Part shown: in pieces, positions 1-64,000 of the stretch
Layout: the number at the start of each line of letters is the position of its first letter
Position numbering within the stretch: position 1 is the first letter of the stretch
Assembly: GCA_012295275.1 (NCBI GenBank)
Contig: CM022667.1
Location: 13,516,001-13,580,000 of the forward strand
DNA from: Chrysomallon squamiferum
Taxonomy: Eukaryota; Animalia; Mollusca
Direction: 5' to 3'
Length of the DNA stretch: 64,000 bases
Made by a program: the position numbers and the translations under genes
Notes under the pieces: generated by a model
What the model was told of the DNA's origin: nothing
Database searches by the model: none
What the model saw: only the letters and a program-made list of their open reading frames with translations

Positions 1-640
1 AGCGATGAAGCAGCAATAGCAGAGACAGATGCAGGAAAACAAGTAGAAGTGGAAGCAGTGTTAATAGTAATAGTAGCAGAGCTAGTAAGTAGTATTGTTG
101 TACTGGGAGTAGGTACTAAAAAGCATTCATTGCAGAGCTTTCCAAAGTGAATAACTGCCAGGGAAAGTATAGTTTTTGTTCATGAAATTTGAGGCAGAAT
201 GAAATTGTGTTTGCTTGAAATTTATGTTTGGTAACAGACAAAATCTGTTGATGTAGGTTTATCGGGTCATACTGCTATCTGATATCGTTAGAGTATGTGG
301 TCCAAAGTCATAAGTGCATAGCATGGGGACAGTAATGCGAGGTGAATTTGTATATATTTAAATAGACAGGATTGGAAGTGAGGCATTTTGGTGAGATACC
401 AATAGTGATTATAAAGATATATAACTGCAGTAATACCTGTGGTAGTAGTTTTCGTATTTATAGCAGTAACAATTGTAGCAGTAAAGGTAGTAGTAGTAAT
501 ACTAATTGTAGTAGAACCAACAGAAGTGACAAAAAAAGTAGTAGTAGTAGCAGTAGCAGTGGCAGTTATTGTTGTCGTAGTAGTTGTAGTAGTAATAGTA
601 ATACTAACGATCAAATGAAACAAACACATAAATAAATGAA

Positions 641-671
<31 letters not shown>

Positions 672-700
672 AAAGAGAAATAAGAAAACAGTAGACACAC

Positions 701-1802
701 CTATGTTTGAAAGGTAGCGCGACAGAATTTTGTTTTTTTCTTCCGTGTCTAACACGATCAGTCTTGATCCCAGCTGGCCGCAAGCAACACGTGCCTCAGC
801 AAATGTTTCAGGATCTTCAGACAACTTGAAGCACAGTGTTCCCAAAAACACGAAACCCTCATCAGTCGGACAGAAATCTATGAAACGAGAACAACTATAT
901 AACAGTCACTACAATACTAATTTTATATACACAATTATGCACACATCGTTACCGCCGTTATCCCAATAAAATTTTAAAAAATCAAAAAAAAATCAGACGA
1001 TTACAGTATAATGTAAAATACATACTGTTACGATAGAAAAATAAAATTCATTTCACTACCATACAAAGATAAAATTTTAGCTGTTGCCATAAAAAGATGA
1101 ACTTGAACATAATGTTATTCAAAGATCAAATTCAAACAGCTAGTATATAGAGGAAACGATTCAAATGAGACTGTCGCCAACCATAATACAAAATTCAGAA
1201 TGTTACCACTGAAAAGTCATATTATTATTATTATTATTATAATACAAAGGTTAAATTTAGCCTGCTACCTGAAGGAATGTAATAGTGCTTCCAGTTTGCC
1301 GTGTCAGACGTACTGACGTAAGTACCAACCCTCACAGAATAATGGCGACATTTTCCGTTGTCGTAGGCAAACGAAAGGCATTCAGGATTCTTGGTGCAGT
1401 CAGAGCCACAGTGCATCATGGTCTTGACGTCAGTGGCTTCGTATATTTCAGCGTTAGGTGCAGTGACGTAATCATATTTTTCTTTCTCAATCCAAATCCA
1501 TCTGGTGCCAATGCAGCTTCATTGACAGTAAAATAGAACTATTTTCATTACTTGTATTAAATAGTGACATTTAGTAAGATATAATTCAGTTGATGACGTT
1601 AATCTATTTATCATTCTATCAGTTCATCTACTCATTTACAGTATATGTCTATTTGTCTATCTAACTTATGCATACATCCACACTGTTATTCAGTTTCAGT
1701 ATAAAATAAAAAGAGTACGTATATTTATACATACCTGTCTGCCATTTTAGAACACACGAAAACAGCTGACAACAACAGAAACTGGATGAAAGTGTTTTGC
1801 AT
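701..1802 (-). CDS. PAN/Apple + C-type lectin gene, subfamily A, copy A1 (partial; exon 4 lies left of the window). Exons 1802-1735, 1516-1269, 877-701
   Basis: Exon 1 MQNTFIQFLLLSAVFVCSKMAD (signal-peptide-like) ends AG|GTATGT. Exon 2 SCIGTRWIW..MMHCGSDCTKNPECLSFAYDNGKCRHY has the PAN C-x3-C-x5-C..C pattern. Exon 3 DFCPTDEGFVFLGTLCFK..ARVACGQLGSRLIVLD is a CTLD N-half. Reading frame is open across the GT-AG junctions. Confidence 0.85.
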
Positions 1803-2025
1803 TTTGTATGAATAAATTTTAGTGAAGAAAACGACGAAGTGAACAGGTCGTAATAAATATCAATGTTTGAGCTTATCGTAAGTCAAAATCCCCAATCATC
1901 GATTTGCAGCTTTAACATTAAAGGTTGCTACGGTGTATTTAATTTTTAATGCACAACTGAAGGCTTAACATGTTTTACATCTATTTTGTTTTAATCAACA
2001 ATCGTTAGTTTTTATATATATATAT

Positions 2026-2615
2026 TGTCACGAGGCCCACACCATTAAACATCTTGGATATTTTATTAATGCTCAGTCTAGGGTAACAAGGTGCTTTAAT
2101 GGCCACCTAACAAGGAATGTAAAGGCTAAATTAACAACAGTCTATATAATCAATATTTAGCGGTCCACAAGATAAATAAACACAATTCGAGTTAAATATT
2201 TAATTACAATATACAGATGACTTGATAATAATACAAACATAAGTGATACGAGTAAGGTCAGACGGGGAACCAAGACAAAATAAAAAAATGCACGGAGGAC
2301 AGATTAAACAATTAAAGTTTTAGTTATATTAAATGTTCCTAAAGGGTTTAATTGCACATTACCCTATCAAAATAAGAATAGACAATAGCTTACCATACTC
2401 GTCCGTAAAGACAATGTCATTCAAAAAATTTGTTTCCCTGCCTGACTGAGCTGCTTAATTACTGAAACTGAAACTGAAAAAAATTAACGTGCTAATCAGA
2501 GCAAGATGTTGTGAAGAACGTTCATAATTACCAAATGCCAGCGCTTTTACAACAACGCCATGGAGTTAAAAAAATGGCGTCAACAATAAAAAGCGCGGAT
2601 CTGATTGTAGTTACA
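2026..2615. mobile_element. ~590-bp insertion, candidate solo LTR (TGTCAC...GTTACA)
   Basis: Follows a (TA)n tract upstream of A1. Absent from the paralogous flank of A2 (~10090-10250) and present again at 33995-34573. TG...CA termini with an imperfect terminal inverted hexamer; no clean target-site duplication. Confidence 0.45.
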
Positions 2616-2793
2616 ATTAGTTACGATTCTCGATATTTATATGATATACCTCCAGATAATTTCTATCTAATTATATTTATAGATTTTTCATGCAAGGATT
2701 TTCCTGAATTATATAAAGTAAATTATAAGGTAACAGGGAATAATATATTTTTAACCAAATGCAATATATGTAATATACTCACTTGTAATGTAC

Positions 2794-3820
2794 TGCTCGC
2801 GAAAAAAACAAAAGACAAACCCCGGCGTTCTTCGTAGGAATCCACGGTTACCGTCGGTTATTGAGCAAATTTGTATTTGATTTTTTAACTTTGTCTTAGT
2901 GGCCGAGTGGTATCATCATACGTCCTCTATTTATTCAAGCTGAGTATTGTCAGAAACCAATGTGACTTTGCTGCATTGTCAGAGTCCAGTGTGTTGTTGT
3001 ATACTGTTCTGTATTACAACAAACAAATCTGTTAGTGTTGTAAATACAACTAACAAAATCAGTACACCGAATCAGTTTACAAATGATAACGACTACGATA
3101 ATAGTGGTGATGATTACAATAACGGTGATCATGATGGTTATGTCGAGGTTCATTAAATTAAAATAGTTGTCTCACAGTAAATTATTCATTTCGTGATCAT
3201 CATAACCATCATTTCGCTAACAGTATTTCAGGAAATAAAAATTAAGAACAGGAACGGTTGTAAACAAAAATCGCAAGCAATGTTCAACATAATACAGGAA
3301 GAAGCTGATTATAGTTATGGATATTTGCAAATTTTGAACAATGGACTTTCGTCAAAACACTAATAATATAAAAATTATCAACAGCAACAACATAAAATAT
3401 CGGAAACGGCAGTATCAAACAAAATTTTACTGCCCCGGTACTCAAATCTGAACCTAAAATTAATGCTTGTAAAACTGAGGAAATACAAAGAATGGCGTGC
3501 TTTGTAGGAAGCGATTATTACGGTTACTGAGCAACATTTTTTTATGGTTATCTTGATGGCGATGTGTATCGTCTTCCGCTCACTATTCATTCGTAAATAC
3601 ATAGACACAGATATCTATACATACTGTGTTATTTTATCAGTATATTTTTATCAATTAGAAAATATCAACAAAACACATCGGAAATGTCAGATATATTAAT
3701 TGGCTGTATAATTCCGTTCTTGTTAAAACTATGTCAAAAACCTGTTCTTAAAGAATTAAAAATATAATGCATGCGCTATTCCGAAACTCTGACTATAAAG
3801 TAAACATGAAAGTATAAAAA
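2794..3820 (+). repeat. Segmental duplicate of 18183-19180
   Basis: Near-identical ~1 kb seen by direct comparison; the spurious ORF MSETNVTLLHCQ.. occurs in both copies. Confidence 0.9.
2870..2965 (+). pseudogene. Highly decayed CTLD exon-4 remnant (second copy ~18260-18354)
   Basis: TATTGTCAGAAACCAATGTGA matches the ..CEKPM* end of intact exons 4 (e.g. 27691-27711). The following sequence resembles the 3' flanks of + strand genes. Confidence 0.4.
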
Positions 3821-3831
3821 AAAAAAAAAAG

Positions 3832-4960
3832 TTGCATGTATGTACTCATGCATGTTCCCTACACAATCCTTCAAGGAATTTTGAAACAAGACAATGCCTT
3901 GTAGAAATCCCATCGCCATTAAATGTTTGCCATCTACTGATCCCACTAATATACGTTTTTATAGTAGGTGGGGCTAATTGCTGTAATGACAGGAAAGCAG
4001 TGAAATGTTTTAAGTGATCCACAAGAACTGGCCGTAGTGGAGACAACAGAACTTTTCTCATGAACTCTAGCTTTTCTATTCCTGACATGCATAATAACCA
4101 GAGCTGATTCTCTATTAACCCCCCATATTGAAATTTCCGTGTGTCTGGCCTTTTTTATTCGGAATTGTTCATCTTAACATGGCATGAATTTCTTATGTCG
4201 GCTAACATCCTAATATCCCTTAAATATTTCAAGAGTTGTTGACTGTCTTGGACGGTACATTACAATAACATAAATAAAAATGACAGCCCGATGTCAACAG
4301 GTGTATTGATCTAAAGCAACCTCCCTTTTCCCTGTTTTTGACGACTACTTTCCCCTCCTTCAATACGAGGTCGCCTACGCAACCCTGACTAGCTTCCATT
4401 TCCTAGCTGGACTTACACACGTCAACATGTTCCCCATCCTAAATTATTTGCCGACATTTTTGCGATACACTGAGCCCTATCTCGTCAAATGTGCCGACTA
4501 TTAATGACGGAGACAAAATATCTACGTACTCAAGTTAAAATTGCCAGTATCCGACTGACCGTTTTCCACCTGTCGTTCCATTCTGAAACAATCGTGGAAT
4601 CATCCATGGCCCTTTGTCTTCGTTTTCGCTGTTGAGACGGCTCGGTCGTCAAAAAACGAGAAGGCTGGTTGATCCTCCGCTTCGATCTGCCTACATTTTT
4701 CTGGGCAGACACTTTCCTTTTCTTTTGTTTTTTCAGACAATATCAGCCGTTTTTCTAACTCAAAATAGGCTGGATGGCAATGAATGAGAAAAGCAAGTAA
4801 ATGTTTTCCCATCGTGGCTGAAATGGGGTTTGAATGAAAGAGATTGTATTGTATAGGCTAGTCAACTAGAGTTAATTCCCTTTGGCCATTGCCTCCCCTG
4901 CAACCATTTATCACTACCACACAGCTATCTGTATTTTCCTGACATTAAATGGGATTATAA
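3832..4960 (-). mobile_element. Degenerate DIRS-like tyrosine-recombinase retroelement fragment
   Basis: More GC-rich island. ORF 3846-4088 (HLKHFTAFLSLQQLAPPTIKTYISGISRWQTFNG..LVSKFLEGL) resembles the N-terminal core-binding region of DIRS YR integrases. A basic ORF1-like remnant lies at 4530-4712. Confidence 0.65.
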
Positions 4961-5209
4961 GGTATTACGAATAATCTGTACTAACACCAAACGTCAAAAC
5001 AATAATAAGTGTATAAAAAGGTCGCGCATTCGTTTCTAATAGTGATCTACAGTTTTAACTAATCCAAATCAGTTGCCCTTGACATTTCTATACAGGCATG
5101 TTTTTCCATAAATTTTTATTAATTCGGAATCATTTTCTGTAGGAGGAGGTCATCTCATTTTGTCGTAGTTGTTGTTGTTTTTGTTGTTGTTGTTGTTGTT
5201 ATTATTATG

Positions 5210-5250
<41 letters not shown>

Positions 5251-6354
5251 CTGGTATACTACTAATTAGAATTTATTATATATATATCATTTAATTAAAG
5301 AGAAAAACAACAAACCAACCTAAAAGCTCTGTGTATTTGTGAATTAGAGCCAAAATAGAAACAAAAAAGGTTCTAAAAAATACATCGATTATGTGATTAT
5401 TTTTTTTTTTTCTGCTTAATCTTTACTTCATGATTAACATTCGTAGTAGTAGCGTGAGTAATAGAAGAACAAACAATTAAGTAAGCTTTATAAATATTAG
5501 TAACAGTAACGTAATTAGTAGTGGCGGTAACAGAAGCAGTGATGTAAATAGTAGTAGCGATAACACTAACACAAGTAGTAGGAGTAGTAAGTAAATAGTA
5601 TAACAATAACGTAATTAGAAGTAGTAGAAGTAGTGGCAGTGGTGTAGTAGTAGTAGTAGCAGCAATTGTAGTAAAGTAGTAGCAGTGATAGTGGTAGTGG
5701 TAGTAGAAGTACTAGTGTTTTTTCTCTCCCTTTAGAAGTGAATATTTAATTATGTGTGAACGAATCAAAGGTTTTGGTTGAATTGTCAGTATCAAGTATA
5801 ACAGAAGCAGTACAGTTGTAATCGGTTCATTTGGCGTTATTTTCTTTGTATTACCTCCCTTGTGCTCGCTATATGTTTATTCTTGTTATAAATATTTCAT
5901 TTTTGATTTGAATAGCGATAGATACGCTTCGTGGGAGTGGACTGAAAAGTATTTAACTTGTTTATAGCTTGGATTCTTTCAACATCATCGGTAGACAGAC
6001 ACACAGAAACACAGACGTGCTGTTATTAGCTGTTTTTCATTTCTTCAGTATATTTGAAAGTGCTCACCACTTAGATGTATTTTAAACTGATAGTTTTTCT
6101 CTCTTTTTTTATCCTTTTCTTTATTGTCTTTGATAATTTTATATATACTAAGTTTAACGAGATACTGTGTTTTATTTGTTCCTTTCGAGTTTTTATTTTT
6201 ATTATAAAAAGAACATCCCACCTTTTGATCTAATTTGTTTGATCTTTTACTAGCAACTGCTGCAGCAGTGGTAGTATTAGTAGTAGTAGCAGTAGTTCAT
6301 TATTCTTCTTCTGCTTATTATTATTATTATTATTATTATTGTTGTTGTTGTTAT

Positions 6355-7120
6355 TCAAGGACATGGTTTCGAAACCCATGTTACAATAACAGGGCTACTG
6401 ATGATGTAAAGAAATATAACATGTTCAATGTAGTGAACTGTGAAACAAATAGAACACGTGTAACATATTGAGGTGTTGAAGAAATAGAATATTAATAATG
6501 TTTAATATATTAACTGGACGAACAGATACATTATATTGATAGTTTAAATGGTGTATTATGACAGGACAGAAATACAGTTAAGAATAACTAAACACTTTCA
6601 TTATATTGACACGTTTCTGTCAAGTATATCTGGGAGAATGGTGGACAATATACAAGAGGAAAATTTGAGTATACAAAACAGTTTCTGAAGCACGTGACAC
6701 CTGCAGTCAGATAGGTTGAAGACTGATTGTACTGGACACAGAAGAGAAAAAAAACAGCTGTTGGTGACAACATCAAAAGAAACATAGGCAGGAACTTATA
6801 CATTTATAAACAACTGCTACTTCATCTAGTGTAAAGCAATACCCCTCCAATCACTACTACTAGTAAATTACTGTTACTACTACTGCTACACACTGTTATT
6901 TCTCATACTTTTTGGTTTTTTTATACGAATCTAACAGAAGAAAAAGTGGAAAACAATTTTGTTTGGGAGAATGGACAAAACGTCCATTTTGAAAAATAGG
7001 ACAACAATGAATCCGATAACTACCTGGAAGATTGCGCGGTATTAATTCCAACAAGCAAAATGTGGTGTGACATTAACTTATACTTTCAGTAAATATATAT
7101 TTGTGAAAAACCGATGATAA
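6355..7120 (+). pseudogene. Decayed PAN-CTLD pseudogene (exon 2, 3 and 4 remnants)
   Basis: RTWFRNP.. exon-2-like start; exon-3 core GCACGTGACACCTGCAGTCAGATAGG..GTACTGGACACAGAAGAG at ~6690-6775; exon-4 remnant FVWENG..NESDNYLEDC..MWCD with stops and frameshifts. Confidence 0.75.
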
Positions 7121-7786
7121 AGTCACATGATATTTGTTGAATAAACAAAAACCAAAGTAAATTTTTTTTTTATATATTTGTTTGTTTGATCTATATGTCC
7201 ATGCGTTTAAAAAAAATGAAAAATGTAAATATCATTATCACCAACCTGTCATTCATTCATTTCTTGATTATTTTTTTTTTTTTTTTTTTACGGGTGCTTA
7301 TAACCGCAATGTTTTGAATAATTAAAATGACAGCCAGAACAATATCAGTAAGAAAAGGAATAAACAAATGAGATGTAGTACAGATATTAAGTGATGATTA
7401 TTTCCTAGAAGAATTAAACAACACTGAAGGGATTAAAAGGTATGATCGATGAAAACAAAAATTAGCAAAATCAAATAAAAACTGTATTAAATTTAAACAG
7501 TCAGATTCACTCAGCATTGCTGAGTAAACCACAACATACTGAAACTGTTGAGAATTCAGTACTAAGACTGCAAGCAAACTGTACAGAAATAAGCGAATGT
7601 GACAAATACAAACAGAAACTGAACAATAAAAATACAACTAAAGAAAAATTGTTTTTCAGTTTATTTATTTAACTGACCTGCATTACAATTCTCATATAAG
7701 TCGAAGAAAATCTGCTTGAAGATATGATGTTTTATTATTATTTTATTTTTATTTTTTTGGTTGCTCCTCAGGTTCTTACGATTAAT

Positions 7787-8741
7787 TTAGAGGTTTTCAC
7801 ATATGTATTTGAAACGTCTTTTACATCCAACATCTGCCCATTTGTTGAAACGAGATAAAAATATAGTGCAGTCTTCATGGTCGAAATTATCAGGTTCAGT
7901 TTCATTCCAATTTGTATAAATGGCTTTTTCGCCATTCTCCCACACATACGTTTTCTCCTCAACTTCATCAGTTAATCCGATGTAAAATTTGTCGAGATTT
8001 GACCCTGTAAAACAAATGAATGTAAATGTAGTAATAGTAATAGCAGTAGTAGCGGTGGTATAGGAATAACAATAGCGATGAAGCAGCAATAGCAGAGACA
8101 GAGGCAGGAAAACAAGTAGAAGTGGAAGCAGTGTTAATAGTAACAGTAGGAGAGCTAGTAAGAAGTATTGTTGTAGTGGGAGTAGTTACTAAAAAGCATT
8201 CATTGCAGAGCTTTCCAAAATTAATAACTGCCAGGGAAAGTATAGTTTTTGTTCATGAAATTTGAGGCAGAATGAAATTGTGTTTGCTTGAAATTTATGT
8301 TTGATAACAGACAAAATCTGCTGATGTAGGTTTATCGAGTCATACTGCTATCTGATGTCGTTAGAGTATGTAGTCCAAAGTCATAAGTGCATAGCATGGG
8401 GACAGTATTGCGAGGTGAATTTGTATATATTTAAATAGTCAGGATTGGAAGTGAGGCATTTTGGTGAGATAAACATAGATAACTGCTGCCAATAGTGATT
8501 GTAAAGAGATTTCACTGCAATAGTTCAAGTGGTACTAGATTTCGTATTCATAGCAGTAACAGTTGTAGCAGTCGTTAAGGTAGTAGTAGTAATACTAATT
8601 GTAGTAGCAGCAATAGAAGTGACAGAAAAAGTAGTAGTAGTAGCAGTAGCAATGGCAGTTATTGTTGTCGTAGTAGTTGTAGTAGTAATAGTAATACTAC
8701 TGATCAAATGAAACAAACACATAAATAAATAAATAAACAAA

Positions 8742-8772
<31 letters not shown>

Positions 8773-9890
8773 AAAGGTAAATAAGAAAACAGCAGACACA
8801 CCTATGTTTGAGAGGTAGCTCGACAAAATTCTGTTTTTTTCTTCCGTGTCTAACACGATCAGTCTTGATCCCAGCTGGCCGCAAGCAACACGTGCCTCAG
8901 CAAATGTTTCAGGATCTTCAGACAACTTGAAGCACAGTGTTCCCCAAAACACGAAACCCTCATCAATCGGACAGAAATCTATGAAACGAAAACAACTATA
9001 TAACAGTCACTACAATAATATTTTTATATACATAATTATGCACACATAGTTACCGCCGTTATCACCACAAAATTTAAAAAAAATAAAAAAATCAGACGAT
9101 TACAATATAATGTAAAATTCATACTGTCACGATAGAAACATAAAATTCATTTCACTACCATACAAAGATAAAATTTTAGCTGTTGCCATAAAAAGATGAA
9201 GTTGAACATAATGTTATTCAAAGATCAAATTCAAACAGCTAGTATATAGAGAAAACGATTCAAATGAGACTGTTGCCAAGCAAAATAAAAAATTCAGAAT
9301 GTTACCACTGAAAAGTCAGATTATTATTATTATTATAATACAAAGGTTAAATTTAGCGTGCTACCTGAAGGAATGTAATAGTGCTTCCAGTTTGCCGTGT
9401 CAGACGTACTGACGTAAGTACCAACCCTCACAGAATAATGGCGACATTTTCCGTTGTAGTAGGCAAACGAAAGGCATTCAGGATTCTTGGTGCAGTCAGA
9501 GCCACAGTGCATCATGGTCTTGACGCCAGTGGCTTCGTATATTTCAGCGTTAGGTGCAGTGAAGTAATCATATTTTTGTTTCTCAATCCAAATCCATCTT
9601 GTTCCAATGCAACTTCAATGACAGTAAAATAAAACTATTTTCATTACTTGTATTAAATAGTGACATTTAGTAAGATATAATTCAGTTGATGACGTTAATC
9701 TGTTTTTCCTTCTATCACTTCATCCACTCATTTACCGTATATGTCTATTTGTCTATACGCATACATCCAAACTATTATTCTATTTTAACATAAATAAAAA
9801 GTGTACGTATATTTATACATACCTGTCTGCCATTTTAGAACACACGAAAACAGCTGACAACAGCACAAACTGGAGGAAAGTGTTTTGCAT
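7787..9890 (-). CDS. PAN/Apple + C-type lectin, subfamily A, copy A2, intact, 236 aa, EPD/WAD motifs. Exons 9890-9823, 9612-9365, 8978-8802, 8004-7787
   Basis: 68+248+177+218 = 711 nt, open frame, GT-AG introns. Exon 4 FYIGLTD..YVWENG..NWNETEPDNFDHEDC..KWADVGC..YICE is a typical CTLD C-half. Confidence 0.9.
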
Positions 9891-10329
9891 TATGTCTAAA
9901 TACATTTTTAGTGAAGAAAACGACGAAGTGAACAGGTCGTAATAAATATCAATGTTTGAGCTGATCGTAAGTCAAAATTCACCAAGCATCGATTAGCAGC
10001 TTTAATATGAAACGTTGCTGCACTGTATTTAATTTTTAATGCACAACTGAAGGCTTGTTTTACATCTATTTATTTTTTAATCAATAATCGTAAAGTATAT
10101 GTTTATATATATATATGTATGTATGTATGTGTGTGTGTAAATATATTTTAATAACTAGATAAATGCGGTATGAACGTACGCATGTATGAATGTATCTATG
10201 GGCGTATGTTAATGTATTAAATTGACGGATGTTTTCAGTTTTTGGTTTTTCATGATATATACCAGATAATTTCTATCTAATTAAGTTTATAGATTTTTCA
10301 TGAAAGTATTTTCCTGAAATAGGTAAACT

Positions 10330-10492
10330 AATTTATTTGTCATATGTGAGAGGAATCCTTTTTGATTAGCAACTAAGGATGTTTTATTATTATTATCTTT
10401 CTGAGATTGAAATAATCAATAGGGGCCGATGCGGACAGTTGATCCTGGGAACTGTTATAACCAGGTTCTATACGGAATGAACCACACTGCAC
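10330..10492 (-). mobile_element. SINE-like remnant (second copy ~35730-35885)
   Basis: Minus strand GTGCAGTGTGGTT..CCAGGATCAACTG..GGCCCCTATTGATTATTTC..ATAAAACATCCTTAGTTGCTAAT..GGATTCCTCTC resembles a tRNA-derived SINE head (A/B-box-like) plus core. The family resemblance is from memory only. Confidence 0.4.
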
Positions 10493-11364
10493 GTAAAACA
10501 TGCAACAACCAGCAGCAGTGACAAATGCGACAGAAACCTGTTTATTCGTTTATGACAAGTGTTTGTTTATTCCCTAGTACAAAATTTTGTATTGTACATT
10601 TCTGAAAATGTTCTGACAGTCATATTACTCACTGTTGTTGAATAAATGTTTTTTTTTTTTTATTCCCTAGTACAAGAATTTGTTAAATTTGTTATCGTCT
10701 TTGCGTACACTTCTCACTTACTAAGCAATAAAAATCTATATTTTTCTGGTAGGTCACAGTAGTACTCTCTGTTGGCAATAAATATTTTCAGACGTCAAAC
10801 TCAAAATTTTGCCAAACAATGAATGTGTTTGCCTTTATATATTAAAATAAATACAGCAGAAACAAAAAACACGAGAATAAAAAAATGAGAGATAAAAGTA
10901 AAACAGAGGAATAACCGTCAGAAATACAACTCATCAAAAGCAAACAAAGAATGCAACAAAAGAAAATAACAGAATTCTATTTGACACAACTGACTGCTTT
11001 CAAACCAGATATCGGTTTACATTGATTCATTGATTTTGTATGCATTTACACCTCTCTCTGAATGATTAAATATTGAATTTCAAGCATAAACTGTGAATAA
11101 TAATGACTTGCTCTGTTGTATTATTAAAAGATCTCTAGTTATAACAGGTTTTGCTAAAATATTTTTTATTAGGACTCTATATTTGATAATCATTATTAGT
11201 CTAAGTTTCACGGAGTTTCATTTGTTATATTAACTGAACTGACAGTTGTAAATAGAAAAGTTAACAGTTAAGATGAAAACCTTTCTCATGAAAGAAATCT
11301 GGGTTTTGGCTCTATTTGTGGATTATAAAAGTGCAGAAAGGTACATATAAATATGCTTACAGAC

Positions 11365-11371
<7 letters not shown>

Positions 11372-11458
<87 letters not shown>
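11372..11458 (+). repeat. (AG)n microsatellite in intron 1
   Basis: Directly visible. Confidence 0.97.
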
Positions 11459-11460
<2 letters not shown>

Positions 11461-12254
11461 TATCTTGTTACTGTTTCACTATTATCATCATCATCATTGG
11501 TAATCTTCAAAATCTAGTTGTTAAATTTGTAATATTGCTGTGCATGTCTACCCCTTGTTATCAAGTTTAAGTCAGTATTCTGATTCTGTTTTTGTTCTTT
11601 TCTTTCAATGCTGTCATTTTGTTGTTGTTTTATTCGTGGGGTTTTTCAGGGTTTTTTTTCAGAAATATCTGGGAACAGAAGTAACGTTCTTAAAATTAGG
11701 ATATCAACCTCTATTTTGATTATAAAAACACACATATCTATTCTTTGTTTTACTAGATGTTTTATTAATAACTGCAGGAGCACCCGTTCATCTGTTTGGA
11801 TTAGAAATCTAAATTTTAACGATGTCGATGTAAACTATGGGCTCCTATCTTCTCTAGATGGAATTACAAACGCTGAGGCTTATGGGATACGATGTGCTTG
11901 AGATTTTCAAATTACAACAGTTACTCCAAATCACCTGGCTGGAAATATTTCTATTTGAATGCAGGTAACGTAGATTTATTTGTTTATTCGTTAGTACTAT
12001 ACTAGTTATTACTGATTTTATTTTAATATTATTAATATAATTTTTGTTTTCTTATATATTTAATTGTTCCAGATGATAAGAGTAGAGTTGGATCTTGAAT
12101 AACTTTCGACTGTTATGATTTACACACAAAGATGCACAGACATACATAACTTTTATACGTAGATACCTCACCGAAAATTGTATGTGTACTTATATGAATA
12201 AATAAATAAACACATAAATATATAAGTACATGCATAAAATTGCATAAGCATATA

Positions 12255-12298
12255 ACAATAACAACAACAATAACAACAACAACAACAACAACAACAAC

Positions 12299-12386
<88 letters not shown>

Positions 12387-12387
12387 G
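12255..12387 (+). repeat. Compound (AAC)n(AAT)n microsatellite
   Basis: Directly visible. Confidence 0.97.
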
Positions 12388-12789
12388 TAAATCAATTAGT
12401 TGTTAAGAAGCACGTTATTTGTAATGAAAAAATCATTTTAAATATCTAAGACGTGAAAGAAAGAAATTAACTGTTTTACAGGTTCATGTCCAGTAGAAGA
12501 CGGGTTTGTGTTCTTGGACGAAGTGCATCTGTGTATGAAGGCTTTTGTGGATAAGAAAACATTTTCTCAAGCACGTGGCGCCTGCAGTCAGATAGGTTCA
12601 AGACTGATTGTACTGGACTCAAAAGAGAAAAACACAGCTGTTGGTGACTACATCCAAGCAAACATAGGTAGGAATTGAAATAATCTTCTACCACATATAG
12701 AATTTATCTCTGCAATTGTAAATAAAACATTCGCTTTAAAATTATTGTTGTTGTTGTTGTTCTTCTTCTTCTTGTTCTTTTTTCTTCTT

Positions 12790-12820
<31 letters not shown>

Positions 12821-13808
12821 TTATTATTATTAGTAGTAGTAGTACTGTTGTAGCTTTTGTTGTCTTTGTTGTTACTATTATTATTGTTGTTCTTTTATCG
12901 TTATTGTTTTATTAATACTGTTTATATCATTATACAAATACAGAGGAACGTTTGTACATCGGACTGACTGATGAAGTTACAGAAGACGTGTATGTTTGGT
13001 ATTTCAGCAGTTCAGGCAGTGTTTTTCATTTGAGGACTGTATTATTTTATATTTTCCGTTGAACACATGGCATGATGTCGAATGTTCCCGAAGTCAGAAT
13101 TACATTTGTGAGAAATCAGTGTGATTTTCTAGATTGTCAGAAATCGATTGTTTTCTGTATTATCACAAACAAAATGTAATATTAAAATCAGTTTTGTCAG
13201 TTCTTAATACTTGATGAATGAGCAGTGTTTATAAATGACAACGACGTTGGTGATGATTATGATTATAATGATCATGACGATAATGATAAATGTCATGTTA
13301 CTGTTCAATGTCTCATGATTGTCATCATGCTGTTTCCTCTGTCATTAATGAAAAGAAGATTTTATTTAAAAATAGGAATCAGCAATTTCTAAAAAAAAAA
13401 GCGTTTTACCGAGGACGGCCAAAGGCCGTTCGCATTTTGACAAACATCAACATAGCAGCACTGAAATGTCACTCTCTTGAAAACCAACAAATATTACCCC
13501 AGCTATATTGATTTACATTATTCCATTGATTCTTTGTCAGTATATATCATCTGCATGAACTACCAAGAAGAAAAAAGTAATAATAAACGAACATGATATC
13601 GTATGATGGCATTAACTGATTTCTCGAGTTTCATGTTGTTCTTATTAATGCAACACAAAACACAATAACGTCGTGGTATTCTGAATACGAACTTGCTTCT
13701 ATTGTAAACATGAACAGTGTTTAATCGGAACCAAATACAGATACACACAGCGTGGTACAAATTATTACACTGGTTAATTTGGTTGAAATTCGTTCATTTT
13801 TGCGAGAG

Positions 13809-14044
13809 ATGCATTACTCACGATATATTTTGTTGGTAGCGTTTGTAATCTGTTGCCATAGTAACGAGAGGTATGTAATATTCTGTGTTATTATATTGCT
13901 AACTACTGAGGAAAGAGACAAGATAAAATGTACAACAAAGTTCTGTGATATTGCAATAAGAGAAATGTATTGTTATAAAACAAAATCAAACCGAATGGAA
14001 ATTAACTTTTCATTGTTTGATTTTAATTTTCTTTAATAATAATA

Positions 14045-14103
<59 letters not shown>

Positions 14104-17052
14104 CAATATTTAAAAGAAAAATTATATTTTCTTATAGAAAAATAAAAGTATAGACTTTATAGAAACAGGAACAAGATTCATACAGAAAGAGCCTAAGCAA
14201 ATAAGAATTATATAAAATGTATTGGTTTGAGAAGGCGTCCGAGTAAATTTCAGATTGCTGAGTTAAGTTTATTTATATCTCTTCACAGAATAATAACAAG
14301 AACAATCACAACAACAAAACATACTAAAGAAAATTAAATTAAAATAAGTAACATGAAAGATAAAACTAAGAAACAAGTAAAACAAAAGAGTAATAATCAA
14401 AATGAAACTTATTAAAAAATTAAAATAAAACAAAATAAATAAATAAATAATATAAAAGCGAACAAACTAACAAAAGAAAAAACCAAAGAAAAAAGCAAAA
14501 CACAGAAAAATAATCCAATAAAAAAAAAGCAAAAAAAAACAAAACAAAAACAGTAAAGGAAAACGATGAAGGAAAGAAGAAAACATAATCTGTATAAAAT
14601 TACATTTGATACAACTGTCTGTTCTGAAACATTGATTTTAGTCATTTTGTATACAATTGCATTCCTCTCCGAATGATTTCAAATTAAATTCCAAATTTAG
14701 TCAGTATCATAATTACCATAATGTTAGTCTCAGTCGTTGATGTAAACACAGGCGAAGGTGTTGTTGACGTTGATTATTTTGATGACATTTGAGATGATGT
14801 CAACTTTTCCGGTGATTGTGTGTTGTGTATTTATATTTATTGATTCCGAGATAGTGTCGAATGTTAAAAAATGTAGTCATTAAAAATTAATTCATTTGAG
14901 TGATTACAACAATTATACTGAACGTTTTCATGTCCTTCGGCTTAATTCCACATTTTGTTAAAGTTAAATTTCTGTCTAAAAGTTTTCTGTTTTAACTGTT
15001 TCTAAGAACTAATGTTTAACTAATTAGCAGCGTAAGTTTCACGGAGTTTCATTTGTGTTAAGAGCGAAAATGAAAACCTTTCTCATCAAAAGAACGTGGG
15101 ATTTAGCAGAGAGACAGACAGAATACACCTTGTTGCTATCATTGTAGTTTCGCATTGCAGTCTTGCTGTGCATGGCTACCCCTTATTATAAGGTTTCACT
15201 GAGTATTATTATTGTGTTTTTGTTCTTTTGTTCTTTTGTTTTTTTTGGGTTTTTTTAATTATTTTTTTAGGAAGATTCTCGGATTAATTCAATTTCGGCT
15301 GCAGACCTCGTTTTATTAATTCGTACTAAAAGTCACGTGTTGTGAAAAATGAGGACGTCAACCTCCATTTTGATTACAAAACTACATCAACTTTACTGAA
15401 AATACTTCTTACTTATCTTTTAATATATATATAGATATTTACTTTTTTGTGTTTTTGTACTAGATGTTTTATTAATAACTGTAGGAGCACCCGTTCATCT
15501 GTTTGGATTAGAAATGTAAATTTTAACGATGTCGATGTAAACGATGGGCTGCTATCTTCTCTAGATGGAATTACAAGTGCGGTGTTTTGTGGGATACGAT
15601 GTGCAGGTAACTCTATCTGTAAATCGTTTTCATACAATGTGCCTGGTGTTTGTCGACTCCATTCAGTGAGATTTTCAGATTACAACAGTTACTCTAAATC
15701 ACCTGGCTGGAACTACTTCTACCTTTCTGCAGGTAGTATAGGATTTATTTATTTATTTATTTATTTATTCATTTATTTATTTATTTATTTATTTATTGTT
15801 TGTTTGTTTATTTTCTTGTTTGTTTTTTAGTATTAGTGCTATTCATCTGATTTTATAGTTGTTCTGAATTGTTTAGACTATTATTATTACTATTACTGTT
15901 ATTACTGTTATTACTGTTATTATTATTTTTATTTTTCAACTGGATATTTAACTCTCACAAATGATAACAACAGGGTACGGTCTTGAAATATGTTCCACTG
16001 TTATGATTTATAGGCATGGCTACATCACATACACACACACACACATGCACATAGACACACCTATACGTACCTACTTACTAATATATATATATATACATAC
16101 ATAAAATTGCATAACCATATAATAATAAGAAGAAGAAGAACGAGAAGAAGAAGAATTAATCAGTCAATTGTTTGAATATACTTATATGTATGTATATACA
16201 TATACACACTTATACATACGTATATAAAATTGCATAAACATATAATATTAATAACATCAACAATAAGAATAAGAATAGTAACAAAAACTAGGACAAGATA
16301 AAGAGAATTAGTCAGTTGTTTGAATACACATTATTTGCAATGATGAAATCACGCCTGGCACGAACAAATTAACTGTTTTATTCTCGCAGGTTCCTGTCCA
16401 GTAGAAGACGGGTTTGTGTACTTGGACGAAGTGCTTCTGTGTATGAAGGTTTCTGTTGAAAAGAAAACATTTTCTCAAGCACGTGACGCCTGCAGTCAGA
16501 TAGGTTCAAGACTAATTGTACTGGACACAGAAGAGAAAAACACAGCTGTTGGTGACTACGTCCAAACAAACATAGGTAGGAAGTGAAATATTGATATACT
16601 ATTACTGAAATAATCTTCTACAACATAAGCAGTATCCCTCTGCAGTTGTAAATAAAACTTTATCTATAAAATATTATTACTGTTATTGTTGTTGTTGTTG
16701 TTGATGGTTGTTATTATTATTATTATTGTAGTTGCTGTGGGATTTTTGGGGCGTTTTGATGTTGTTGTTGCTGTTGTTGCTGCTGCTGCTGCAGTATCTG
16801 TTTCATTAATACTATTTTTATTATTATGCAGATACAGATGAATATTTGTACATCGGACTGACTGATGAAGTTACAGAAGACGTGTATATTTGGGAGAACG
16901 GAGTTCAGGCAGTGTTTTTCAACTGGGGAACTGGTGAACCTCACAATAATAATTTGAACGAGGACTGTATTATTTTACGTTTTCCGTTGAACACATGGCA
17001 TGATGTCGACTGTTCCCGAAGTCAAAATTACATTTGTGAGAAACCAGTGTAA
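13809..17052 (+). CDS. Probable chimeric PAN-CTLD gene, EPH/WHD motifs. Exons 13809-13870 (subfamily C signal exon), 15485 (or 15464)-15732, 16390-16575, 16832-17052
   Basis: Exons 2-4 are open with canonical splice sites. The native B-type exon 1 at 15070 is truncated and has no donor. The upstream orphan exon MHYSRYILLVAFVICCHSNER|GTATGT is phase 2 and therefore compatible. The exon 1-2 join is inferred. Confidence 0.65.
15070..15108 (+). pseudogene. Truncated subfamily B exon 1 (MKTFLIKRTWD...)
   Basis: Matches the start of the exons at 11273 and 20741, then jumps to AG-rich intron sequence; the hydrophobic core and GT donor are lost. Confidence 0.75.
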
Positions 17053-17973
17053 TTTTTTTACATTGTGAGAAACCATTTGTTTTCTGTTTTAACATGTAAA
17101 TAAAACAAACACAAAAATCAGTTTAGTCAATACTTGATGAATCAGTAATATATAAATGACGATCATAATTATGATTTTTATAATGATCGTGTCGATAACG
17201 ATATTGGTCATGTTGACTTTTATTAAATGAAATTAGTAGTCTACTGTAGAAATTACTATTTTCTTTCTGGTCATGTTCATCATTATCATCATCCTCATCA
17301 TCGTCAGCAACAACATCATCGTGAAGTCCCAAGGAAAACGAAATATATTAAATGATAAGTTCCAGTATTTTTGCCTCACGAAGATGTTACGAGTTATTTC
17401 TGAACGGTCAGAAGATGTTTCTAGAACAAACTAGTGTTTAACGCATTCTGTAAAATGATAATCGTTCAGAAGTTTCTTAGTTTCCAATTTGTGTAAATAA
17501 GATTGAAAAAAAAACGTAAAAATAATTTAAAAAATAAATAAGTAAAATTGAATAAATAAAAACTAATAATTATAATAAAAAAAATAAATAAATAAATAAA
17601 TAATGCAAAGCATATGTGTAGGTTACAATGCTACAGCAAAGTTTTTCGATTACAGTGTTTTGTATTTTATTAGAAGTCATTTTATCGGATCACTACTATG
17701 CCAAAAATTGACTTTCGTTGGAAAACGAGGAAAACCATTCATGTACAGAAAGGGAAACAATTCTAATTGTGTGACGTCAATAGCTAGGTTTAAATATTTC
17801 TGACCACATTATGAACAGTGATTTGAATTTGAATGGCAAAAAATAAAAAGAAGCCAAAAATAAAATTAAAAAGCGTTCAAACAAGATTCTGTAACATATC
17901 TACTTGACGATTAAAATAAATACTTTGAGGAAAGATAGAACCATGGATATGGCAATTTACAAAAATTCAAGAT

Positions 17974-18036
<63 letters not shown>

Positions 18037-20740
18037 AATAAATAAATAAATAAATTAAATTAATTAATTAATTAATTAATTAATCAATAGTGCCACTAAG
18101 AACAACAAAATAAAATATCGGAAATGATTGTAATCAAACGAAGATGAACTTCTCATATACTGAAAGTTGGACCTAAATTTAATGCTCGCGAAAAAGACAA
18201 AATACAAACCCCGGCGTTCTTCGTAGGAATCGACGGTTACCGTCGATTATTGAACAAATTTGTATTTGATTTTTTAACTTTGTCTTAGTGGCCGAGTGGT
18301 ATCATCATACGTCCTCTATTCATTCAAGCTGAGTATTGTCAGAAACCAATGTAACTTTGTTGCATTGTCAGAGACCAGTGTGTTATTGTATACTGTTCTG
18401 TATTACTGTTGTAAATAAAACTAACAAAATCCGTACACCGAATCAGTTTATAAATGACGACTACAATTATTGTGGTGATGATTATAATAACGGTTATCAT
18501 GATGATGTTTATGACGAGGTTCATTAAATTAAAATAGTTGTCTCACAGAAAATTATTCATTTCGTGATCATCATAACCATCATTTCGTCAACAGTATTTC
18601 AGGAAATAAAAATTAAGAACAGGAACAGCTGTAAACAAAAATCGCAATCAATGTTCAACATAATACAGGAAGAAGCTGACTATAATTATGGATATTAGCA
18701 AATTTTGAACAATGGACCTTCGTCAAAACACTAATAATATAAAAATTATCAAGAGCAACAACAGTATCAACGGAAACGGCAGTATCAAACAGAATTTAAC
18801 TGCCCCTGTACTCATATCTGAACCTAAAATTAATGCTTGTAAAACTGAGGAAATACAAAGAATGGCGTGCTTTGTAGGAAGCGATTATTACGGTTACTGA
18901 GCAACATTTTTTATGGTTATCTTGATGGCTGTGTGTATCGTCTTCCACTCACTATTCATTCGTAAATACATAGATACAGATATCTATACATACTGTGTTA
19001 TTTTATCAGTATATTTTTACGTTAGAAAATATCAACAAAACACATCGGAAATGTCAGATATATTAACTGGCAGTATAATTACGTTATTGTTAAAATTATG
19101 TGAAATACCTAAAGAATTAAAAATAAAATGCACGAGCTTTTCCAAAACTCTGACTATAAAGTAAACATGAAAGTATAAAAAATAACCAAAAAAAAATATT
19201 TCACCTCATCTGGAAAGTTTAAAATTACTTTTAATATTTTATATAACTTCTCTTTTTCAGTATTTGTTGTACAGAGCAGGTTATAGCAAAATGTCGAGAA
19301 GACGTCTCATCTGAATTTAGATCAATTATTATTATTATTATTATTATTGTTGTTGTTGTTGTTGTTGTTGCTGCTGCTCTTCTTTATGTTTTTTTAATGT
19401 TTTTGTTATTGTTGTTGATGTTTATTTTCATCCGTTCAAGTATTTGGTTTAGAAATCTAATATTGGAACACATTGATTTATTGATTTTGTACACATTTAC
19501 ACCCGTCTCTGAATGGTTAAAAATTAAATTCCGACTGTGAACTTTGAATAATAATGACTTGTTCTGTTGTTTATTAAAATACCATATACTACAAAAGAAA
19601 ATTATATTTAGTAAATATCAACATTAATAACATGTCAGTGATGATCATCGTATTAATCACTTGTGCTTGTTTTGGTTGTTGTCGATTTTAATGATTTTGT
19701 TTTAGATGATGTTCACTGTTATGGTGATGGTCCGTTTTGTACTCACATTTATTGAAAATCATTAAAAAACAAAAAAACATCAATTAAAAAAAAATATAAA
19801 AATCCTTTGAACTATATAATAGTTCTATTGACAGTTTTCATGTCATTATTTCTTTCCTATTGCAGAAAACTAAACAAAAACGACAACAACCAACAACGAC
19901 AACAACAACAACAAAAAATCAAGAACAAACGAAAGAAAAAACAAAACAAGGATGGTAAAATAATAATTCTATTAGAAATGTTCTCAGGAGTTATCACGTC
20001 GAAAAAGAAATAAGAAAAGAAAACGAAAAAAACAATACAAACAGACAGAAAGAGAGAAAAATAAAACAGAAGAATAATAATTAAAAATAAAACGCCTCAA
20101 AAACGAACAAAGCGTCAAATAAAATAAAATAATAGAATCACATTTGACGCAACTGACTGCTGTGAAGCCAAATATCGGTTTACATTGATTCATTAATTTT
20201 GCATACATTTACACCTCTCTCTGAATGATTAAATGTTCAATTGCATCTATGACCTTTAACCACTAATGACTTGTTCTGTTGTTTGATAAAATATGTATAG
20301 TTATTACAGTACCATATAAAGATGTTTTGAGTCAGTATAGCATTAATAAAAAATGCTAGTCATGATCATTTGTATTGTCACAATGAAGCTGTTCCCATTG
20401 CAGTTATTGCTAGTGTTGTCCCTGATGTTGATGTTGTTTTGGTCGATGTCATTTGCTATCGTGATCACCTGAGATTTATTGATTATTAGTTAGAATGAAA
20501 TGGCTATGAATGTGGTCATCAAAAAATTAAATTAAATTTATTGGAGTGTGAAGCAAATCCCATTATTTCAGTTTAATACCACGTTTTTGCTGAATTTAGT
20601 TTATAAAAATTTTGGTTTTCCTAGCTTTGGTTATTAGGAACTCGTATTTGATACTCCATATCAGCCTAAGTTTAATGGAGTTGCATTTGTTTATAATGAG
20701 GTGAACGTACAGTTGGAAAATAGAAAAGTTAGCAGCTAAA

Positions 20741-21924
20741 ATGAAAACCTTTCTTATCAAAGGAATCTGGGTATTGGCTGTCCTCTTGTGTTGTGAAACT
20801 GCAGAAAGGTATGTATAAACGTCCTAAGACAGATTTTCTTGGAATTTTCCCATATTTTATTCTTTTGACGCTACAGTAAATATAAAACTTGGGTAATCTA
20901 TCAGAGCTATCTCTGATTTAAAAAGTCACATAAAACTGTATAAAAACAGTTGTCAAAATGGACTTGTCCTGTAAAATAATACAGACCGTCTTACGTTTCT
21001 CAGATCTACCAATTTTGTATTATTAAGCTCACTGTTGCAGTTTATATTGGCTCGTTTATATACGAAGGCGTGGAATTTCTTCTTTTTTTAAATTTCTTTC
21101 TGTTGTTTTCATTTTATAATAATAATAATAATAATAATAATGATAATACTAATGGGTGGGTGAATGGATGTATGTACGTACTTATGTATGTATGTATGTA
21201 TGTACATTTTCCTAGATGTTTTATTATTATAGGTGCAGGCCTTCATCTATCTGGATTAGAAATGAAAATTTTAACGATGTCGATGTAAACGATGGGCTCC
21301 TATCTTCTCTAGGTGGAATTACAAGCGCTGGGTTTTGTGGGATACGATGTGCAGATAACTCTGTCTGTAAATCGTTTTCATACAATGTGCGTGGTGTTTG
21401 TCGACTCCATTCCCTGAGATTTTCAAACTACAACAGCTACTCTAAATCACCTGGTTGGACCTATTTCTACCTGAATGCAGGTAGTATAGGATTTATTTAT
21501 TTATTCATTTATTTATTCTTTGTTTGTTTGTTTATTTTCTTGTTTGTTTTTTAGTTTACGTATACAAGTACGAATATAAAATTGCATAAACATATAATAT
21601 TAATAGCATCAACAGTAATAATAATAATAACAAAAACAAGAACAAGTAAAAGAGAATTAGTCAGTTGTTTGAATACACATTATTTGCAATGATGAAATCA
21701 CACCTGGCACGAACAAATTAACTGTTTTATTCTCACAGGTTCATGTCCAGTAGAAGACGGGTTTGTGTACTTGGACGAAGTGCATCTGTGTATGAAGGCT
21801 TTTGTGGATAAGAAAACATTTTCTCAAGCACGTGACGCCTGCAGTCAGATAGGTTCAAGACTGATTGTACTGGACTCAGAAGAGAAAAACACAGCTGTTT
21901 GTGACTACATCGTTTGATACATAG
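20741..21924 (+). pseudogene. Subfamily B PAN-CTLD gene with a nonsense codon and missing exon 4. Exons 20741-20808, 21233-21480, 21739-21924
   Basis: Signal exon MKTFLIKGIWVLAVLLCCETAER and PAN exon are intact. In-frame TGA at 21915-21917 (GCA in paralogs). Intron 3 is cut off at ~22125 relative to the 37.35-39.6 kb paralog. Confidence 0.85.
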
Positions 21925-22702
21925 GTAAATTCGTCTGCTTCATCATCATCATTATTATCATCATCACTATATATTATCGTCGTCAGTGATGCTGGCATTA
22001 TTTTCATCACTATCACAATCGTCATTATTATTATTATTATTGTTAACATCATGATCGTGATCCTCACTGATATTATTATTATTTACTAGAAGAAATCTAC
22101 TAATACTGCTACATGCACCACAATGTTAAGGATAAATCATGTTTTGTTCTTCTTCTTCCTAGGTATTACAATATTGATTGAGTCAAGCTAACAAAACATT
22201 AAATAAGTTTCATTTTTCCCAGAGGAACAAACGTTGTCGTCTGTGAATATTAAATAATATTTAGTCACTTTGGAAGATTCATTCTCAAAACGTTATTATT
22301 TCAGCATGTCACACATCAGTTATTTTTCTGGATCTATTGATTTTTTCCTTTAAATTTTCTGTCTTCTACTAAACCTTAGCTGCAACGGAATATATAACAC
22401 GAGGTCATACATCTTTCCTTTGCCTAGTTAAATAAAAAAAAATTAAAACAAATTCTGTCAGATCGAATGTCATCTCGATCAATAATATAACATTTTTATG
22501 TCTAAATCCTGAGTTTTGGGAGATGTCTACATTCAAATTAGGAACTTAAATATTTATATACGACTACTACTGCATCTGCTTTACAGAAATATTACAACTA
22601 TTCTACAACTTCAACCAATACCACAAGTGGTAATCGTAAAGTACTACTACTTCTACTACTACTACTACTACTATTACTACTACTACTACTACTACTACTA
22701 CA

Positions 22703-22733
<31 letters not shown>

Positions 22734-22759
22734 TTATACCATAGCTGTTACTTGTCTGA

Positions 22760-22914
22760 CCTCTGAAAAGATGGAAACAAAATTTGTTTTGGAGAATGGA
22801 GAAAACGTCGTTTTTCAAAAATCAGACAACAATGAATCCGATAACTACCTGGAAGATTGCACGATATTAATTCCAACAAGCAAAATGTGGCGTCAAAAAC
22901 TATTGAGAAACTGA
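22760..22914 (+). pseudogene. Orphan decayed CTLD exon 4 (ESD class)
   Basis: CLTSEKMETKFVLENGENVVFQKSDNNESDNYLEDCTILIPTSKMWR; conserved Trp residues and the terminal Cys pair are lost. Confidence 0.75.
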
Positions 22915-23230
22915 CTTGATATTTGCTGAATAAAGAAAATTAAATAAATTATTTTATTTATTTATTTATATATTTGTTTGTTTGTTTTATCGATACATCT
23001 GTGCGATTTGAAAATGAGAAATGTAATTTTCATTATCACCAACAGCTATCGAGTCATTTCTTGAATTTTATTTTATTTTATTTTATTTTATTTTTTATGA
23101 TACGTTTACTGATTCTGATCACTGAAATATTTTTAAACAATCAAAATGACAGAAACAACAACAATAATAATATTAAGAAGAAGAAGAAGAACTGCAGCAA
23201 GAAAAGCAATAATGGCTATAGTAATTATAA

Positions 23231-23261
<31 letters not shown>

Positions 23262-24739
23262 AATGATGATTCTTTCCCAGAAGAATTAAAAGAAACTGAA
23301 GAACTTAAAAAAAGATATCTATATGAAAAGAAATAAATAAATAAATAATAATAAATAAATAATTGTATTAAATTTAAACAATCAGTTTAGCTATCACGTT
23401 ACCCATAATGACTATTATGATCACGACAACGACAGCGATTACAAAAGTTAATGTAAAATAATTGCTATTAGAAAACTCACAACTGCATCTTCTTTAACAG
23501 CCATACGAATCAATGAAAAAATGAGAACCAGTTTTGGTATACACTTGACTCTACAGTCAATTTTGATCAACTGCTCCTACTACTATATTATTAGAACACC
23601 TACTACTAACACTACTACAACAATAAAGATTCTCTTACATGAACTACCACTATTAGTATTACTACTACTACAACTACTACTACTATTACTACTACTAATA
23701 CTATTACTACTACAATTACAACCACTGAACTGCTACAACGACAATTTCTACTGCAATTACCATTACTACGACTGCTGCTACTAGTATTATTCTTGTTATT
23801 TTATAATTAGTGCTGTTACAACAACGTCTACTACAGCAATACCAGCAAAATCAACTACTACTACAGCCATCATAACCAATACTATTACTAAAAATACTAA
23901 CGCTATCAAAGAATCATAACCAGAATTACAACTTTTAAAGTGAATTTGGTTAATGAAGATAAATTATTGTTCAATTAATGGACTCAAGAAATCACCCTAC
24001 TTTTCCGACTGATGACGCACTTATGTGTTAAACATTAACCGCTTTAAGCAGTAACTTCAATAAAAATATCTTCCACCAGTTTCTATGGCTCTTTCATTTA
24101 TCTAAAATTGATAGCAGCTTAATTTTAGATGGGATCACCAAGAACTACAATAACAAAAACAACTACTATTTCTACTATTATGATTACTACTATAACTATT
24201 ACTAGTACTATAAAGCTTCTAGTACAAATACTTTTACTACGTTGATGAATACTACAACTACTACTACTACTAGTACTACTACTACTACTACTACTACTGT
24301 TATTATTATTAGTAGTAGTATTATTATTATTATAATTATTATAATCATCATCATCATCTTTATTATTTTATTACTACTGGTGCTGTACAAGGTCTGCTAC
24401 AGCAACGCCAAGAAAATCAACTACTACTACGACCATCATAACCAGTACTACTACTACAAATACTATAGCTATTAAACAGTCATAACAAACTACTATTTTT
24501 GCAGTAAATATGGTTAATGAAGATAAATTATATATATATATATATAGGTTGCGCTTGATGATAAAAAAAAAGAAGTAAAAATGTTAAACAGCCCGTAAAA
24601 CATTAAAAATTAAATACACTAGAGAAACATTTCAACTTGTTACAGCTTCAAATCGATCACTGCTTGGTGACAGTTCTACTTAACTAGCTCAAAGACAGAA
24701 GTTTCTTACGACATATTCACTGCAATTTATTTAGACAAA

Positions 24740-25297
24740 ATGCAAAACACTTTCGCCCAGTTTGTGCTGTTGTCAGGTGTCTTCGTGTGTTCTAAAACGG
24801 CAGACAGGTATGTGTAAATTTTGTTTATGTTGAAACAGAATAATTGTGTGGATACATGCATCAGTCACGTGTGTGTGAGTGTGTTTGTGTGTGTGTGTAT
24901 GTGTGTGTTTCTACGCCTCTTGATAGACAGATAGTTAGAGAGAGATTACATAGATAGATAGATATGGCAAATGAATGGATGGATGGATAGAAGGATAGAT
25001 AGATTGTTACACTGATACATAGACTGACGTCATCAGTTGAATTATATCTTAGTAAATGTCTATTTAATACAAGTAATGAAAATAGTTTTATTTTAACTGT
25101 CATTGAAGCTGCATTGAAACAAGATGGATTTGGATTGAGAAAGAAAAATATGATTATTTCACTGTAGCTAACGCTACAATTTACGAAGCCACTGACGTCA
25201 AGACCATGATGCACTGTGCCGCTGCCTGCACCAAGAATCCAGCATGTTTTTCGTTTGCCTACAACAACGGAAAATGTCGCCATTATTCTGCGACATT
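24740..25297 (+). pseudogene. Inverted 5' fragment of subfamily A' gene: exon 1 24740-24807, exon 2 25109-25297 truncated
   Basis: MQNTFAQFVLLSGVFVCSKTADR|GT. Homology of the PAN exon to the copy at 59972-60219 stops at ..HYSAT. Confidence 0.85.
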
Positions 25298-25456
25298 AGA
25301 AATTAACTTTTCATCATCTTATTTATATTTTATTTTACTGTTAACAGAAGTGTTGTTTGAGGTAGGCAAAACGAAGCAAATTATTTTAGATGGTGGTAGT
25401 GTAACCAAACTGATTCAAACAAAAAGCTATTGTTATTACTATGCTTACAATCACAG

Positions 25457-25525
25457 GTGCAACAAGACAATAATATGGATGAAAAATCCTAATTTTGTAA
25501 ATGCTGAGATAAACTAGGCTCTCAA
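25457..25525 (+). pseudogene. Truncated C-like PAN exon start (RCNKTIIWMKNPNFVNAEIN*); copy at 42696-42766
   Basis: CACAG acceptor followed by ~70 nt paralogous to 25604 onward. Confidence 0.75.
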
Positions 25526-25529
25526 ATAA

Positions 25530-25598
<69 letters not shown>

Positions 25599-25603
25599 CA
25601 CAG

Positions 25604-25851
25604 GTGCAACACAATAATGACATGGATAAAAAATCCTAACTTTGAAAATATTGAGATAACCAAGGCTCTCATATCTTCTGCTGAAAGAATTACATCACGA
25701 GGGCATTGTGGGATACGATGCGCAGATAACTCGTCCTGTATTTGGTTTTCGTACAACGTGTATGGAACGTGTCGTCTGCATTATTTGAGATTTATGAATT
25801 CGAGCAGCTTTTCAGCTTCGCCTGGCTGGACGCACTTTTACCTGAGTGCAG
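25604..25851 (+). CDS. Subfamily C PAN exon 2; downstream exons fall in the assembly gap
   Basis: 248-nt open exon RCNTIMTWIKNP..HCGIRCADNSSCIWFSYNVYGTCRLHY. The following intron matches 43031-43263 up to the Ns. Confidence 0.75.
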
Positions 25852-26100
25852 GTAGAAAATTACAGACACACGCACATACAGACAAATATTTTAAAAAATG
25901 TACTTAAAATCATCAAAACACACACACAGACAGTAATAATAATTTAAAAATATATATATTGTAAATATATTTGTAGGCTAGAAAAGAAATTTCTAGAACT
26001 ACTCTTTCAACAGAAATTAATCCATATATGACTTTACTATAAGTATTATTCTTAATTCTGAAAACAAATTATAATTTTAAAAACTTTTTAGAAATTATTA

Positions 26101-26300
26101 NNNNNNNNNNNNNNNNNNNNNNNNNNNNNNNNNNNNNNNNNNNNNNNNNNNNNNNNNNNNNNNNNNNNNNNNNNNNNNNNNNNNNNNNNNNNNNNNNNNN
26201 NNNNNNNNNNNNNNNNNNNNNNNNNNNNNNNNNNNNNNNNNNNNNNNNNNNNNNNNNNNNNNNNNNNNNNNNNNNNNNNNNNNNNNNNNNNNNNNNNNNN
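26101..26300. other. Assembly gap (200 N)
   Basis: Run of N with a round, placeholder length. Confidence 0.99.
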
Positions 26301-26315
26301 TTATTATTATCACAG

Positions 26316-27711
26316 GTGGAACAACACGATAATGAGGTGGATAAAAAAATCCTGATTTTGATGATCTTGTGATAAACCACAGGTTTCATATCTTCTGCTG
26401 ACAAAATTTCATCGCAAGGCCTTTGTGGGATACGATGCGCAAATAATTCTACCTGTATTTGGTTTTCGTACAACGTGTATGGAATTTGTCGTCTGCATTA
26501 TTTGAGATTTACAAATTCTGCAAGCTATACAGCTTCACCTGACTGCACGCACTTTTACCTGAGTGCAGGTACAAATACATACACTCACACACGCACACAT
26601 TCAAAATACCTTAAATTCATTATAGACACAGACACACACACACAGACACACACAAATATATTAAAAAAAAATACTTTAAATTAATTGAAACACACTCACA
26701 GAAAGACAGTAATAAAATTTTTAAAATATATATATATTTTTTATAATAATTATTATTACTGTCTTTCAGAAAGACAGTAATAAAATTTTTAAAATATATA
26801 TATATTTTTTATAATAATTATTATTACTGTCTTTCTGTGTGTGTTAATTTAAAGTATTTTTTTAATATTTGTGTGTGGTTCTGTGTGAGTGTGTCTGTCT
26901 ATACATATATATATATTTACTTTTCTAAGATTGTAAAGAAATTACTAAAACTATCCTTGTAACAAAAATTAGTCCATACTTGACTTTACTGTAAGTATTA
27001 TTCTTAATTCTGAAAACAAATTATAATTTTAAAAACCTTTTTAGAAATTATTATCATTTCCTGACAGGTTCATGTCCAGTGGAAGATGGGTTTGTTTATC
27101 TGGACAAACTGAACCTCTGTTTCAAAGTGTTCAGCGATCAGAAAATATTTTCTGAAGCACGTGACGCCTGCAGTGAGATAGGTTCAAGACTGATTGTACT
27201 GGACACAGAAGAGAAAAACACTGCTGTCGGTGACCACATCCAAACAAACATAGGTAGGAACATAGCTATTGATATACAACTACTACTGCTAAACCTACAA
27301 CTATTTCATTTACTTGACAACGAAAGCTTCTATAATAAATGCGGTATTTTTCACCAGTTGTAACTAAATACATTTTTCAGTGATTGTTATTATTATTGTT
27401 AATATTATTATTGTTATTTTTGTTGTCGTTGTCTGTGTCGCTGTTGTTATTGTCATTGGTATTTTTATTAGTTCTGTTATTATTATTCAGACACAGGTGA
27501 ATATTTATACATCGGACTGACTGATGCTGTTACAGAAGACGTGTATGTTTGGGAGGACGGAAATCAGGCAGTGTTTTTCAACTGGGGAACCAATGAACCT
27601 CACAGTAGTAACGGTAACGAGGACTGTGTTGTGTTACGTTTTCCTTTAAACACATGGCATGATGTCTTCTGTTCTACCAGACTAAATTATATTTGTGAGA
27701 AACCAATGTGA
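26316..27711 (+). CDS. PAN-CTLD gene, C-like variant, EPH/WHD motifs; exon 1 not visible. Exons 26316-26568 (frameshifted near the gap), 27068-27253, 27491-27711
   Basis: Exons 3 and 4 are intact (..NWGTNEPHSSNGNEDC..TWHDVFC..YICEKPM*). Exon 2 is 253 nt, with small insertions within ~80 nt of the contig end. Either a pseudogene or a consensus error. Confidence 0.6.
26621..26903. repeat. Imperfect fold-back (inverted repeat) enclosing a 68-bp tandem duplication
   Basis: Arms ~26621-26715 and ~26821-26903 are reverse complements; 26700-26767 is repeated at 26768-26835. Confidence 0.85.
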
Positions 27712-28039
27712 CTCTTTGTATTATTAAAAATAAATGAGATACTGTTACAATGAAACTAACAAAATGAGTTCATTCATTTTTTAAATCTTTAAGGAATGAG
27801 TTATTTATCAGTTCTGACACAATGATGATTCTGATGGATATGATTTGGTTGATTAAAATAAAATAGGTCTCGAAAACAGAGTTATTCATTCCTTCATCAA
27901 AATGTTTCGTCGTCAATAGCATTTCATGAATTAAAAATTCAGAGCAGGAATAGTCGTACTTCAAAAGCTAAAATTAATTATTTAAATTTTCAGTGTTTCT
28001 GCTCTACTAGAAACATGTCAACATAAACAATGCAAAAAT

Positions 28040-28400
28040 CGTAAGAGATGGTTTAATTAGGGCAGTTGCAGACTGGGAACCTTGGCATCACAACTGATTA
28101 GCATCTGAGTTTCACAACTGTCGAGATACAGTAGACAGCCATTACCTTTTTGATCATTGTTCGCTTTCCTTTTGAGAAGTTTCAGCTAGTAGGGTCGTTT
28201 TTCTTCAGTTGTAACCTTGAATGCAGCATCCCCAAATGTTCTGTTCCTTTTTCCCCTGGCGCTCTGGCTATCATTTCTCCCACCTGTAAAAATACAGAGA
28301 ACGCCATTTTGAAAAGGGTTGCAAATAAATCGGCTTCAAACTGAGATAAAGAAATAATAGATATTGGAGCCACAAGACAATATCAGCCGTTTTCCTGACA
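28040..28400 (-). mobile_element. DIRS-like tyrosine recombinase catalytic-domain remnant
   Basis: EADLFATLFKMAFSVFLQVGE resembles the YR AF..FLR.GE box with Arg replaced by Gln. After a frameshift, ANNDQKGNGCLLYL resembles SKTDQ.G.G. Shares GACAATATCAGCCGTTTT and CCTGACATTAAATGGGATTATA with 4736-4960. Confidence 0.65.
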
Positions 28401-30283
28401 TTAAATGGGATTATACTACCACATTACGAATAATCTGTACTAACACCAAACACAGAAACGTGTATAAAAAGTTGCACATTCGTTTCTAATAGTAATCTAC
28501 AGTTTTAACTAATCCAAATCAGTTGCCCTTGACATTTCTATACAGCCATTTTCTTTCCATACATTTTTATTAATTCGGAATCATTTTCTGTAGGAGGAGA
28601 AGTCATCTTATTTTATTGTAGTTGTTGTTGTTGTTGTTGTTGTTGTTGTTATTATTATTATTATTATTATTATCTGGTATACTACTATTAAGAATTTATT
28701 ATTATACATACATATAAACATACGTATATATATACATCATATAATTAAAGAGAAAAACAACAAACCAACCTAAAAACTCTCTGTATTTATGAATTCGAGC
28801 CAAAATAAAAATAAAAAAGGTTCTAAAAAATACATCGACTTGTAAACCAGTGTAGGTACCTTTAAATTCAGGCACATCGACATAACATTAGACAGATTGT
28901 TTTTCTTCTTTTTTTAAATTAATGTTGTGAATATCAGTTTAGATGTTGATTATTTTATTCGTAAATGAATAGAGAAAGATATTGATTTAAGGAACAATTG
29001 TTTGTAATATATAGTACTCTGATTTGCGTAAATAATGTATTTCTCTCTCTTTTTTTTTATGTGATTATTATTATTATTATTTTCTTAATAAAATTCATCT
29101 TACGATTGACAGTATTGATTGTGTCAAGCTGACAAAACATTAAATGAATTTCATTTTCCCAGAGGAACAATCCTGGTCGTCTGTGAATATTTAATAATAT
29201 TTTGTCACTTGAAACGATTATTATCAAGAAAATAATTATTTCAGCATGTCACACATCAGTTATATTTCTGGATCTGTTGATTTTTTCTTTCGAATTTTCA
29301 GTTTACTGCTTAATCTTTGCTTTATGATTAACATTCGTAGTAGTAGCGTGAATAATAGAAGTACAAACAATTAAGTAAGCATTATAAATATTAGTAACAG
29401 TAACGTAATTAGTAGTGGTGGTAACAGAAGCAGTGACGTAAATAGCAGAACCAGTAGTAGTAGTAGCGATAACACAAACACAAGTAGTAGGAGTAGTAAG
29501 TAGTATAACAATAACGTAATTAGAAGTAGTGGCAGTGGTGTAGTAGTAGTAGTAGCAGCAACTGTAGTAGTAGTAGTAGTAGTAGCAGTAATAGTGGTTA
29601 GTGGTAGTAGAAGTATTAATGTTTTTCTCTGCCTTTAGAAGTGAATATTTAATTATGTGTGGAAGAAACAAAGGTTTTGGTTGAATTGTCAGTATCAAGT
29701 GTAACAGAAGCAGTACAGTTGTAATCGGTTCATTTGGTGTTATTTACTTTGTATTACCTCCCTTGTGCTCGCTATATGTTTATTCTTGTTATAAATATTT
29801 AATTTTTGATTTGCAATAGCGATAGATACGCTTCGTGTGAGTGGACTGAAAAGTATTTAACTTGTTTATAGCTTGGATTCTTTCAACAACATCGGTAGAC
29901 AGACACACAGAAACACAGACGTGCTGTTATTAGCTGTTTTTCATTTCTTCAGTATATTTGAAAGTGCTCACCACTTAGATGTATTTTAAACTGATAGTAT
30001 TTCTCTCTTTTTTCATCCTTTTCATTTTTTTTTTTTTTTTCCTGAATCCACAGTGATCAGAGCTGGTAATCATTACTACGTTACTTATTTTATATATACT
30101 AATTTTAACGAGATATTGTGTTTTATTTCTTCGTTTTCCAGATTTTATTTTTATTATAAAAAGAACATCCCACCTTTTGATCTAATTTGTTTTATCTTTT
30201 ACTAGCAACTGCTGCAGTAGAAGTAGTAGTAGTAGTAGTGTCTTCTTGTCATTATTATTCTTATTCTTATTCTTATTATTATG

Positions 30284-30344
<61 letters not shown>

Positions 30345-30351
<7 letters not shown>

Positions 30352-31105
30352 TGGACATGGCTTCAAAACCCATATTACAATAACAGGGCTACTGATGATT
30401 TCAAGAAATATAACATGTACAATGTAGTGAACTGTTAAACAAATAGAACACGTGTAAAATATTGAGGTGTTGAAGAAATGGAATATTAATAATGTTTAAT
30501 ATATTAACTGGACGAACAGATACATTATATTGATACTTTAAATGGTGTATTATGACAGGACAGAAATACAATTAAGAATAACTAAACACTTTATTGACAC
30601 GTTTCTGTCAAGTATATGTGGGAGAATGGTGGACAATATACAAGAGGAAAATTTGACTATACAAAATAGTTTCTGAAGCGCGTGACACCTGCAGTCAGAT
30701 AGGTTCAAGACTGATTGTACTGGACACAGAAGAGAAAAACACTACATCAAAACAAACATAGGCAGGAACTTATACATTTATAAACAACTACTACTTCATC
30801 TACTGCACAGCAATACCCCTCCAATCACTACTACTAGTAAATTACTGCTACTACTACTGCTACACTGTTATTTGTCATACGTTTTAGATACTATGAGTTT
30901 TTATACAAATCTAAAAGTAAGAAAAGATGGAAAACAATTTTGTTTGGGAGAATGGACAAAACCCCGTCCATTTTGAAAAATAGGACAACAATGAATCCGA
31001 TAACTATCTGGAAGATTGAGCGATATTAATTCCAACAAGCAAAATGTGGTGTGACATTAACTGTATACTTTCAGTAAATATAGATTTGTGAAAAACCGTT
31101 GTTAA
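30345..31105 (+). pseudogene. Decayed PAN-CTLD pseudogene, duplicate of 6355-7120
   Basis: Same exon 2/3/4 remnants with additional lesions. Confidence 0.75.
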
Positions 31106-31750
31106 AGTCACATGATATTTGTTGAATAAACAAACATAAAATTAAATTTATTTATTTATTTATATATTTGTTTGTTTTATTTATACGTCCAAGCGATTAA
31201 TAAAAAAAAAATGTAATTATCATTATCACCAACCTGTCATTCATTCATTTCTTGATTCTTTCATTCTTTTTATTTTTTTACGGATGCTTACAACCGCAAT
31301 GTTTTGAATAATTAAAATGACAGCAAGAACAACAGCAGTAAGAAAAGCAATAAATAAATGAGATGTAGTACAGATATTAAATGATGATTATTTCGTAGAA
31401 GAATTAAGCAACATTGAAGGGATTAAAAATATGATCGATGAAAAACAAAAATTAACAAAATAAAATAAAAACTATATTAAATTCACTCAGAATTGTTGAG
31501 TACACCACAACAAACTGAAACTGTTCAGAATTCAGTACTAAGACTGCAAGCAAACTGTACAGAAATAAGCGAATGTGACAAATACAAACAGAAACTGAAC
31601 AATAAAAATACAACTAAAGAAGAATTGTTTTTCAGTTTATTTATTTAACTGACCTGCATTACAATTATCATATAAGTCGAAGAAAATCTGCTTGAAGATA
31701 TGATTTTTTATTTTTTTATTTTATTTTATTTTTTTTGTTGTTGTTGCTCG

Positions 31751-33001
31751 TCAGGTTCTTACGATTAATTTAGAGCTTTCACATATGTATTTGAAACGTC
31801 TTTTACATCCAACATCTCCCCATTTGCTTAAACCAGATACAAATATAGTGCAGTCTTCATAGTCGAAATTATCAGGTTCATTTTCATTCCAGTTTGTATA
31901 AATGGCTTTTTCGCCATTCTCCCACACATACGTTTTCTCCTCAACTTCATCAGTTAATCCGATGTAAAATTTGTCGAGATTTGACCCTGTAAAACAAATG
32001 AATGTAAATGTAGTAATAGTAATAGCAGTAGTAGCGGTGGTATAGGAATAACAATAGCGATGAAGCAGCAATAGCAGAGACAGATGCAGGAAAACAAGTA
32101 GAAGTGGAAGCAGTGTTAATAGTAATAGTAGCAGAGGTAGTAAGTAGTATTGTTGTAGTGGGAGTAGTTACTAAAAAGCATTCATTGCAGAGCTTTCCAA
32201 AGTGAATAACTGCCAGGGAAAGTATAGTTTTTGTTCATGAAATTTGAGGCAGAATGAAATTGTGTTTGCTTGAAATTTATTTTTGATAACAGACAAAATC
32301 TGCTGATGTAGGTTTATCGGGTCATACTGCTATCTGATATCGTTAGAGTATGTGGTCCAAAGTCATAAGTGCATAGCATGGGGACAGTATTGCGAGGTGA
32401 ATTTGTATATATTTAAATAGACAGGATTGGAAGTGAGGCATTTTGTCGAGATACCAATAGTGATTATAAAGAGATATAACTGCAATAATACCAGTGGTAG
32501 TAGTTTTCGTATTTATAGCAGTAACAATTGTAGCAATCGTAAAGATAGTAGTAGTAATACTAATTGTAGTAGAAGCAACAGAAGTAACAGAAAAAGTAGT
32601 AGTAGTAGCAGTAGCAGTGGCAGTTATTGTTGTCGTAGTAGTTGTAGTAGTAATAGTAATACTACTGATCAAATGAAACAAACACATAAATAAATAAATA
32701 GAAAGGGAAATAAGAAAACAGCAGACACACCTATGTTTGAAAGGTAGCTCGACATAATTCTGTTTTTTTCTTCCGTGTCTAACACGATCAGTCTTGGTCC
32801 CAGCTGGCCGCAAGCAACACGTGCCTCAGCAAATGTTTTACGATCTTCAGACAACTTGAAGCACAGTGTTCCCAAAAACACGAAACCCTCATCAGTCGGA
32901 CAGAAATCTATGAAACGAAAACAACTATATAACAGTCACTACAATAATATTTTTATATACATAATTATGCACCCATCGTTACCGCCGTTATCCCAAAAAA
33001 T

Positions 33002-33032
<31 letters not shown>

Positions 33033-33771
33033 TCAGACGATTACAGTATAATGTAAAATACATACTGTTACGATAAAAACATAAAATTCATTTCACTACC
33101 ACACAAAGATAAAATTTTAGCTTTTGCCATAAAAAGATGAACTTGAACATAATGTTATTCAAAGATCAAATTCAAACAGCTAGTATATAGAGAAAACGAT
33201 TCAAATGAGACTGTTGCCAAGCAAAACACAAAATTCAGATTGTTACGACTGAAAGATAAAAGTCATATTATTATTATTATTATAATACAAAGGTTAAATT
33301 TAGCCTGCTACCTGAAGGAATGTAATAGTGCTTCCAGTTTGCCGTGTCAGACGTACTGACGTAAGTACCAACCCTCACAGAATAATGGCGACATTTTCCG
33401 TTGTCGTAGGCAAACGAAAGGCATTCAGGATTCTTGGTGCAGGCAGAGCCACAGTGCATCATGGTCTTGACGTCAGTGGCTTCGTATATTTCAGAGTTAA
33501 ATGCAGTGAAATAATCATATTTTTCTTTCTCAATCCAAATTCATCTTGTTCCAATGCAGCTTCATTGACAGTAAAATAAAACTATTTTCATTACTAGTAT
33601 TAAATAGTGACATTTAGTAAGATATAATTCAGTTGATGACGTTAATCTATTTATCATTCTATCAGTTCATATATTCATAAAGAGTACGTATATTTATACA
33701 TACCTGTCTGCCATTTTAGAACACCCGAAAACAGCTGACAACAACAGAAACTGGATCAAAGTGTTTTGCAT
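31751..33771 (-). pseudogene. Subfamily A copy A3 with a single nonsense mutation, EPD/WGD motifs. Exons 33771-33704, 33559-33312, 32907-32731, 31986-31751
   Basis: All splice sites are intact, but TGG has become TGA at 33541-33543 (plus strand TCA versus CCA in A1, A2 and A') early in exon 2. Confidence 0.8.
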
Positions 33772-33994
33772 TTCATATGAATAAATTTTAGTGAAGAAAA
33801 CGACGAAGTGAACAGGTCGTAATAAATATCAATGTTTGAGCTTATCTTAAGTCAAAATCCCCAAACATCGATTTGCAGCTTTAATATGAAACGTTGCTAC
33901 GGTGTATTTAATTTTTAATGCACAACTGAAGGCTTAACATGTTTTACATCTATTTTGTTTTAATCAACAATCGTTGTTTTTTATATATATATAT

Positions 33995-34573
33995 TGTCAC
34001 GAGGCCCACACCATTAAACATCTTGGATATTTTATTAATGCTCAGTCTAGGGTAACATGGTGCTTTAATGGCCATCTAACAAGGAATGTAAAGGCTAAAT
34101 TAACAACAATCTATATAATCAATATTTAGCGGTCCACTAGATAAATAAACACAATTCGAGTTAAATATTTAATTACAATATACAGATGACTTGATAATAA
34201 TACAAACATTAGTGATATGAGTAAGGTCAGACGGGGAACAAGACAAAATAAAAAAATTCACGGAGGACAGATTAAACAATTAAAGTTTTAGTTATATTAA
34301 ATGTTCCTAAAGAGGTTAATTGCACATTACCCTATCAAAATAAGAATGGACAATAGCTTACCATACTGGTCCGTAAAGACAATGTCATTCAAAAACATTT
34401 GTTTCCCTGCCTGACTGAGCTGTTTAATTACTGAAACTGAAACTGAAAAAAATTAACGTGCTAATCAGAGCAAGAACGTTCATAATTACCAAATGCCAGC
34501 GCTTTTACAACAACGCCATGGAGTTGAAAAAATGGCGTCAACAATAAAAAGCGCGGATCTGATTGTAGTTACA
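33995..34573. mobile_element. Second copy of the candidate solo LTR
   Basis: Near-identical to 2026-2615 at the same insertion site. Confidence 0.45.
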
Positions 34574-34877
34574 ATTAGTTACGATTCTCGATATATATAT
34601 ATATATATATATACCTCCAGATAATTTCTATCTAATTAAGTTTATAGATTTTTCATGCAAGGATTTTCCTGAATTATATAAAGTAAATTATACGGTAACA
34701 GCGAATAATATATTTTTAACCAATATATTTTGATAAACCCACATAACATGTATAATATTTTAATCGGTCAAACATATAGAAAATGTACTTTATATTGATT
34801 GCTTCAATGTTGCATTTTGAGAGAATATAAGATACATGTAAGAGCAACTAAAAATTATTATTATATTGTCACGTTTC

Positions 34878-35450
34878 TCTCCAATGGAAGACGGGTTTAT
34901 ATAAACTCAGTCTGTTTTTACAATTGTTCATTTTTTGTCTTTCGCGCGTGTCGCCTCCACTCAGATAGGTTCAAGTCTGATTGTACTGGACATAGAAGAA
35001 AAAAAACGCAGCTGTTGGTGATTACATCAAGGAAAATTAAATCAGAAATAGGAATATTTATCTACGACTACTACTACTTCATCAACTACTACAACTTCAG
35101 CTACTTTACAGCAGTGTTATTACCACAAGTATTACTCCGACAACTACTGCTACTACTACTAGTAACTTTAACTACTACTACTACTAGTGCTGCTACTAAT
35201 AGTAGAACTGTTACTTCTTTTACTTTTTAAAGTACGATAGGGTTTTATATATATAGGTCTAACAGGTAAAACGATGAAAAACAGTTTTGTTTGAAAGAGT
35301 AGTGAACACGTCCAGTTTGAAAAATGGAAAACAAAATAAGCACAAACCTGGACGTGGAAGATTGTGTAAAACTAATCACAAAAAAGCAAAATGTGAGTCG
35401 ACGTTGGTCCCGTTATATCAGAAAAGAAAATTTGTGGAAAACCTCTGTGA
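34878..35450 (+). pseudogene. Old decayed CTLD exon 3 and exon 4 remnants
   Basis: CCAATGGAAGACGGGTTT..CAGATAGGTTCAAGTCTGATTGTACTGGAC (exon 3) and YIGLT..VEDCVKLI..ATTTGTGGAAAACC (exon 4), with many stops. Confidence 0.7.
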
Positions 35451-36477
35451 AACTGACTTCTTATTTCTTGAATAAAGTAAAAGTAAATAAACTTTTTTAT
35501 TTATTTATGTATTTTTTCTACTTTTGTTTGTCTAGTCGTCCCTACCATTTGAAAATTTAAAATATTACTCTTACTATCATCATCATCATTATTCCAAAGT
35601 ATCCTTATTCATTCGCTATTGCTGTTGTTAGTATTTATTTATTTATTGATTTATTTGCTTTTTCATTTAATTACCATTTATTCTATATGTTTTATTTTTA
35701 TTATTATTAAATTTATGTATTTATTTATTTGTCATATGCTAGAGGAAACCTTTTTTATTAGCAGTTAAGGATATTTTCTTATTATTATCTTGCTGAGATT
35801 GAAATAATCAATAGGGGCCGATGCGGAGAGTTGATCCTGGGATCTGTTATAACCAGGTTCTATACGGAATGAACCACACTGCACCTAGAACAGACAGCAG
35901 TTAGCAGGAGTGACAAATGCGACAGAAACCTGTTTATTCGTTTATGACAACTCTTTGTTTATTCCCTAGTACAAAAATTTGTATTGTGCATTTCTGATGT
36001 ATTCAGCGATAAAGTCGATCATTTTCTGACAGTTATATTACTCTCTGTTGTGAATAAATATTTTTTTTCATTTATACTCTAGTACAAGAATTTGTTAATT
36101 TTTTTATCGTCTTTGCGTATACTTCTCACGTACTAAGCAATACAAATCTATATTTTTCTGGTAGGTCACATTAGTACTCTCTTTTGTCAATAAATATTAT
36201 CAGCTCTGTTACTATCATCATCATCATCATTGGTAATCTTCAAAATCTAGTTGTTAAATTTGTAATATTGCTGTGCATGTCTACCCCTTGTTATCAAGTT
36301 TAAGTCAGTATTCTGATTCTGTTTTTGTTCTTTTCTTTCAATGCTGTCATTTTGTTGTTGTTTTATTCGTGTTTTTAAAATTATTTGTTATTAAAATTAG
36401 GATATCAGCCTCTATTTTGATTATAAAAACACACACACATATATATTTTTTCCTAGATGTTTTATTGTTAATTGTAG

Positions 36478-37665
36478 GAGCACCCGTTCATCTGTTTGGA
36501 TTAGAAATATAAATTTTGAAGATATCGATGGAAACGATGGGCTCCTATCTTCTGTAGATGGAATTACAAGCTCTGAGGCTTATGGGATACGATGTGCTTG
36601 AGATGTTCAAATTACAACAGTTACTCCAAATCACCTGGCTGGAAATATTTCTATTTGAATGCAGGTAACGTAGATGTATTTGTTTATTTGTTAGTACTAT
36701 ACTAGTTGTTACTGATTTTATTTTAATACTATTAATATAATATTTTTTTCCTATATATTTAATTGTTCCAGCTGATAAGAGTAGAGTTGGATTTTGAATA
36801 ACTTTCGACTGTTATGATTTACACACACAGATGCACAGACACACATAACTTTTATACGTAGATACCTCACCGAAAAATGTACGTGTACGTATATGAATGA
36901 ATGAACAAATAAATAAATATATAAGTACAAGCATAAAATTGCATAAGCATATAACAATAACAACAACAATAACAACAATAACAACAACAACAACAATAAT
37001 AATAATAATAACAATAATAATAATCATAATAATAACAATAATAATAATAATAATCATAATAATAAATCAATCAGTAGTTAAGAAGCACGTTATTTTTAAT
37101 GAAAAACATCACTTTTAAAAATTTAAGACATGTGAAAGAAAGAAATGAACGGTTTTGTTCTCACAGGCTCATGTTCAGTAGAAGACGGGTTTGTGTACTT
37201 GGACGAAGTGCATCTGTGTATGAAGGTTTCTGCGAAAAGAAAACATTTTCTCAAGCACGTGACACCTGCAGGCAGATAGGTTCAAGATTGATTGTACTGG
37301 ACTCAGAAGAGAAAAATACGGCTGTTGGTGACTACATCGTTGCATACATAGGTAAATTCGTCTCCTTAATCATCATCACTATATATTATCGTCGTCAATG
37401 ATATTACCATTATTTTGATAATCGTCATTATTATTATTATTATTGTTAACATAATCATCGTGATCCTCACTAATATTATTATTATTTACTAGAAGAACAC
37501 AACTAATTCCACTACTTCCACCACCAGCCTCAACCCTACCATTGTTACTGTTGATACTGCTACTACAACTACCGATACAACCATGACCACTGCTACTATT
37601 GCTAGTATAACTTTTAGTACTGCTAGTACTACCATACCCGTCTCAATTTTATTTATTTATTTGTC

Positions 37666-37701
<36 letters not shown>

Positions 37702-37947
37702 GTTATTATTGTTATTATTATTATTTTAGCCACAGACAACTTTTACATCGGTCTAACAGACGAGAAGATTGAAAACACGTTTGTCTGGGAGAATGGTGAA
37801 GCGGTAAAGTTCACGAGCTGGAACGAAAATGAACCAAGTGATGGTGTCAGAACTGAAGACTGCGTCCTGTTAGTACCAACAGATAAAGTGTGGGGCGACG
37901 TGCAATGTTCTCGACGCGAAAAATACATTTGTGAAAAACTTGTGTGA
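36478..37947 (+). pseudogene. Subfamily B pseudogene lacking exon 1. Exons 36478-36664, 37167-37351, 37730-37947
   Basis: Same 61-nt exon-2 deletion as 11778-11964. Exon 3 is 185 nt (frameshift). Exon 4 is still open (EPS/WGD). Confidence 0.88.
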
Positions 37948-40066
37948 CGGTCACCAGAACAGACAAAAATGAAGGAATTTCAAAAAGATATCGATGAAAA
38001 AAACAAAAACAAAAAAAAAAAAATGCAAAAACACAACAAACAGATAAAGAACAATAGGAAAGAAATAAACACATGCAAAACTTAAACGTGCTCATTCATT
38101 TCTTGTCTCAGTTTAACACGTAATGTTGTTATTGATCTCAACGTAAAGAAGATTTGATATTTGTGTTTCTATCGTGTAACAGACAGAATATTTCAGAGAA
38201 ATGCACCAATTGGAGTACAGTGACCACAGAGTAAAGGATGTAACAACACCCGGAGTTATAGTTTAGTATATTAAGAAACTGTAAAATCTATACCATTATA
38301 TTACTTACAGTTTGAGATAGCTTCTCCAGATGTAGTAAAACATTCATATATTCATTGACTGCCTGTACCCTGTGTTCCATCTTCTTGAGACTGGCAGTTT
38401 ACCGACATTGCTTATAATGTTCTTATAATCACCTACAAAGTTTCAAAGGAACTTTCTCAATTACCCATTTAGTCTAAAAGCCTATTGTGATGTTCCCACT
38501 GGGTCTAATAATATTTTAATCCCTGCTGATTTTTTTTTTTAGATCAATTGGGAAGACATATATATATATATATTTGAAGACTTTTTGAATGATGGAACAG
38601 AGTCCTGTATTAAAACCTGGCTACGCTGTGCACAAAATGATTGCGTCGGATGTTTTCACTTATTTTTGCGAATTCTCGTCAGACTCAAGCACTAATCAGT
38701 TCTGTGATGGTTTTTGCTTGTAACTGACTAAACTAACATCAAGTGTCACAAACAGAAACGTGTATAAAAAGTACCGCTTTTGTTTCCAGTAGTAATCTAC
38801 AGTTTTAACTAATCAAAATCAATTGCTCATGACATTTCTGTATATCCATTTTTTTTCTATAAATTTGTGTCTTTATTAATTCGAAATTATTTTGTTGTTA
38901 TTGTTGTTATTATTAATAATTATTAATATCATTATCATAATCATTGTTATTATTATTGAGTATACCACCATTTAGTATTATTGTTGCTGTTGTTATTATT
39001 AAACATTTTTGCTATTTGCATTTAACTAATTAGGCAATTTTTACTTCTGTGAAATGTGGTAAGATTCTTGTACTGTAAACTAACACTTCTTACTTAAAAA
39101 ACCCAAACAAAGCAAACAAGATAAATAAACCTAAAATATTCTAAAATTCATATCAACCTCATATCTGCCTACTGTTTACATTTTTCTGTTTAAAATCAAG
39201 GCCGATCGATATAAAATTAGATCGAATTATAAGTGAGTGTGACGGTAGATGCTTATTATTATTATTATTATTATTATGTTTAATTACCCTTGAGAATATG
39301 AGTTTTCGTGTTAAACATTTTATTAGTAAATGAACAGAGACAGATATTGATTTAAAGAACAACTGTTTGTAATGTACTGTACATTGTTTTGCGTTAATAT
39401 TGTTAAACTGGTTATTGATATGTGTACATTTTTTTTAATTTTAATTTGAGCTGTACAGAACTCCAGGCATATTTATTGTACGTTTTGAAGTAGTTATGAT
39501 ATCTGAGAGCAACACATTTATTTATGCTTCTTTAAAATTGTTGTATCTCTAATATTATTGTCGTTGTTGTTTTCTTTGTTACTGCTCTATTTGTTTTCTC
39601 CAATAAAGTTCGTTTTACGATTAATAGTATGGAAATGTTAAGGATAAATCATGTTTTGATTTTCTTCTTCCTAGGTATTACAATATTGATTGGGTCAAGC
39701 TCACAAAACATTAAATAAATTTCATTTTTCCCAGAGGAACAAACCTTGTCGTCTGTGAATATTAAATAATATTTAGTCACTTTGGATGATTCATTCTCAA
39801 AACGTTATTATTTCAGCATGTCACACATCAGTTATTTTTCTGGATCTATTGATTTTTCCTTCAAATTTTCTATCTTCTACTAAACCTTAGCTGCAACGGA
39901 ATATGTAACACGAAGTCATAAATGTTTCCTTTGCCTAGTTAAATAAAAAAAATTAAAAAAAATTCTGTCAGATCGAATGTCATCTCGATCAATAATATAA
40001 CATTTTTATGTCTAAATCCTGAGTTTTAGGGGATGTCTACATTCAATACCAAAGTGGTAATCGTAA

Positions 40067-40128
<62 letters not shown>

Positions 40129-40164
40129 AACAACTACTACTACTACTATTAGACCATAGCTGTT

Positions 40165-40329
40165 ACTTGTCTGACGTCTGAAAAGGTGGAAACAGTATTT
40201 GTTTTGGAGAATGGAGAAAACGTCCTTTTTCAAAAATCAGACAACAATGAATCCGATAACTACCTGGAAGATTGCACGATATTAATTCCAACAAGCAAAA
40301 TGTGGCGTGAAAAACTATTGAGAAACTGA
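40165..40329 (+). pseudogene. Orphan decayed CTLD exon 4 (ESD class)
   Basis: Duplicate of 22760-22914. Confidence 0.72.
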
Positions 40330-41741
40330 CTTGATATTTGCTGAATAAAGAAAATTAAATAAATTATTTTATTTATTTATTTATTTGTTTGTTTGTTTGT
40401 TTTATCTCTAGATCTGTGCGATTTGAAAATGAGAAATGTAATTTTCATTATCACCAACAGCTATCGATTTTTATTTCTTGATTTTTATTTTATTTTATTT
40501 TATTTTATTTTATTTTATTTTTTTATGTTACGTTTACTGATTCTGATCACTGAAATATTTTTAAACAATCAAAATGACAGAAACAACAACAATAATAATA
40601 TTAAGAAGAAGAAGAAGAACAGCAGAAAGAAAAGCAATAATGGCTATAGTAATTATAATTAATTATATATATATAAAATAAATGATGATTCTTTCCCAGA
40701 AGAATTTAAAAAAAAAAACTGAAGAACTTAAAACAAAAAGATATCTATATCAAAATAAATAAATAAATAAATAAATAATAAATAAATACTTGTATTAAAT
40801 TTAAACAATCAGTTTAGCTATCACGTTAGCCATAATGACTATTATGATCACGACAACGACAGCGATTACAAAAGTTAATGTAAAATAATTGCTATAAGAA
40901 AACCCACAACTGCATCTACTTTAACAGCCATTCGAATCAATGAAAAAATGAGAACTCGAATATAACAGTTTTGGTATACACTTGACTCTACAGTCAATTT
41001 TGATCAACTGCTCCTACTACTGTATTATTAGAACACCTACTACTAACACAACAACAACAATAACGATACTCTTACAAGAACTATAACTATTAGTATTACT
41101 ACTACTAAAACTACTACAACTACTAAAGCAGCAACAACTACTAATACTATTACTACTACAATTACTACTACTATTACTACTACTAATACTATTACTACTA
41201 CAATTACTACCACTGAACTACTACAACAACAATTTCTACTGCAATTACCATTACTACGACTGTTACTACTAGTATTATTCTTCTTATTCTATAACTAGTG
41301 CAGTTACAACGTCTACTACAGCAATACCAGCAAAATCAACTACTACTACAGCCATCATAACCACTACTACTACTAAAAATACTACCGCTATCAAAGAATC
41401 ATAACCAGAATTACAACTTTTACAGTAAATTTGGTTAATGAAGATAAATTATTGCTCAATTAATGGACTCAAGAAATCACCCTACTTTTCCGACTGATGA
41501 CACACTTATGTGTTAAACATTAACTGCTTTAAGAAGTAACTTCAATAAAAATATCTTCTACCAGTTTCTATGGCTCTTTCAGTTATTTAAAATTGATAGC
41601 AGCTTAATTTTAGATGGGATCACCAAGAACTACAAAAACAAAAACAACTACTATTTCTACTATTATTATTACTACTATAACTATTACTAGTACTATAAAT
41701 CTTCTAGTACAAATACTTTTACTACGTTGGTGAATACTACG

Positions 41742-41774
<33 letters not shown>

Positions 41775-41983
41775 GTTATTATTATTATTATTATTATAAT
41801 CATCATCATCATCTTTATTATTTTATTACTACTGGTGCTGTACAATGTCTACTACAGCAACGCCAACAAAATCACTACTACTAAGACCATCATAACCAGT
41901 ACTACTTATACAAATACTATAGCTATCAAACAGTCATAACAAACTACTATTTTTACAGTAAATATGGTTAATGAAGATAAATT

Positions 41984-42536
41984 CTGTTGTCAGCTGTCTT
42001 CGTGTGTTCGAAAATGGCAGACAGGTATGTGTAAATAAATATACGTACACTTTTCATTTATGTTCAAACAGAATAATTGTGTGGATACATGCATCAGTCA
42101 CGTGTGTGTGAGTGTGTTTGTGTGTGTATATGTGTGTATGTCCGTGTATCTACACCTCTTGATAGACAGATAGATATAGATTACATAGATAGAAAGATAT
42201 GGGAAATGAATGGATGGATGGATAGAAGGATAGATAGATTGTTACACTGATACATAGATAGATTGACGTCGTCAGTTGAATTATATCTTACTAAATGTCT
42301 ATTTAATACAAGTAATGAAAATAGTTTTATTTTAACTGTCATTGAAGCTGCATTGGAACAAGATGGATTTGGATTGAGAAAGAAAAATATGATTATTTCA
42401 CTGCACCTAACGCTACAATTTACGAAGCCACTGACGTCAAGACCATGATGCATTGTGGCTCTGCCTGCACCAGGAATCCAGCATGTTTTTCGTTTGCCTA
42501 CGACAACGGAAAATGTCGCCATTATTCTGTGACATT
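41984..42536 (+). pseudogene. Inverted A' 5' fragment: exon 1 lacks its ATG (ends 42024), exon 2 42348-42536 truncated
   Basis: A deletion joins ATGAAGATAAATT to CTGTTGTCAGC and leaves an in-frame TAA upstream. Same exon-2 breakpoint as 25297. Confidence 0.85.
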
Positions 42537-42782
42537 AGAAATTAACTTTTCATCATCTTATTTATATTTTATTTTACTGTTAACAGAAGTGTTGTTTGAG
42601 GTAGGCAAAACGAAGCAAATTATTTTAGATGGTGGTAGTGTAACCAAACTGATTCAAACAAAAAGCTATTGTTATTACTATGCTTACAATCACAGGTGCA
42701 ACAAGACAATAATATGGATGAAAAAAAATCCTAATTTTGTAAATGCTGAGATAAACTAGGCTCTCAATTATTATTATCACAG

Positions 42783-43930
42783 GTGCAACACAATAATGAC
42801 ATGGATAAAAAATCCTAACTTTGAAAATATTGAGATAACGAAGGCTCTCATATCTTCTGCTGAAAGAATTACATCACGAGGGCATTGTGGGATACGATGC
42901 GCAGATAACTCGTCCTGTGTTTGGTTTTCGTACAACGTGTATGGAACGTGTCGTCTGCATTATTTGAGATTTATGAATTCGAGCAGCTTTTCAGCTTCAC
43001 CTGGCTGGACGCACTTTTACCTGAGTGCAGGTAGAAAATTACAGACACACGCACATACAGACAAATATTTTAAAAAATGTACTTAAAAGCATCAAAACAC
43101 ACACACAGACAGTAATAATAATTTAAAAATATATTTGTAGGATAGAAAAGAAATTTCTAGAACTACTCTTTCAACAGAAATTAATCCATATATGACTTTA
43201 CTATAAGTATTATTCTTAATTCTGAAAACAAATTATAATTTTAAAAACTTTTTAGAAATTATTATCATTTCCTGGCAGGTTCCTGTCCAGTGGATGATGG
43301 GTTTGTTTATCTGGACAATCTGAATCTATGTTTCAAAGTAGTCAGCGATAAGAAAAATTTTACTGAAGCACATGACGCCTGCAGTAAGATAGGTTCAAGA
43401 CTGATTGTACTGGACACAGAAGAGAAAAACACAGCTGTCGGTGACTACATACAAGCAAACATAGGTAGGAATATATACATACATATAACTACCACTGCTC
43501 ATAGACAGTTAGTTAAAAAATAATTAAAAAGAAAGAAAAAAGAAAAAGAAGAAGAAGAAAAACGTCTTCATCAGTACCTACCGTCTTCATCTGTGTGGTC
43601 TAGGTAAAGTATGCATTAGCTTTATATTGTTTTCATTGTTGTTTTTGTTTTCATTGTTGTTGTTGTTATTGGTATTGTTATTATTACTATTATTTTTATT
43701 ATTATTCAGACGCAGAGAACTATTTGTACATCGGACTGACTGACTTGGATACAGAAGACGTGTATGTTTGGGAGAACGGAGTTCAGGCAGTGTTTTTCAG
43801 CTGGGGAGTAAATCAACCTAACGTCGGTGTTTCTAACGAAGACTGTGTTATGTTATATTTTCGGGTGAACACATGGCATGATTTTGACTGTACTGTAAAA
43901 GAAAATTTCATCTGTGAGAAATCAATGTGA
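42783..43930 (+). CDS. Subfamily C PAN-CTLD exons 2-4 (42783-43030, 43279-43464, 43710-43930), QPN/WHD motifs; own exon 1 absent
   Basis: All three exons are open and near-identical to 51820-52982. No MHYS exon lies upstream, so expression is uncertain. Confidence 0.7.
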
Positions 43931-45958
43931 TTTTTCTGTAGTGTCAAAATATATATATCTGATTCTGTTACAAATGAAACTGACAAAATCAGTTCATTCA
44001 TTTTATCATTTTACTCTCTAATGAATCAGTAATTTATAAATTCTGACGATAATGCTGATTATTGTGTTAATCCTGATATTCAGATGACGTTGATTAAACT
44101 ATTTTAGTTGCCTGAAACAGAGTTATGCTTTCCTTCATCATGTTTTGCTCGCCTCACTGTCAATAGCATTTCATAAATGAATCATTTAGAGCAGGAATCG
44201 CTGTAGTTCAAAAAGCAACAATTAATTAATTAAATTTTAAATAGGTCTCCTCTACTAAAAAGCATGTCAACAGAACGAAAGCAAGAAATTTAACTAAACT
44301 GCATGCAAAGCAGTCAGTTACTTCTTGTCAGTCTAAATGTAACCATGTCTTTAGTAGCGAATAATCTGAATTTGTTTCAGTCATTTTATAATTGAGTAAT
44401 ACATCTAATCAGGGAAAGTTACTCAGAATTGAAATAAATCTAATTAAACTTCTAGTAGGAAATAAGAATTATATAAAATGTATTTCTTAAACAGTCATCG
44501 GAGAACATTTTGGATTTCCGAGTTAAATTCATTTATGTATCGTCAGAGGTAACGAAAAAAAGTGCAACAACAAGAACAATAACAGAAACAAGCAAAGCCT
44601 AAAGAAAATTAAATTAAAATAAATAAAGCAGAATCAACCAACATGAAAATAAATACAAACAAAGAAACAAACAAAAAAAAAAAAAAAACCCAACAATAAC
44701 AAAGGAAATAAAACAAAAATGTAATAATTAAGAAATAAATCCTTTAAAAAAATAATAATAAAAATATAAATAAACAAAATGTTCAGTGTTTCTGCTTTAC
44801 TAAAAGCATGTTAATATAAACAAAGCAAGAAACGTAAGTAAATTCCTTGTAACGTAATAAAATTGACTCATACAAACACCCTCGGTTAAAAGAAAAGAAT
44901 CTCACAACAATAATAGTAACAACAACAACAACGAGAACAGATTAATATATATATATATATATTTTTTTTAATAATATAAATAAATAACAACAAAACAAAA
45001 CAAGGGCTCCAAAATAAAAATTATATTAGAAATGTTCTCAGAAGTCTTCTAATGAGATCTTTCTTCTACAACAATCATCACAACAGTACAAACAACAACA
45101 AGAACAACAACTACTACTACAACTGATAGCAATAGTACTAGTACTAATCATATATAGTTAAAGGAAAAAGTAAATATATATACAAAAAAAATAGTAAATT
45201 TCTGAATTTTCACTAGAAAGAAAACAGAAAAACAACAACAACAAACACGCCAAAAAAAAAAAAAAAAAAAAAAGGTTTGTAGAGAGAACTAACAATAAAG
45301 GAAGTAAAACAGAAGAATAATAATTAAAAATAAAACTCCTCAAAAAGAACAAACAAAAACATGAAATAAAATAATAGAATCACAGTTGACTGCTGTCAAA
45401 CCAAACATACCAAATATCGGTTTACATTGATTCATTGATTTTGTATACATTTATACCTGTCTCTGAATGATTAAAAATTAAATTTCAAGCATGAACTTTG
45501 AATAATTACGACTTGCTCTGTTGTTTATTAAAATATCTGTAGTTATAACAGTACCATATACTATATAAAAAATGTATTGAGTCAACATTATCATTGTCAT
45601 GGCAAAGAAGCTGTTCTGTTGCAGTTGTTGCTTTTGATGTTCTTTTGGTCGATGTCATTTGCAATCCTGGGGATGTGTTTCGTACATTCATTTATTGTCA
45701 GTTACAATCAAATGGTCTTGAATGTAGTCATCAAAAATTAAACTACATTTACTGGAGTATAAAGCACTTCAATTGGCATTTTAGTCATTACTTCTTCACC
45801 ATTCTTTGAGTATAATACCACGTTGTATTTCAATTAAGTTTCTAAGAGTTTTGTTTATTTAGATATTATTAGGACTCATATTTGATACTGATAAGTTTCA
45901 CGGAGTTTGTGATATATATTAAGGTGAACTGCCAGTTATAGAAAAGTTAGCAGCTAAA

Positions 45959-47532
45959 ATGAAAATCTTTCTCATCGAAGGAATCTGGGTTTTGGCTGCC
46001 GTCTTATGTTGTAAAACTGCAGAAAGGTAGGTGTGAATTTGCTGAGAGAGATTTTCTTGGAATTTTCCCATGTTTTATTCTTTTGACGCTACAGTAAGTA
46101 TAAAAATTGGGTAATCTATCAGTGCTATCTCTGGTTTAAAGAGTCACATAAAACTGTATAAAAACAATGGTCAAAATGGACTTGTCCTGTAAACTAATAC
46201 AGGCCGTCTTACGTTTCTCAGATCTTAATAGGTATTCTTCAAGATGCGTTTATAAATTAATAAGACTTTCTTGGAATTTTCCTCTGATTTCTTGCTTTGA
46301 CTCCGCAATAAATAAAAAACAAATTGGGTAATCTTAATGTACACATCTTCCATTTGCTACGATTTATTTTTGTTTCAATGCTAACTCTGATTTAAAAAGT
46401 CACCTAAAACTGTATGAAGAAAATTTCGCTTGAAAATTTGTTTTGTTAAATCAATCAATTCTGTATTTTAATTTCACTGTGGCAGTGTACATTGGTTTGC
46501 TTATTTTAAATTTGGTAAGGCGGGAAATTCCTTGTTTTGTTCTTTCTTTCCTTCTTTTGTTTTTAATTTATTATTATTATCTTAGTTTATTTTTGAGAAA
46601 GGCTTTCGGCTACAAACAGCGTATTATTAACTTAGAGTAAAACACGTGTTGTTAAAATCAGAGTATCAATGTATGTTTTGATTCTAAAAATACATGTGCT
46701 TTTCGAAGTATATATATATATTTGTTTTCTTTCTTAGTAGATGTTTTATTATTGTAGATGCAGCCCTCCATCTATCTGGATTAGAAATGTAAATTTTGAC
46801 GATGTTGATGTAAACGATGGGCTCATAACTACTGTAGCTGGATTTACAAGCGCAGGGTTTTGTGGGATACGATGTGCAGGTTACTCTGTCTGTAAATCGT
46901 TTTCATACAATGTGAGTGGTGTTTGTCGACTCCATTCAGTGAGATTTTCAAATTACAACAGTTACTCTAAATCACCTGGCTGGAACTACTTCTACCTCAG
47001 TGCAGGTAACGTAGGTTTTATTAATTAATTAATTATTTCTTTGTTTCTTTCTTTCTGTCTGTCTATCTTTAAGAGTTTATGAACTTATTAGTTGCCTACA
47101 TCTTTATCAAATGTAATTTTCTATAATAATAATAATAATAATAATAATAAATCAATTAGTTGTTTAGAACCATTTGTAATGAAGAAATCATTTTCAAATT
47201 TTCTATAAGACATTTTGATCGAAAGAAATTAACTGTTTCATTCTCACAGGTTCATGTCCAGTAGAAGACGGGTTTGTGTACTTGGACGAAGTGCATCTGT
47301 GTATGAAGGCTTTTGTGGATAAGAAAACATTTTCTCAAGCACGTGACGCCTGCAGTCAGATAGGTTCAAGACTGATTGTACTGGACACAGAAGAGAAAAA
47401 TACGGCTGTTGGTGACTACATCGTTGCACACATAGGTAAATTCGTTTCCTTCATCATTATCATCATCACTATTATTATTATCGTCGACAATATCGCATGC
47501 ATTGTTTTCATCACTATCATAATCATCATAAC

Positions 47533-47586
<54 letters not shown>

Positions 47587-47780
47587 TATTATTATTATTA
47601 TTATCATCATCGTCGTGATCCTCACTGATATTATTATTATTTACTACTAATTCTACTACATCCACCACCAGCCTCATCCCTACCACTGTTACTATTGATA
47701 CTGCTACTACAACTACCGATACAACCATGACCACGGCTACTGTTACTACTACTACTACTACTACTAACTCTACATCCGTT

Positions 47781-47819
<39 letters not shown>

Positions 47820-47836
47820 CATCATCATCATCATCA

Positions 47837-47874
<38 letters not shown>

Positions 47875-48096
47875 TTAGCCACAGACAACTTTTACATCGG
47901 TCTAACAGACGAGAAGGTTGAAAACACGTTTGTCTGGGAGAATGGTGAAGCGGTAAAGTTCACGAGCTGGAACGAAAATGAACCAAGTGATGGTGCCAGA
48001 ACTGAAGACTGCGTCATGTTAGTACGAACAGATAAAGTGTGGGGAGATGTGCCCTGTTCTCGATACGAAAAATACATCTGTGAAAAACTTATGTGA
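45959..48096 (+). CDS. Subfamily B PAN/Apple + C-type lectin, intact, 239 aa, EPS/WGD motifs. Exons 45959-46026, 46758-47005, 47250-47435, 47879-48096
   Basis: 68+248+186+218 = 720 nt, open. Signal MKIFLIEGIWVLAAVLCCKTAER; PAN FCGIRCAGYSVCKSFSYNVSGVCRLH; CTLD ..SWNENEPSDGARTEDC..VWGDVPC..YICEKLM*. Confidence 0.9.
46059..46531. promoter_or_regulatory. Three Rel/NF-kB-like sites in intron 1 (46059-46069, 46273-46282, 46522-46531)
   Basis: GGAATTTTCCC, GGAATTTTCC and GGGAAATTCC; the last fits the GGGRNWYYCC consensus exactly. Confidence 0.5.
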
Positions 48097-48596
48097 CGGT
48101 CACCAGAATTGACAAAAATGAAGGAATTTCAAAAAGATATCGATGAAAAACAAAAAAATGAAAATAGATAAAAAACATGCAAAAACACAACAAACATATA
48201 AAGAACAATAGGAAAGAAATAAACACACACAACATGTAAACGTGCTCATTCATTTCTTGTCTCAGTTTAACACGTAATGTTGTTATTGATCTCAACGTAA
48301 AGAAGTTTTGTTATTTGTGTTTCTATCAAAAGGATATCGATGAAAAGAAAAAGTAAACGAAAACAAAAAACCCCTAAAACTGTTGATATAAATACTTTTT
48401 TTTTTGTATTGTTCAGTATACCACATTTAACTGAAATTGTTCAGAATTCAGTACTAAGACTGCAAGCAAAATGTACAAAATGAAACGAATGTGACAAATA
48501 TAAACACAAACTAAACAATAAAAATACAACAAAGAAGAATTGTGTTTCAATTTATTGATTTAACTGACATGCATTACAATATTTTCACTGGTGCAG

Positions 48597-48796
48597 TTAA
48601 TACAAATGTGATTCACATATGTAAAACATAGCTGGATAACTAGGAATACCAGCCCATTTTTTTATATCGGCATCAAACACAGTGCAGTGTTCGTTATTAT
48701 TTTCATCCCAGTTTGTAAAAGTGGCTTTTTCAACATTCTTCCAGATTATCTCATCTTTCTTAGTTAGGCCAATATAGAACCAACCTGAATTTAACC
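48597..48796 (-). pseudogene. Orphan subfamily A' CTLD exon 4 (exons 1-3 were not duplicated)
   Basis: Open 200-nt exon nearly identical to 57688-57887; the duplication ends within intron 3 at ~50689. Confidence 0.85.
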
Positions 48797-49734
48797 CTGT
48801 AAAATAAATAATAATAACTACAGTAACACACGTGTTAGTAGAAATTGTAGCTGTAGTAGTAATAGTAGGACAAGTAGCAGTAAAGGCAATAGTAGAAGTA
48901 ACAATATCAGTTGTAGTAGCAGTAATAATAGTTGTAGTAGGAGTAGTAATATTAATAATATAATGGCAGTAGTGTAGATAGCAATACCAGTAAGAGCAAC
49001 AGCAGAAATCATAGCAGTAGTCATAGTAATACTAGTAGTGGGAACAGTTGCATTAGCAGTAGTGGTTGCAGTAGCAGTAGAAAGTATAGTAGAAACAGCG
49101 CAGTAGTAGTAGAATTTGTATTAGTTGTATCAGCATAATTAGTCGTAGTAATATTAATCGTAACAGTAGCAGTAGATATAGTAATTGTACTAACAGTTTC
49201 AGTAGAGTTAGTAGTAGTAGCAGCTGTGGCATCAGCAGTAATAGTATTAGTGGTTTTGCTACTAGGAGTAGTAGTGGGAAAGTAGTAATAGAAGCAGTAG
49301 TTTTAATACTACTAGTATTGGTATTAGTAGTAGCAGGAGTGGTACTAGTAGTAGTGATAATAACAGTAGTATTAGCAGTTGTATCATATGAAGCAGTAGG
49401 AGTAACAGGAATAATATTACTAGTAGTAGTAGTAGTAGTAATACTTTTACAGGTGTTAATAAATAGTAGCTGCATTAGTAGTAGTGTGATAATAGTAATA
49501 GTAGTACAAAAGCATCCACACCAGCAGAATTAGTAGTAGTAAGAGGAGAAGGAGGAAGAGTACTAACTGAATGAGTAGTAAATAAAGTAATAATAGTAAT
49601 AGCAACATGTGTAGCAGTAGGAGTAGCGATGGCTGTACTAACAGCATGTGTAGCAGTAGGAGTAGCAATGGCTGTACTAACAGTAGTAGTAGTAGTGGTA
49701 GCACTAATAACAGTTGAAGTAGTAATAGTAGTAG

Positions 49735-50405
49735 TAATAGCTGTAGTAGCTGTGGTAACATTAGTAGTAATTGTAATGCCAGGAGTAGTGTTAGTTGCAG
49801 CAGTAAGGTTGTATCAGCATTTGTAATTGTTGTTGTAGTAATAGCTGTAGTAGTAATAGCTGTAGTAGCTGTGGTAACATTAGTAGTAATTGTAATGCCA
49901 GGAGTAGTGTTAGTGGCAGCAGTAAGGTTGTATCAGCATTTGTAATTGTTGTTGTAGTAATAGCTGTAGTAGTAATAGCTGTAGTAGCTGTGGTAACATT
50001 AGTAGTAATTGTAATGCCAGGAGTAGTGTTAGTAGTAAGGTTGTATCAGCATTTGTAATTGTTGTTGTAGTAATAGCTGTAGTAGTAATAGCTGTAGTAG
50101 CTGTGGTAACATTAGTAGTAATTGTAATGCCAGGAGTAGTGTTAGTGGCAGCAGTAAGGTTGTATCAGCATTTGTAATTGTTGTTGTAGTAATAGCTGTA
50201 GTAGTAATAGCTGTAGTAGTAATAGCTGTAGTAGTAATAGCTGTAGTAGCTGTAGTAACATTAGTAGTAATTGTAATGCCAGGAGTAGTGTTAGTTGCAG
50301 CAGTAAGGTTGTATCAGCATTTGTAATTGTTGTTGTAGTAATAGCTGTAGTAGCTGTGGTAACATTAGTAGTAATTGTAATGCCAGGAGTAGGGTTAGTT
50401 GCAGA
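49735..50405 (+). repeat. Minisatellite, ~5.5 units of 113-149 bp
   Basis: GTAAGGTTGTATCAGCATTTG recurs at 49803, 49922, 50035, 50154 and 50303. Confidence 0.92.
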
Positions 50406-50875
50406 AGTAGTGGTAGTAGCAGCCTTTGTAATTGTTGTTGTAGTAATAGGACTGGTAGTATTCGTGAGAGTAGAAGCAAAACTAGTAAGTAATAACAGTA
50501 TCAATAATAAATACGACAGCTCTAGTAACAACTTACATAGCAGTATAACACTGGTAGTTACGGCAGCAATACTAATAGAGATTAATACTAATACTATCAG
50601 TAGAGATTGTGGTAGCAGCAGGAGAAGTAGAAATCGTAGAAGTGGTAATCCTACTAGTATTATTAGTAGTAACAGTCGTAGTGGTAATAAAAAAACAAAA
50701 TCATTAAAACAGTGCAAAATAAAATATGTAAATGCGAAGAACATACATATGTTACACTGCTATAACAAGGCTTTTGTTCGATTTAAGTCGTTTTTATCGG
50801 ATCACTTCTATAACAAAAATTCACCTTCCTTGTCAAAATAATAAACGATTTGTTATTTAGTTATTTATTTATTCA

Positions 50876-50921
<46 letters not shown>

Positions 50922-51440
50922 GATTGATTGATTGATTGACTGATTGATTCTTATATTTATTTACGTATTTATTTATTTTTATTTCATTTTTTTTTTCATT
51001 TCAATTTTATCCACACACACGAAATATATTATGAGTTTATAGTGTATTTAATCCCCTCTGTTATTATGTAATCACATATATTTCATAAATAAACAATTAG
51101 AGCGAGCGATATTGACTTAAATTGTAAAATATTTCATTGACTATTTTTCAGTATATTTTTCTGCACATAATACAAAAAAGAAAAACAATAACAAATAAAT
51201 AAATATATAATGGTATCGTATTTCCGAGATCTATTGGGGTTTACTATTTTCAGGCATTTGAGAATTCTCTTGTTAACACAACACCAAACATATTGACTGA
51301 AGTTGTGTGCATCTATACTTGAATTTCATTCTGTTGGAAAGGTTATCAGTATTTAATACGAACCAGCTTAAGCAAGACACAGTATAGTACGAATTATTAT
51401 ACTGGTCAGTTTGGGTGAATTTCGTTCATATTTGCCAGAG

Positions 51441-51664
51441 ATGCACTACTCACCATTTATTTTGTTGGTAGCATTTGTAATCTGTAGCCACGGTAACGAG
51501 AGGTATGTAATATCTGAGTTTATATGTTGTTAACTATATGTGAGGACAGAGATAAAATTTACAACAAAGATATTGCAATAGGAGAAATGTGTCGTTATAA
51601 AATCAAATCAACTTTTTATTGATTGATTGATTTTAATTTTATTAAAAAAAATAATAATAATAAC

Positions 51665-51703
<39 letters not shown>

Positions 51704-51760
51704 TTAATAACATTTTTAAGATAAAATTATTATTTCTATTATTATTATTATTATCATTGA

Positions 51761-51814
<54 letters not shown>

Positions 51815-52982
51815 CACAGGTGCAACACAATAATGACATGGATAAAAAATCCTAACTTTGAAAATATTGAGATAACCAAGGCTCTCATATCTTCTGCTGA
51901 AAGAATTACATCACGAGGGCATTGTGGGATACGATGCGCAGATAACTCGTCCTGTGTTTGGTTTTCGTACAACGTGTATGGAACGTGTCGTCTGCATTAT
52001 TTGAGATTTATGAATTCGAGCAGCTTTTCAGCTTCGCCTGGCTGGACGCACTTTTACCTGAGTGCAGGTAGAAAATTACAGACACACGCACATACAGACA
52101 AATATTTTAAAAAATGTACTTAAAATCATCAAAACACACACACAGACAGTAATAATAATTTAAAAATATATATATTGTAAATATATTTGTAGGATAGAAA
52201 AGAAATTTCTAGAACTACTCTTTCAACAGAAATTAATCCATATATGACTTTACTATAAGTATTATTCTTAATTCTGAAAACAAATTATAATTTTAAAAAC
52301 TTTTTAGAAATTATTATCATTTCCTGGCAGGTTCCTGTCCAGTGGATGATGGGTTTGTTTATCTGGACAATCTGAATCTATGTTTCAAAGTAGTCAGCGA
52401 TAAGAAAAATTTTACTGAAGCACGTGACGCCTGCAGTCAGATAGGTTCAAGACTGATTGTACTGGACACAGAAGAGAAAAACACAGCTGTCGGTGACTAC
52501 ATACAAGCAAACATAGGTAGGAATATATACATACATATAACTACCACTGCTCATAGACAGTTAGTTAAAAAATAATTAAAAAGAAAGAAAAAAGAAAAAG
52601 AAGAAGAAGAAAAACGTCTTCATCAGTACCTACCGTCTTCATCTGTGTGGTCTAGGTAAAGTATGCATTAGCTTTATATTGTTTTCATTGTTGTTTTTGT
52701 TTTCATTGTTGTTGTTGTTATTGGTATTGTTATTATTACTATTATTTTTATTATTATTCAGACGCAGATAACTATTTGTACATCGGACTGACTGACTTGG
52801 ATACAGAAGACGTGTATGTTTGGGAGAACGGAGTTCAGGCAGTGTTTTTCAGCTGGGGAGTAAATCAACCTAACGTCGGTGTTTCTAACGAAGACTGTGT
52901 TATGTTATATTTTCGGGTGAACACATGGCATGATTTTGATTGTACTGTAAAAGGAAATTTCATTTGTGAGAAATCAATGTGA
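51441..52982 (+). CDS. Subfamily C PAN/Apple + C-type lectin, intact, 238 aa, QPN/WHD motifs. Exons 51441-51502, 51820-52067, 52331-52516, 52762-52982
   Basis: 62+248+186+221 = 717 nt, open. Signal MHYSPFILLVAFVICSHGNER; CTLD ..SWGVNQPNVGVSNEDC..TWHDFDC..FICEKSM*. Confidence 0.9.
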
Positions 52983-55041
52983 TTTTTCTGTAGTGTCAAA
53001 ATATATATATCTGATTCTGTTACAAATGAAACTGACAAAATCAGTTCATTGATTTTATCATTCTACTCTCTAATGAATCAGTAATTTATAAATTCTGACG
53101 ATAATGCTGATTATTGTGTTAATCCTGATATTCAGATGATGTTGATTAAATTATTTTAGTTGCCTGAAACAGAGTTATGCTTTCCTTCATCATGTTTTGC
53201 TCGCCTCACTGTCAATAGCATTTCATGAATGAATCATTTAGAGCAGGAATCGCTGTAGTTCAAAAGCAACAATTAATTAATTAAATTTTAAATAGGTCTC
53301 CTCTACTAAAAGCATGTCAACAGAACGAAAGCAAGAAATTTAACTAAACTGCATGCAAAGCAGTCAGTTACTTCTTGTCAGTCTAAATGTAACCATGTCT
53401 TTAGTAGCGAATAATCTGAATTTGTTTCAGTCATTTTATAATTGAGTAATACATCTAATCAGGGAAAGTTACTCAGAATTGAAATAAATCTAATTAAACT
53501 TCTAGTAGGAAATAAGAATTATATAAAATGTATTTCTTAAACAGTCATCGGAGAACATTTTGGATTTCCGAGTTAAATTCATTTATGTATCGTCAGAGGT
53601 AACGAAAAAAAGTGCAACAACAAGAACAATAACAGAAACAAGCAAAGCCTAAAGAAAATTAAATTAAAATAAATAAAGCAGAATCAACCAACATGAAAAT
53701 AAATACAAACAAAGAAACAAACAAAAACGCAACAAAAACCCAACAATAACAAAGGAAATAAAACAAAAATGTAATAATTAAGAAATAAATCCTTTAAAAA
53801 AATAATAATAAAAATATAAATAAACAAAATGTTCAGTGTTTCTGCTTTACTAAAAGCATGTTAATATAAACAAAGCAAGAAACGTAAGTAAATTCCTTGT
53901 AACATAATAAAATCGACTCATACAAACACCCTCGGTTAAAAGAAAAGAATCTCACAACAATAATAGTAACAACAACAACAACGAGAACAGATTAATATAT
54001 ATATATATATATTTTTTTTAATAATATAAATAAATAACAACAAAACAAAACAAGGGCTCCAAAATAATAATTATATTAGAAATGTTCTCAGAAGTCCTCT
54101 AATGAGATCTTTCTTCTACAACAATCATCACAACAGTACAAACAACAACAAGAACAACAACAACTACTACTACAACTGATAGCAATAGTACTAGTACTAA
54201 TCATACATAGTTAAAGGAAAAATTATATTTTCTTATACAAAAGTAAATATATATACAAAAAAAATAGTAAATTTCTGAATTTTCACTAGAAAGAAAACAG
54301 AAAAACAACAACAACAAACACGCCAAAAAAAAAAAAAAAAAGGTTTGTAGAGAGAACTAACAATAAAGGAAGTAAAACAGAAGAATAATAATCAAAAATA
54401 AAACTCCTGAAAAAGAACAAACAAAAACATGAAATAAAATAATAGAATCACAGTTGACTGCTGTCAAACCAAACATACCAAATATCGGTTTACATTGATT
54501 CATTGATTTTGTATACATTTATACCTGTCTCTGAATGATTAAAAATTAAATTTCAAGCATGAACTTTGAATAATTACGACTTGCTCTGTTGTTTATTAAA
54601 ATATCTGTAGTTATAACAGTACCATATACTATATAAAAAATGTATTGAGTCAACATTATCATTGTCATGGCAAAGAAGCTGTTCTGTTGCAGTTGTTGCT
54701 TTTGTTGTCCCTGATGCTGATGTTCTTTTGGTCGATGTCATTTGCAATCCTGGGGATGTGTTTCGTACATTCATTTATTGTCAGTTACAATCAAATGGTC
54801 TTGAATGTAGTCATCAAAAATTAAACTACATTTACTGGAGTATAAAGCACTTCAATTGGCATTTTAGTCATTACTTCTTCACCATTCTTTGAGTATAATA
54901 CCACGTTGTATTTCAATTAAGTTTCTAAGAGTTTTGTTTATTTAGATATTATTAGGACTCATATTTGATACTGATAAGTTTCACGGAGTTTGTGATATAT
55001 ATTAAGGTGAACTGCCAGTTATAGAAAAGTTAGCAGCTAAA

Positions 55042-56598
55042 ATGAAAATCTTTCTCATCGAAGGAATCTGGGTTTTGGCTGCCGTCTTATGTTGTAAAAC
55101 TGCAGAAAGGTAGGTGTGAATTTGCTGAGAGAGATTTTCTTGGAATTTTCCCATGTTTTATTCTTTTGACGCTACAGTAAGTACAAAAATTGGGTAATCT
55201 ATCAGAGCTATCTCTGGTTTAAAGAGTCACATAAAACTGTATAAAAACAATGGTCAAAATGGACTTGTCCTGTAAACTAATACAGGCCGTCTTACGTTTC
55301 TCAGATCTTAATAGGTATTCTTCAAGATGCGTTTATAAATTAATAAGACTTTCTTGGAATTTTCCTCTGATTTCTTGCTTTGACTCCGCAATAAATAAAA
55401 AACAAATTGGGTAATCTTAATGTACACATCTTCCATTTGCTACGATTTATTTTTGTTTCAATGCTAACTCTGATTTAAAAAGTCACCTAAAACTGTATGA
55501 AGAAAATTTCGCTTGAAAATTTGTTTTGTTAAATCAATCACTGTGGCAGTGTACATTGGTTTGCTTATTTTAAATTTGGTAAGGCGGGAAATTCCTTGTT
55601 TTGTTCTTTCTTTCCTTCTTTTGTTTTTAATTTATTATTATTATCTTAGTTTATTTTTGAGAAAGGCTTTCGGCTACAAACAGCGTATTATTAACTTAGA
55701 GTAAAACACGTGTTGTTAAAATCAGAGTATCAATGTATGTTTTGATTCTAAAAATACATGTGCTTTTCGAAGTATATATATATATTTGTTTTCTTTCTTA
55801 GTAGATGTTTTATTATTGTAGATGCAGCCCTCCATCTATCTGGATTAGAAATGTAAATTTTGACGATGTTGATGTAAACGATGGGCTCATAACTACTGTA
55901 GCTGGATTTACAAGCGCAGGGTTTTGTGGGATACGATGTGCAGGTTACTCTGTCTGTAAATCGTTTTCATACAATGTGAGTGGTGTTTGTCGACTCCATT
56001 CCTTGAGATTTTCAAATTACAACAGTTACTCTAAATCACCTGGCTGGAACTACTTCTACCTCAGTGCAGGTAACCTAGCTTTTATTAATTAATTAATTAT
56101 TTCGTTGTTTCTTTCTTTCTGTCTGTCTATCTTTAAGACTTTATTTACTTATTAGTTGCCTACATCTTTATCAAATGTAATTTTCTATAATAATAATAAT
56201 AATAATAATAATAAATCAATTAGTTGTTTAGAAGCATTTGTAATGAAGAAATCATTTTCAAATTTTCTATAAGACATTTTGATCGAAAGAAATTAACTGT
56301 TTCATTCTCACAGGTTCATGTCCAGTAGAAGACGGGTTTGTGTACTTGGACGAAGTGCATCTGTGTATGAAGGCTTTTCTGGATAAGAAAACATTTTCTC
56401 AAGCACGTGACGCCTGCAGTCAGATAGGTTCAAGACTGATTGTACTGGACACAGAAGAGAAAAATACGGCTGTTGGTGACTACATCGTTGCACACATAGG
56501 TAAATTCGTTTCCTTCATCATTATCATCATCACTATTATTATTATCGTCGACAATATCGCATGCATTGTTTTCATCACTATCATAATCATCATAACTA

Positions 56599-56629
<31 letters not shown>

Positions 56630-56826
56630 TATTATTATTATTATTATCATCATCGTCATGATCCTCACTGATATTATTATTATTTACTACTAATTCTACT
56701 ACATCCACCACCAGCCTCATCCCTACCACTGTTACTATTGATACTGCTACTACAACTACCGATACAACCATGACCACGGCTACTGTTACTACTACTACTA
56801 CTACTACTACTAACTCTACATCCGTT

Positions 56827-56865
<39 letters not shown>

Positions 56866-56888
56866 CATCATCATCATCATCATCATCA

Positions 56889-56953
<65 letters not shown>

Positions 56954-57175
56954 TTAGCCACAGACAACTTTTACATCGGTCTAACAGACGAGAAGGTTGA
57001 AAACACGTTTGTCTGGGAGAATGGTGAAGCGGTAAAGTTCACGAGCTGGAACGAAAATGAACCAAGTGATGGTGCCAGAACTGAAGACTGCGTCATGTTA
57101 GTACCAACAGATAAAGTGTGGGGCGATGTGCCCTGTTCTCGATACGAAAAATACATCTGTGAAAAACTTATGTGA
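55042..57175 (+). CDS. Subfamily B PAN/Apple + C-type lectin, intact, 239 aa, EPS/WGD motifs. Exons 55042-55109, 55822-56069, 56314-56499, 56958-57175
   Basis: 720-nt open frame; differs from 45959-48096 by a few residues (V/L in exon 2, V/L in exon 3, R/P in exon 4). Confidence 0.9.
55142..55595. promoter_or_regulatory. Three Rel/NF-kB-like sites in intron 1 (55142-55152, 55356-55365, 55586-55595)
   Basis: Same motifs as in the 46-kb copy. Confidence 0.5.
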
Positions 57176-57687
57176 CGGTCACCAGAACTGACAAAAATGA
57201 AGGAATTTCAAAAAGATATCGATGAAAAACAAAAAAATGAAAATAAATAAAAAACATGCAAAAACACAACAAACATATAAAGAACAATAGGAAAGAAATA
57301 AACACACACAACATGTAAACGTGCTCATTCATTTCTTGTCTCAGTTTAACACGTAATGTTGTTATTGATCTCAACGTAAAGAAGTTTTGTTATTTGTGTT
57401 TCTATCAAAAGGATATCGATGAAAAGAAAAAGTAAATGAAAACAAAAAACCCCTAAAACTGTTGATATAAATAGAAGATTTTTTTTTTTTTTTTTTTGAT
57501 TGTTCAGTATACCACATTTAACTGAAATTGTTCAGAATTCAGTACTAAGACTGCAAGCAAAATGTACAAAATGAAACGAATGTGACAAATATAAACACAA
57601 ACTAAACAATAAAAATACAACAAAGAAGAATTGTGTTTCAATTTATTGATTTAACTGACATGCATTACAATATTTTCACTGGTGCAG

Positions 57688-60598
57688 TTAATACAAATGT
57701 GATTCACATATGTAAAACATAGCTGGATAACTAGGAATACCAGCCCATTTTTTTATATCGACATCAAACACAGTGCAGTGTTCGTTATTATTTTCATCCC
57801 AGTTTGTAAAAGTGGCTTTTTCAACATTCTCCCAGATTATCTCATCTTTCTTAGTTAGGCCAATATAGAACCAACCTGAATTTAACCCTGTAAAATAAAT
57901 AATAATAACTACAGTAACACACGTGTTAGTAGAAATTGTAGCTGTAGTTGTAATAGTAGGACAAGTAGCAGTAAAGGCAATAGTAGAAGTAACAATATCA
58001 GTTGTAATAGCAGTAATAATAGTTGTAGTAGGAGTAGTAATATTAATAATATAATGGCAGTAGTATAGATAGCAATACCAGTAACAGCAACAGCAGAAAT
58101 GATAGCAGTAGTCATAGTAATACTAGTAGTGGGAACAGTTGCATTAGCAGTAGTGGTTGCAGTAGCAGTAGAAAGTATAGTAGAAACAGCGCAGTAGTAG
58201 TAGAATTTGTATTAGTTGTATCAGCATAATTAGTCGTAGTAATATTAATCGTAACAGTAGCAGTAGATATGGTAATTGTACTAACAGTTTCAGTAGAGTT
58301 AGTAGTAGTAGCAGCTGTGGCATCAGCAGTAATAGTATTAGTGGTTTTGCTACTAGGAGTAGTAGTGGGAAAGTAGTAATAGAAGCAGTAGTTTTAATAC
58401 TACTAGTAGTGGTATTAGTAGTAGCAGGAGTGGTACTAGTAGTAGTGATAATAACAGTAGTATTAGCAGTTGTATCATATGAAGCAGTAGGAGTAACAGG
58501 AATAATATTACTAGTAGTAGTAGTAGTAGTAATACTTTTACAGGTGTTAATAAATAGTAGCTGCATTAGTAGTAGTGTGATAATAGTAATAGTAGTACAA
58601 AAGCATCCACACCAGCAGAATTAGTAGTAGTAAGAGGAGAAGGAGGAAGAGTACTAACTGAATGAGTAGTAAATAAAGTAATAATAGTAATAGCAGCATG
58701 TGTAGCAGTAGGAGTAGCAATGGCTGTACTAACAGTAGTAGTAGTAGTGGTAGCACTAATAACAGTTGAAGTAGTAATAGTAGTAGTAATAGCTGTAGTG
58801 GCTGTGGTAACATTAGTAGTAATTGTAATGCCAGGTGTAGTGTTAGTGGCAGCAGTAGTGGTAGTAGCAGCCTTTGTAATTGTTGTTGTAGTAATAGGAC
58901 TGGTAGCATTCGTGAGAGTAGAAGCAAAACTAGTAAGTAATAACAGTATCAATAATAAATACAGCAGCCCTTGTAGCAACATACATAGCAGTATAACACT
59001 GGTAGTTACGGCAGGAATACTAATAGAGATTAATACTAATACTATTAGTAGAGATTGTGGTAGCAGCAGGAGAAGTAGAAATCGTAGAAGTGGTAATCCT
59101 ACTAGTATTATTAGTAGTAACAGTCGTAGTGGTAATAGAACTGGTAGAAATAGAGCAATTAGCTGTTTGCAGTTCTTGTTCTGCTTCTTTCATTTTTATT
59201 TAATTCTTTCTGCTGTTTCTTTGAAATATTTCTTTCTTTATTACTTTACACAAAACAAAGTAAATAAATAAATAAATAAATAAGAGAAATGAAGAAAGCT
59301 GACATACCTATGTTTGAAAGGTAGCTCGATAGAATTATATTTTTTTGTTCCGTGTCTAACACGATCAATCTTGACTCCAGTTGGTTGCAAGCATGACTGC
59401 ATCAACAAAGTTTTTATCATCTTCAAACAACTTCAAGCACAGTGTGCCCAAAAAGACGAAACCCTTTTCAGTTGGACAGACATCTTTAAAACGAAACAGC
59501 CATAGAACAGAAACAATAACACACATACAAACTCATACACGTAAACAAAGAAAAAAAAAAGAAATAGTAATTAAAATAATATATTCGTGTTTCTATATAA
59601 AAATAAAATTCCCATTGTTACGATCTAAAGATAAACTTCATCGTGCGACCTTACAAAGACAAAATTAGACTTTTTTCATAAATAGAGTAGAAAGATAAAG
59701 TTCTGAGTTTTGTGATATAAAGGTAAAATTTCATTATTCTACAATACAAGATAAATTCAAACTTTTATCATACGAAAATAAAATTCTAGAATATTACTAT
59801 AAACAGATAGAATTCATTATACTATCATACAAAGATAACATTCAAACTGTTAGTATATAAAGAAAAATTCTGATCGTAACCACGGAAATACACAAATCAG
59901 AAATTTACGTTAAACTGTTACCACTGGAAGATAAAATTTAGATTATGGAAAGATCCAGATTCGCCTGATACCTGAAGGAATGTAATAGTGTCTCCAGTTT
60001 GCTGTATCAGACGTACTGACGTAAGTACCAAATGTCACAGAATAATGGCGACATTTTCCGTTGTCGTAGGCAAACGAAAAACATGCTGGATTCTTGGTGC
60101 AGGCAGAGCCACAGTGCATCATGGTCTTGACGTCAGTGGCTTCGTATATTGTAGCGTTAGCTGCAGTGAAATAATCATATTTTTCTTTCTCAATCCAAAT
60201 CCATCTTGTTCCAATGCAGCTTCAATGACAGTTAAAATAAAACTATTTTCATTACTTGTATTAAATAGACATTCAGTAAGATATAATTCAACTGATGACA
60301 TCAATCTATGTATCATTGTAACAATATATCTATCCTTCTCTCCATCCATCCATTCATTTGCCATATCTATCTATGTAATCTGCATCTATCTATCTGTCTA
60401 TCAAGAGGTGTGGAAACACACACACACACACACACAAACACACTCACATACACGTTACTGATGCATGTATCCAGAGAATTATTCTGTTTCAACATAAATA
60501 AAAAGTGTACGTATATTTATTTATACATACCTGTCTGCCATTTTAGAACACACGAAGACAGCTGACAACAGCAGAAACTGGAGGAAAGTGTTTTGCAT
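57688..60598 (-). pseudogene. Subfamily A' PAN-CTLD gene with a 1-nt frameshift in exon 3 and an atypical exon 4. Exons 60598-60531, 60219-59972, 59483-59308, 57887-57688
   Basis: Exon 3 is 176 nt (GATGCA-GTCATGCTTGC near 59397) versus 177 in paralogs. Exon 4 is open but lacks the xPx motif and one conserved Cys (WAGIPSYP). Confidence 0.8.
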
Positions 60599-62304
60599 TT
60601 TGTCTAAATAATGTTTAGTGAAGAAAATGCTGAAGTGAATAAATCGTAATAAAATTCGGTATTTGAGGTTATGTTAAGTAGAACTGTCACCAAGCTGTAA
60701 CAAGTTGAAATGTTTCTATAGTGTATTTAATTTTTAATGTTTTACGGGCTGTTTAACATTCTTACTTCTTCTTTATCATCAAGCGCAACATATATATATA
60801 TATATATATAATTTATCTTCATTAACCATATTTACTGTAAAAATAGTAGTTTGTTATGACTGTTTGATAGCTATAGTATTTGTAGTAGTAGTACTGGTTA
60901 TGATGGTCGTAGTAGTAGTTGATTTTTTTGGCGTTGCTGTAGTAGACGTTGTACAGCACTAGCAGTAATAAAATAATAAAGATGATGATGATGATTATAA
61001 TAATAATAATAATAATAATAACAGTAGTAGTAGTAGTCGTAGTATTCATCAACGTATTTGTTCTAGTAGTTTTATAGTACTAGCAATAGTTGTACCAATA
61101 ATAAAAGTAGTAGCAGTAGTAGTGTGTTTTTATTATTGTTGTTCTTGGTGATCCCATCTAAAATTAAGCTACTGTCAATTTTAGATAAATGAAAAAGCTG
61201 TAGAGACTGGTAGAAGATATTTTTATTGTAAGTTACTGCTTAAGGCGGTTAATGTTTAACATAGAAGTGTGTCAGAAAAGTAGAGTGATTTCTTGAGTCC
61301 ATTAATTGAACAATAATTTATCTTCATTAACCAAATTCACTGTAAAGGTAGTAATTCTGGTTATGATTGGTAGCGGTAGCATTTGTAGTATTGGTTATGA
61401 CGGCTGTAGTAGTAGTTGATTTTGCTGGTATTGCTGTAGTAGACGTTGTTGTAACAGCAATAATTATAAAACAACAAGAATAATACTAGTAGTAGCAGTC
61501 GTAGTAATGGTAATTGCAGTAGAAATTGTTGTTGTAGCAGTTCAGTGGTTGTAAATGTAGTAGTAATAGTATTAGTAGTTGTTGCTTTAGTAGTAGTAGT
61601 GGTTTTAGTAGTAGTAATATTAATAGTGTTAGTTGTTGTAAGAGTATCGTTATTTTTGTAGTAGTGTTAGTAGTAGGTGTTCTAATAATATAGTAGTAGG
61701 AGCAGTTGATCAAAATTGACTGTAGAGTCAAGTGTATACCAAAACTGGTTCTCATTTTTTCATTGATTCGTATGGCTGTTAAAGTAGATGCAGTTGTGAG
61801 TTTTCTTATAGCAATTATTTTACATTAACTTTTGTTATTCGCTGTCGTTGTCGTGATTATAATAGTCATTATGGGTAACGTGATAGCTAAACTGATTGTT
61901 TAAATTTAATTCAAAGTATTTATTTATTATTATTTTTATTTTTTTAATTTTATTTTTTATTTTTATAGATATCTTTTTTTAAATTCCTTAATTAAAATTA
62001 CTATAGCCATTATTACTTTTCTTGCTGCTGTTCTTCTTCTTCTTCTTAATATTACTATTGTTGTTGTTTCTGTCATTTTGATTGTTTAAAAATATTTCAG
62101 TGATCAGAATCAGTAAATGTATCATAAAAAAAAATAAAATAAAATAAAATAAAAATCAAGAAATGACTCGATAGCTATTGGTGATAATGAAAATTGATTC
62201 TTCATTTTCAAATCGCACAGATGTATAGATAAAACAAACAAACAAACAAATATATAAATAAATAAAATAATTTATTTAATTTTCTTTATTCAGCAAATAT
62301 CAAG

Positions 62305-62470
62305 TCAGTTTCTCAATAGTTTTTCACGCCACATTTTGCTTGTTGGAATTAATATCGCGCAATCTTCCAGGTAGTTATCGGATTCATTGTCTGATTTTTG
62401 AAAAAGGACGTTTTCTCCATTCTCCAAAACAAATTTTGTTTCCACCTTTCCAAAGGTCAAACAAGTAACA
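62305..62470 (-). pseudogene. Orphan decayed CTLD exon 4 (ESD class), inverted copy
   Basis: Reverse complement of 22760-22914 and 40165-40329. Confidence 0.72.
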
Positions 62471-62479
62471 GCTATGGTA

Positions 62480-62517
<38 letters not shown>

Positions 62518-63191
62518 CTAGTAGTAGTAGTAGTAGTAGTAGGCAAAGGAAACATTTATGACCTCGTGTTACATATTCCGTTGTAGCTAAGGTTTAATAG
62601 AACACAGAAAATTTGAAGGAAAAATCAATAGATGCAGAAAAATAACTGATGTGTGACATGCTGAAATAATAACGTTTTGAGAATGAATCATCCAAAGTGA
62701 CTAAATATTATTTAATATTCACGGACGACAAGGTTTGTTCCTCTGGGAAAAATGAAACTTATTTAATGTTTTGTGAGCTTGACCCAATCAATATTGTAAT
62801 ACCTAGGAAGAAGAAGAACAAAACATTACATTTCCATACTGTTAATCGTAAAACGAACTTTATTGGAGAAAACAAATAGAGCAGTAACAAAGACAACAAC
62901 AATGACAATAATATTAGATATACAACAAATTTAAAGAAGTATAAATAATATATTTGCACTCAGATATCATAACTACTTCAACACGTACAATAAATATGCC
63001 AGGATTTCTGTACAGCTGAAATAAACATAAAAAATGTACAGATATCAATAACCAGTTTAACAATATTAACGCAAAACAATATACAGTACATTACAAACAG
63101 TAGTTCTTTAAATCAATATCTGTCTCTGTTCATTTACTAATAAAATATTTAACACGAAAACTGATATTCTCATATTCTGATATAATAATTA

Positions 63192-63277
<86 letters not shown>
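63192..63277 (+). repeat. (AAT)n microsatellite (one of many AAT, ACT, AAC and AAAT tracts in the window)
   Basis: Directly visible. Confidence 0.97.
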
Positions 63278-64000
63278 GCATCTACCGTACACACTCACTT
63301 ATAATTCGATCTAATTTTATATCGATCGGCCTTGATTTTAAACACTGAAATGTAAACAACAGACAGACTCGTTCGATGGAGGTTGATATGAATTTTAGAA
63401 TATTTCTTTTTATTCTGATTCATAAATTTTGAGAGATCTTAGATTTGTTTATCTTCTTTGCTTTGTTTGTTTTTTTCTTAAGTAAGAAGTGTTATTTGTT
63501 TACAGTACAAGAATCTTACAACATTTCACAGAAGTAAAAATTGCCTAATTAGTTAAATGCAAATAACAAAAATGTTTAACAATAACAACAGCAACAACAA
63601 TACTAAATGGTGGTATACTCAATAATAATAACAATGATTATGATAATGATATTAATAATTATTAATAATAACAACAATAACAACAAAATAATTTCGAATT
63701 AATAAAGACATAAATTTATAGAAAAAAAATGGATATACAGAAATGTCATGTGCAATTGATTTTGATTAGTTAAAACTGTAGATTACTACTGGAAACGACT
63801 TTTTCCTACACATTTCTGTGAGTGACACTTGCTGTTAGTTTAGTCACTTACAAGCAGAAAACATCACAGAACTGATTAGTGCTTGAGTCTGACGAGAATT
63901 CGCAAAGATTTTATATTAACAGTCTATATGTATATATGTATATATAGATATGTCTTTACAATTGATCTAAACAAAAATTCAGCACGGATTAAAATATTAT

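What the first reader, a model, noticed from the sequence alone, without database searches (positions are those of the whole stretch)
1..64000. Birth-and-death cluster of secreted PAN/Apple + C-type lectin genes: a candidate diversified pattern-recognition locus
Seen: ~25 genes or fragments with one architecture (signal, PAN, long-form CTLD), in at least four subfamilies, on both strands and at all stages of decay. Known: CTLDs are Ca2+-dependent sugar binders, PAN/Apple modules bind proteins or glycans, and invertebrate recognition families such as FREPs and C1qDC proteins evolve in such clusters. Inference: a rapidly turning-over innate-immune, mucus or symbiont-recognition lectin family with two binding modules. 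I do not recognise it as a named family.
Basis: partly seen in the sequence, partly recalled or inferred. Interest (0 to 1): 0.8.

Follow-up and report, generated by a model that had tools for sequence, protein, structure and literature searches.

The report
Snail lectin cluster swapping sugar-binding exons
A snail-like genome carries a tandem cluster of about 23 copies, mostly broken, of a common mollusc gene for a likely secreted sugar-binding protein, and recombination between copies has swapped the exon holding the predicted sugar-binding site, which is ordinary immune-gene turnover rather than a new system.

Summary
The window has 23 gene units (67 exon hits, both strands) of one four-exon design: signal-like exon, PAN_1 exon, and a long-form C-type lectin domain split over two exons. 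Five copies have complete open frames; most others are broken. The architecture is not new. The closest relatives are Gigantopelta aegis proteins (36-52% identity, at least 8 paralogues). Abalone, mussel and clam proteins share it, as do ESM Atlas mollusc clusters of 73-326 members and Biomphalaria gene models in a Schistosoma-resistance locus. The added finding is mosaicism. Exon trees conflict (Fisher p 1e-21; AU p 0.005 or less), and two pseudogenes sharing one 61-nt deletion carry different last exons. The switch maps to the conserved third exon, so crossovers re-pair PAN variants with sugar-site variants (EPD/WAD, EPH/WHD, QPN/WHD, EPS/WGD). Exon-wide dN/dS is below 1 (0.36-0.62), so positive selection is not shown. 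Splicing, expression, secretion and ligands are untested. A recognition role is inferred; a symbiont role is speculative. This scan's unchecked notes describe a similar mosaic PAN+C-type lectin pair in an oyster. Verdict: new member of a known kind, interest 0.3.

The parts
701..1802 (-). A1: exons 1-3 (1802-1735, 1516-1269, 877-701), open; exon 4 would lie beyond the window start
6675..7111 (+). F-type pseudogene fragment (partial exon 3, exon 4; stops and frameshift)
7787..9890 (-). A2: complete open model, 236 aa; exons 9890-9823, 9612-9365, 8978-8802, 8004-7787; motifs EPD/WAD
11273..13124 (+). B0 pseudogene: D-type exon 1, PAN exon with 61-nt deletion, exon 3, damaged B-type exon 4
13809..17052 (+). 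B1: complete open model, 238 or 245 aa by acceptor (15485 or 15464); exons 13809-13870, 15464/15485-15732, 16390-16575, 16832-17052; motifs EPH/WHD. Mosaic: C-like exons 1 and 4, D-like exons 2 and 3; relic D-type exon 1 at 15070-15107 inside intron 1
20741..21924 (+). D0 pseudogene: exons 1-3, stop at the end of exon 3, no exon 4 of its own
22773..22868 (+). F-type exon 4 remnant
24740..25297 (+). Inverted, truncated A4-like copy (exon 1 plus first 189 nt of the PAN exon)
25457..25851 (+). C1a: partial duplicate of the PAN start (25457-25527) plus open C-type PAN exon (25604-25851); the rest may lie in the N gap
26101..26300 (.). Assembly gap (200 N)
26316..27711 (+). C1b: PAN exon with two single-base insertions; open exons 3 and 4 (EPH/WHD)
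30663..31096 (+). F-type pseudogene fragment
31751..33771 (-). A3 pseudogene: four exons, stop early in the PAN exon; motifs EPD/WGD
34944..35450 (+). Decayed exon 3 and exon 4 fragment
36478..37947 (+). D1 pseudogene: same 61-nt PAN deletion as B0, frameshifted exon 3, open D-type exon 4 (EPS/WGD); no exon 1 found
40184..40283 (+). F-type exon 4 remnant
41984..42536 (+). Second inverted, truncated A4-like copy (exon 1 lacks its start)
42696..43930 (+). C2: partial PAN duplicate plus open exons 2-4 (42783-43030, 43279-43464, 43710-43930; QPN/WHD); no exon 1 of its own
45959..48096 (+). D2: complete open model, 239 aa, if acceptor 46758 is used (an AG 17 nt upstream would shift the frame); motifs EPS/WGD
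48597..48796 (-). Orphan degenerate E-type exon 4
51441..52982 (+). C3: complete open model, 238 aa; exons 51441-51502, 51820-52067, 52331-52516, 52762-52982; motifs QPN/WHD
55042..57175 (+). D3: complete open model, 239 aa (same acceptor caveat as D2); motifs EPS/WGD
57688..60598 (-). A4 pseudogene: exons 1-2 open, frameshift in exon 3; the degenerate E-type exon 4 at 57887-57688 is assigned to it by position
62351..62443 (-). F-type exon 4 remnant in an inverted duplicate

Best explanation
This is a lineage-specific tandem array of a mollusc-wide gene for a likely secreted PAN + C-type lectin protein, turning over by duplication, inversion and decay, in which recombination mapped to the conserved third exon has re-paired PAN exons with different last exons that carry the predicted sugar-binding site. 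Shown: the gene structure, both folds, the pseudogenes and the mosaic ancestry. Inferred: the intact genes are spliced and secreted; the CTLD binds Ca2+ and microbial or mucus glycans through non-canonical motifs; the PAN module adds a second ligand site; one unpaired N-terminal cysteine may link monomers into dimers, giving the bivalence an agglutinin needs. The most likely role is glycan recognition at epithelial surfaces or in haemolymph. The likely mechanism of change is germline unequal crossover or gene conversion, not a programmed process.
For: Folds: PAN_1 above cut-off in 9 of 10 exons; a profile of 11 PAN exons hits kallikrein and factor XI apple domains (E 2e-5 to 7e-4); an AlphaFold model of the D2 PAN exon has pLDDT 89, and its Foldseek list is dominated by PAN/apple structures such as HGF N domain, plasminogen, SML-2, factor XI and leech anti-platelet protein (TM by query about 0.6-0.7, weak E-values). 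A model of homologue P0001 matches CTLDs at E 1e-10. No 19-residue window after residue 30 exceeds hydropathy 1.3 in the 5 complete genes. Homologues. Mosaicism: B1 shares sites with D2 versus C3 at 95:14 in exons 2+3, but 16:65 in exon 4 and 2:22 in exon 1 (Fisher 1e-21 and 1e-13). B0 and D1 share a 61-nt deletion and 9 of 11 informative PAN-exon sites, yet 61 of 62 exon-4 sites group B0 with B1 and D1 with D2. DNA AU tests reject a shared tree in 3 of 3 tests (p 1e-5, 0.005, 0.003). Intron 3 switches type at its first bases, and B1-D2 dS is 0.12-0.15 in exons 2-3 but saturated in exon 4. Constraint: omega 0.55 (PAN), 0.36 (exon 3), 0.62 (exon 4) over 6 B/C/D copies each. Bivalve lectins with EPD, QPN, WHD or WGD motifs are tabulated, several as Ca2+-dependent (PMC12842671, passages and Table 4). 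A PAN + C-lectin gene pair is a candidate in a Biomphalaria resistance locus (PMC13712769). 11 cysteines after residue 20 in 4 of 5 complete genes.
Against: No spliced transcript was seen and no signal-peptide predictor was available. None of the window's copies has a canonical EPN/WND or QPD/WND pair, whereas G. aegis homologues P0128, P0131 and P0002 do; the review also lists a WHD lectin that is Ca2+-independent. Exon-wide omega is below 1 everywhere; exon 4 is not significantly different from 1 (p 0.054), which fits relaxed constraint as well as mixed selection. Only 5 of 23 units are complete, two of these may be a haplotype duplicate, and D2/D3 depend on a distal acceptor. At protein level with G. 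aegis outgroups, the PAN-exon AU test was not significant (p 0.077; exon 4 p 0.021). B1 has an even cysteine count with either acceptor, so the dimer idea does not cover it. The clearest mosaic evidence involves two pseudogenes.
Confidence: 0.65

Rival explanations
1. The array is specialised for recognising or controlling bacterial symbionts, since the nearest homologues come from a chemosymbiotic vent snail.
For: Best hits are G. aegis proteins. That paper lists genes named perlucin-like (5) and macrophage mannose receptor 1-like (1) as high in the symbiont-bearing oesophageal gland (PMC7895826 supplement file 7); NCBI gives the same automatic names to the homologues.
Against: Those names cannot be tied to PAN+CTLD sequences. 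The architecture also occurs in abalone, mussel, clam and Biomphalaria. The window's species and its biology are not established.
Confidence: 0.12
2. The proteins are shell, scale or mucus matrix components, like perlucin, rather than recognition molecules.
For: CTLDs occur in peltospirid shell proteomes (PMC11871041, section 7); one homologue is auto-named perlucin-like.
Against: In that paper's main supplementary table (cut when stored; domain sheets 10-12 lie in the part held) IPR003609, PF00024 and PS50948 have 0 hits, and the 2 CTLD proteins listed carry the domain at residues 179-321 and 745-849, unlike this family. High pseudogene load and motif diversity are more typical of recognition families (general knowledge). 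Mucus was not sampled in that study.
Confidence: 0.12
3. The array is largely neutral: an unstable, microsatellite-rich region copies and scrambles one or two useful genes, and the mosaics have no selective meaning.
For: 18 of 23 units are not complete; 135 tandem-repeat rows in the window; omega near 1 for B1-D2 exon 2 (0.99) and B1-C3 exon 4 (1.11).
Against: Significant purifying selection between subfamilies (for example D2-C3 omega 0.38, p 1.5e-7; A2-B1 0.24, p 2e-12); four distinct subfamilies keep open frames; G. aegis keeps its own multi-copy set.
Confidence: 0.08
4. Much of the copy number and mosaicism is an assembly artefact (uncollapsed haplotypes, chimeric joins).
For: One 7-kb duplicate is only 0.9% diverged; there is an N gap; several frameshifts sit in A-runs.
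Against: The other segmental blocks measured differ by 3.8-6.7% plus indels. Mosaic partners differ by 4-10% from their donors in the swapped parts, which a mis-join would not produce. Run X1 holds contigs across both stretches laid, with many variant copies, though it may be the source sample.
Confidence: 0.03

Closest known systems
Gigantopelta aegis PAN_1 + Lectin_C proteins (XP_041377129, XP_041376832, XP_041376822, XP_041375600, XP_041375127 and others; auto-named macrophage mannose receptor 1-like or perlucin-like)
   Same: Same length (about 240 aa) and domain order; 36-52% identity to P0001; at least 8 paralogues, 6 on one 59.9-Mb sequence; N-terminal cysteine present in P0001, P0128, P0129, P0130.
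   Different: Window B/C/D copies form their own clade (98/96), so they expanded or were homogenised separately; several G. aegis copies keep canonical EPN/WND or QPD/WND, and no window copy does.
Other mollusc PAN + CTLD proteins (Haliotis cracherodii XP_071083729, H. rufescens XP_046378701, Mytilus edulis XP_071143548, Mactra antiquata KAL4218239; Biomphalaria glabrata gene models 41/42 in LG11L, PMC13712769)
   Same: PAN followed by one CTLD; ESM Atlas feature hits 0.96-0.97 to mollusc clusters of 88, 326 and 73 members, with PAN_1 in 26%, 39% and 66% of members (query P0001).
   Different: Only 21-31% identical. The Biomphalaria genes were not compared by sequence. No function test was found in my searches.
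Caenorhabditis elegans CW (PAN_3) + CTLD proteins, class IV (16 genes; PMC5297725, passages)
   Same: A PAN-type module joined to a CTLD in an expanded invertebrate family.
   Different: Window exons match PAN_1 and stay below the PAN_3 cut-off (12.6-17.8 versus 21.1 bits); common origin was not tested.
Sea urchin Sp185/333 (SpTransformer) cluster (PMC5103432, abstract and outline)
   Same: Clustered small genes among short tandem repeats and segmental duplications, diversified by recombination.
   Different: Unrelated proteins. Its outline has a section titled 'There are no pseudogenes', while here most units are broken; the mapped switch here lies in an exon, not in a repeat.
Snail FREPs and CREPs (recalled; CREP defined as CTLD plus Ig domain in PMC9334734 Table 2, passage)
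   Same: Secreted lectin domain with an N-terminal accessory domain, in expanded families.
   Different: The accessory domain here is PAN, not IgSF; no evidence of somatic diversification.

Membership tests
Mollusc PAN_1 + Lectin_C proteins (unnamed) | One PAN_1 domain after the N-terminus | tested here: met
Mollusc PAN_1 + Lectin_C proteins (unnamed) | One C-terminal long-form CTLD with six cysteines | tested here: met
   fold checked on homologue P0001
Mollusc PAN_1 + Lectin_C proteins (unnamed) | Near full-length homology to database members | tested here: met
   36-52% over 208-235 aa to G. aegis P0001, E 1e-46 to 1e-76
Mollusc PAN_1 + Lectin_C proteins (unnamed) | Cleavable signal peptide | tested here: inconclusive
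   Exon 1 codes 20-22 residues with a hydrophobic core; no SignalP-type tool
Mollusc PAN_1 + Lectin_C proteins (unnamed) | No transmembrane anchor | tested here: met
   Stop follows the last CTLD cysteine; maximum 19-residue hydropathy 1.28 after residue 30
Ca2+-dependent C-type lectins | Canonical EPN or QPD plus WND | tested here: not met
   EPD/WAD, EPD/WGD, EPH/WHD, QPN/WHD, EPS/WGD
Ca2+-dependent C-type lectins | Other site-2 ligands kept (first motif residue E/Q, the Glu of EDC, the Asp of WxD; their roles are recalled from mannose-binding protein) | tested here: met
   Present in 7 of 7 exon-4 copies aligned; lost in the E type
Ca2+-dependent C-type lectins | Measured Ca2+-dependent sugar binding | not testable with these tools
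   needs recombinant protein
Macrophage mannose receptor family (source of the automatic name) | Ricin-type and FnII domains, eight CTLDs, transmembrane segment (recalled) | tested here: not met
   One CTLD, 236-245 aa, no membrane segment
Perlucin-type shell lectins | CTLD without PAN (recalled) | tested here: not met
   PAN exon present in all complete copies
Perlucin-type shell lectins | Presence in shell matrix | tested here: inconclusive
   No PAN accession among peltospirid shell and sclerite domain tables; not a test of this species' proteins
Nematode CW + CTLD proteins | PAN_3 (CW) domain | tested here: not met
   PAN_3 below cut-off in all exons where it appeared; PAN_1 scores higher
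FREP/CREP | IgSF domain upstream of the lectin domain | tested here: not met
   No Ig hit among 19 exons scanned
Six-cysteine apple domains (factor XI, prekallikrein) | Third disulfide closing the N- and C-termini | tested here: inconclusive
   Four core cysteines invariant. The N-terminal cysteine could pair with the first cysteine of exon 3, but that one is normally used by the long-form CTLD (recalled) and is kept in homologues lacking the N-terminal cysteine
Birth-and-death multigene family | Intact copies under purifying selection beside pseudogenes, with duplications of different ages | tested here: met
   recombination adds a concerted component
Diversified pattern-recognition locus | Positive selection at binding residues | tested here: inconclusive
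   Exon-wide omega 0.36-0.62; no site model was run
Diversified pattern-recognition locus | Immune-tissue or challenge-induced expression; copy-number variation between individuals | not testable with these tools
   No RNA holder listed; one DNA-like holder only

The most novel reading that the evidence does not exclude
The conserved third exon works as a recombination hub that combines a set of PAN variants with a set of sugar-site exons, giving each snail its own combinatorial repertoire of two-site lectins that select or police its bacterial symbionts.
Probability: 0.1. Interest if true: 0.65.

Novelty: new member of a known kind. Interest (0 to 1): 0.3.

Why it matters
PAN + C-type lectin proteins are common in molluscs, carry misleading automatic names, and I found no functional study of them in 9 library searches; one pair is a candidate in a snail schistosome-resistance locus. 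This array offers natural variants of both modules and natural chimeras (B1 versus D2: similar PAN, different sugar site; B1 versus C3: different PAN, related sugar site), a ready panel for asking what each module binds. The genomic process itself is familiar.

Tried and rejected
No whole genome was held, so the cluster's full extent and other copies are unknown. A word-based search with one PAN exon for longer proteins found nothing (0 of 27 candidates); the HMM search did. The ESM Atlas did not hold the window's exon, so its results are those of homologue P0001. Expression: no RNA holder listed. Three added RNA runs (X2-X4) were laid on 7600-11300 and 42700-47500; the pieces listed are short and lie mostly at simple repeats, and no exon joint appeared. 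This is no evidence for or against expression. Contig depths of run X1 were not used as copy number. Complex prediction for a PAN homodimer was not available, so the dimer idea is untested. An in-frame A-PAN/C-PAN fusion at 24740-25851 was considered and rejected: the nearest donor after the truncated A exon is out of phase by my reading. Microsatellites as the switch points were considered by analogy with Sp185/333; the B0/D1 switch lies in exon 3, although the C1a/C3 match begins at an ATT run, and no null test was run. First splice models had coordinate errors and the upstream D acceptors, and were replaced. The 'C1' model joins a PAN exon and exons 3-4 across the N gap and probably mixes two genes. 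Pfam found nothing above cut-off in 11 other ORFs. Literature searches; none named this family. Passage searches for PAN or apple in PMC10140915, PMC12842671, PMC9334734, PMC8878817 and PMC11871041 gave no passage on this architecture, and bioRxiv 2025.10.31.685756 lists the two domains only separately. Figures were not visible, one supplement of PMC11871041 was unreadable and its main table was cut; most subscription journals were not searched.
Full report
Scope. The window is 30% G+C, rich in microsatellites, and has one 200-N gap at 26101-26300. No whole genome was held. The nearest named homologues come from the vent snail Gigantopelta aegis at about 50% identity, so the source is probably a gastropod related to it; the species was not established.

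Observation. tblastn and blastn with exon seeds gave 67 exon hits on both strands, which I group into 23 units. An independent query, two G. aegis proteins, gave 90 hits on the window and 0 on the reversed window. The gene has four exons with intron phases 2, 1, 1: a 62-68 nt exon for a hydrophobic leader, a 248-nt PAN exon, a 177-186 nt exon for the first half of a long-form CTLD, and a 218-221 nt exon for the second half, which ends in the stop codon. Five units are complete and open (A2, B1, D2, C3, D3). A1 leaves the window, C1a meets the gap, and C2 lacks exon 1. The other 15 are broken or fragments. Segmental duplications at offsets of about 8, 9, 17, 24 and 32 kb and one inversion account for the layout; the seven block pairs measured differ by 0.9% to 6.7%. 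The 0.9% block could be a second haplotype.

Domains. PAN_1 passed its Pfam cut-off in 9 of 10 exon-2 copies tested and Lectin_C in 5 of 6 exon-4 copies. A profile of 11 PAN exons matched kallikrein and factor XI apple domains in the PDB. An AlphaFold model of the D2 PAN exon (pLDDT 89, pTM 0.78) matched mostly PAN/apple structures, with weak Foldseek E-values; the four top rows were fungal copper oxidases, whose matched region I did not inspect. The two-domain protein was modelled only for homologue P0001 (pLDDT 84), and it matched CTLDs. No membrane segment follows the leader. No signal-peptide predictor was available.

Relatives. The PAN profile found 125 proteins among 1.84 billion representatives. 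I scanned 47 of them, chosen for having one or two PAN matches; 9 had both PAN_1 and Lectin_C. Named ones are from G. aegis, Haliotis cracherodii, H. rufescens, Mytilus edulis and Mactra antiquata. A search with P0001 returned 7 proteins, all G. aegis, 6 with both domains; with P0002 and P0006 this makes at least 8 paralogues. The ESM Atlas placed P0001 next to mollusc clusters of 88, 326 and 73 members. In a tree of 23 proteins the window's B/C/D copies form one clade (98/96) apart from the G. aegis copies; deeper branches are unresolved. [quoted passage not shown] C. elegans has 16 CW + CTLD genes (PMC5297725, passages). Nine library searches found no named or functionally tested family.

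Mosaicism. DNA identity by exon shows B1 close to D2 in exons 2 and 3 (89%, 92%) but not in exons 1 and 4 (58%, 55%), and close to C3 in exons 1 and 4 (89%, 78%) but not exon 2 (63%). Shared-site counts are 95:14 for exons 2+3, 16:65 for exon 4 and 2:22 for exon 1 (Fisher p 1e-21 and 1e-13). B1's intron 1 holds a relic D-type exon 1, and its 5' region matches C3 up to 14132, so B1 reads as a C-type head fused to a D-type body. The cleanest case is B0 and D1. They share one 61-nt deletion in the PAN exon, yet 61 of 62 informative exon-4 sites group B0 with B1 and D1 with D2. Their third introns differ in type from the first bases, which places the switch in exon 3, the exon that is 90-96% identical among B and D copies. 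AU tests on DNA reject the other exon's grouping in 3 of 3 tests (p 1e-5, 0.005, 0.003); these groups were named after I had seen the identity tables. On proteins with G. aegis outgroups, 1 of 2 tests was significant (0.021 and 0.077). Synonymous saturation in exon 4 argues for recombination, not fast protein change. Both sugar-site motifs lie in exon 4, so a crossover in exon 3 keeps the frame and the fold while changing which PAN goes with which site.

Binding site and selection. Motifs are EPD/WAD (A2), EPD/WGD (A3), EPH/WHD (B1, C1b), QPN/WHD (C2, C3) and EPS/WGD (D). None is canonical, but the acidic residues I recall as Ca2+ ligands at the EDC and WxD positions are kept. Bivalve lectins with EPD, QPN, WHD or WGD are tabulated in PMC12842671, several as Ca2+-dependent and one WHD lectin as Ca2+-independent; EPS did not occur in that text and EPH was not searched. 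Codon-model omega over 6 B/C/D copies per exon is 0.55 for PAN, 0.36 for exon 3 and 0.62 for exon 4; tests against 1 give p 0.017, 0.0009 and 0.054. The two predicted binding exons are less constrained than the scaffold exon, but positive selection is not shown. Four of five complete proteins have 11 cysteines after residue 20; the odd one is near the mature N-terminus and is shared with four G. aegis homologues. It may form an inter-chain disulfide; this is untested.

Function. The best reading is a secreted two-module lectin for glycan recognition at surfaces or in haemolymph (0.65). A symbiont-specific role rests only on the biology of the nearest homologue and on names in an expression table that cannot be tied to sequences (PMC7895826, passages and supplements). 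A shell-matrix role is weakened by the absence of PAN accessions in peltospirid shell and sclerite domain tables (PMC11871041, section 7 and supplement). That supplement lists a 239-aa 'macrophage mannose receptor 1-like' gene among families expanded in Chrysomallon squamiferum, at low expression; no sequence was given, so it is only a lead. RNA evidence was not obtained (see Tried and rejected).

Earlier notes of this scan. An unchecked note (e1-9258790) describes an oyster PAN + C-type lectin pair with divergent front ends and homogenised lectin exons. It agrees with recombination in this family and is not independent support. No note exists near this window.

Verdict. Real, well supported in structure, and a new member of a known, widespread but uncharacterised mollusc architecture. 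The exon-3 crossover pattern is a clear instance of a familiar process. Interest 0.3.

Noticed in passing
window 3846-4154 (-): A 102-aa frame that resembles, from memory, the N-terminal helical part of DIRS-type tyrosine recombinases, in a more G+C-rich stretch (about 3.8-4.9 kb); possibly a decayed mobile element. No Pfam hit.
   Followed up: partly
window 2787-3830 and 18176-19193: A 1-kb non-coding repeat, 91% identical, between lectin genes; possibly a non-autonomous element.
   Followed up: no
window 49728-50449: Tandem array of a 119-bp unit, about 6 copies, at the point where an A4-like copy is truncated.
   Followed up: no
acceptors at 25604, 37730, 42783, 47879, 51820, 56958: Many splice acceptors sit directly behind (TTA)n microsatellites that take the place of a polypyrimidine tract.
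   Followed up: partly
window 9612, 1516, 33559, 60219 (-): All A-type PAN exons need the rarer AAG acceptor to stay in frame; the upstream AG sites listed would shift the frame.
   Followed up: partly
window 25457-25527 and 42696-42766: A short diverged duplicate (about 81%) of the start of the C-type PAN exon lies just upstream of the full exon.
   Followed up: partly
proteins P0073 and P0133 (G. aegis): P0073 has a Sushi domain after the PAN domain and P0133 has a long insert between PAN and CTLD, so the family also gains modules.
   Followed up: no

What the first reader, a model, noticed from the sequence alone, without database searches (positions are those of the whole stretch)
11273..37947. 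Four-way mosaic points to recombination inside exon 3 swapping PAN halves and sugar-specificity halves
Two kinds of upstream half exist. X has the 61-nt-deleted exon 2 and its intron (11778, 36478). Y has an intact exon 2 and an intron ending GAAATCAC.CCTGGCACGAACAAATTAACTG (15485, 21233). Two kinds of downstream half exist. P has an intron starting GTAGGAA leading to an EPH-class exon 4. Q has an intron starting GTAAATTCG leading to an EPS-class exon 4. All four combinations occur: X-P (12482), X-Q (37167), Y-P (16390) and Y-Q (21739). Simple duplication cannot give this, so crossover or conversion within exon 3 is implied. An EPH exon 4 is also paired with a C-like PAN exon at 26316-27711. 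The locus looks like a germline combinatorial shuffling system.
Basis: partly seen in the sequence, partly recalled or inferred. Interest (0 to 1): 0.85.

Follow-up and report, generated by a model that had tools for sequence, protein, structure and literature searches.

The report
Hybrid lectin genes from unequal crossover
A tandem cluster of genes for likely secreted sugar-binding proteins really does mix front and back halves between copies, but all four mixed copies are damaged, and the pattern likely comes from ordinary mispaired recombination between neighbouring genes rather than a dedicated shuffling system.

Summary
The mosaic is real. In the quartet G1/G6/G2/G3, 27 of 42 informative sites group copies by front half and all precede the 13 that group them by back half. 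The classes are looser than stated: G1's exon 4 lacks EPH, G3 has no exon 4, and P also leads to QPN. Window 4934-26100 and 28390-43264 are collinear duplicates (about 5-7% diverged) in which the single gene G6 stands where G1, G2 and G3 stand. G6 is therefore most simply a fusion made by a 9.3-kb deletion between G1 and G3. 'Y' is an internal patch, likely a gene conversion. An older crossover likely made the G1/G2 lineage. Exchanges fall in or at the edges of exon 3, whose nt 88-173 are homogenised across subfamilies. None of the four mosaics is intact. This works like the hybrid genes of chicken BG (PMC4046983): two gene ends recombined through a scrambled middle. No junction could be phased in other samples, because only short contigs are held. 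The scan noted a similar mosaic PAN-lectin pair in oyster (unchecked note).

The parts
11273..13124 (+). G1 (X-P): exon 1 11273-11340, exon 2 11778-11964 (61-nt deletion, frameshift), exon 3 12482-12667, exon 4 about 12944-13124 (35-nt deletion removes EPH). Broken.
15070..17052 (+). G2 (Y-P): exon 1 truncated with its donor deleted; exons 2-4 (15485-15732, 16390-16575, 16832-17052, EPH) are open. Front end G1-like, intron 2 end G3-like.
20741..22121 (+). G3 (Y-Q): exon 1 20741-20808, exon 2 21233-21480, exon 3 21739-21924 with a stop near its end; exon 4 deleted. Intron 1 and first 22 nt of exon 2 G8-like, then a G1/G2-like patch up to exon 3.
25604..26100 (+). G4: C-type PAN exon 25604-25851, cut off by the assembly gap; 99% like G9
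26101..26300 (.). 200-N assembly gap
26316..27711 (+). G5 (C-P, EPH): exon 2 frameshifted (253 nt), exon 3 27068-27253, exon 4 27491-27711
36206..37947 (+). G6 (X-Q, EPS): exon 1 deleted at the 36203/36206 junction, exon 2 36478-36664 (same 61-nt deletion as G1), exon 3 37167-37351 (1-nt deletion), exon 4 37730-37947. Likely fusion of a G1 front and a G3 back.
42783..43930 (+). G7 (C-P, QPN): exons 2-4 open; no exon 1 of its own found
45959..48096 (+). G8 (Z-Q, EPS): four exons, open frame; reference parent type
51820..52982 (+). G9 (C-P, QPN): near-copy of G7; no exon 1 found
55042..57175 (+). G10 (Z-Q, EPS): four exons, open frame; near-copy of G8
16477..16562 (+). Exon 3 nt 88-173 (given in G2): tract homogenised across the Z and C subfamilies; the same tract lies in all nine exon-3 copies
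4934..26100 (+). Left copy of the collinear duplicated block (holds G1, G2, G3, G4)
28390..43264 (+). Right copy of the block (holds G6 and the start of G7); lacks the 9.3 kb between exon 3 of G1 and exon 3 of G3

Best explanation
These are real hybrid genes in a tandem cluster of likely secreted PAN plus C-type lectin genes, likely made by a few ordinary germline mispairings between neighbouring copies (unequal crossover, deletion, gene conversion) that resolve in or beside a conserved stretch of exon 3. Shown: the hybrids, the homogenised tract (exon 3 nt 88-173), the collinear duplicated block, and a lesion in every hybrid. Inferred order: (1) two old parent types, Z-front/Q-back (G8, G10) and C-front/P-back (G5, G7, G9); (2) a crossover in the tract joined a Z front to a P back, giving the ancestor of G1 and G2; (3) a conversion patch running from exon 2 (between nt 23 and 45) to the end of intron 2 made G3 resemble G2, which is class Y; (4) the 61-nt deletion arose in the G1 line, which is class X; (5) a block of 15-21 kb duplicated, and in one copy a 9.3-kb deletion between the exon 3s of G1 and G3 fused them into G6 (X-Q). 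The tract codes for the most conserved part of the lectin domain, so it would be the best place to pair; conversion then keeps it alike, which would invite further exchange. The outcome is birth-and-death evolution: mostly dead hybrids, and now and then a new front/back pairing for selection to test.
For: Site order and tree tests. Collinear chain 4934-12670 with 28390-37354, then 21594-26100 with 36999-43264, nothing matching the 9 kb between in register. Synonymous divergence G2-G8 is 0.12 in exon 2 but saturated in exon 4; G2-G9 is 0.92 in exon 2 but 0.24 in exon 4; G8-G9 is 0.82 and 1.53, so G8 and G9 types are old parents and G2 a younger hybrid. In the tract G8 and G9 differ at 3 of 25 synonymous-capable codons against 35 of 86 elsewhere (Fisher p 0.008, tract limits chosen after looking), while the opposite-strand D genes keep the peptide but differ at 7-8 of 17-18. 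G3 and G8 are identical over exon 3 nt 1-137 with 90% identity in exon 2. The quartet G1/G2/G3/G8 pairs G1+G2 at both ends and G2+G3 only in intron 2. Lesions in 4 of 4 mosaics. Paired halves differ by 6-12% (X 29/472, Y 12/179, P 38/328, Q 12/139), against 10/743 for G8/G10, so no half is a mis-copied read of another.
Against: No molecule spanning a junction was seen; the runs are short contigs that break in exon 3. G6 is not a clean G1+G3 fusion: it shares exon 3 nt 152 and 155 with G8/G10 and nt 61 and 64 with G2, and its intron 3 is no closer to G3 (183/220) than to G8 (179/211), so extra patches or a G8-like donor are needed. The direction of step 5 (deletion, not insertion) rests on parsimony. 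At least three front types and three back types meet at the same tract, which is more recurrence than a single accident. G2 keeps exons 2-4 open, and an X3 contig carries the G6-type exon 3 with a base where G6 lacks one, so intact hybrids may exist in other animals.
Confidence: 0.8

Rival explanations
1. The exon-3 tract is a maintained exchange hotspot that lets the family recombine PAN modules with sugar-binding ends as an adaptive, population-level repertoire; the dead copies seen here are its by-products.
For: Three front types (Z, C, and the decayed front of the S copies) and three back types (P, Q, S) share the tract. Silent sites are homogenised. P exon 4 changes amino acids as fast as silent sites between G2 and G7 (dN 0.26, dS 0.24). 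The tract sits just before the exon with the ligand motifs.
Against: 0 of 4 mosaics intact. Exchanges also occur in exon 2. Paired halves are 6-12% diverged, so events are old and few. The reciprocal C-Q pairing is absent among the 9 exon-3 copies. dN/dS near 1 also fits relaxed selection.
Confidence: 0.12
2. The broken copies are a donor library for gene conversion into the intact genes G8 and G10, as with chicken immunoglobulin pseudogenes (comparison recalled).
For: Broken copies outnumber intact ones; G3 and G8 share 137 identical nt; G10 differs from G8 by two adjacent bases in exon 2 where G3 also differs.
Against: G8 and G10 differ at only 10 of 743 sites, so they show no accumulated patches; the clearest patch went into G3, a broken copy. 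No RNA or somatic data.
Confidence: 0.03
3. The mosaics are assembly mis-joins inside exon 3. The one linear path without mosaics pairs X with P twice and Y with Q twice, and needs three wrong joins.
For: Identical runs of up to 65 nt (G1/G3) and 137 nt (G3/G8) in exon 3; a 200-N gap and a 99% duplicated block show assembly difficulty; no junction phased independently.
Against: All eight halves are distinct sequences. The exon is only 186 nt. The older Z/P versus Z/Q incongruence and G3's two-sided patch would remain under any re-pairing. Back halves of G2 and G6 with adjoining exon 3 are seen almost letter for letter in other runs.
Confidence: 0.05

Closest known systems
Chicken BG multigene family (PMC4046983; abstract and passages read)
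   Same: [quoted passage not shown]
   Different: BG genes are Ig-superfamily membrane proteins and their hybrids are expressed; here the genes are likely secreted lectins and all four hybrids are damaged. Copy-number variation between haplotypes is shown for BG, not here.
Human KIR hybrid genes (cited in the reference list of PMC4046983; PMC8763117 seen only as a search listing); Lepore-type globin fusions (recalled)
   Same: Fusion gene formed by deletion between tandem paralogues, as inferred for G6.
   Different: Different proteins; those fusions have known parents and haplotypes.
Sea urchin Sp185/333 cluster (PMC3091723; abstract and outline read)
   Same: Small clustered invertebrate genes of about 2 kb, segmental duplication, microsatellites, proposed gene conversion, known assembly trouble.
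   Different: Sp185/333 has two exons and mosaic elements; no lectin domain; microsatellites bound its duplicated segments, which was not tested here.
Expanded mollusc C-type lectins (PMC10140915, PMC12842671; passages read); PAN plus Lectin_C 'perlucin-like' proteins (named only in scan note e1-9258790, unchecked)
   Same: Large families (over 100 in most gastropods); non-canonical motifs such as QPN and EPD with WHD or WGD.
   Different: The passages read do not describe a PAN plus C-type lectin cluster or its hybrids. Domain labels here rest on motif reading, not on a profile search.
V(D)J, VLR assembly and snail FREP diversification (PMC13428168; passages read)
   Same: Combining parts to vary a recognition protein.
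   Different: Those are somatic and, for V(D)J and VLR, enzyme-directed with working products; none of that is shown here.

Membership tests
Tandem cluster with hybrid genes from unequal crossover/deletion (BG- or KIR-like evolution) | Paralogues in tandem, same orientation | tested here: met
   Ten + strand copies between 11273 and 57175
Tandem cluster with hybrid genes from unequal crossover/deletion (BG- or KIR-like evolution) | Incongruent 5' and 3' trees with a scrambled middle | tested here: met
   AU p 2e-5 and 4e-5; exon-3 tree has 51-63% support inside the Z group; 89-100% identity over exon 3 nt 101-165 across all nine copies
Tandem cluster with hybrid genes from unequal crossover/deletion (BG- or KIR-like evolution) | Hybrid sits where flanks show a gain or loss of the intervening genes | tested here: met
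   Collinear block, G6 in place of G1-G2-G3
Tandem cluster with hybrid genes from unequal crossover/deletion (BG- or KIR-like evolution) | Copy-number variation between haplotypes | not testable with these tools
Dedicated combinatorial system (V(D)J, VLR, donor-cassette conversion) | Working products of the shuffle | tested here: not met
   0 of 4 mosaics have four intact exons; G2 is open only in exons 2-4
Dedicated combinatorial system (V(D)J, VLR, donor-cassette conversion) | Signal sequences at the exchange site | tested here: not met
   No RSS heptamer or nonamer and no Chi match (motifs recalled) in the + strand exon 3 copies, and no 8-, 10- or 12-nt palindrome in G8 exon 3; unknown signals would be missed
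Dedicated combinatorial system (V(D)J, VLR, donor-cassette conversion) | New combinations within one animal or each generation | not testable with these tools
   No raw or long reads listed
Secreted PAN plus C-type lectin domain protein | Signal-peptide exon | tested here: inconclusive
   Hydrophobic 22-residue exon 1 in G1, G3, G8, G10 by eye; no predictor run; none found for C-type copies
Secreted PAN plus C-type lectin domain protein | C-type lectin cysteines, WxW/IGL core, EPN/QPD-site and WND-site motifs | tested here: met
   Read from the translations: EPS/WGD in G6, G8, G10; EPH/WHD in G2, G5; QPN/WHD in G7, G9. Consensus recalled; motif variants as in PMC12842671
Secreted PAN plus C-type lectin domain protein | Profile match to PAN and Lectin_C | not tested
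   PAN label rests on the CxxxCxxxxxCxxFxY pattern in exon 2 (consensus recalled)
Secreted PAN plus C-type lectin domain protein | Calcium-dependent sugar binding, differing between P and Q | not testable with these tools
   Needs binding assays

The most novel reading that the evidence does not exclude
An 86-nt tract in exon 3, kept alike by conversion across subfamilies that are otherwise 35-45% diverged, acts as a standing swap joint that recombines PAN front modules with alternative sugar-binding ends throughout a large mollusc lectin family, so that populations carry intact, selected front/back combinations that no single genome shows: a heritable combinatorial lectin repertoire, perhaps shared with the oyster PAN-lectin clusters.
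Probability: 0.13. Interest if true: 0.62.

Novelty: new member of a known kind. Interest (0 to 1): 0.3.

Why it matters
As it stands it is a clear, compact example of how an invertebrate lectin cluster makes new domain pairings: a conserved coding stretch becomes the pairing site, and a fusion gene can be traced to a specific 9.3-kb loss. It gives exact junctions for testing exchange rates in a mollusc recognition-gene family. It would matter more if intact hybrids proved common and selected in populations, since molluscs lack a known combinatorial receptor system; nothing here shows that.

Tried and rejected
Run search: 9 runs, 3 studies, all contigs; no RNA holder listed. Four of the 9 runs were laid on G2 and G6. 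No listed piece bridges an exon 3 from intron 2 to intron 3 (32 pieces shown of 1523 and 32 of 88). G6's own intron-2 end (37108-37149) had no cover in X1, X3, X5, the X3 piece at 37066-37106 ran on in G1-type letters and the X7 piece in G8-type letters; a hole proves nothing, so the X-Q junction is neither confirmed nor excluded in other animals. Summed contig depth is far higher over exon 3 than over copy-specific introns, but the tool says depth is no copy number, so it was not used. Rejected: pure amino-acid constraint as the cause of the tract (D genes keep the peptide, not the silent sites); Y as a whole front half; simple duplication. G1/G6 as alleles placed in tandem is unlikely at 4.6-7.1% substitution but not excluded; it would make them structural alleles, still recombinant. 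A cryptic donor 74 nt after G2's ATG is in phase with exon 2, a one-in-three chance and without a signal peptide; not counted. Paper searches for this family and mechanism gave nothing specific: 1 review; 0 each; 1 unrelated; 8 listings, none opened; 20 of 43 listed, 2 opened, no PAN-lectin text. PMC6337334 held only author names for 'PAN'. No supplements were read; domain tables in the supplements of PMC10140915 may list this architecture.
Full report
Scope. I mapped every copy of the gene in the 64-kb window (30% GC, microsatellite-rich, one 200-N gap at 26101-26300), tested the mosaic, and looked for its cause. Other scan notes call this genome a snail (unchecked). The labels PAN and C-type lectin come from reading the translations against recalled consensus patterns; no profile search backs them.

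Anatomy. Ten + strand copies share a layout of a 68-nt leader exon, a 248-nt PAN exon, a 186-nt exon 3 (first half of the lectin domain) and a 218-221-nt exon 4 with the ligand motifs. Exon 2 falls into a Z group (G1, G2, G3, G6, G8, G10; 83-99% alike) and a C group (G4, G5, G7, G9), 60-67% between groups. Exon 4 falls into P (G1, G2, G5, G7, G9; 76-98%) and Q (G6, G8, G10), 54-61% between groups. Only G8 and G10 (Z-Q, EPS) have four intact exons. G7 and G9 (C-P, QPN) are open in exons 2-4 but no leader exon of their own was found. All four copies named in the finding are damaged: G1 has the 61-nt deletion and a 35-nt loss in exon 4 that removes EPH; G2 has lost its exon 1 donor; G3 has a stop in exon 3 and no exon 4; G6 has no exon 1, the 61-nt deletion and a 1-nt deletion in exon 3.

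The mosaic is real. Among G1, G6, G2 and G3, 42 sites are informative: 27 pair G1+G6 against G2+G3 (exon 2, end of intron 2), then 2 pair G2+G6 (exon 3 nt 61, 64), then 13 pair G1+G2 against G3+G6 (exon 3 nt 174 onward). None interleave; 0 of 10000 shuffles reach this. Twenty-nine of the 42 are intronic and lean on the alignment of unlike introns, but the 13 exonic sites show the same order. With nine copies (G4 left out, it has no exon 3; G3's exon 4 coded as missing), the front tree has G1+G6 at 99%, G2+G3 at 75% and C at 100%; the back tree has Q at 100% and G1+G2 at 85%. Each alignment rejects the other tree (AU p 2e-5, 4e-5).

The exchange tract. Over exon 3 nt 101-165 all nine copies are 89-100% alike, whereas nt 1-100 separate Z from C (75-81%) and the last 21 nt separate P from Q. 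The last run of Z/C diagnostic sites ends at nt 87, one more lies at 161, and P/Q sites start at 174. G8 and G9 differ at 3 of 25 comparable codons in the tract against 35 of 86 elsewhere (Fisher p 0.008; limits chosen after looking). A third subfamily on the other strand (D) keeps most of the peptide but differs at 7-8 of 17-18 such codons, so silent-site identity among the + strand genes reflects exchange, not only constraint.

How the four pairings arose (inferred). First, synonymous distances show two old parents and a younger hybrid: G8-G9 0.82 in exon 2 and 1.53 in exon 4; G2-G8 0.12 and saturated; G2-G9 0.92 and 0.24. So a Z front was joined to a C-family P back, giving the G1/G2 line. 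Second, Y is a patch. In the quartet G1/G2/G3/G8, G1 pairs with G2 at exon 2 nt 5-22 and again from exon 3 nt 174, and G2 pairs with G3 at 17 sites at the end of intron 2. G3's intron 1 is G8-like, and from exon 2 column 45 it shares derived bases with G1 and G2; the later part of exon 2 is mixed, so the patch is old or came from a relative of G2. Third, 4934-12670 matches 28390-37354 and 21594-26100 matches 36999-43264 in order, at 223/4216, 81/1139 and 104/2268 mismatches in three main pieces. The right copy has one gene, G6, where the left has G1, G2 and G3. A deletion of 9257 bases between the two exon 3s makes G6 in one step; an insertion would need two crossovers. Against a clean story: G6 shares nt 152 and 155 with G8/G10, not G1 or G3, and its intron 3 is as close to G8 (179/211) as to G3 (183/220), though its flank beyond is collinear with G3's.

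Assembly artefact. Paired halves differ by 6.1%, 6.7%, 11.6% and 8.6%, against 1.3% for G8/G10, so an error could only re-pair real halves. The one linear order free of the four-way mosaic needs three wrong joins in a 186-nt exon, and it would leave the Z/P hybrid and G3's patch standing. Four of nine public runs were laid. G2's back half with part of exon 3 appears with 2-3 differences in X3 and X5 and its 3' flank with 0-4 differences in X1, X3 and X5. G6's exon 3 end and Q intron (37315-37392) appear with no difference in 3 of 4 runs, and one X3 contig follows G6-type exon 3 from 37163 to 37318 with 3 differences and a base where G6 lacks one. No listed piece bridges intron 2 to intron 3, so junctions are not independently phased; one run may also be the window's own source.

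Mechanism and rivals. Most likely (0.8): meiotic mispairing of tandem paralogues at their best-conserved coding stretch, giving crossovers, a deletion and conversion patches, with most products decaying. A maintained, adaptive hotspot (0.12) is not excluded: decayed S copies at 6675, 30663 and 34944 join a further front and back type to the same tract, and P exon 4 shows dN about equal to dS between G2 and G7. A donor-library reading (0.03) and mis-assembly (0.05) are weaker. No RSS- or Chi-like motif (recalled) lies in the exchanged exons.

Comparison. The chicken BG family shows the same picture, two 5' groups, two 3' groups, a scrambled middle, explained by unequal crossover or deletion (PMC4046983, abstract and passages). 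The Sp185/333 cluster is an invertebrate parallel with duplication and proposed conversion (PMC3091723, abstract and outline). Gastropods mostly hold over 100 C-type lectin genes (PMC10140915, passages), and tripeptide motifs vary widely and do not reliably predict sugar specificity in bivalves (PMC12842671, passages), so 'sugar-specificity halves' is a hypothesis. V(D)J and VLR are somatic and enzyme-directed (PMC13428168, passages); nothing here matches that. I found no paper on this family's hybrids; subscription papers and supplements were not seen. A scan note on an oyster window reached a similar verdict for a PAN-lectin pair (e1-9258790; unchecked, not independent support).

Verdict. 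Observation partly confirmed; recombination supported; dedicated shuffling system not supported. New member of a known kind; interest 0.3.

Noticed in passing
window 1802-701, 9890-7787, 33771-31769, 60598-57691 (- strand): A third subfamily (D) with the same four-exon layout. Copies at 9890 and 33771 end in an EPD exon 4; the copy at 60598 has a frameshifted exon 3 and an unrelated exon 4 lacking the EP motif (about 61% to EPD type) although its exons 1-3 are about 80% like D2: probably another front/back mosaic.
   Followed up: partly
window 6675-7116, 30663-31064, 34878-35377; exon-4-only copies at 22756, 40171, 62460: Decayed S-type copies: a different exon 3 front joined to the homogenised tract, a P-like intron start and a third exon 4 class (59-61% to Q).
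   Followed up: partly
window 24740-25851 and 41957-43030: An intact D-type leader exon in the same phase lies about 800 bases before the C-type PAN exon of G4, with a truncated D PAN exon between; a leader-borrowing chimera is possible. Before G7 the same leader has lost its ATG. No C-type leader was found in the window.
   Followed up: partly
window 42767-49844 and 51804-58897: 7-kb duplicate (G7-G8 and G9-G10) with 64 mismatches in 6992 aligned bases: a very recent tandem duplication or two alleles placed in tandem.
   Followed up: partly
window 25531-26100: G4 is 99.1% like G9 and ends at the N gap, so it may be a misplaced haplotype piece.
   Followed up: no
window 60031-63909 against 22656-25297 and 38662-42536: Inverted copy of the block that follows the Q genes, showing inversions within the cluster.
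   Followed up: no
window 42689-42850 and 25450-25620: Local duplication of the first 84 nt of the C-type PAN exon with its acceptor, giving a second possible acceptor.
   Followed up: no
window 2787-3830 and 18176-19193: A 1-kb element at 91% identity, holding part of a P-gene 3' flank, sits in the spacer between G2 and G3 and near the window start.
   Followed up: no
window 49728-50449: Complex 119-149-bp tandem repeat built of AGT-rich units, likely in the intron of a minus-strand lectin relic ending at 48600.
   Followed up: no
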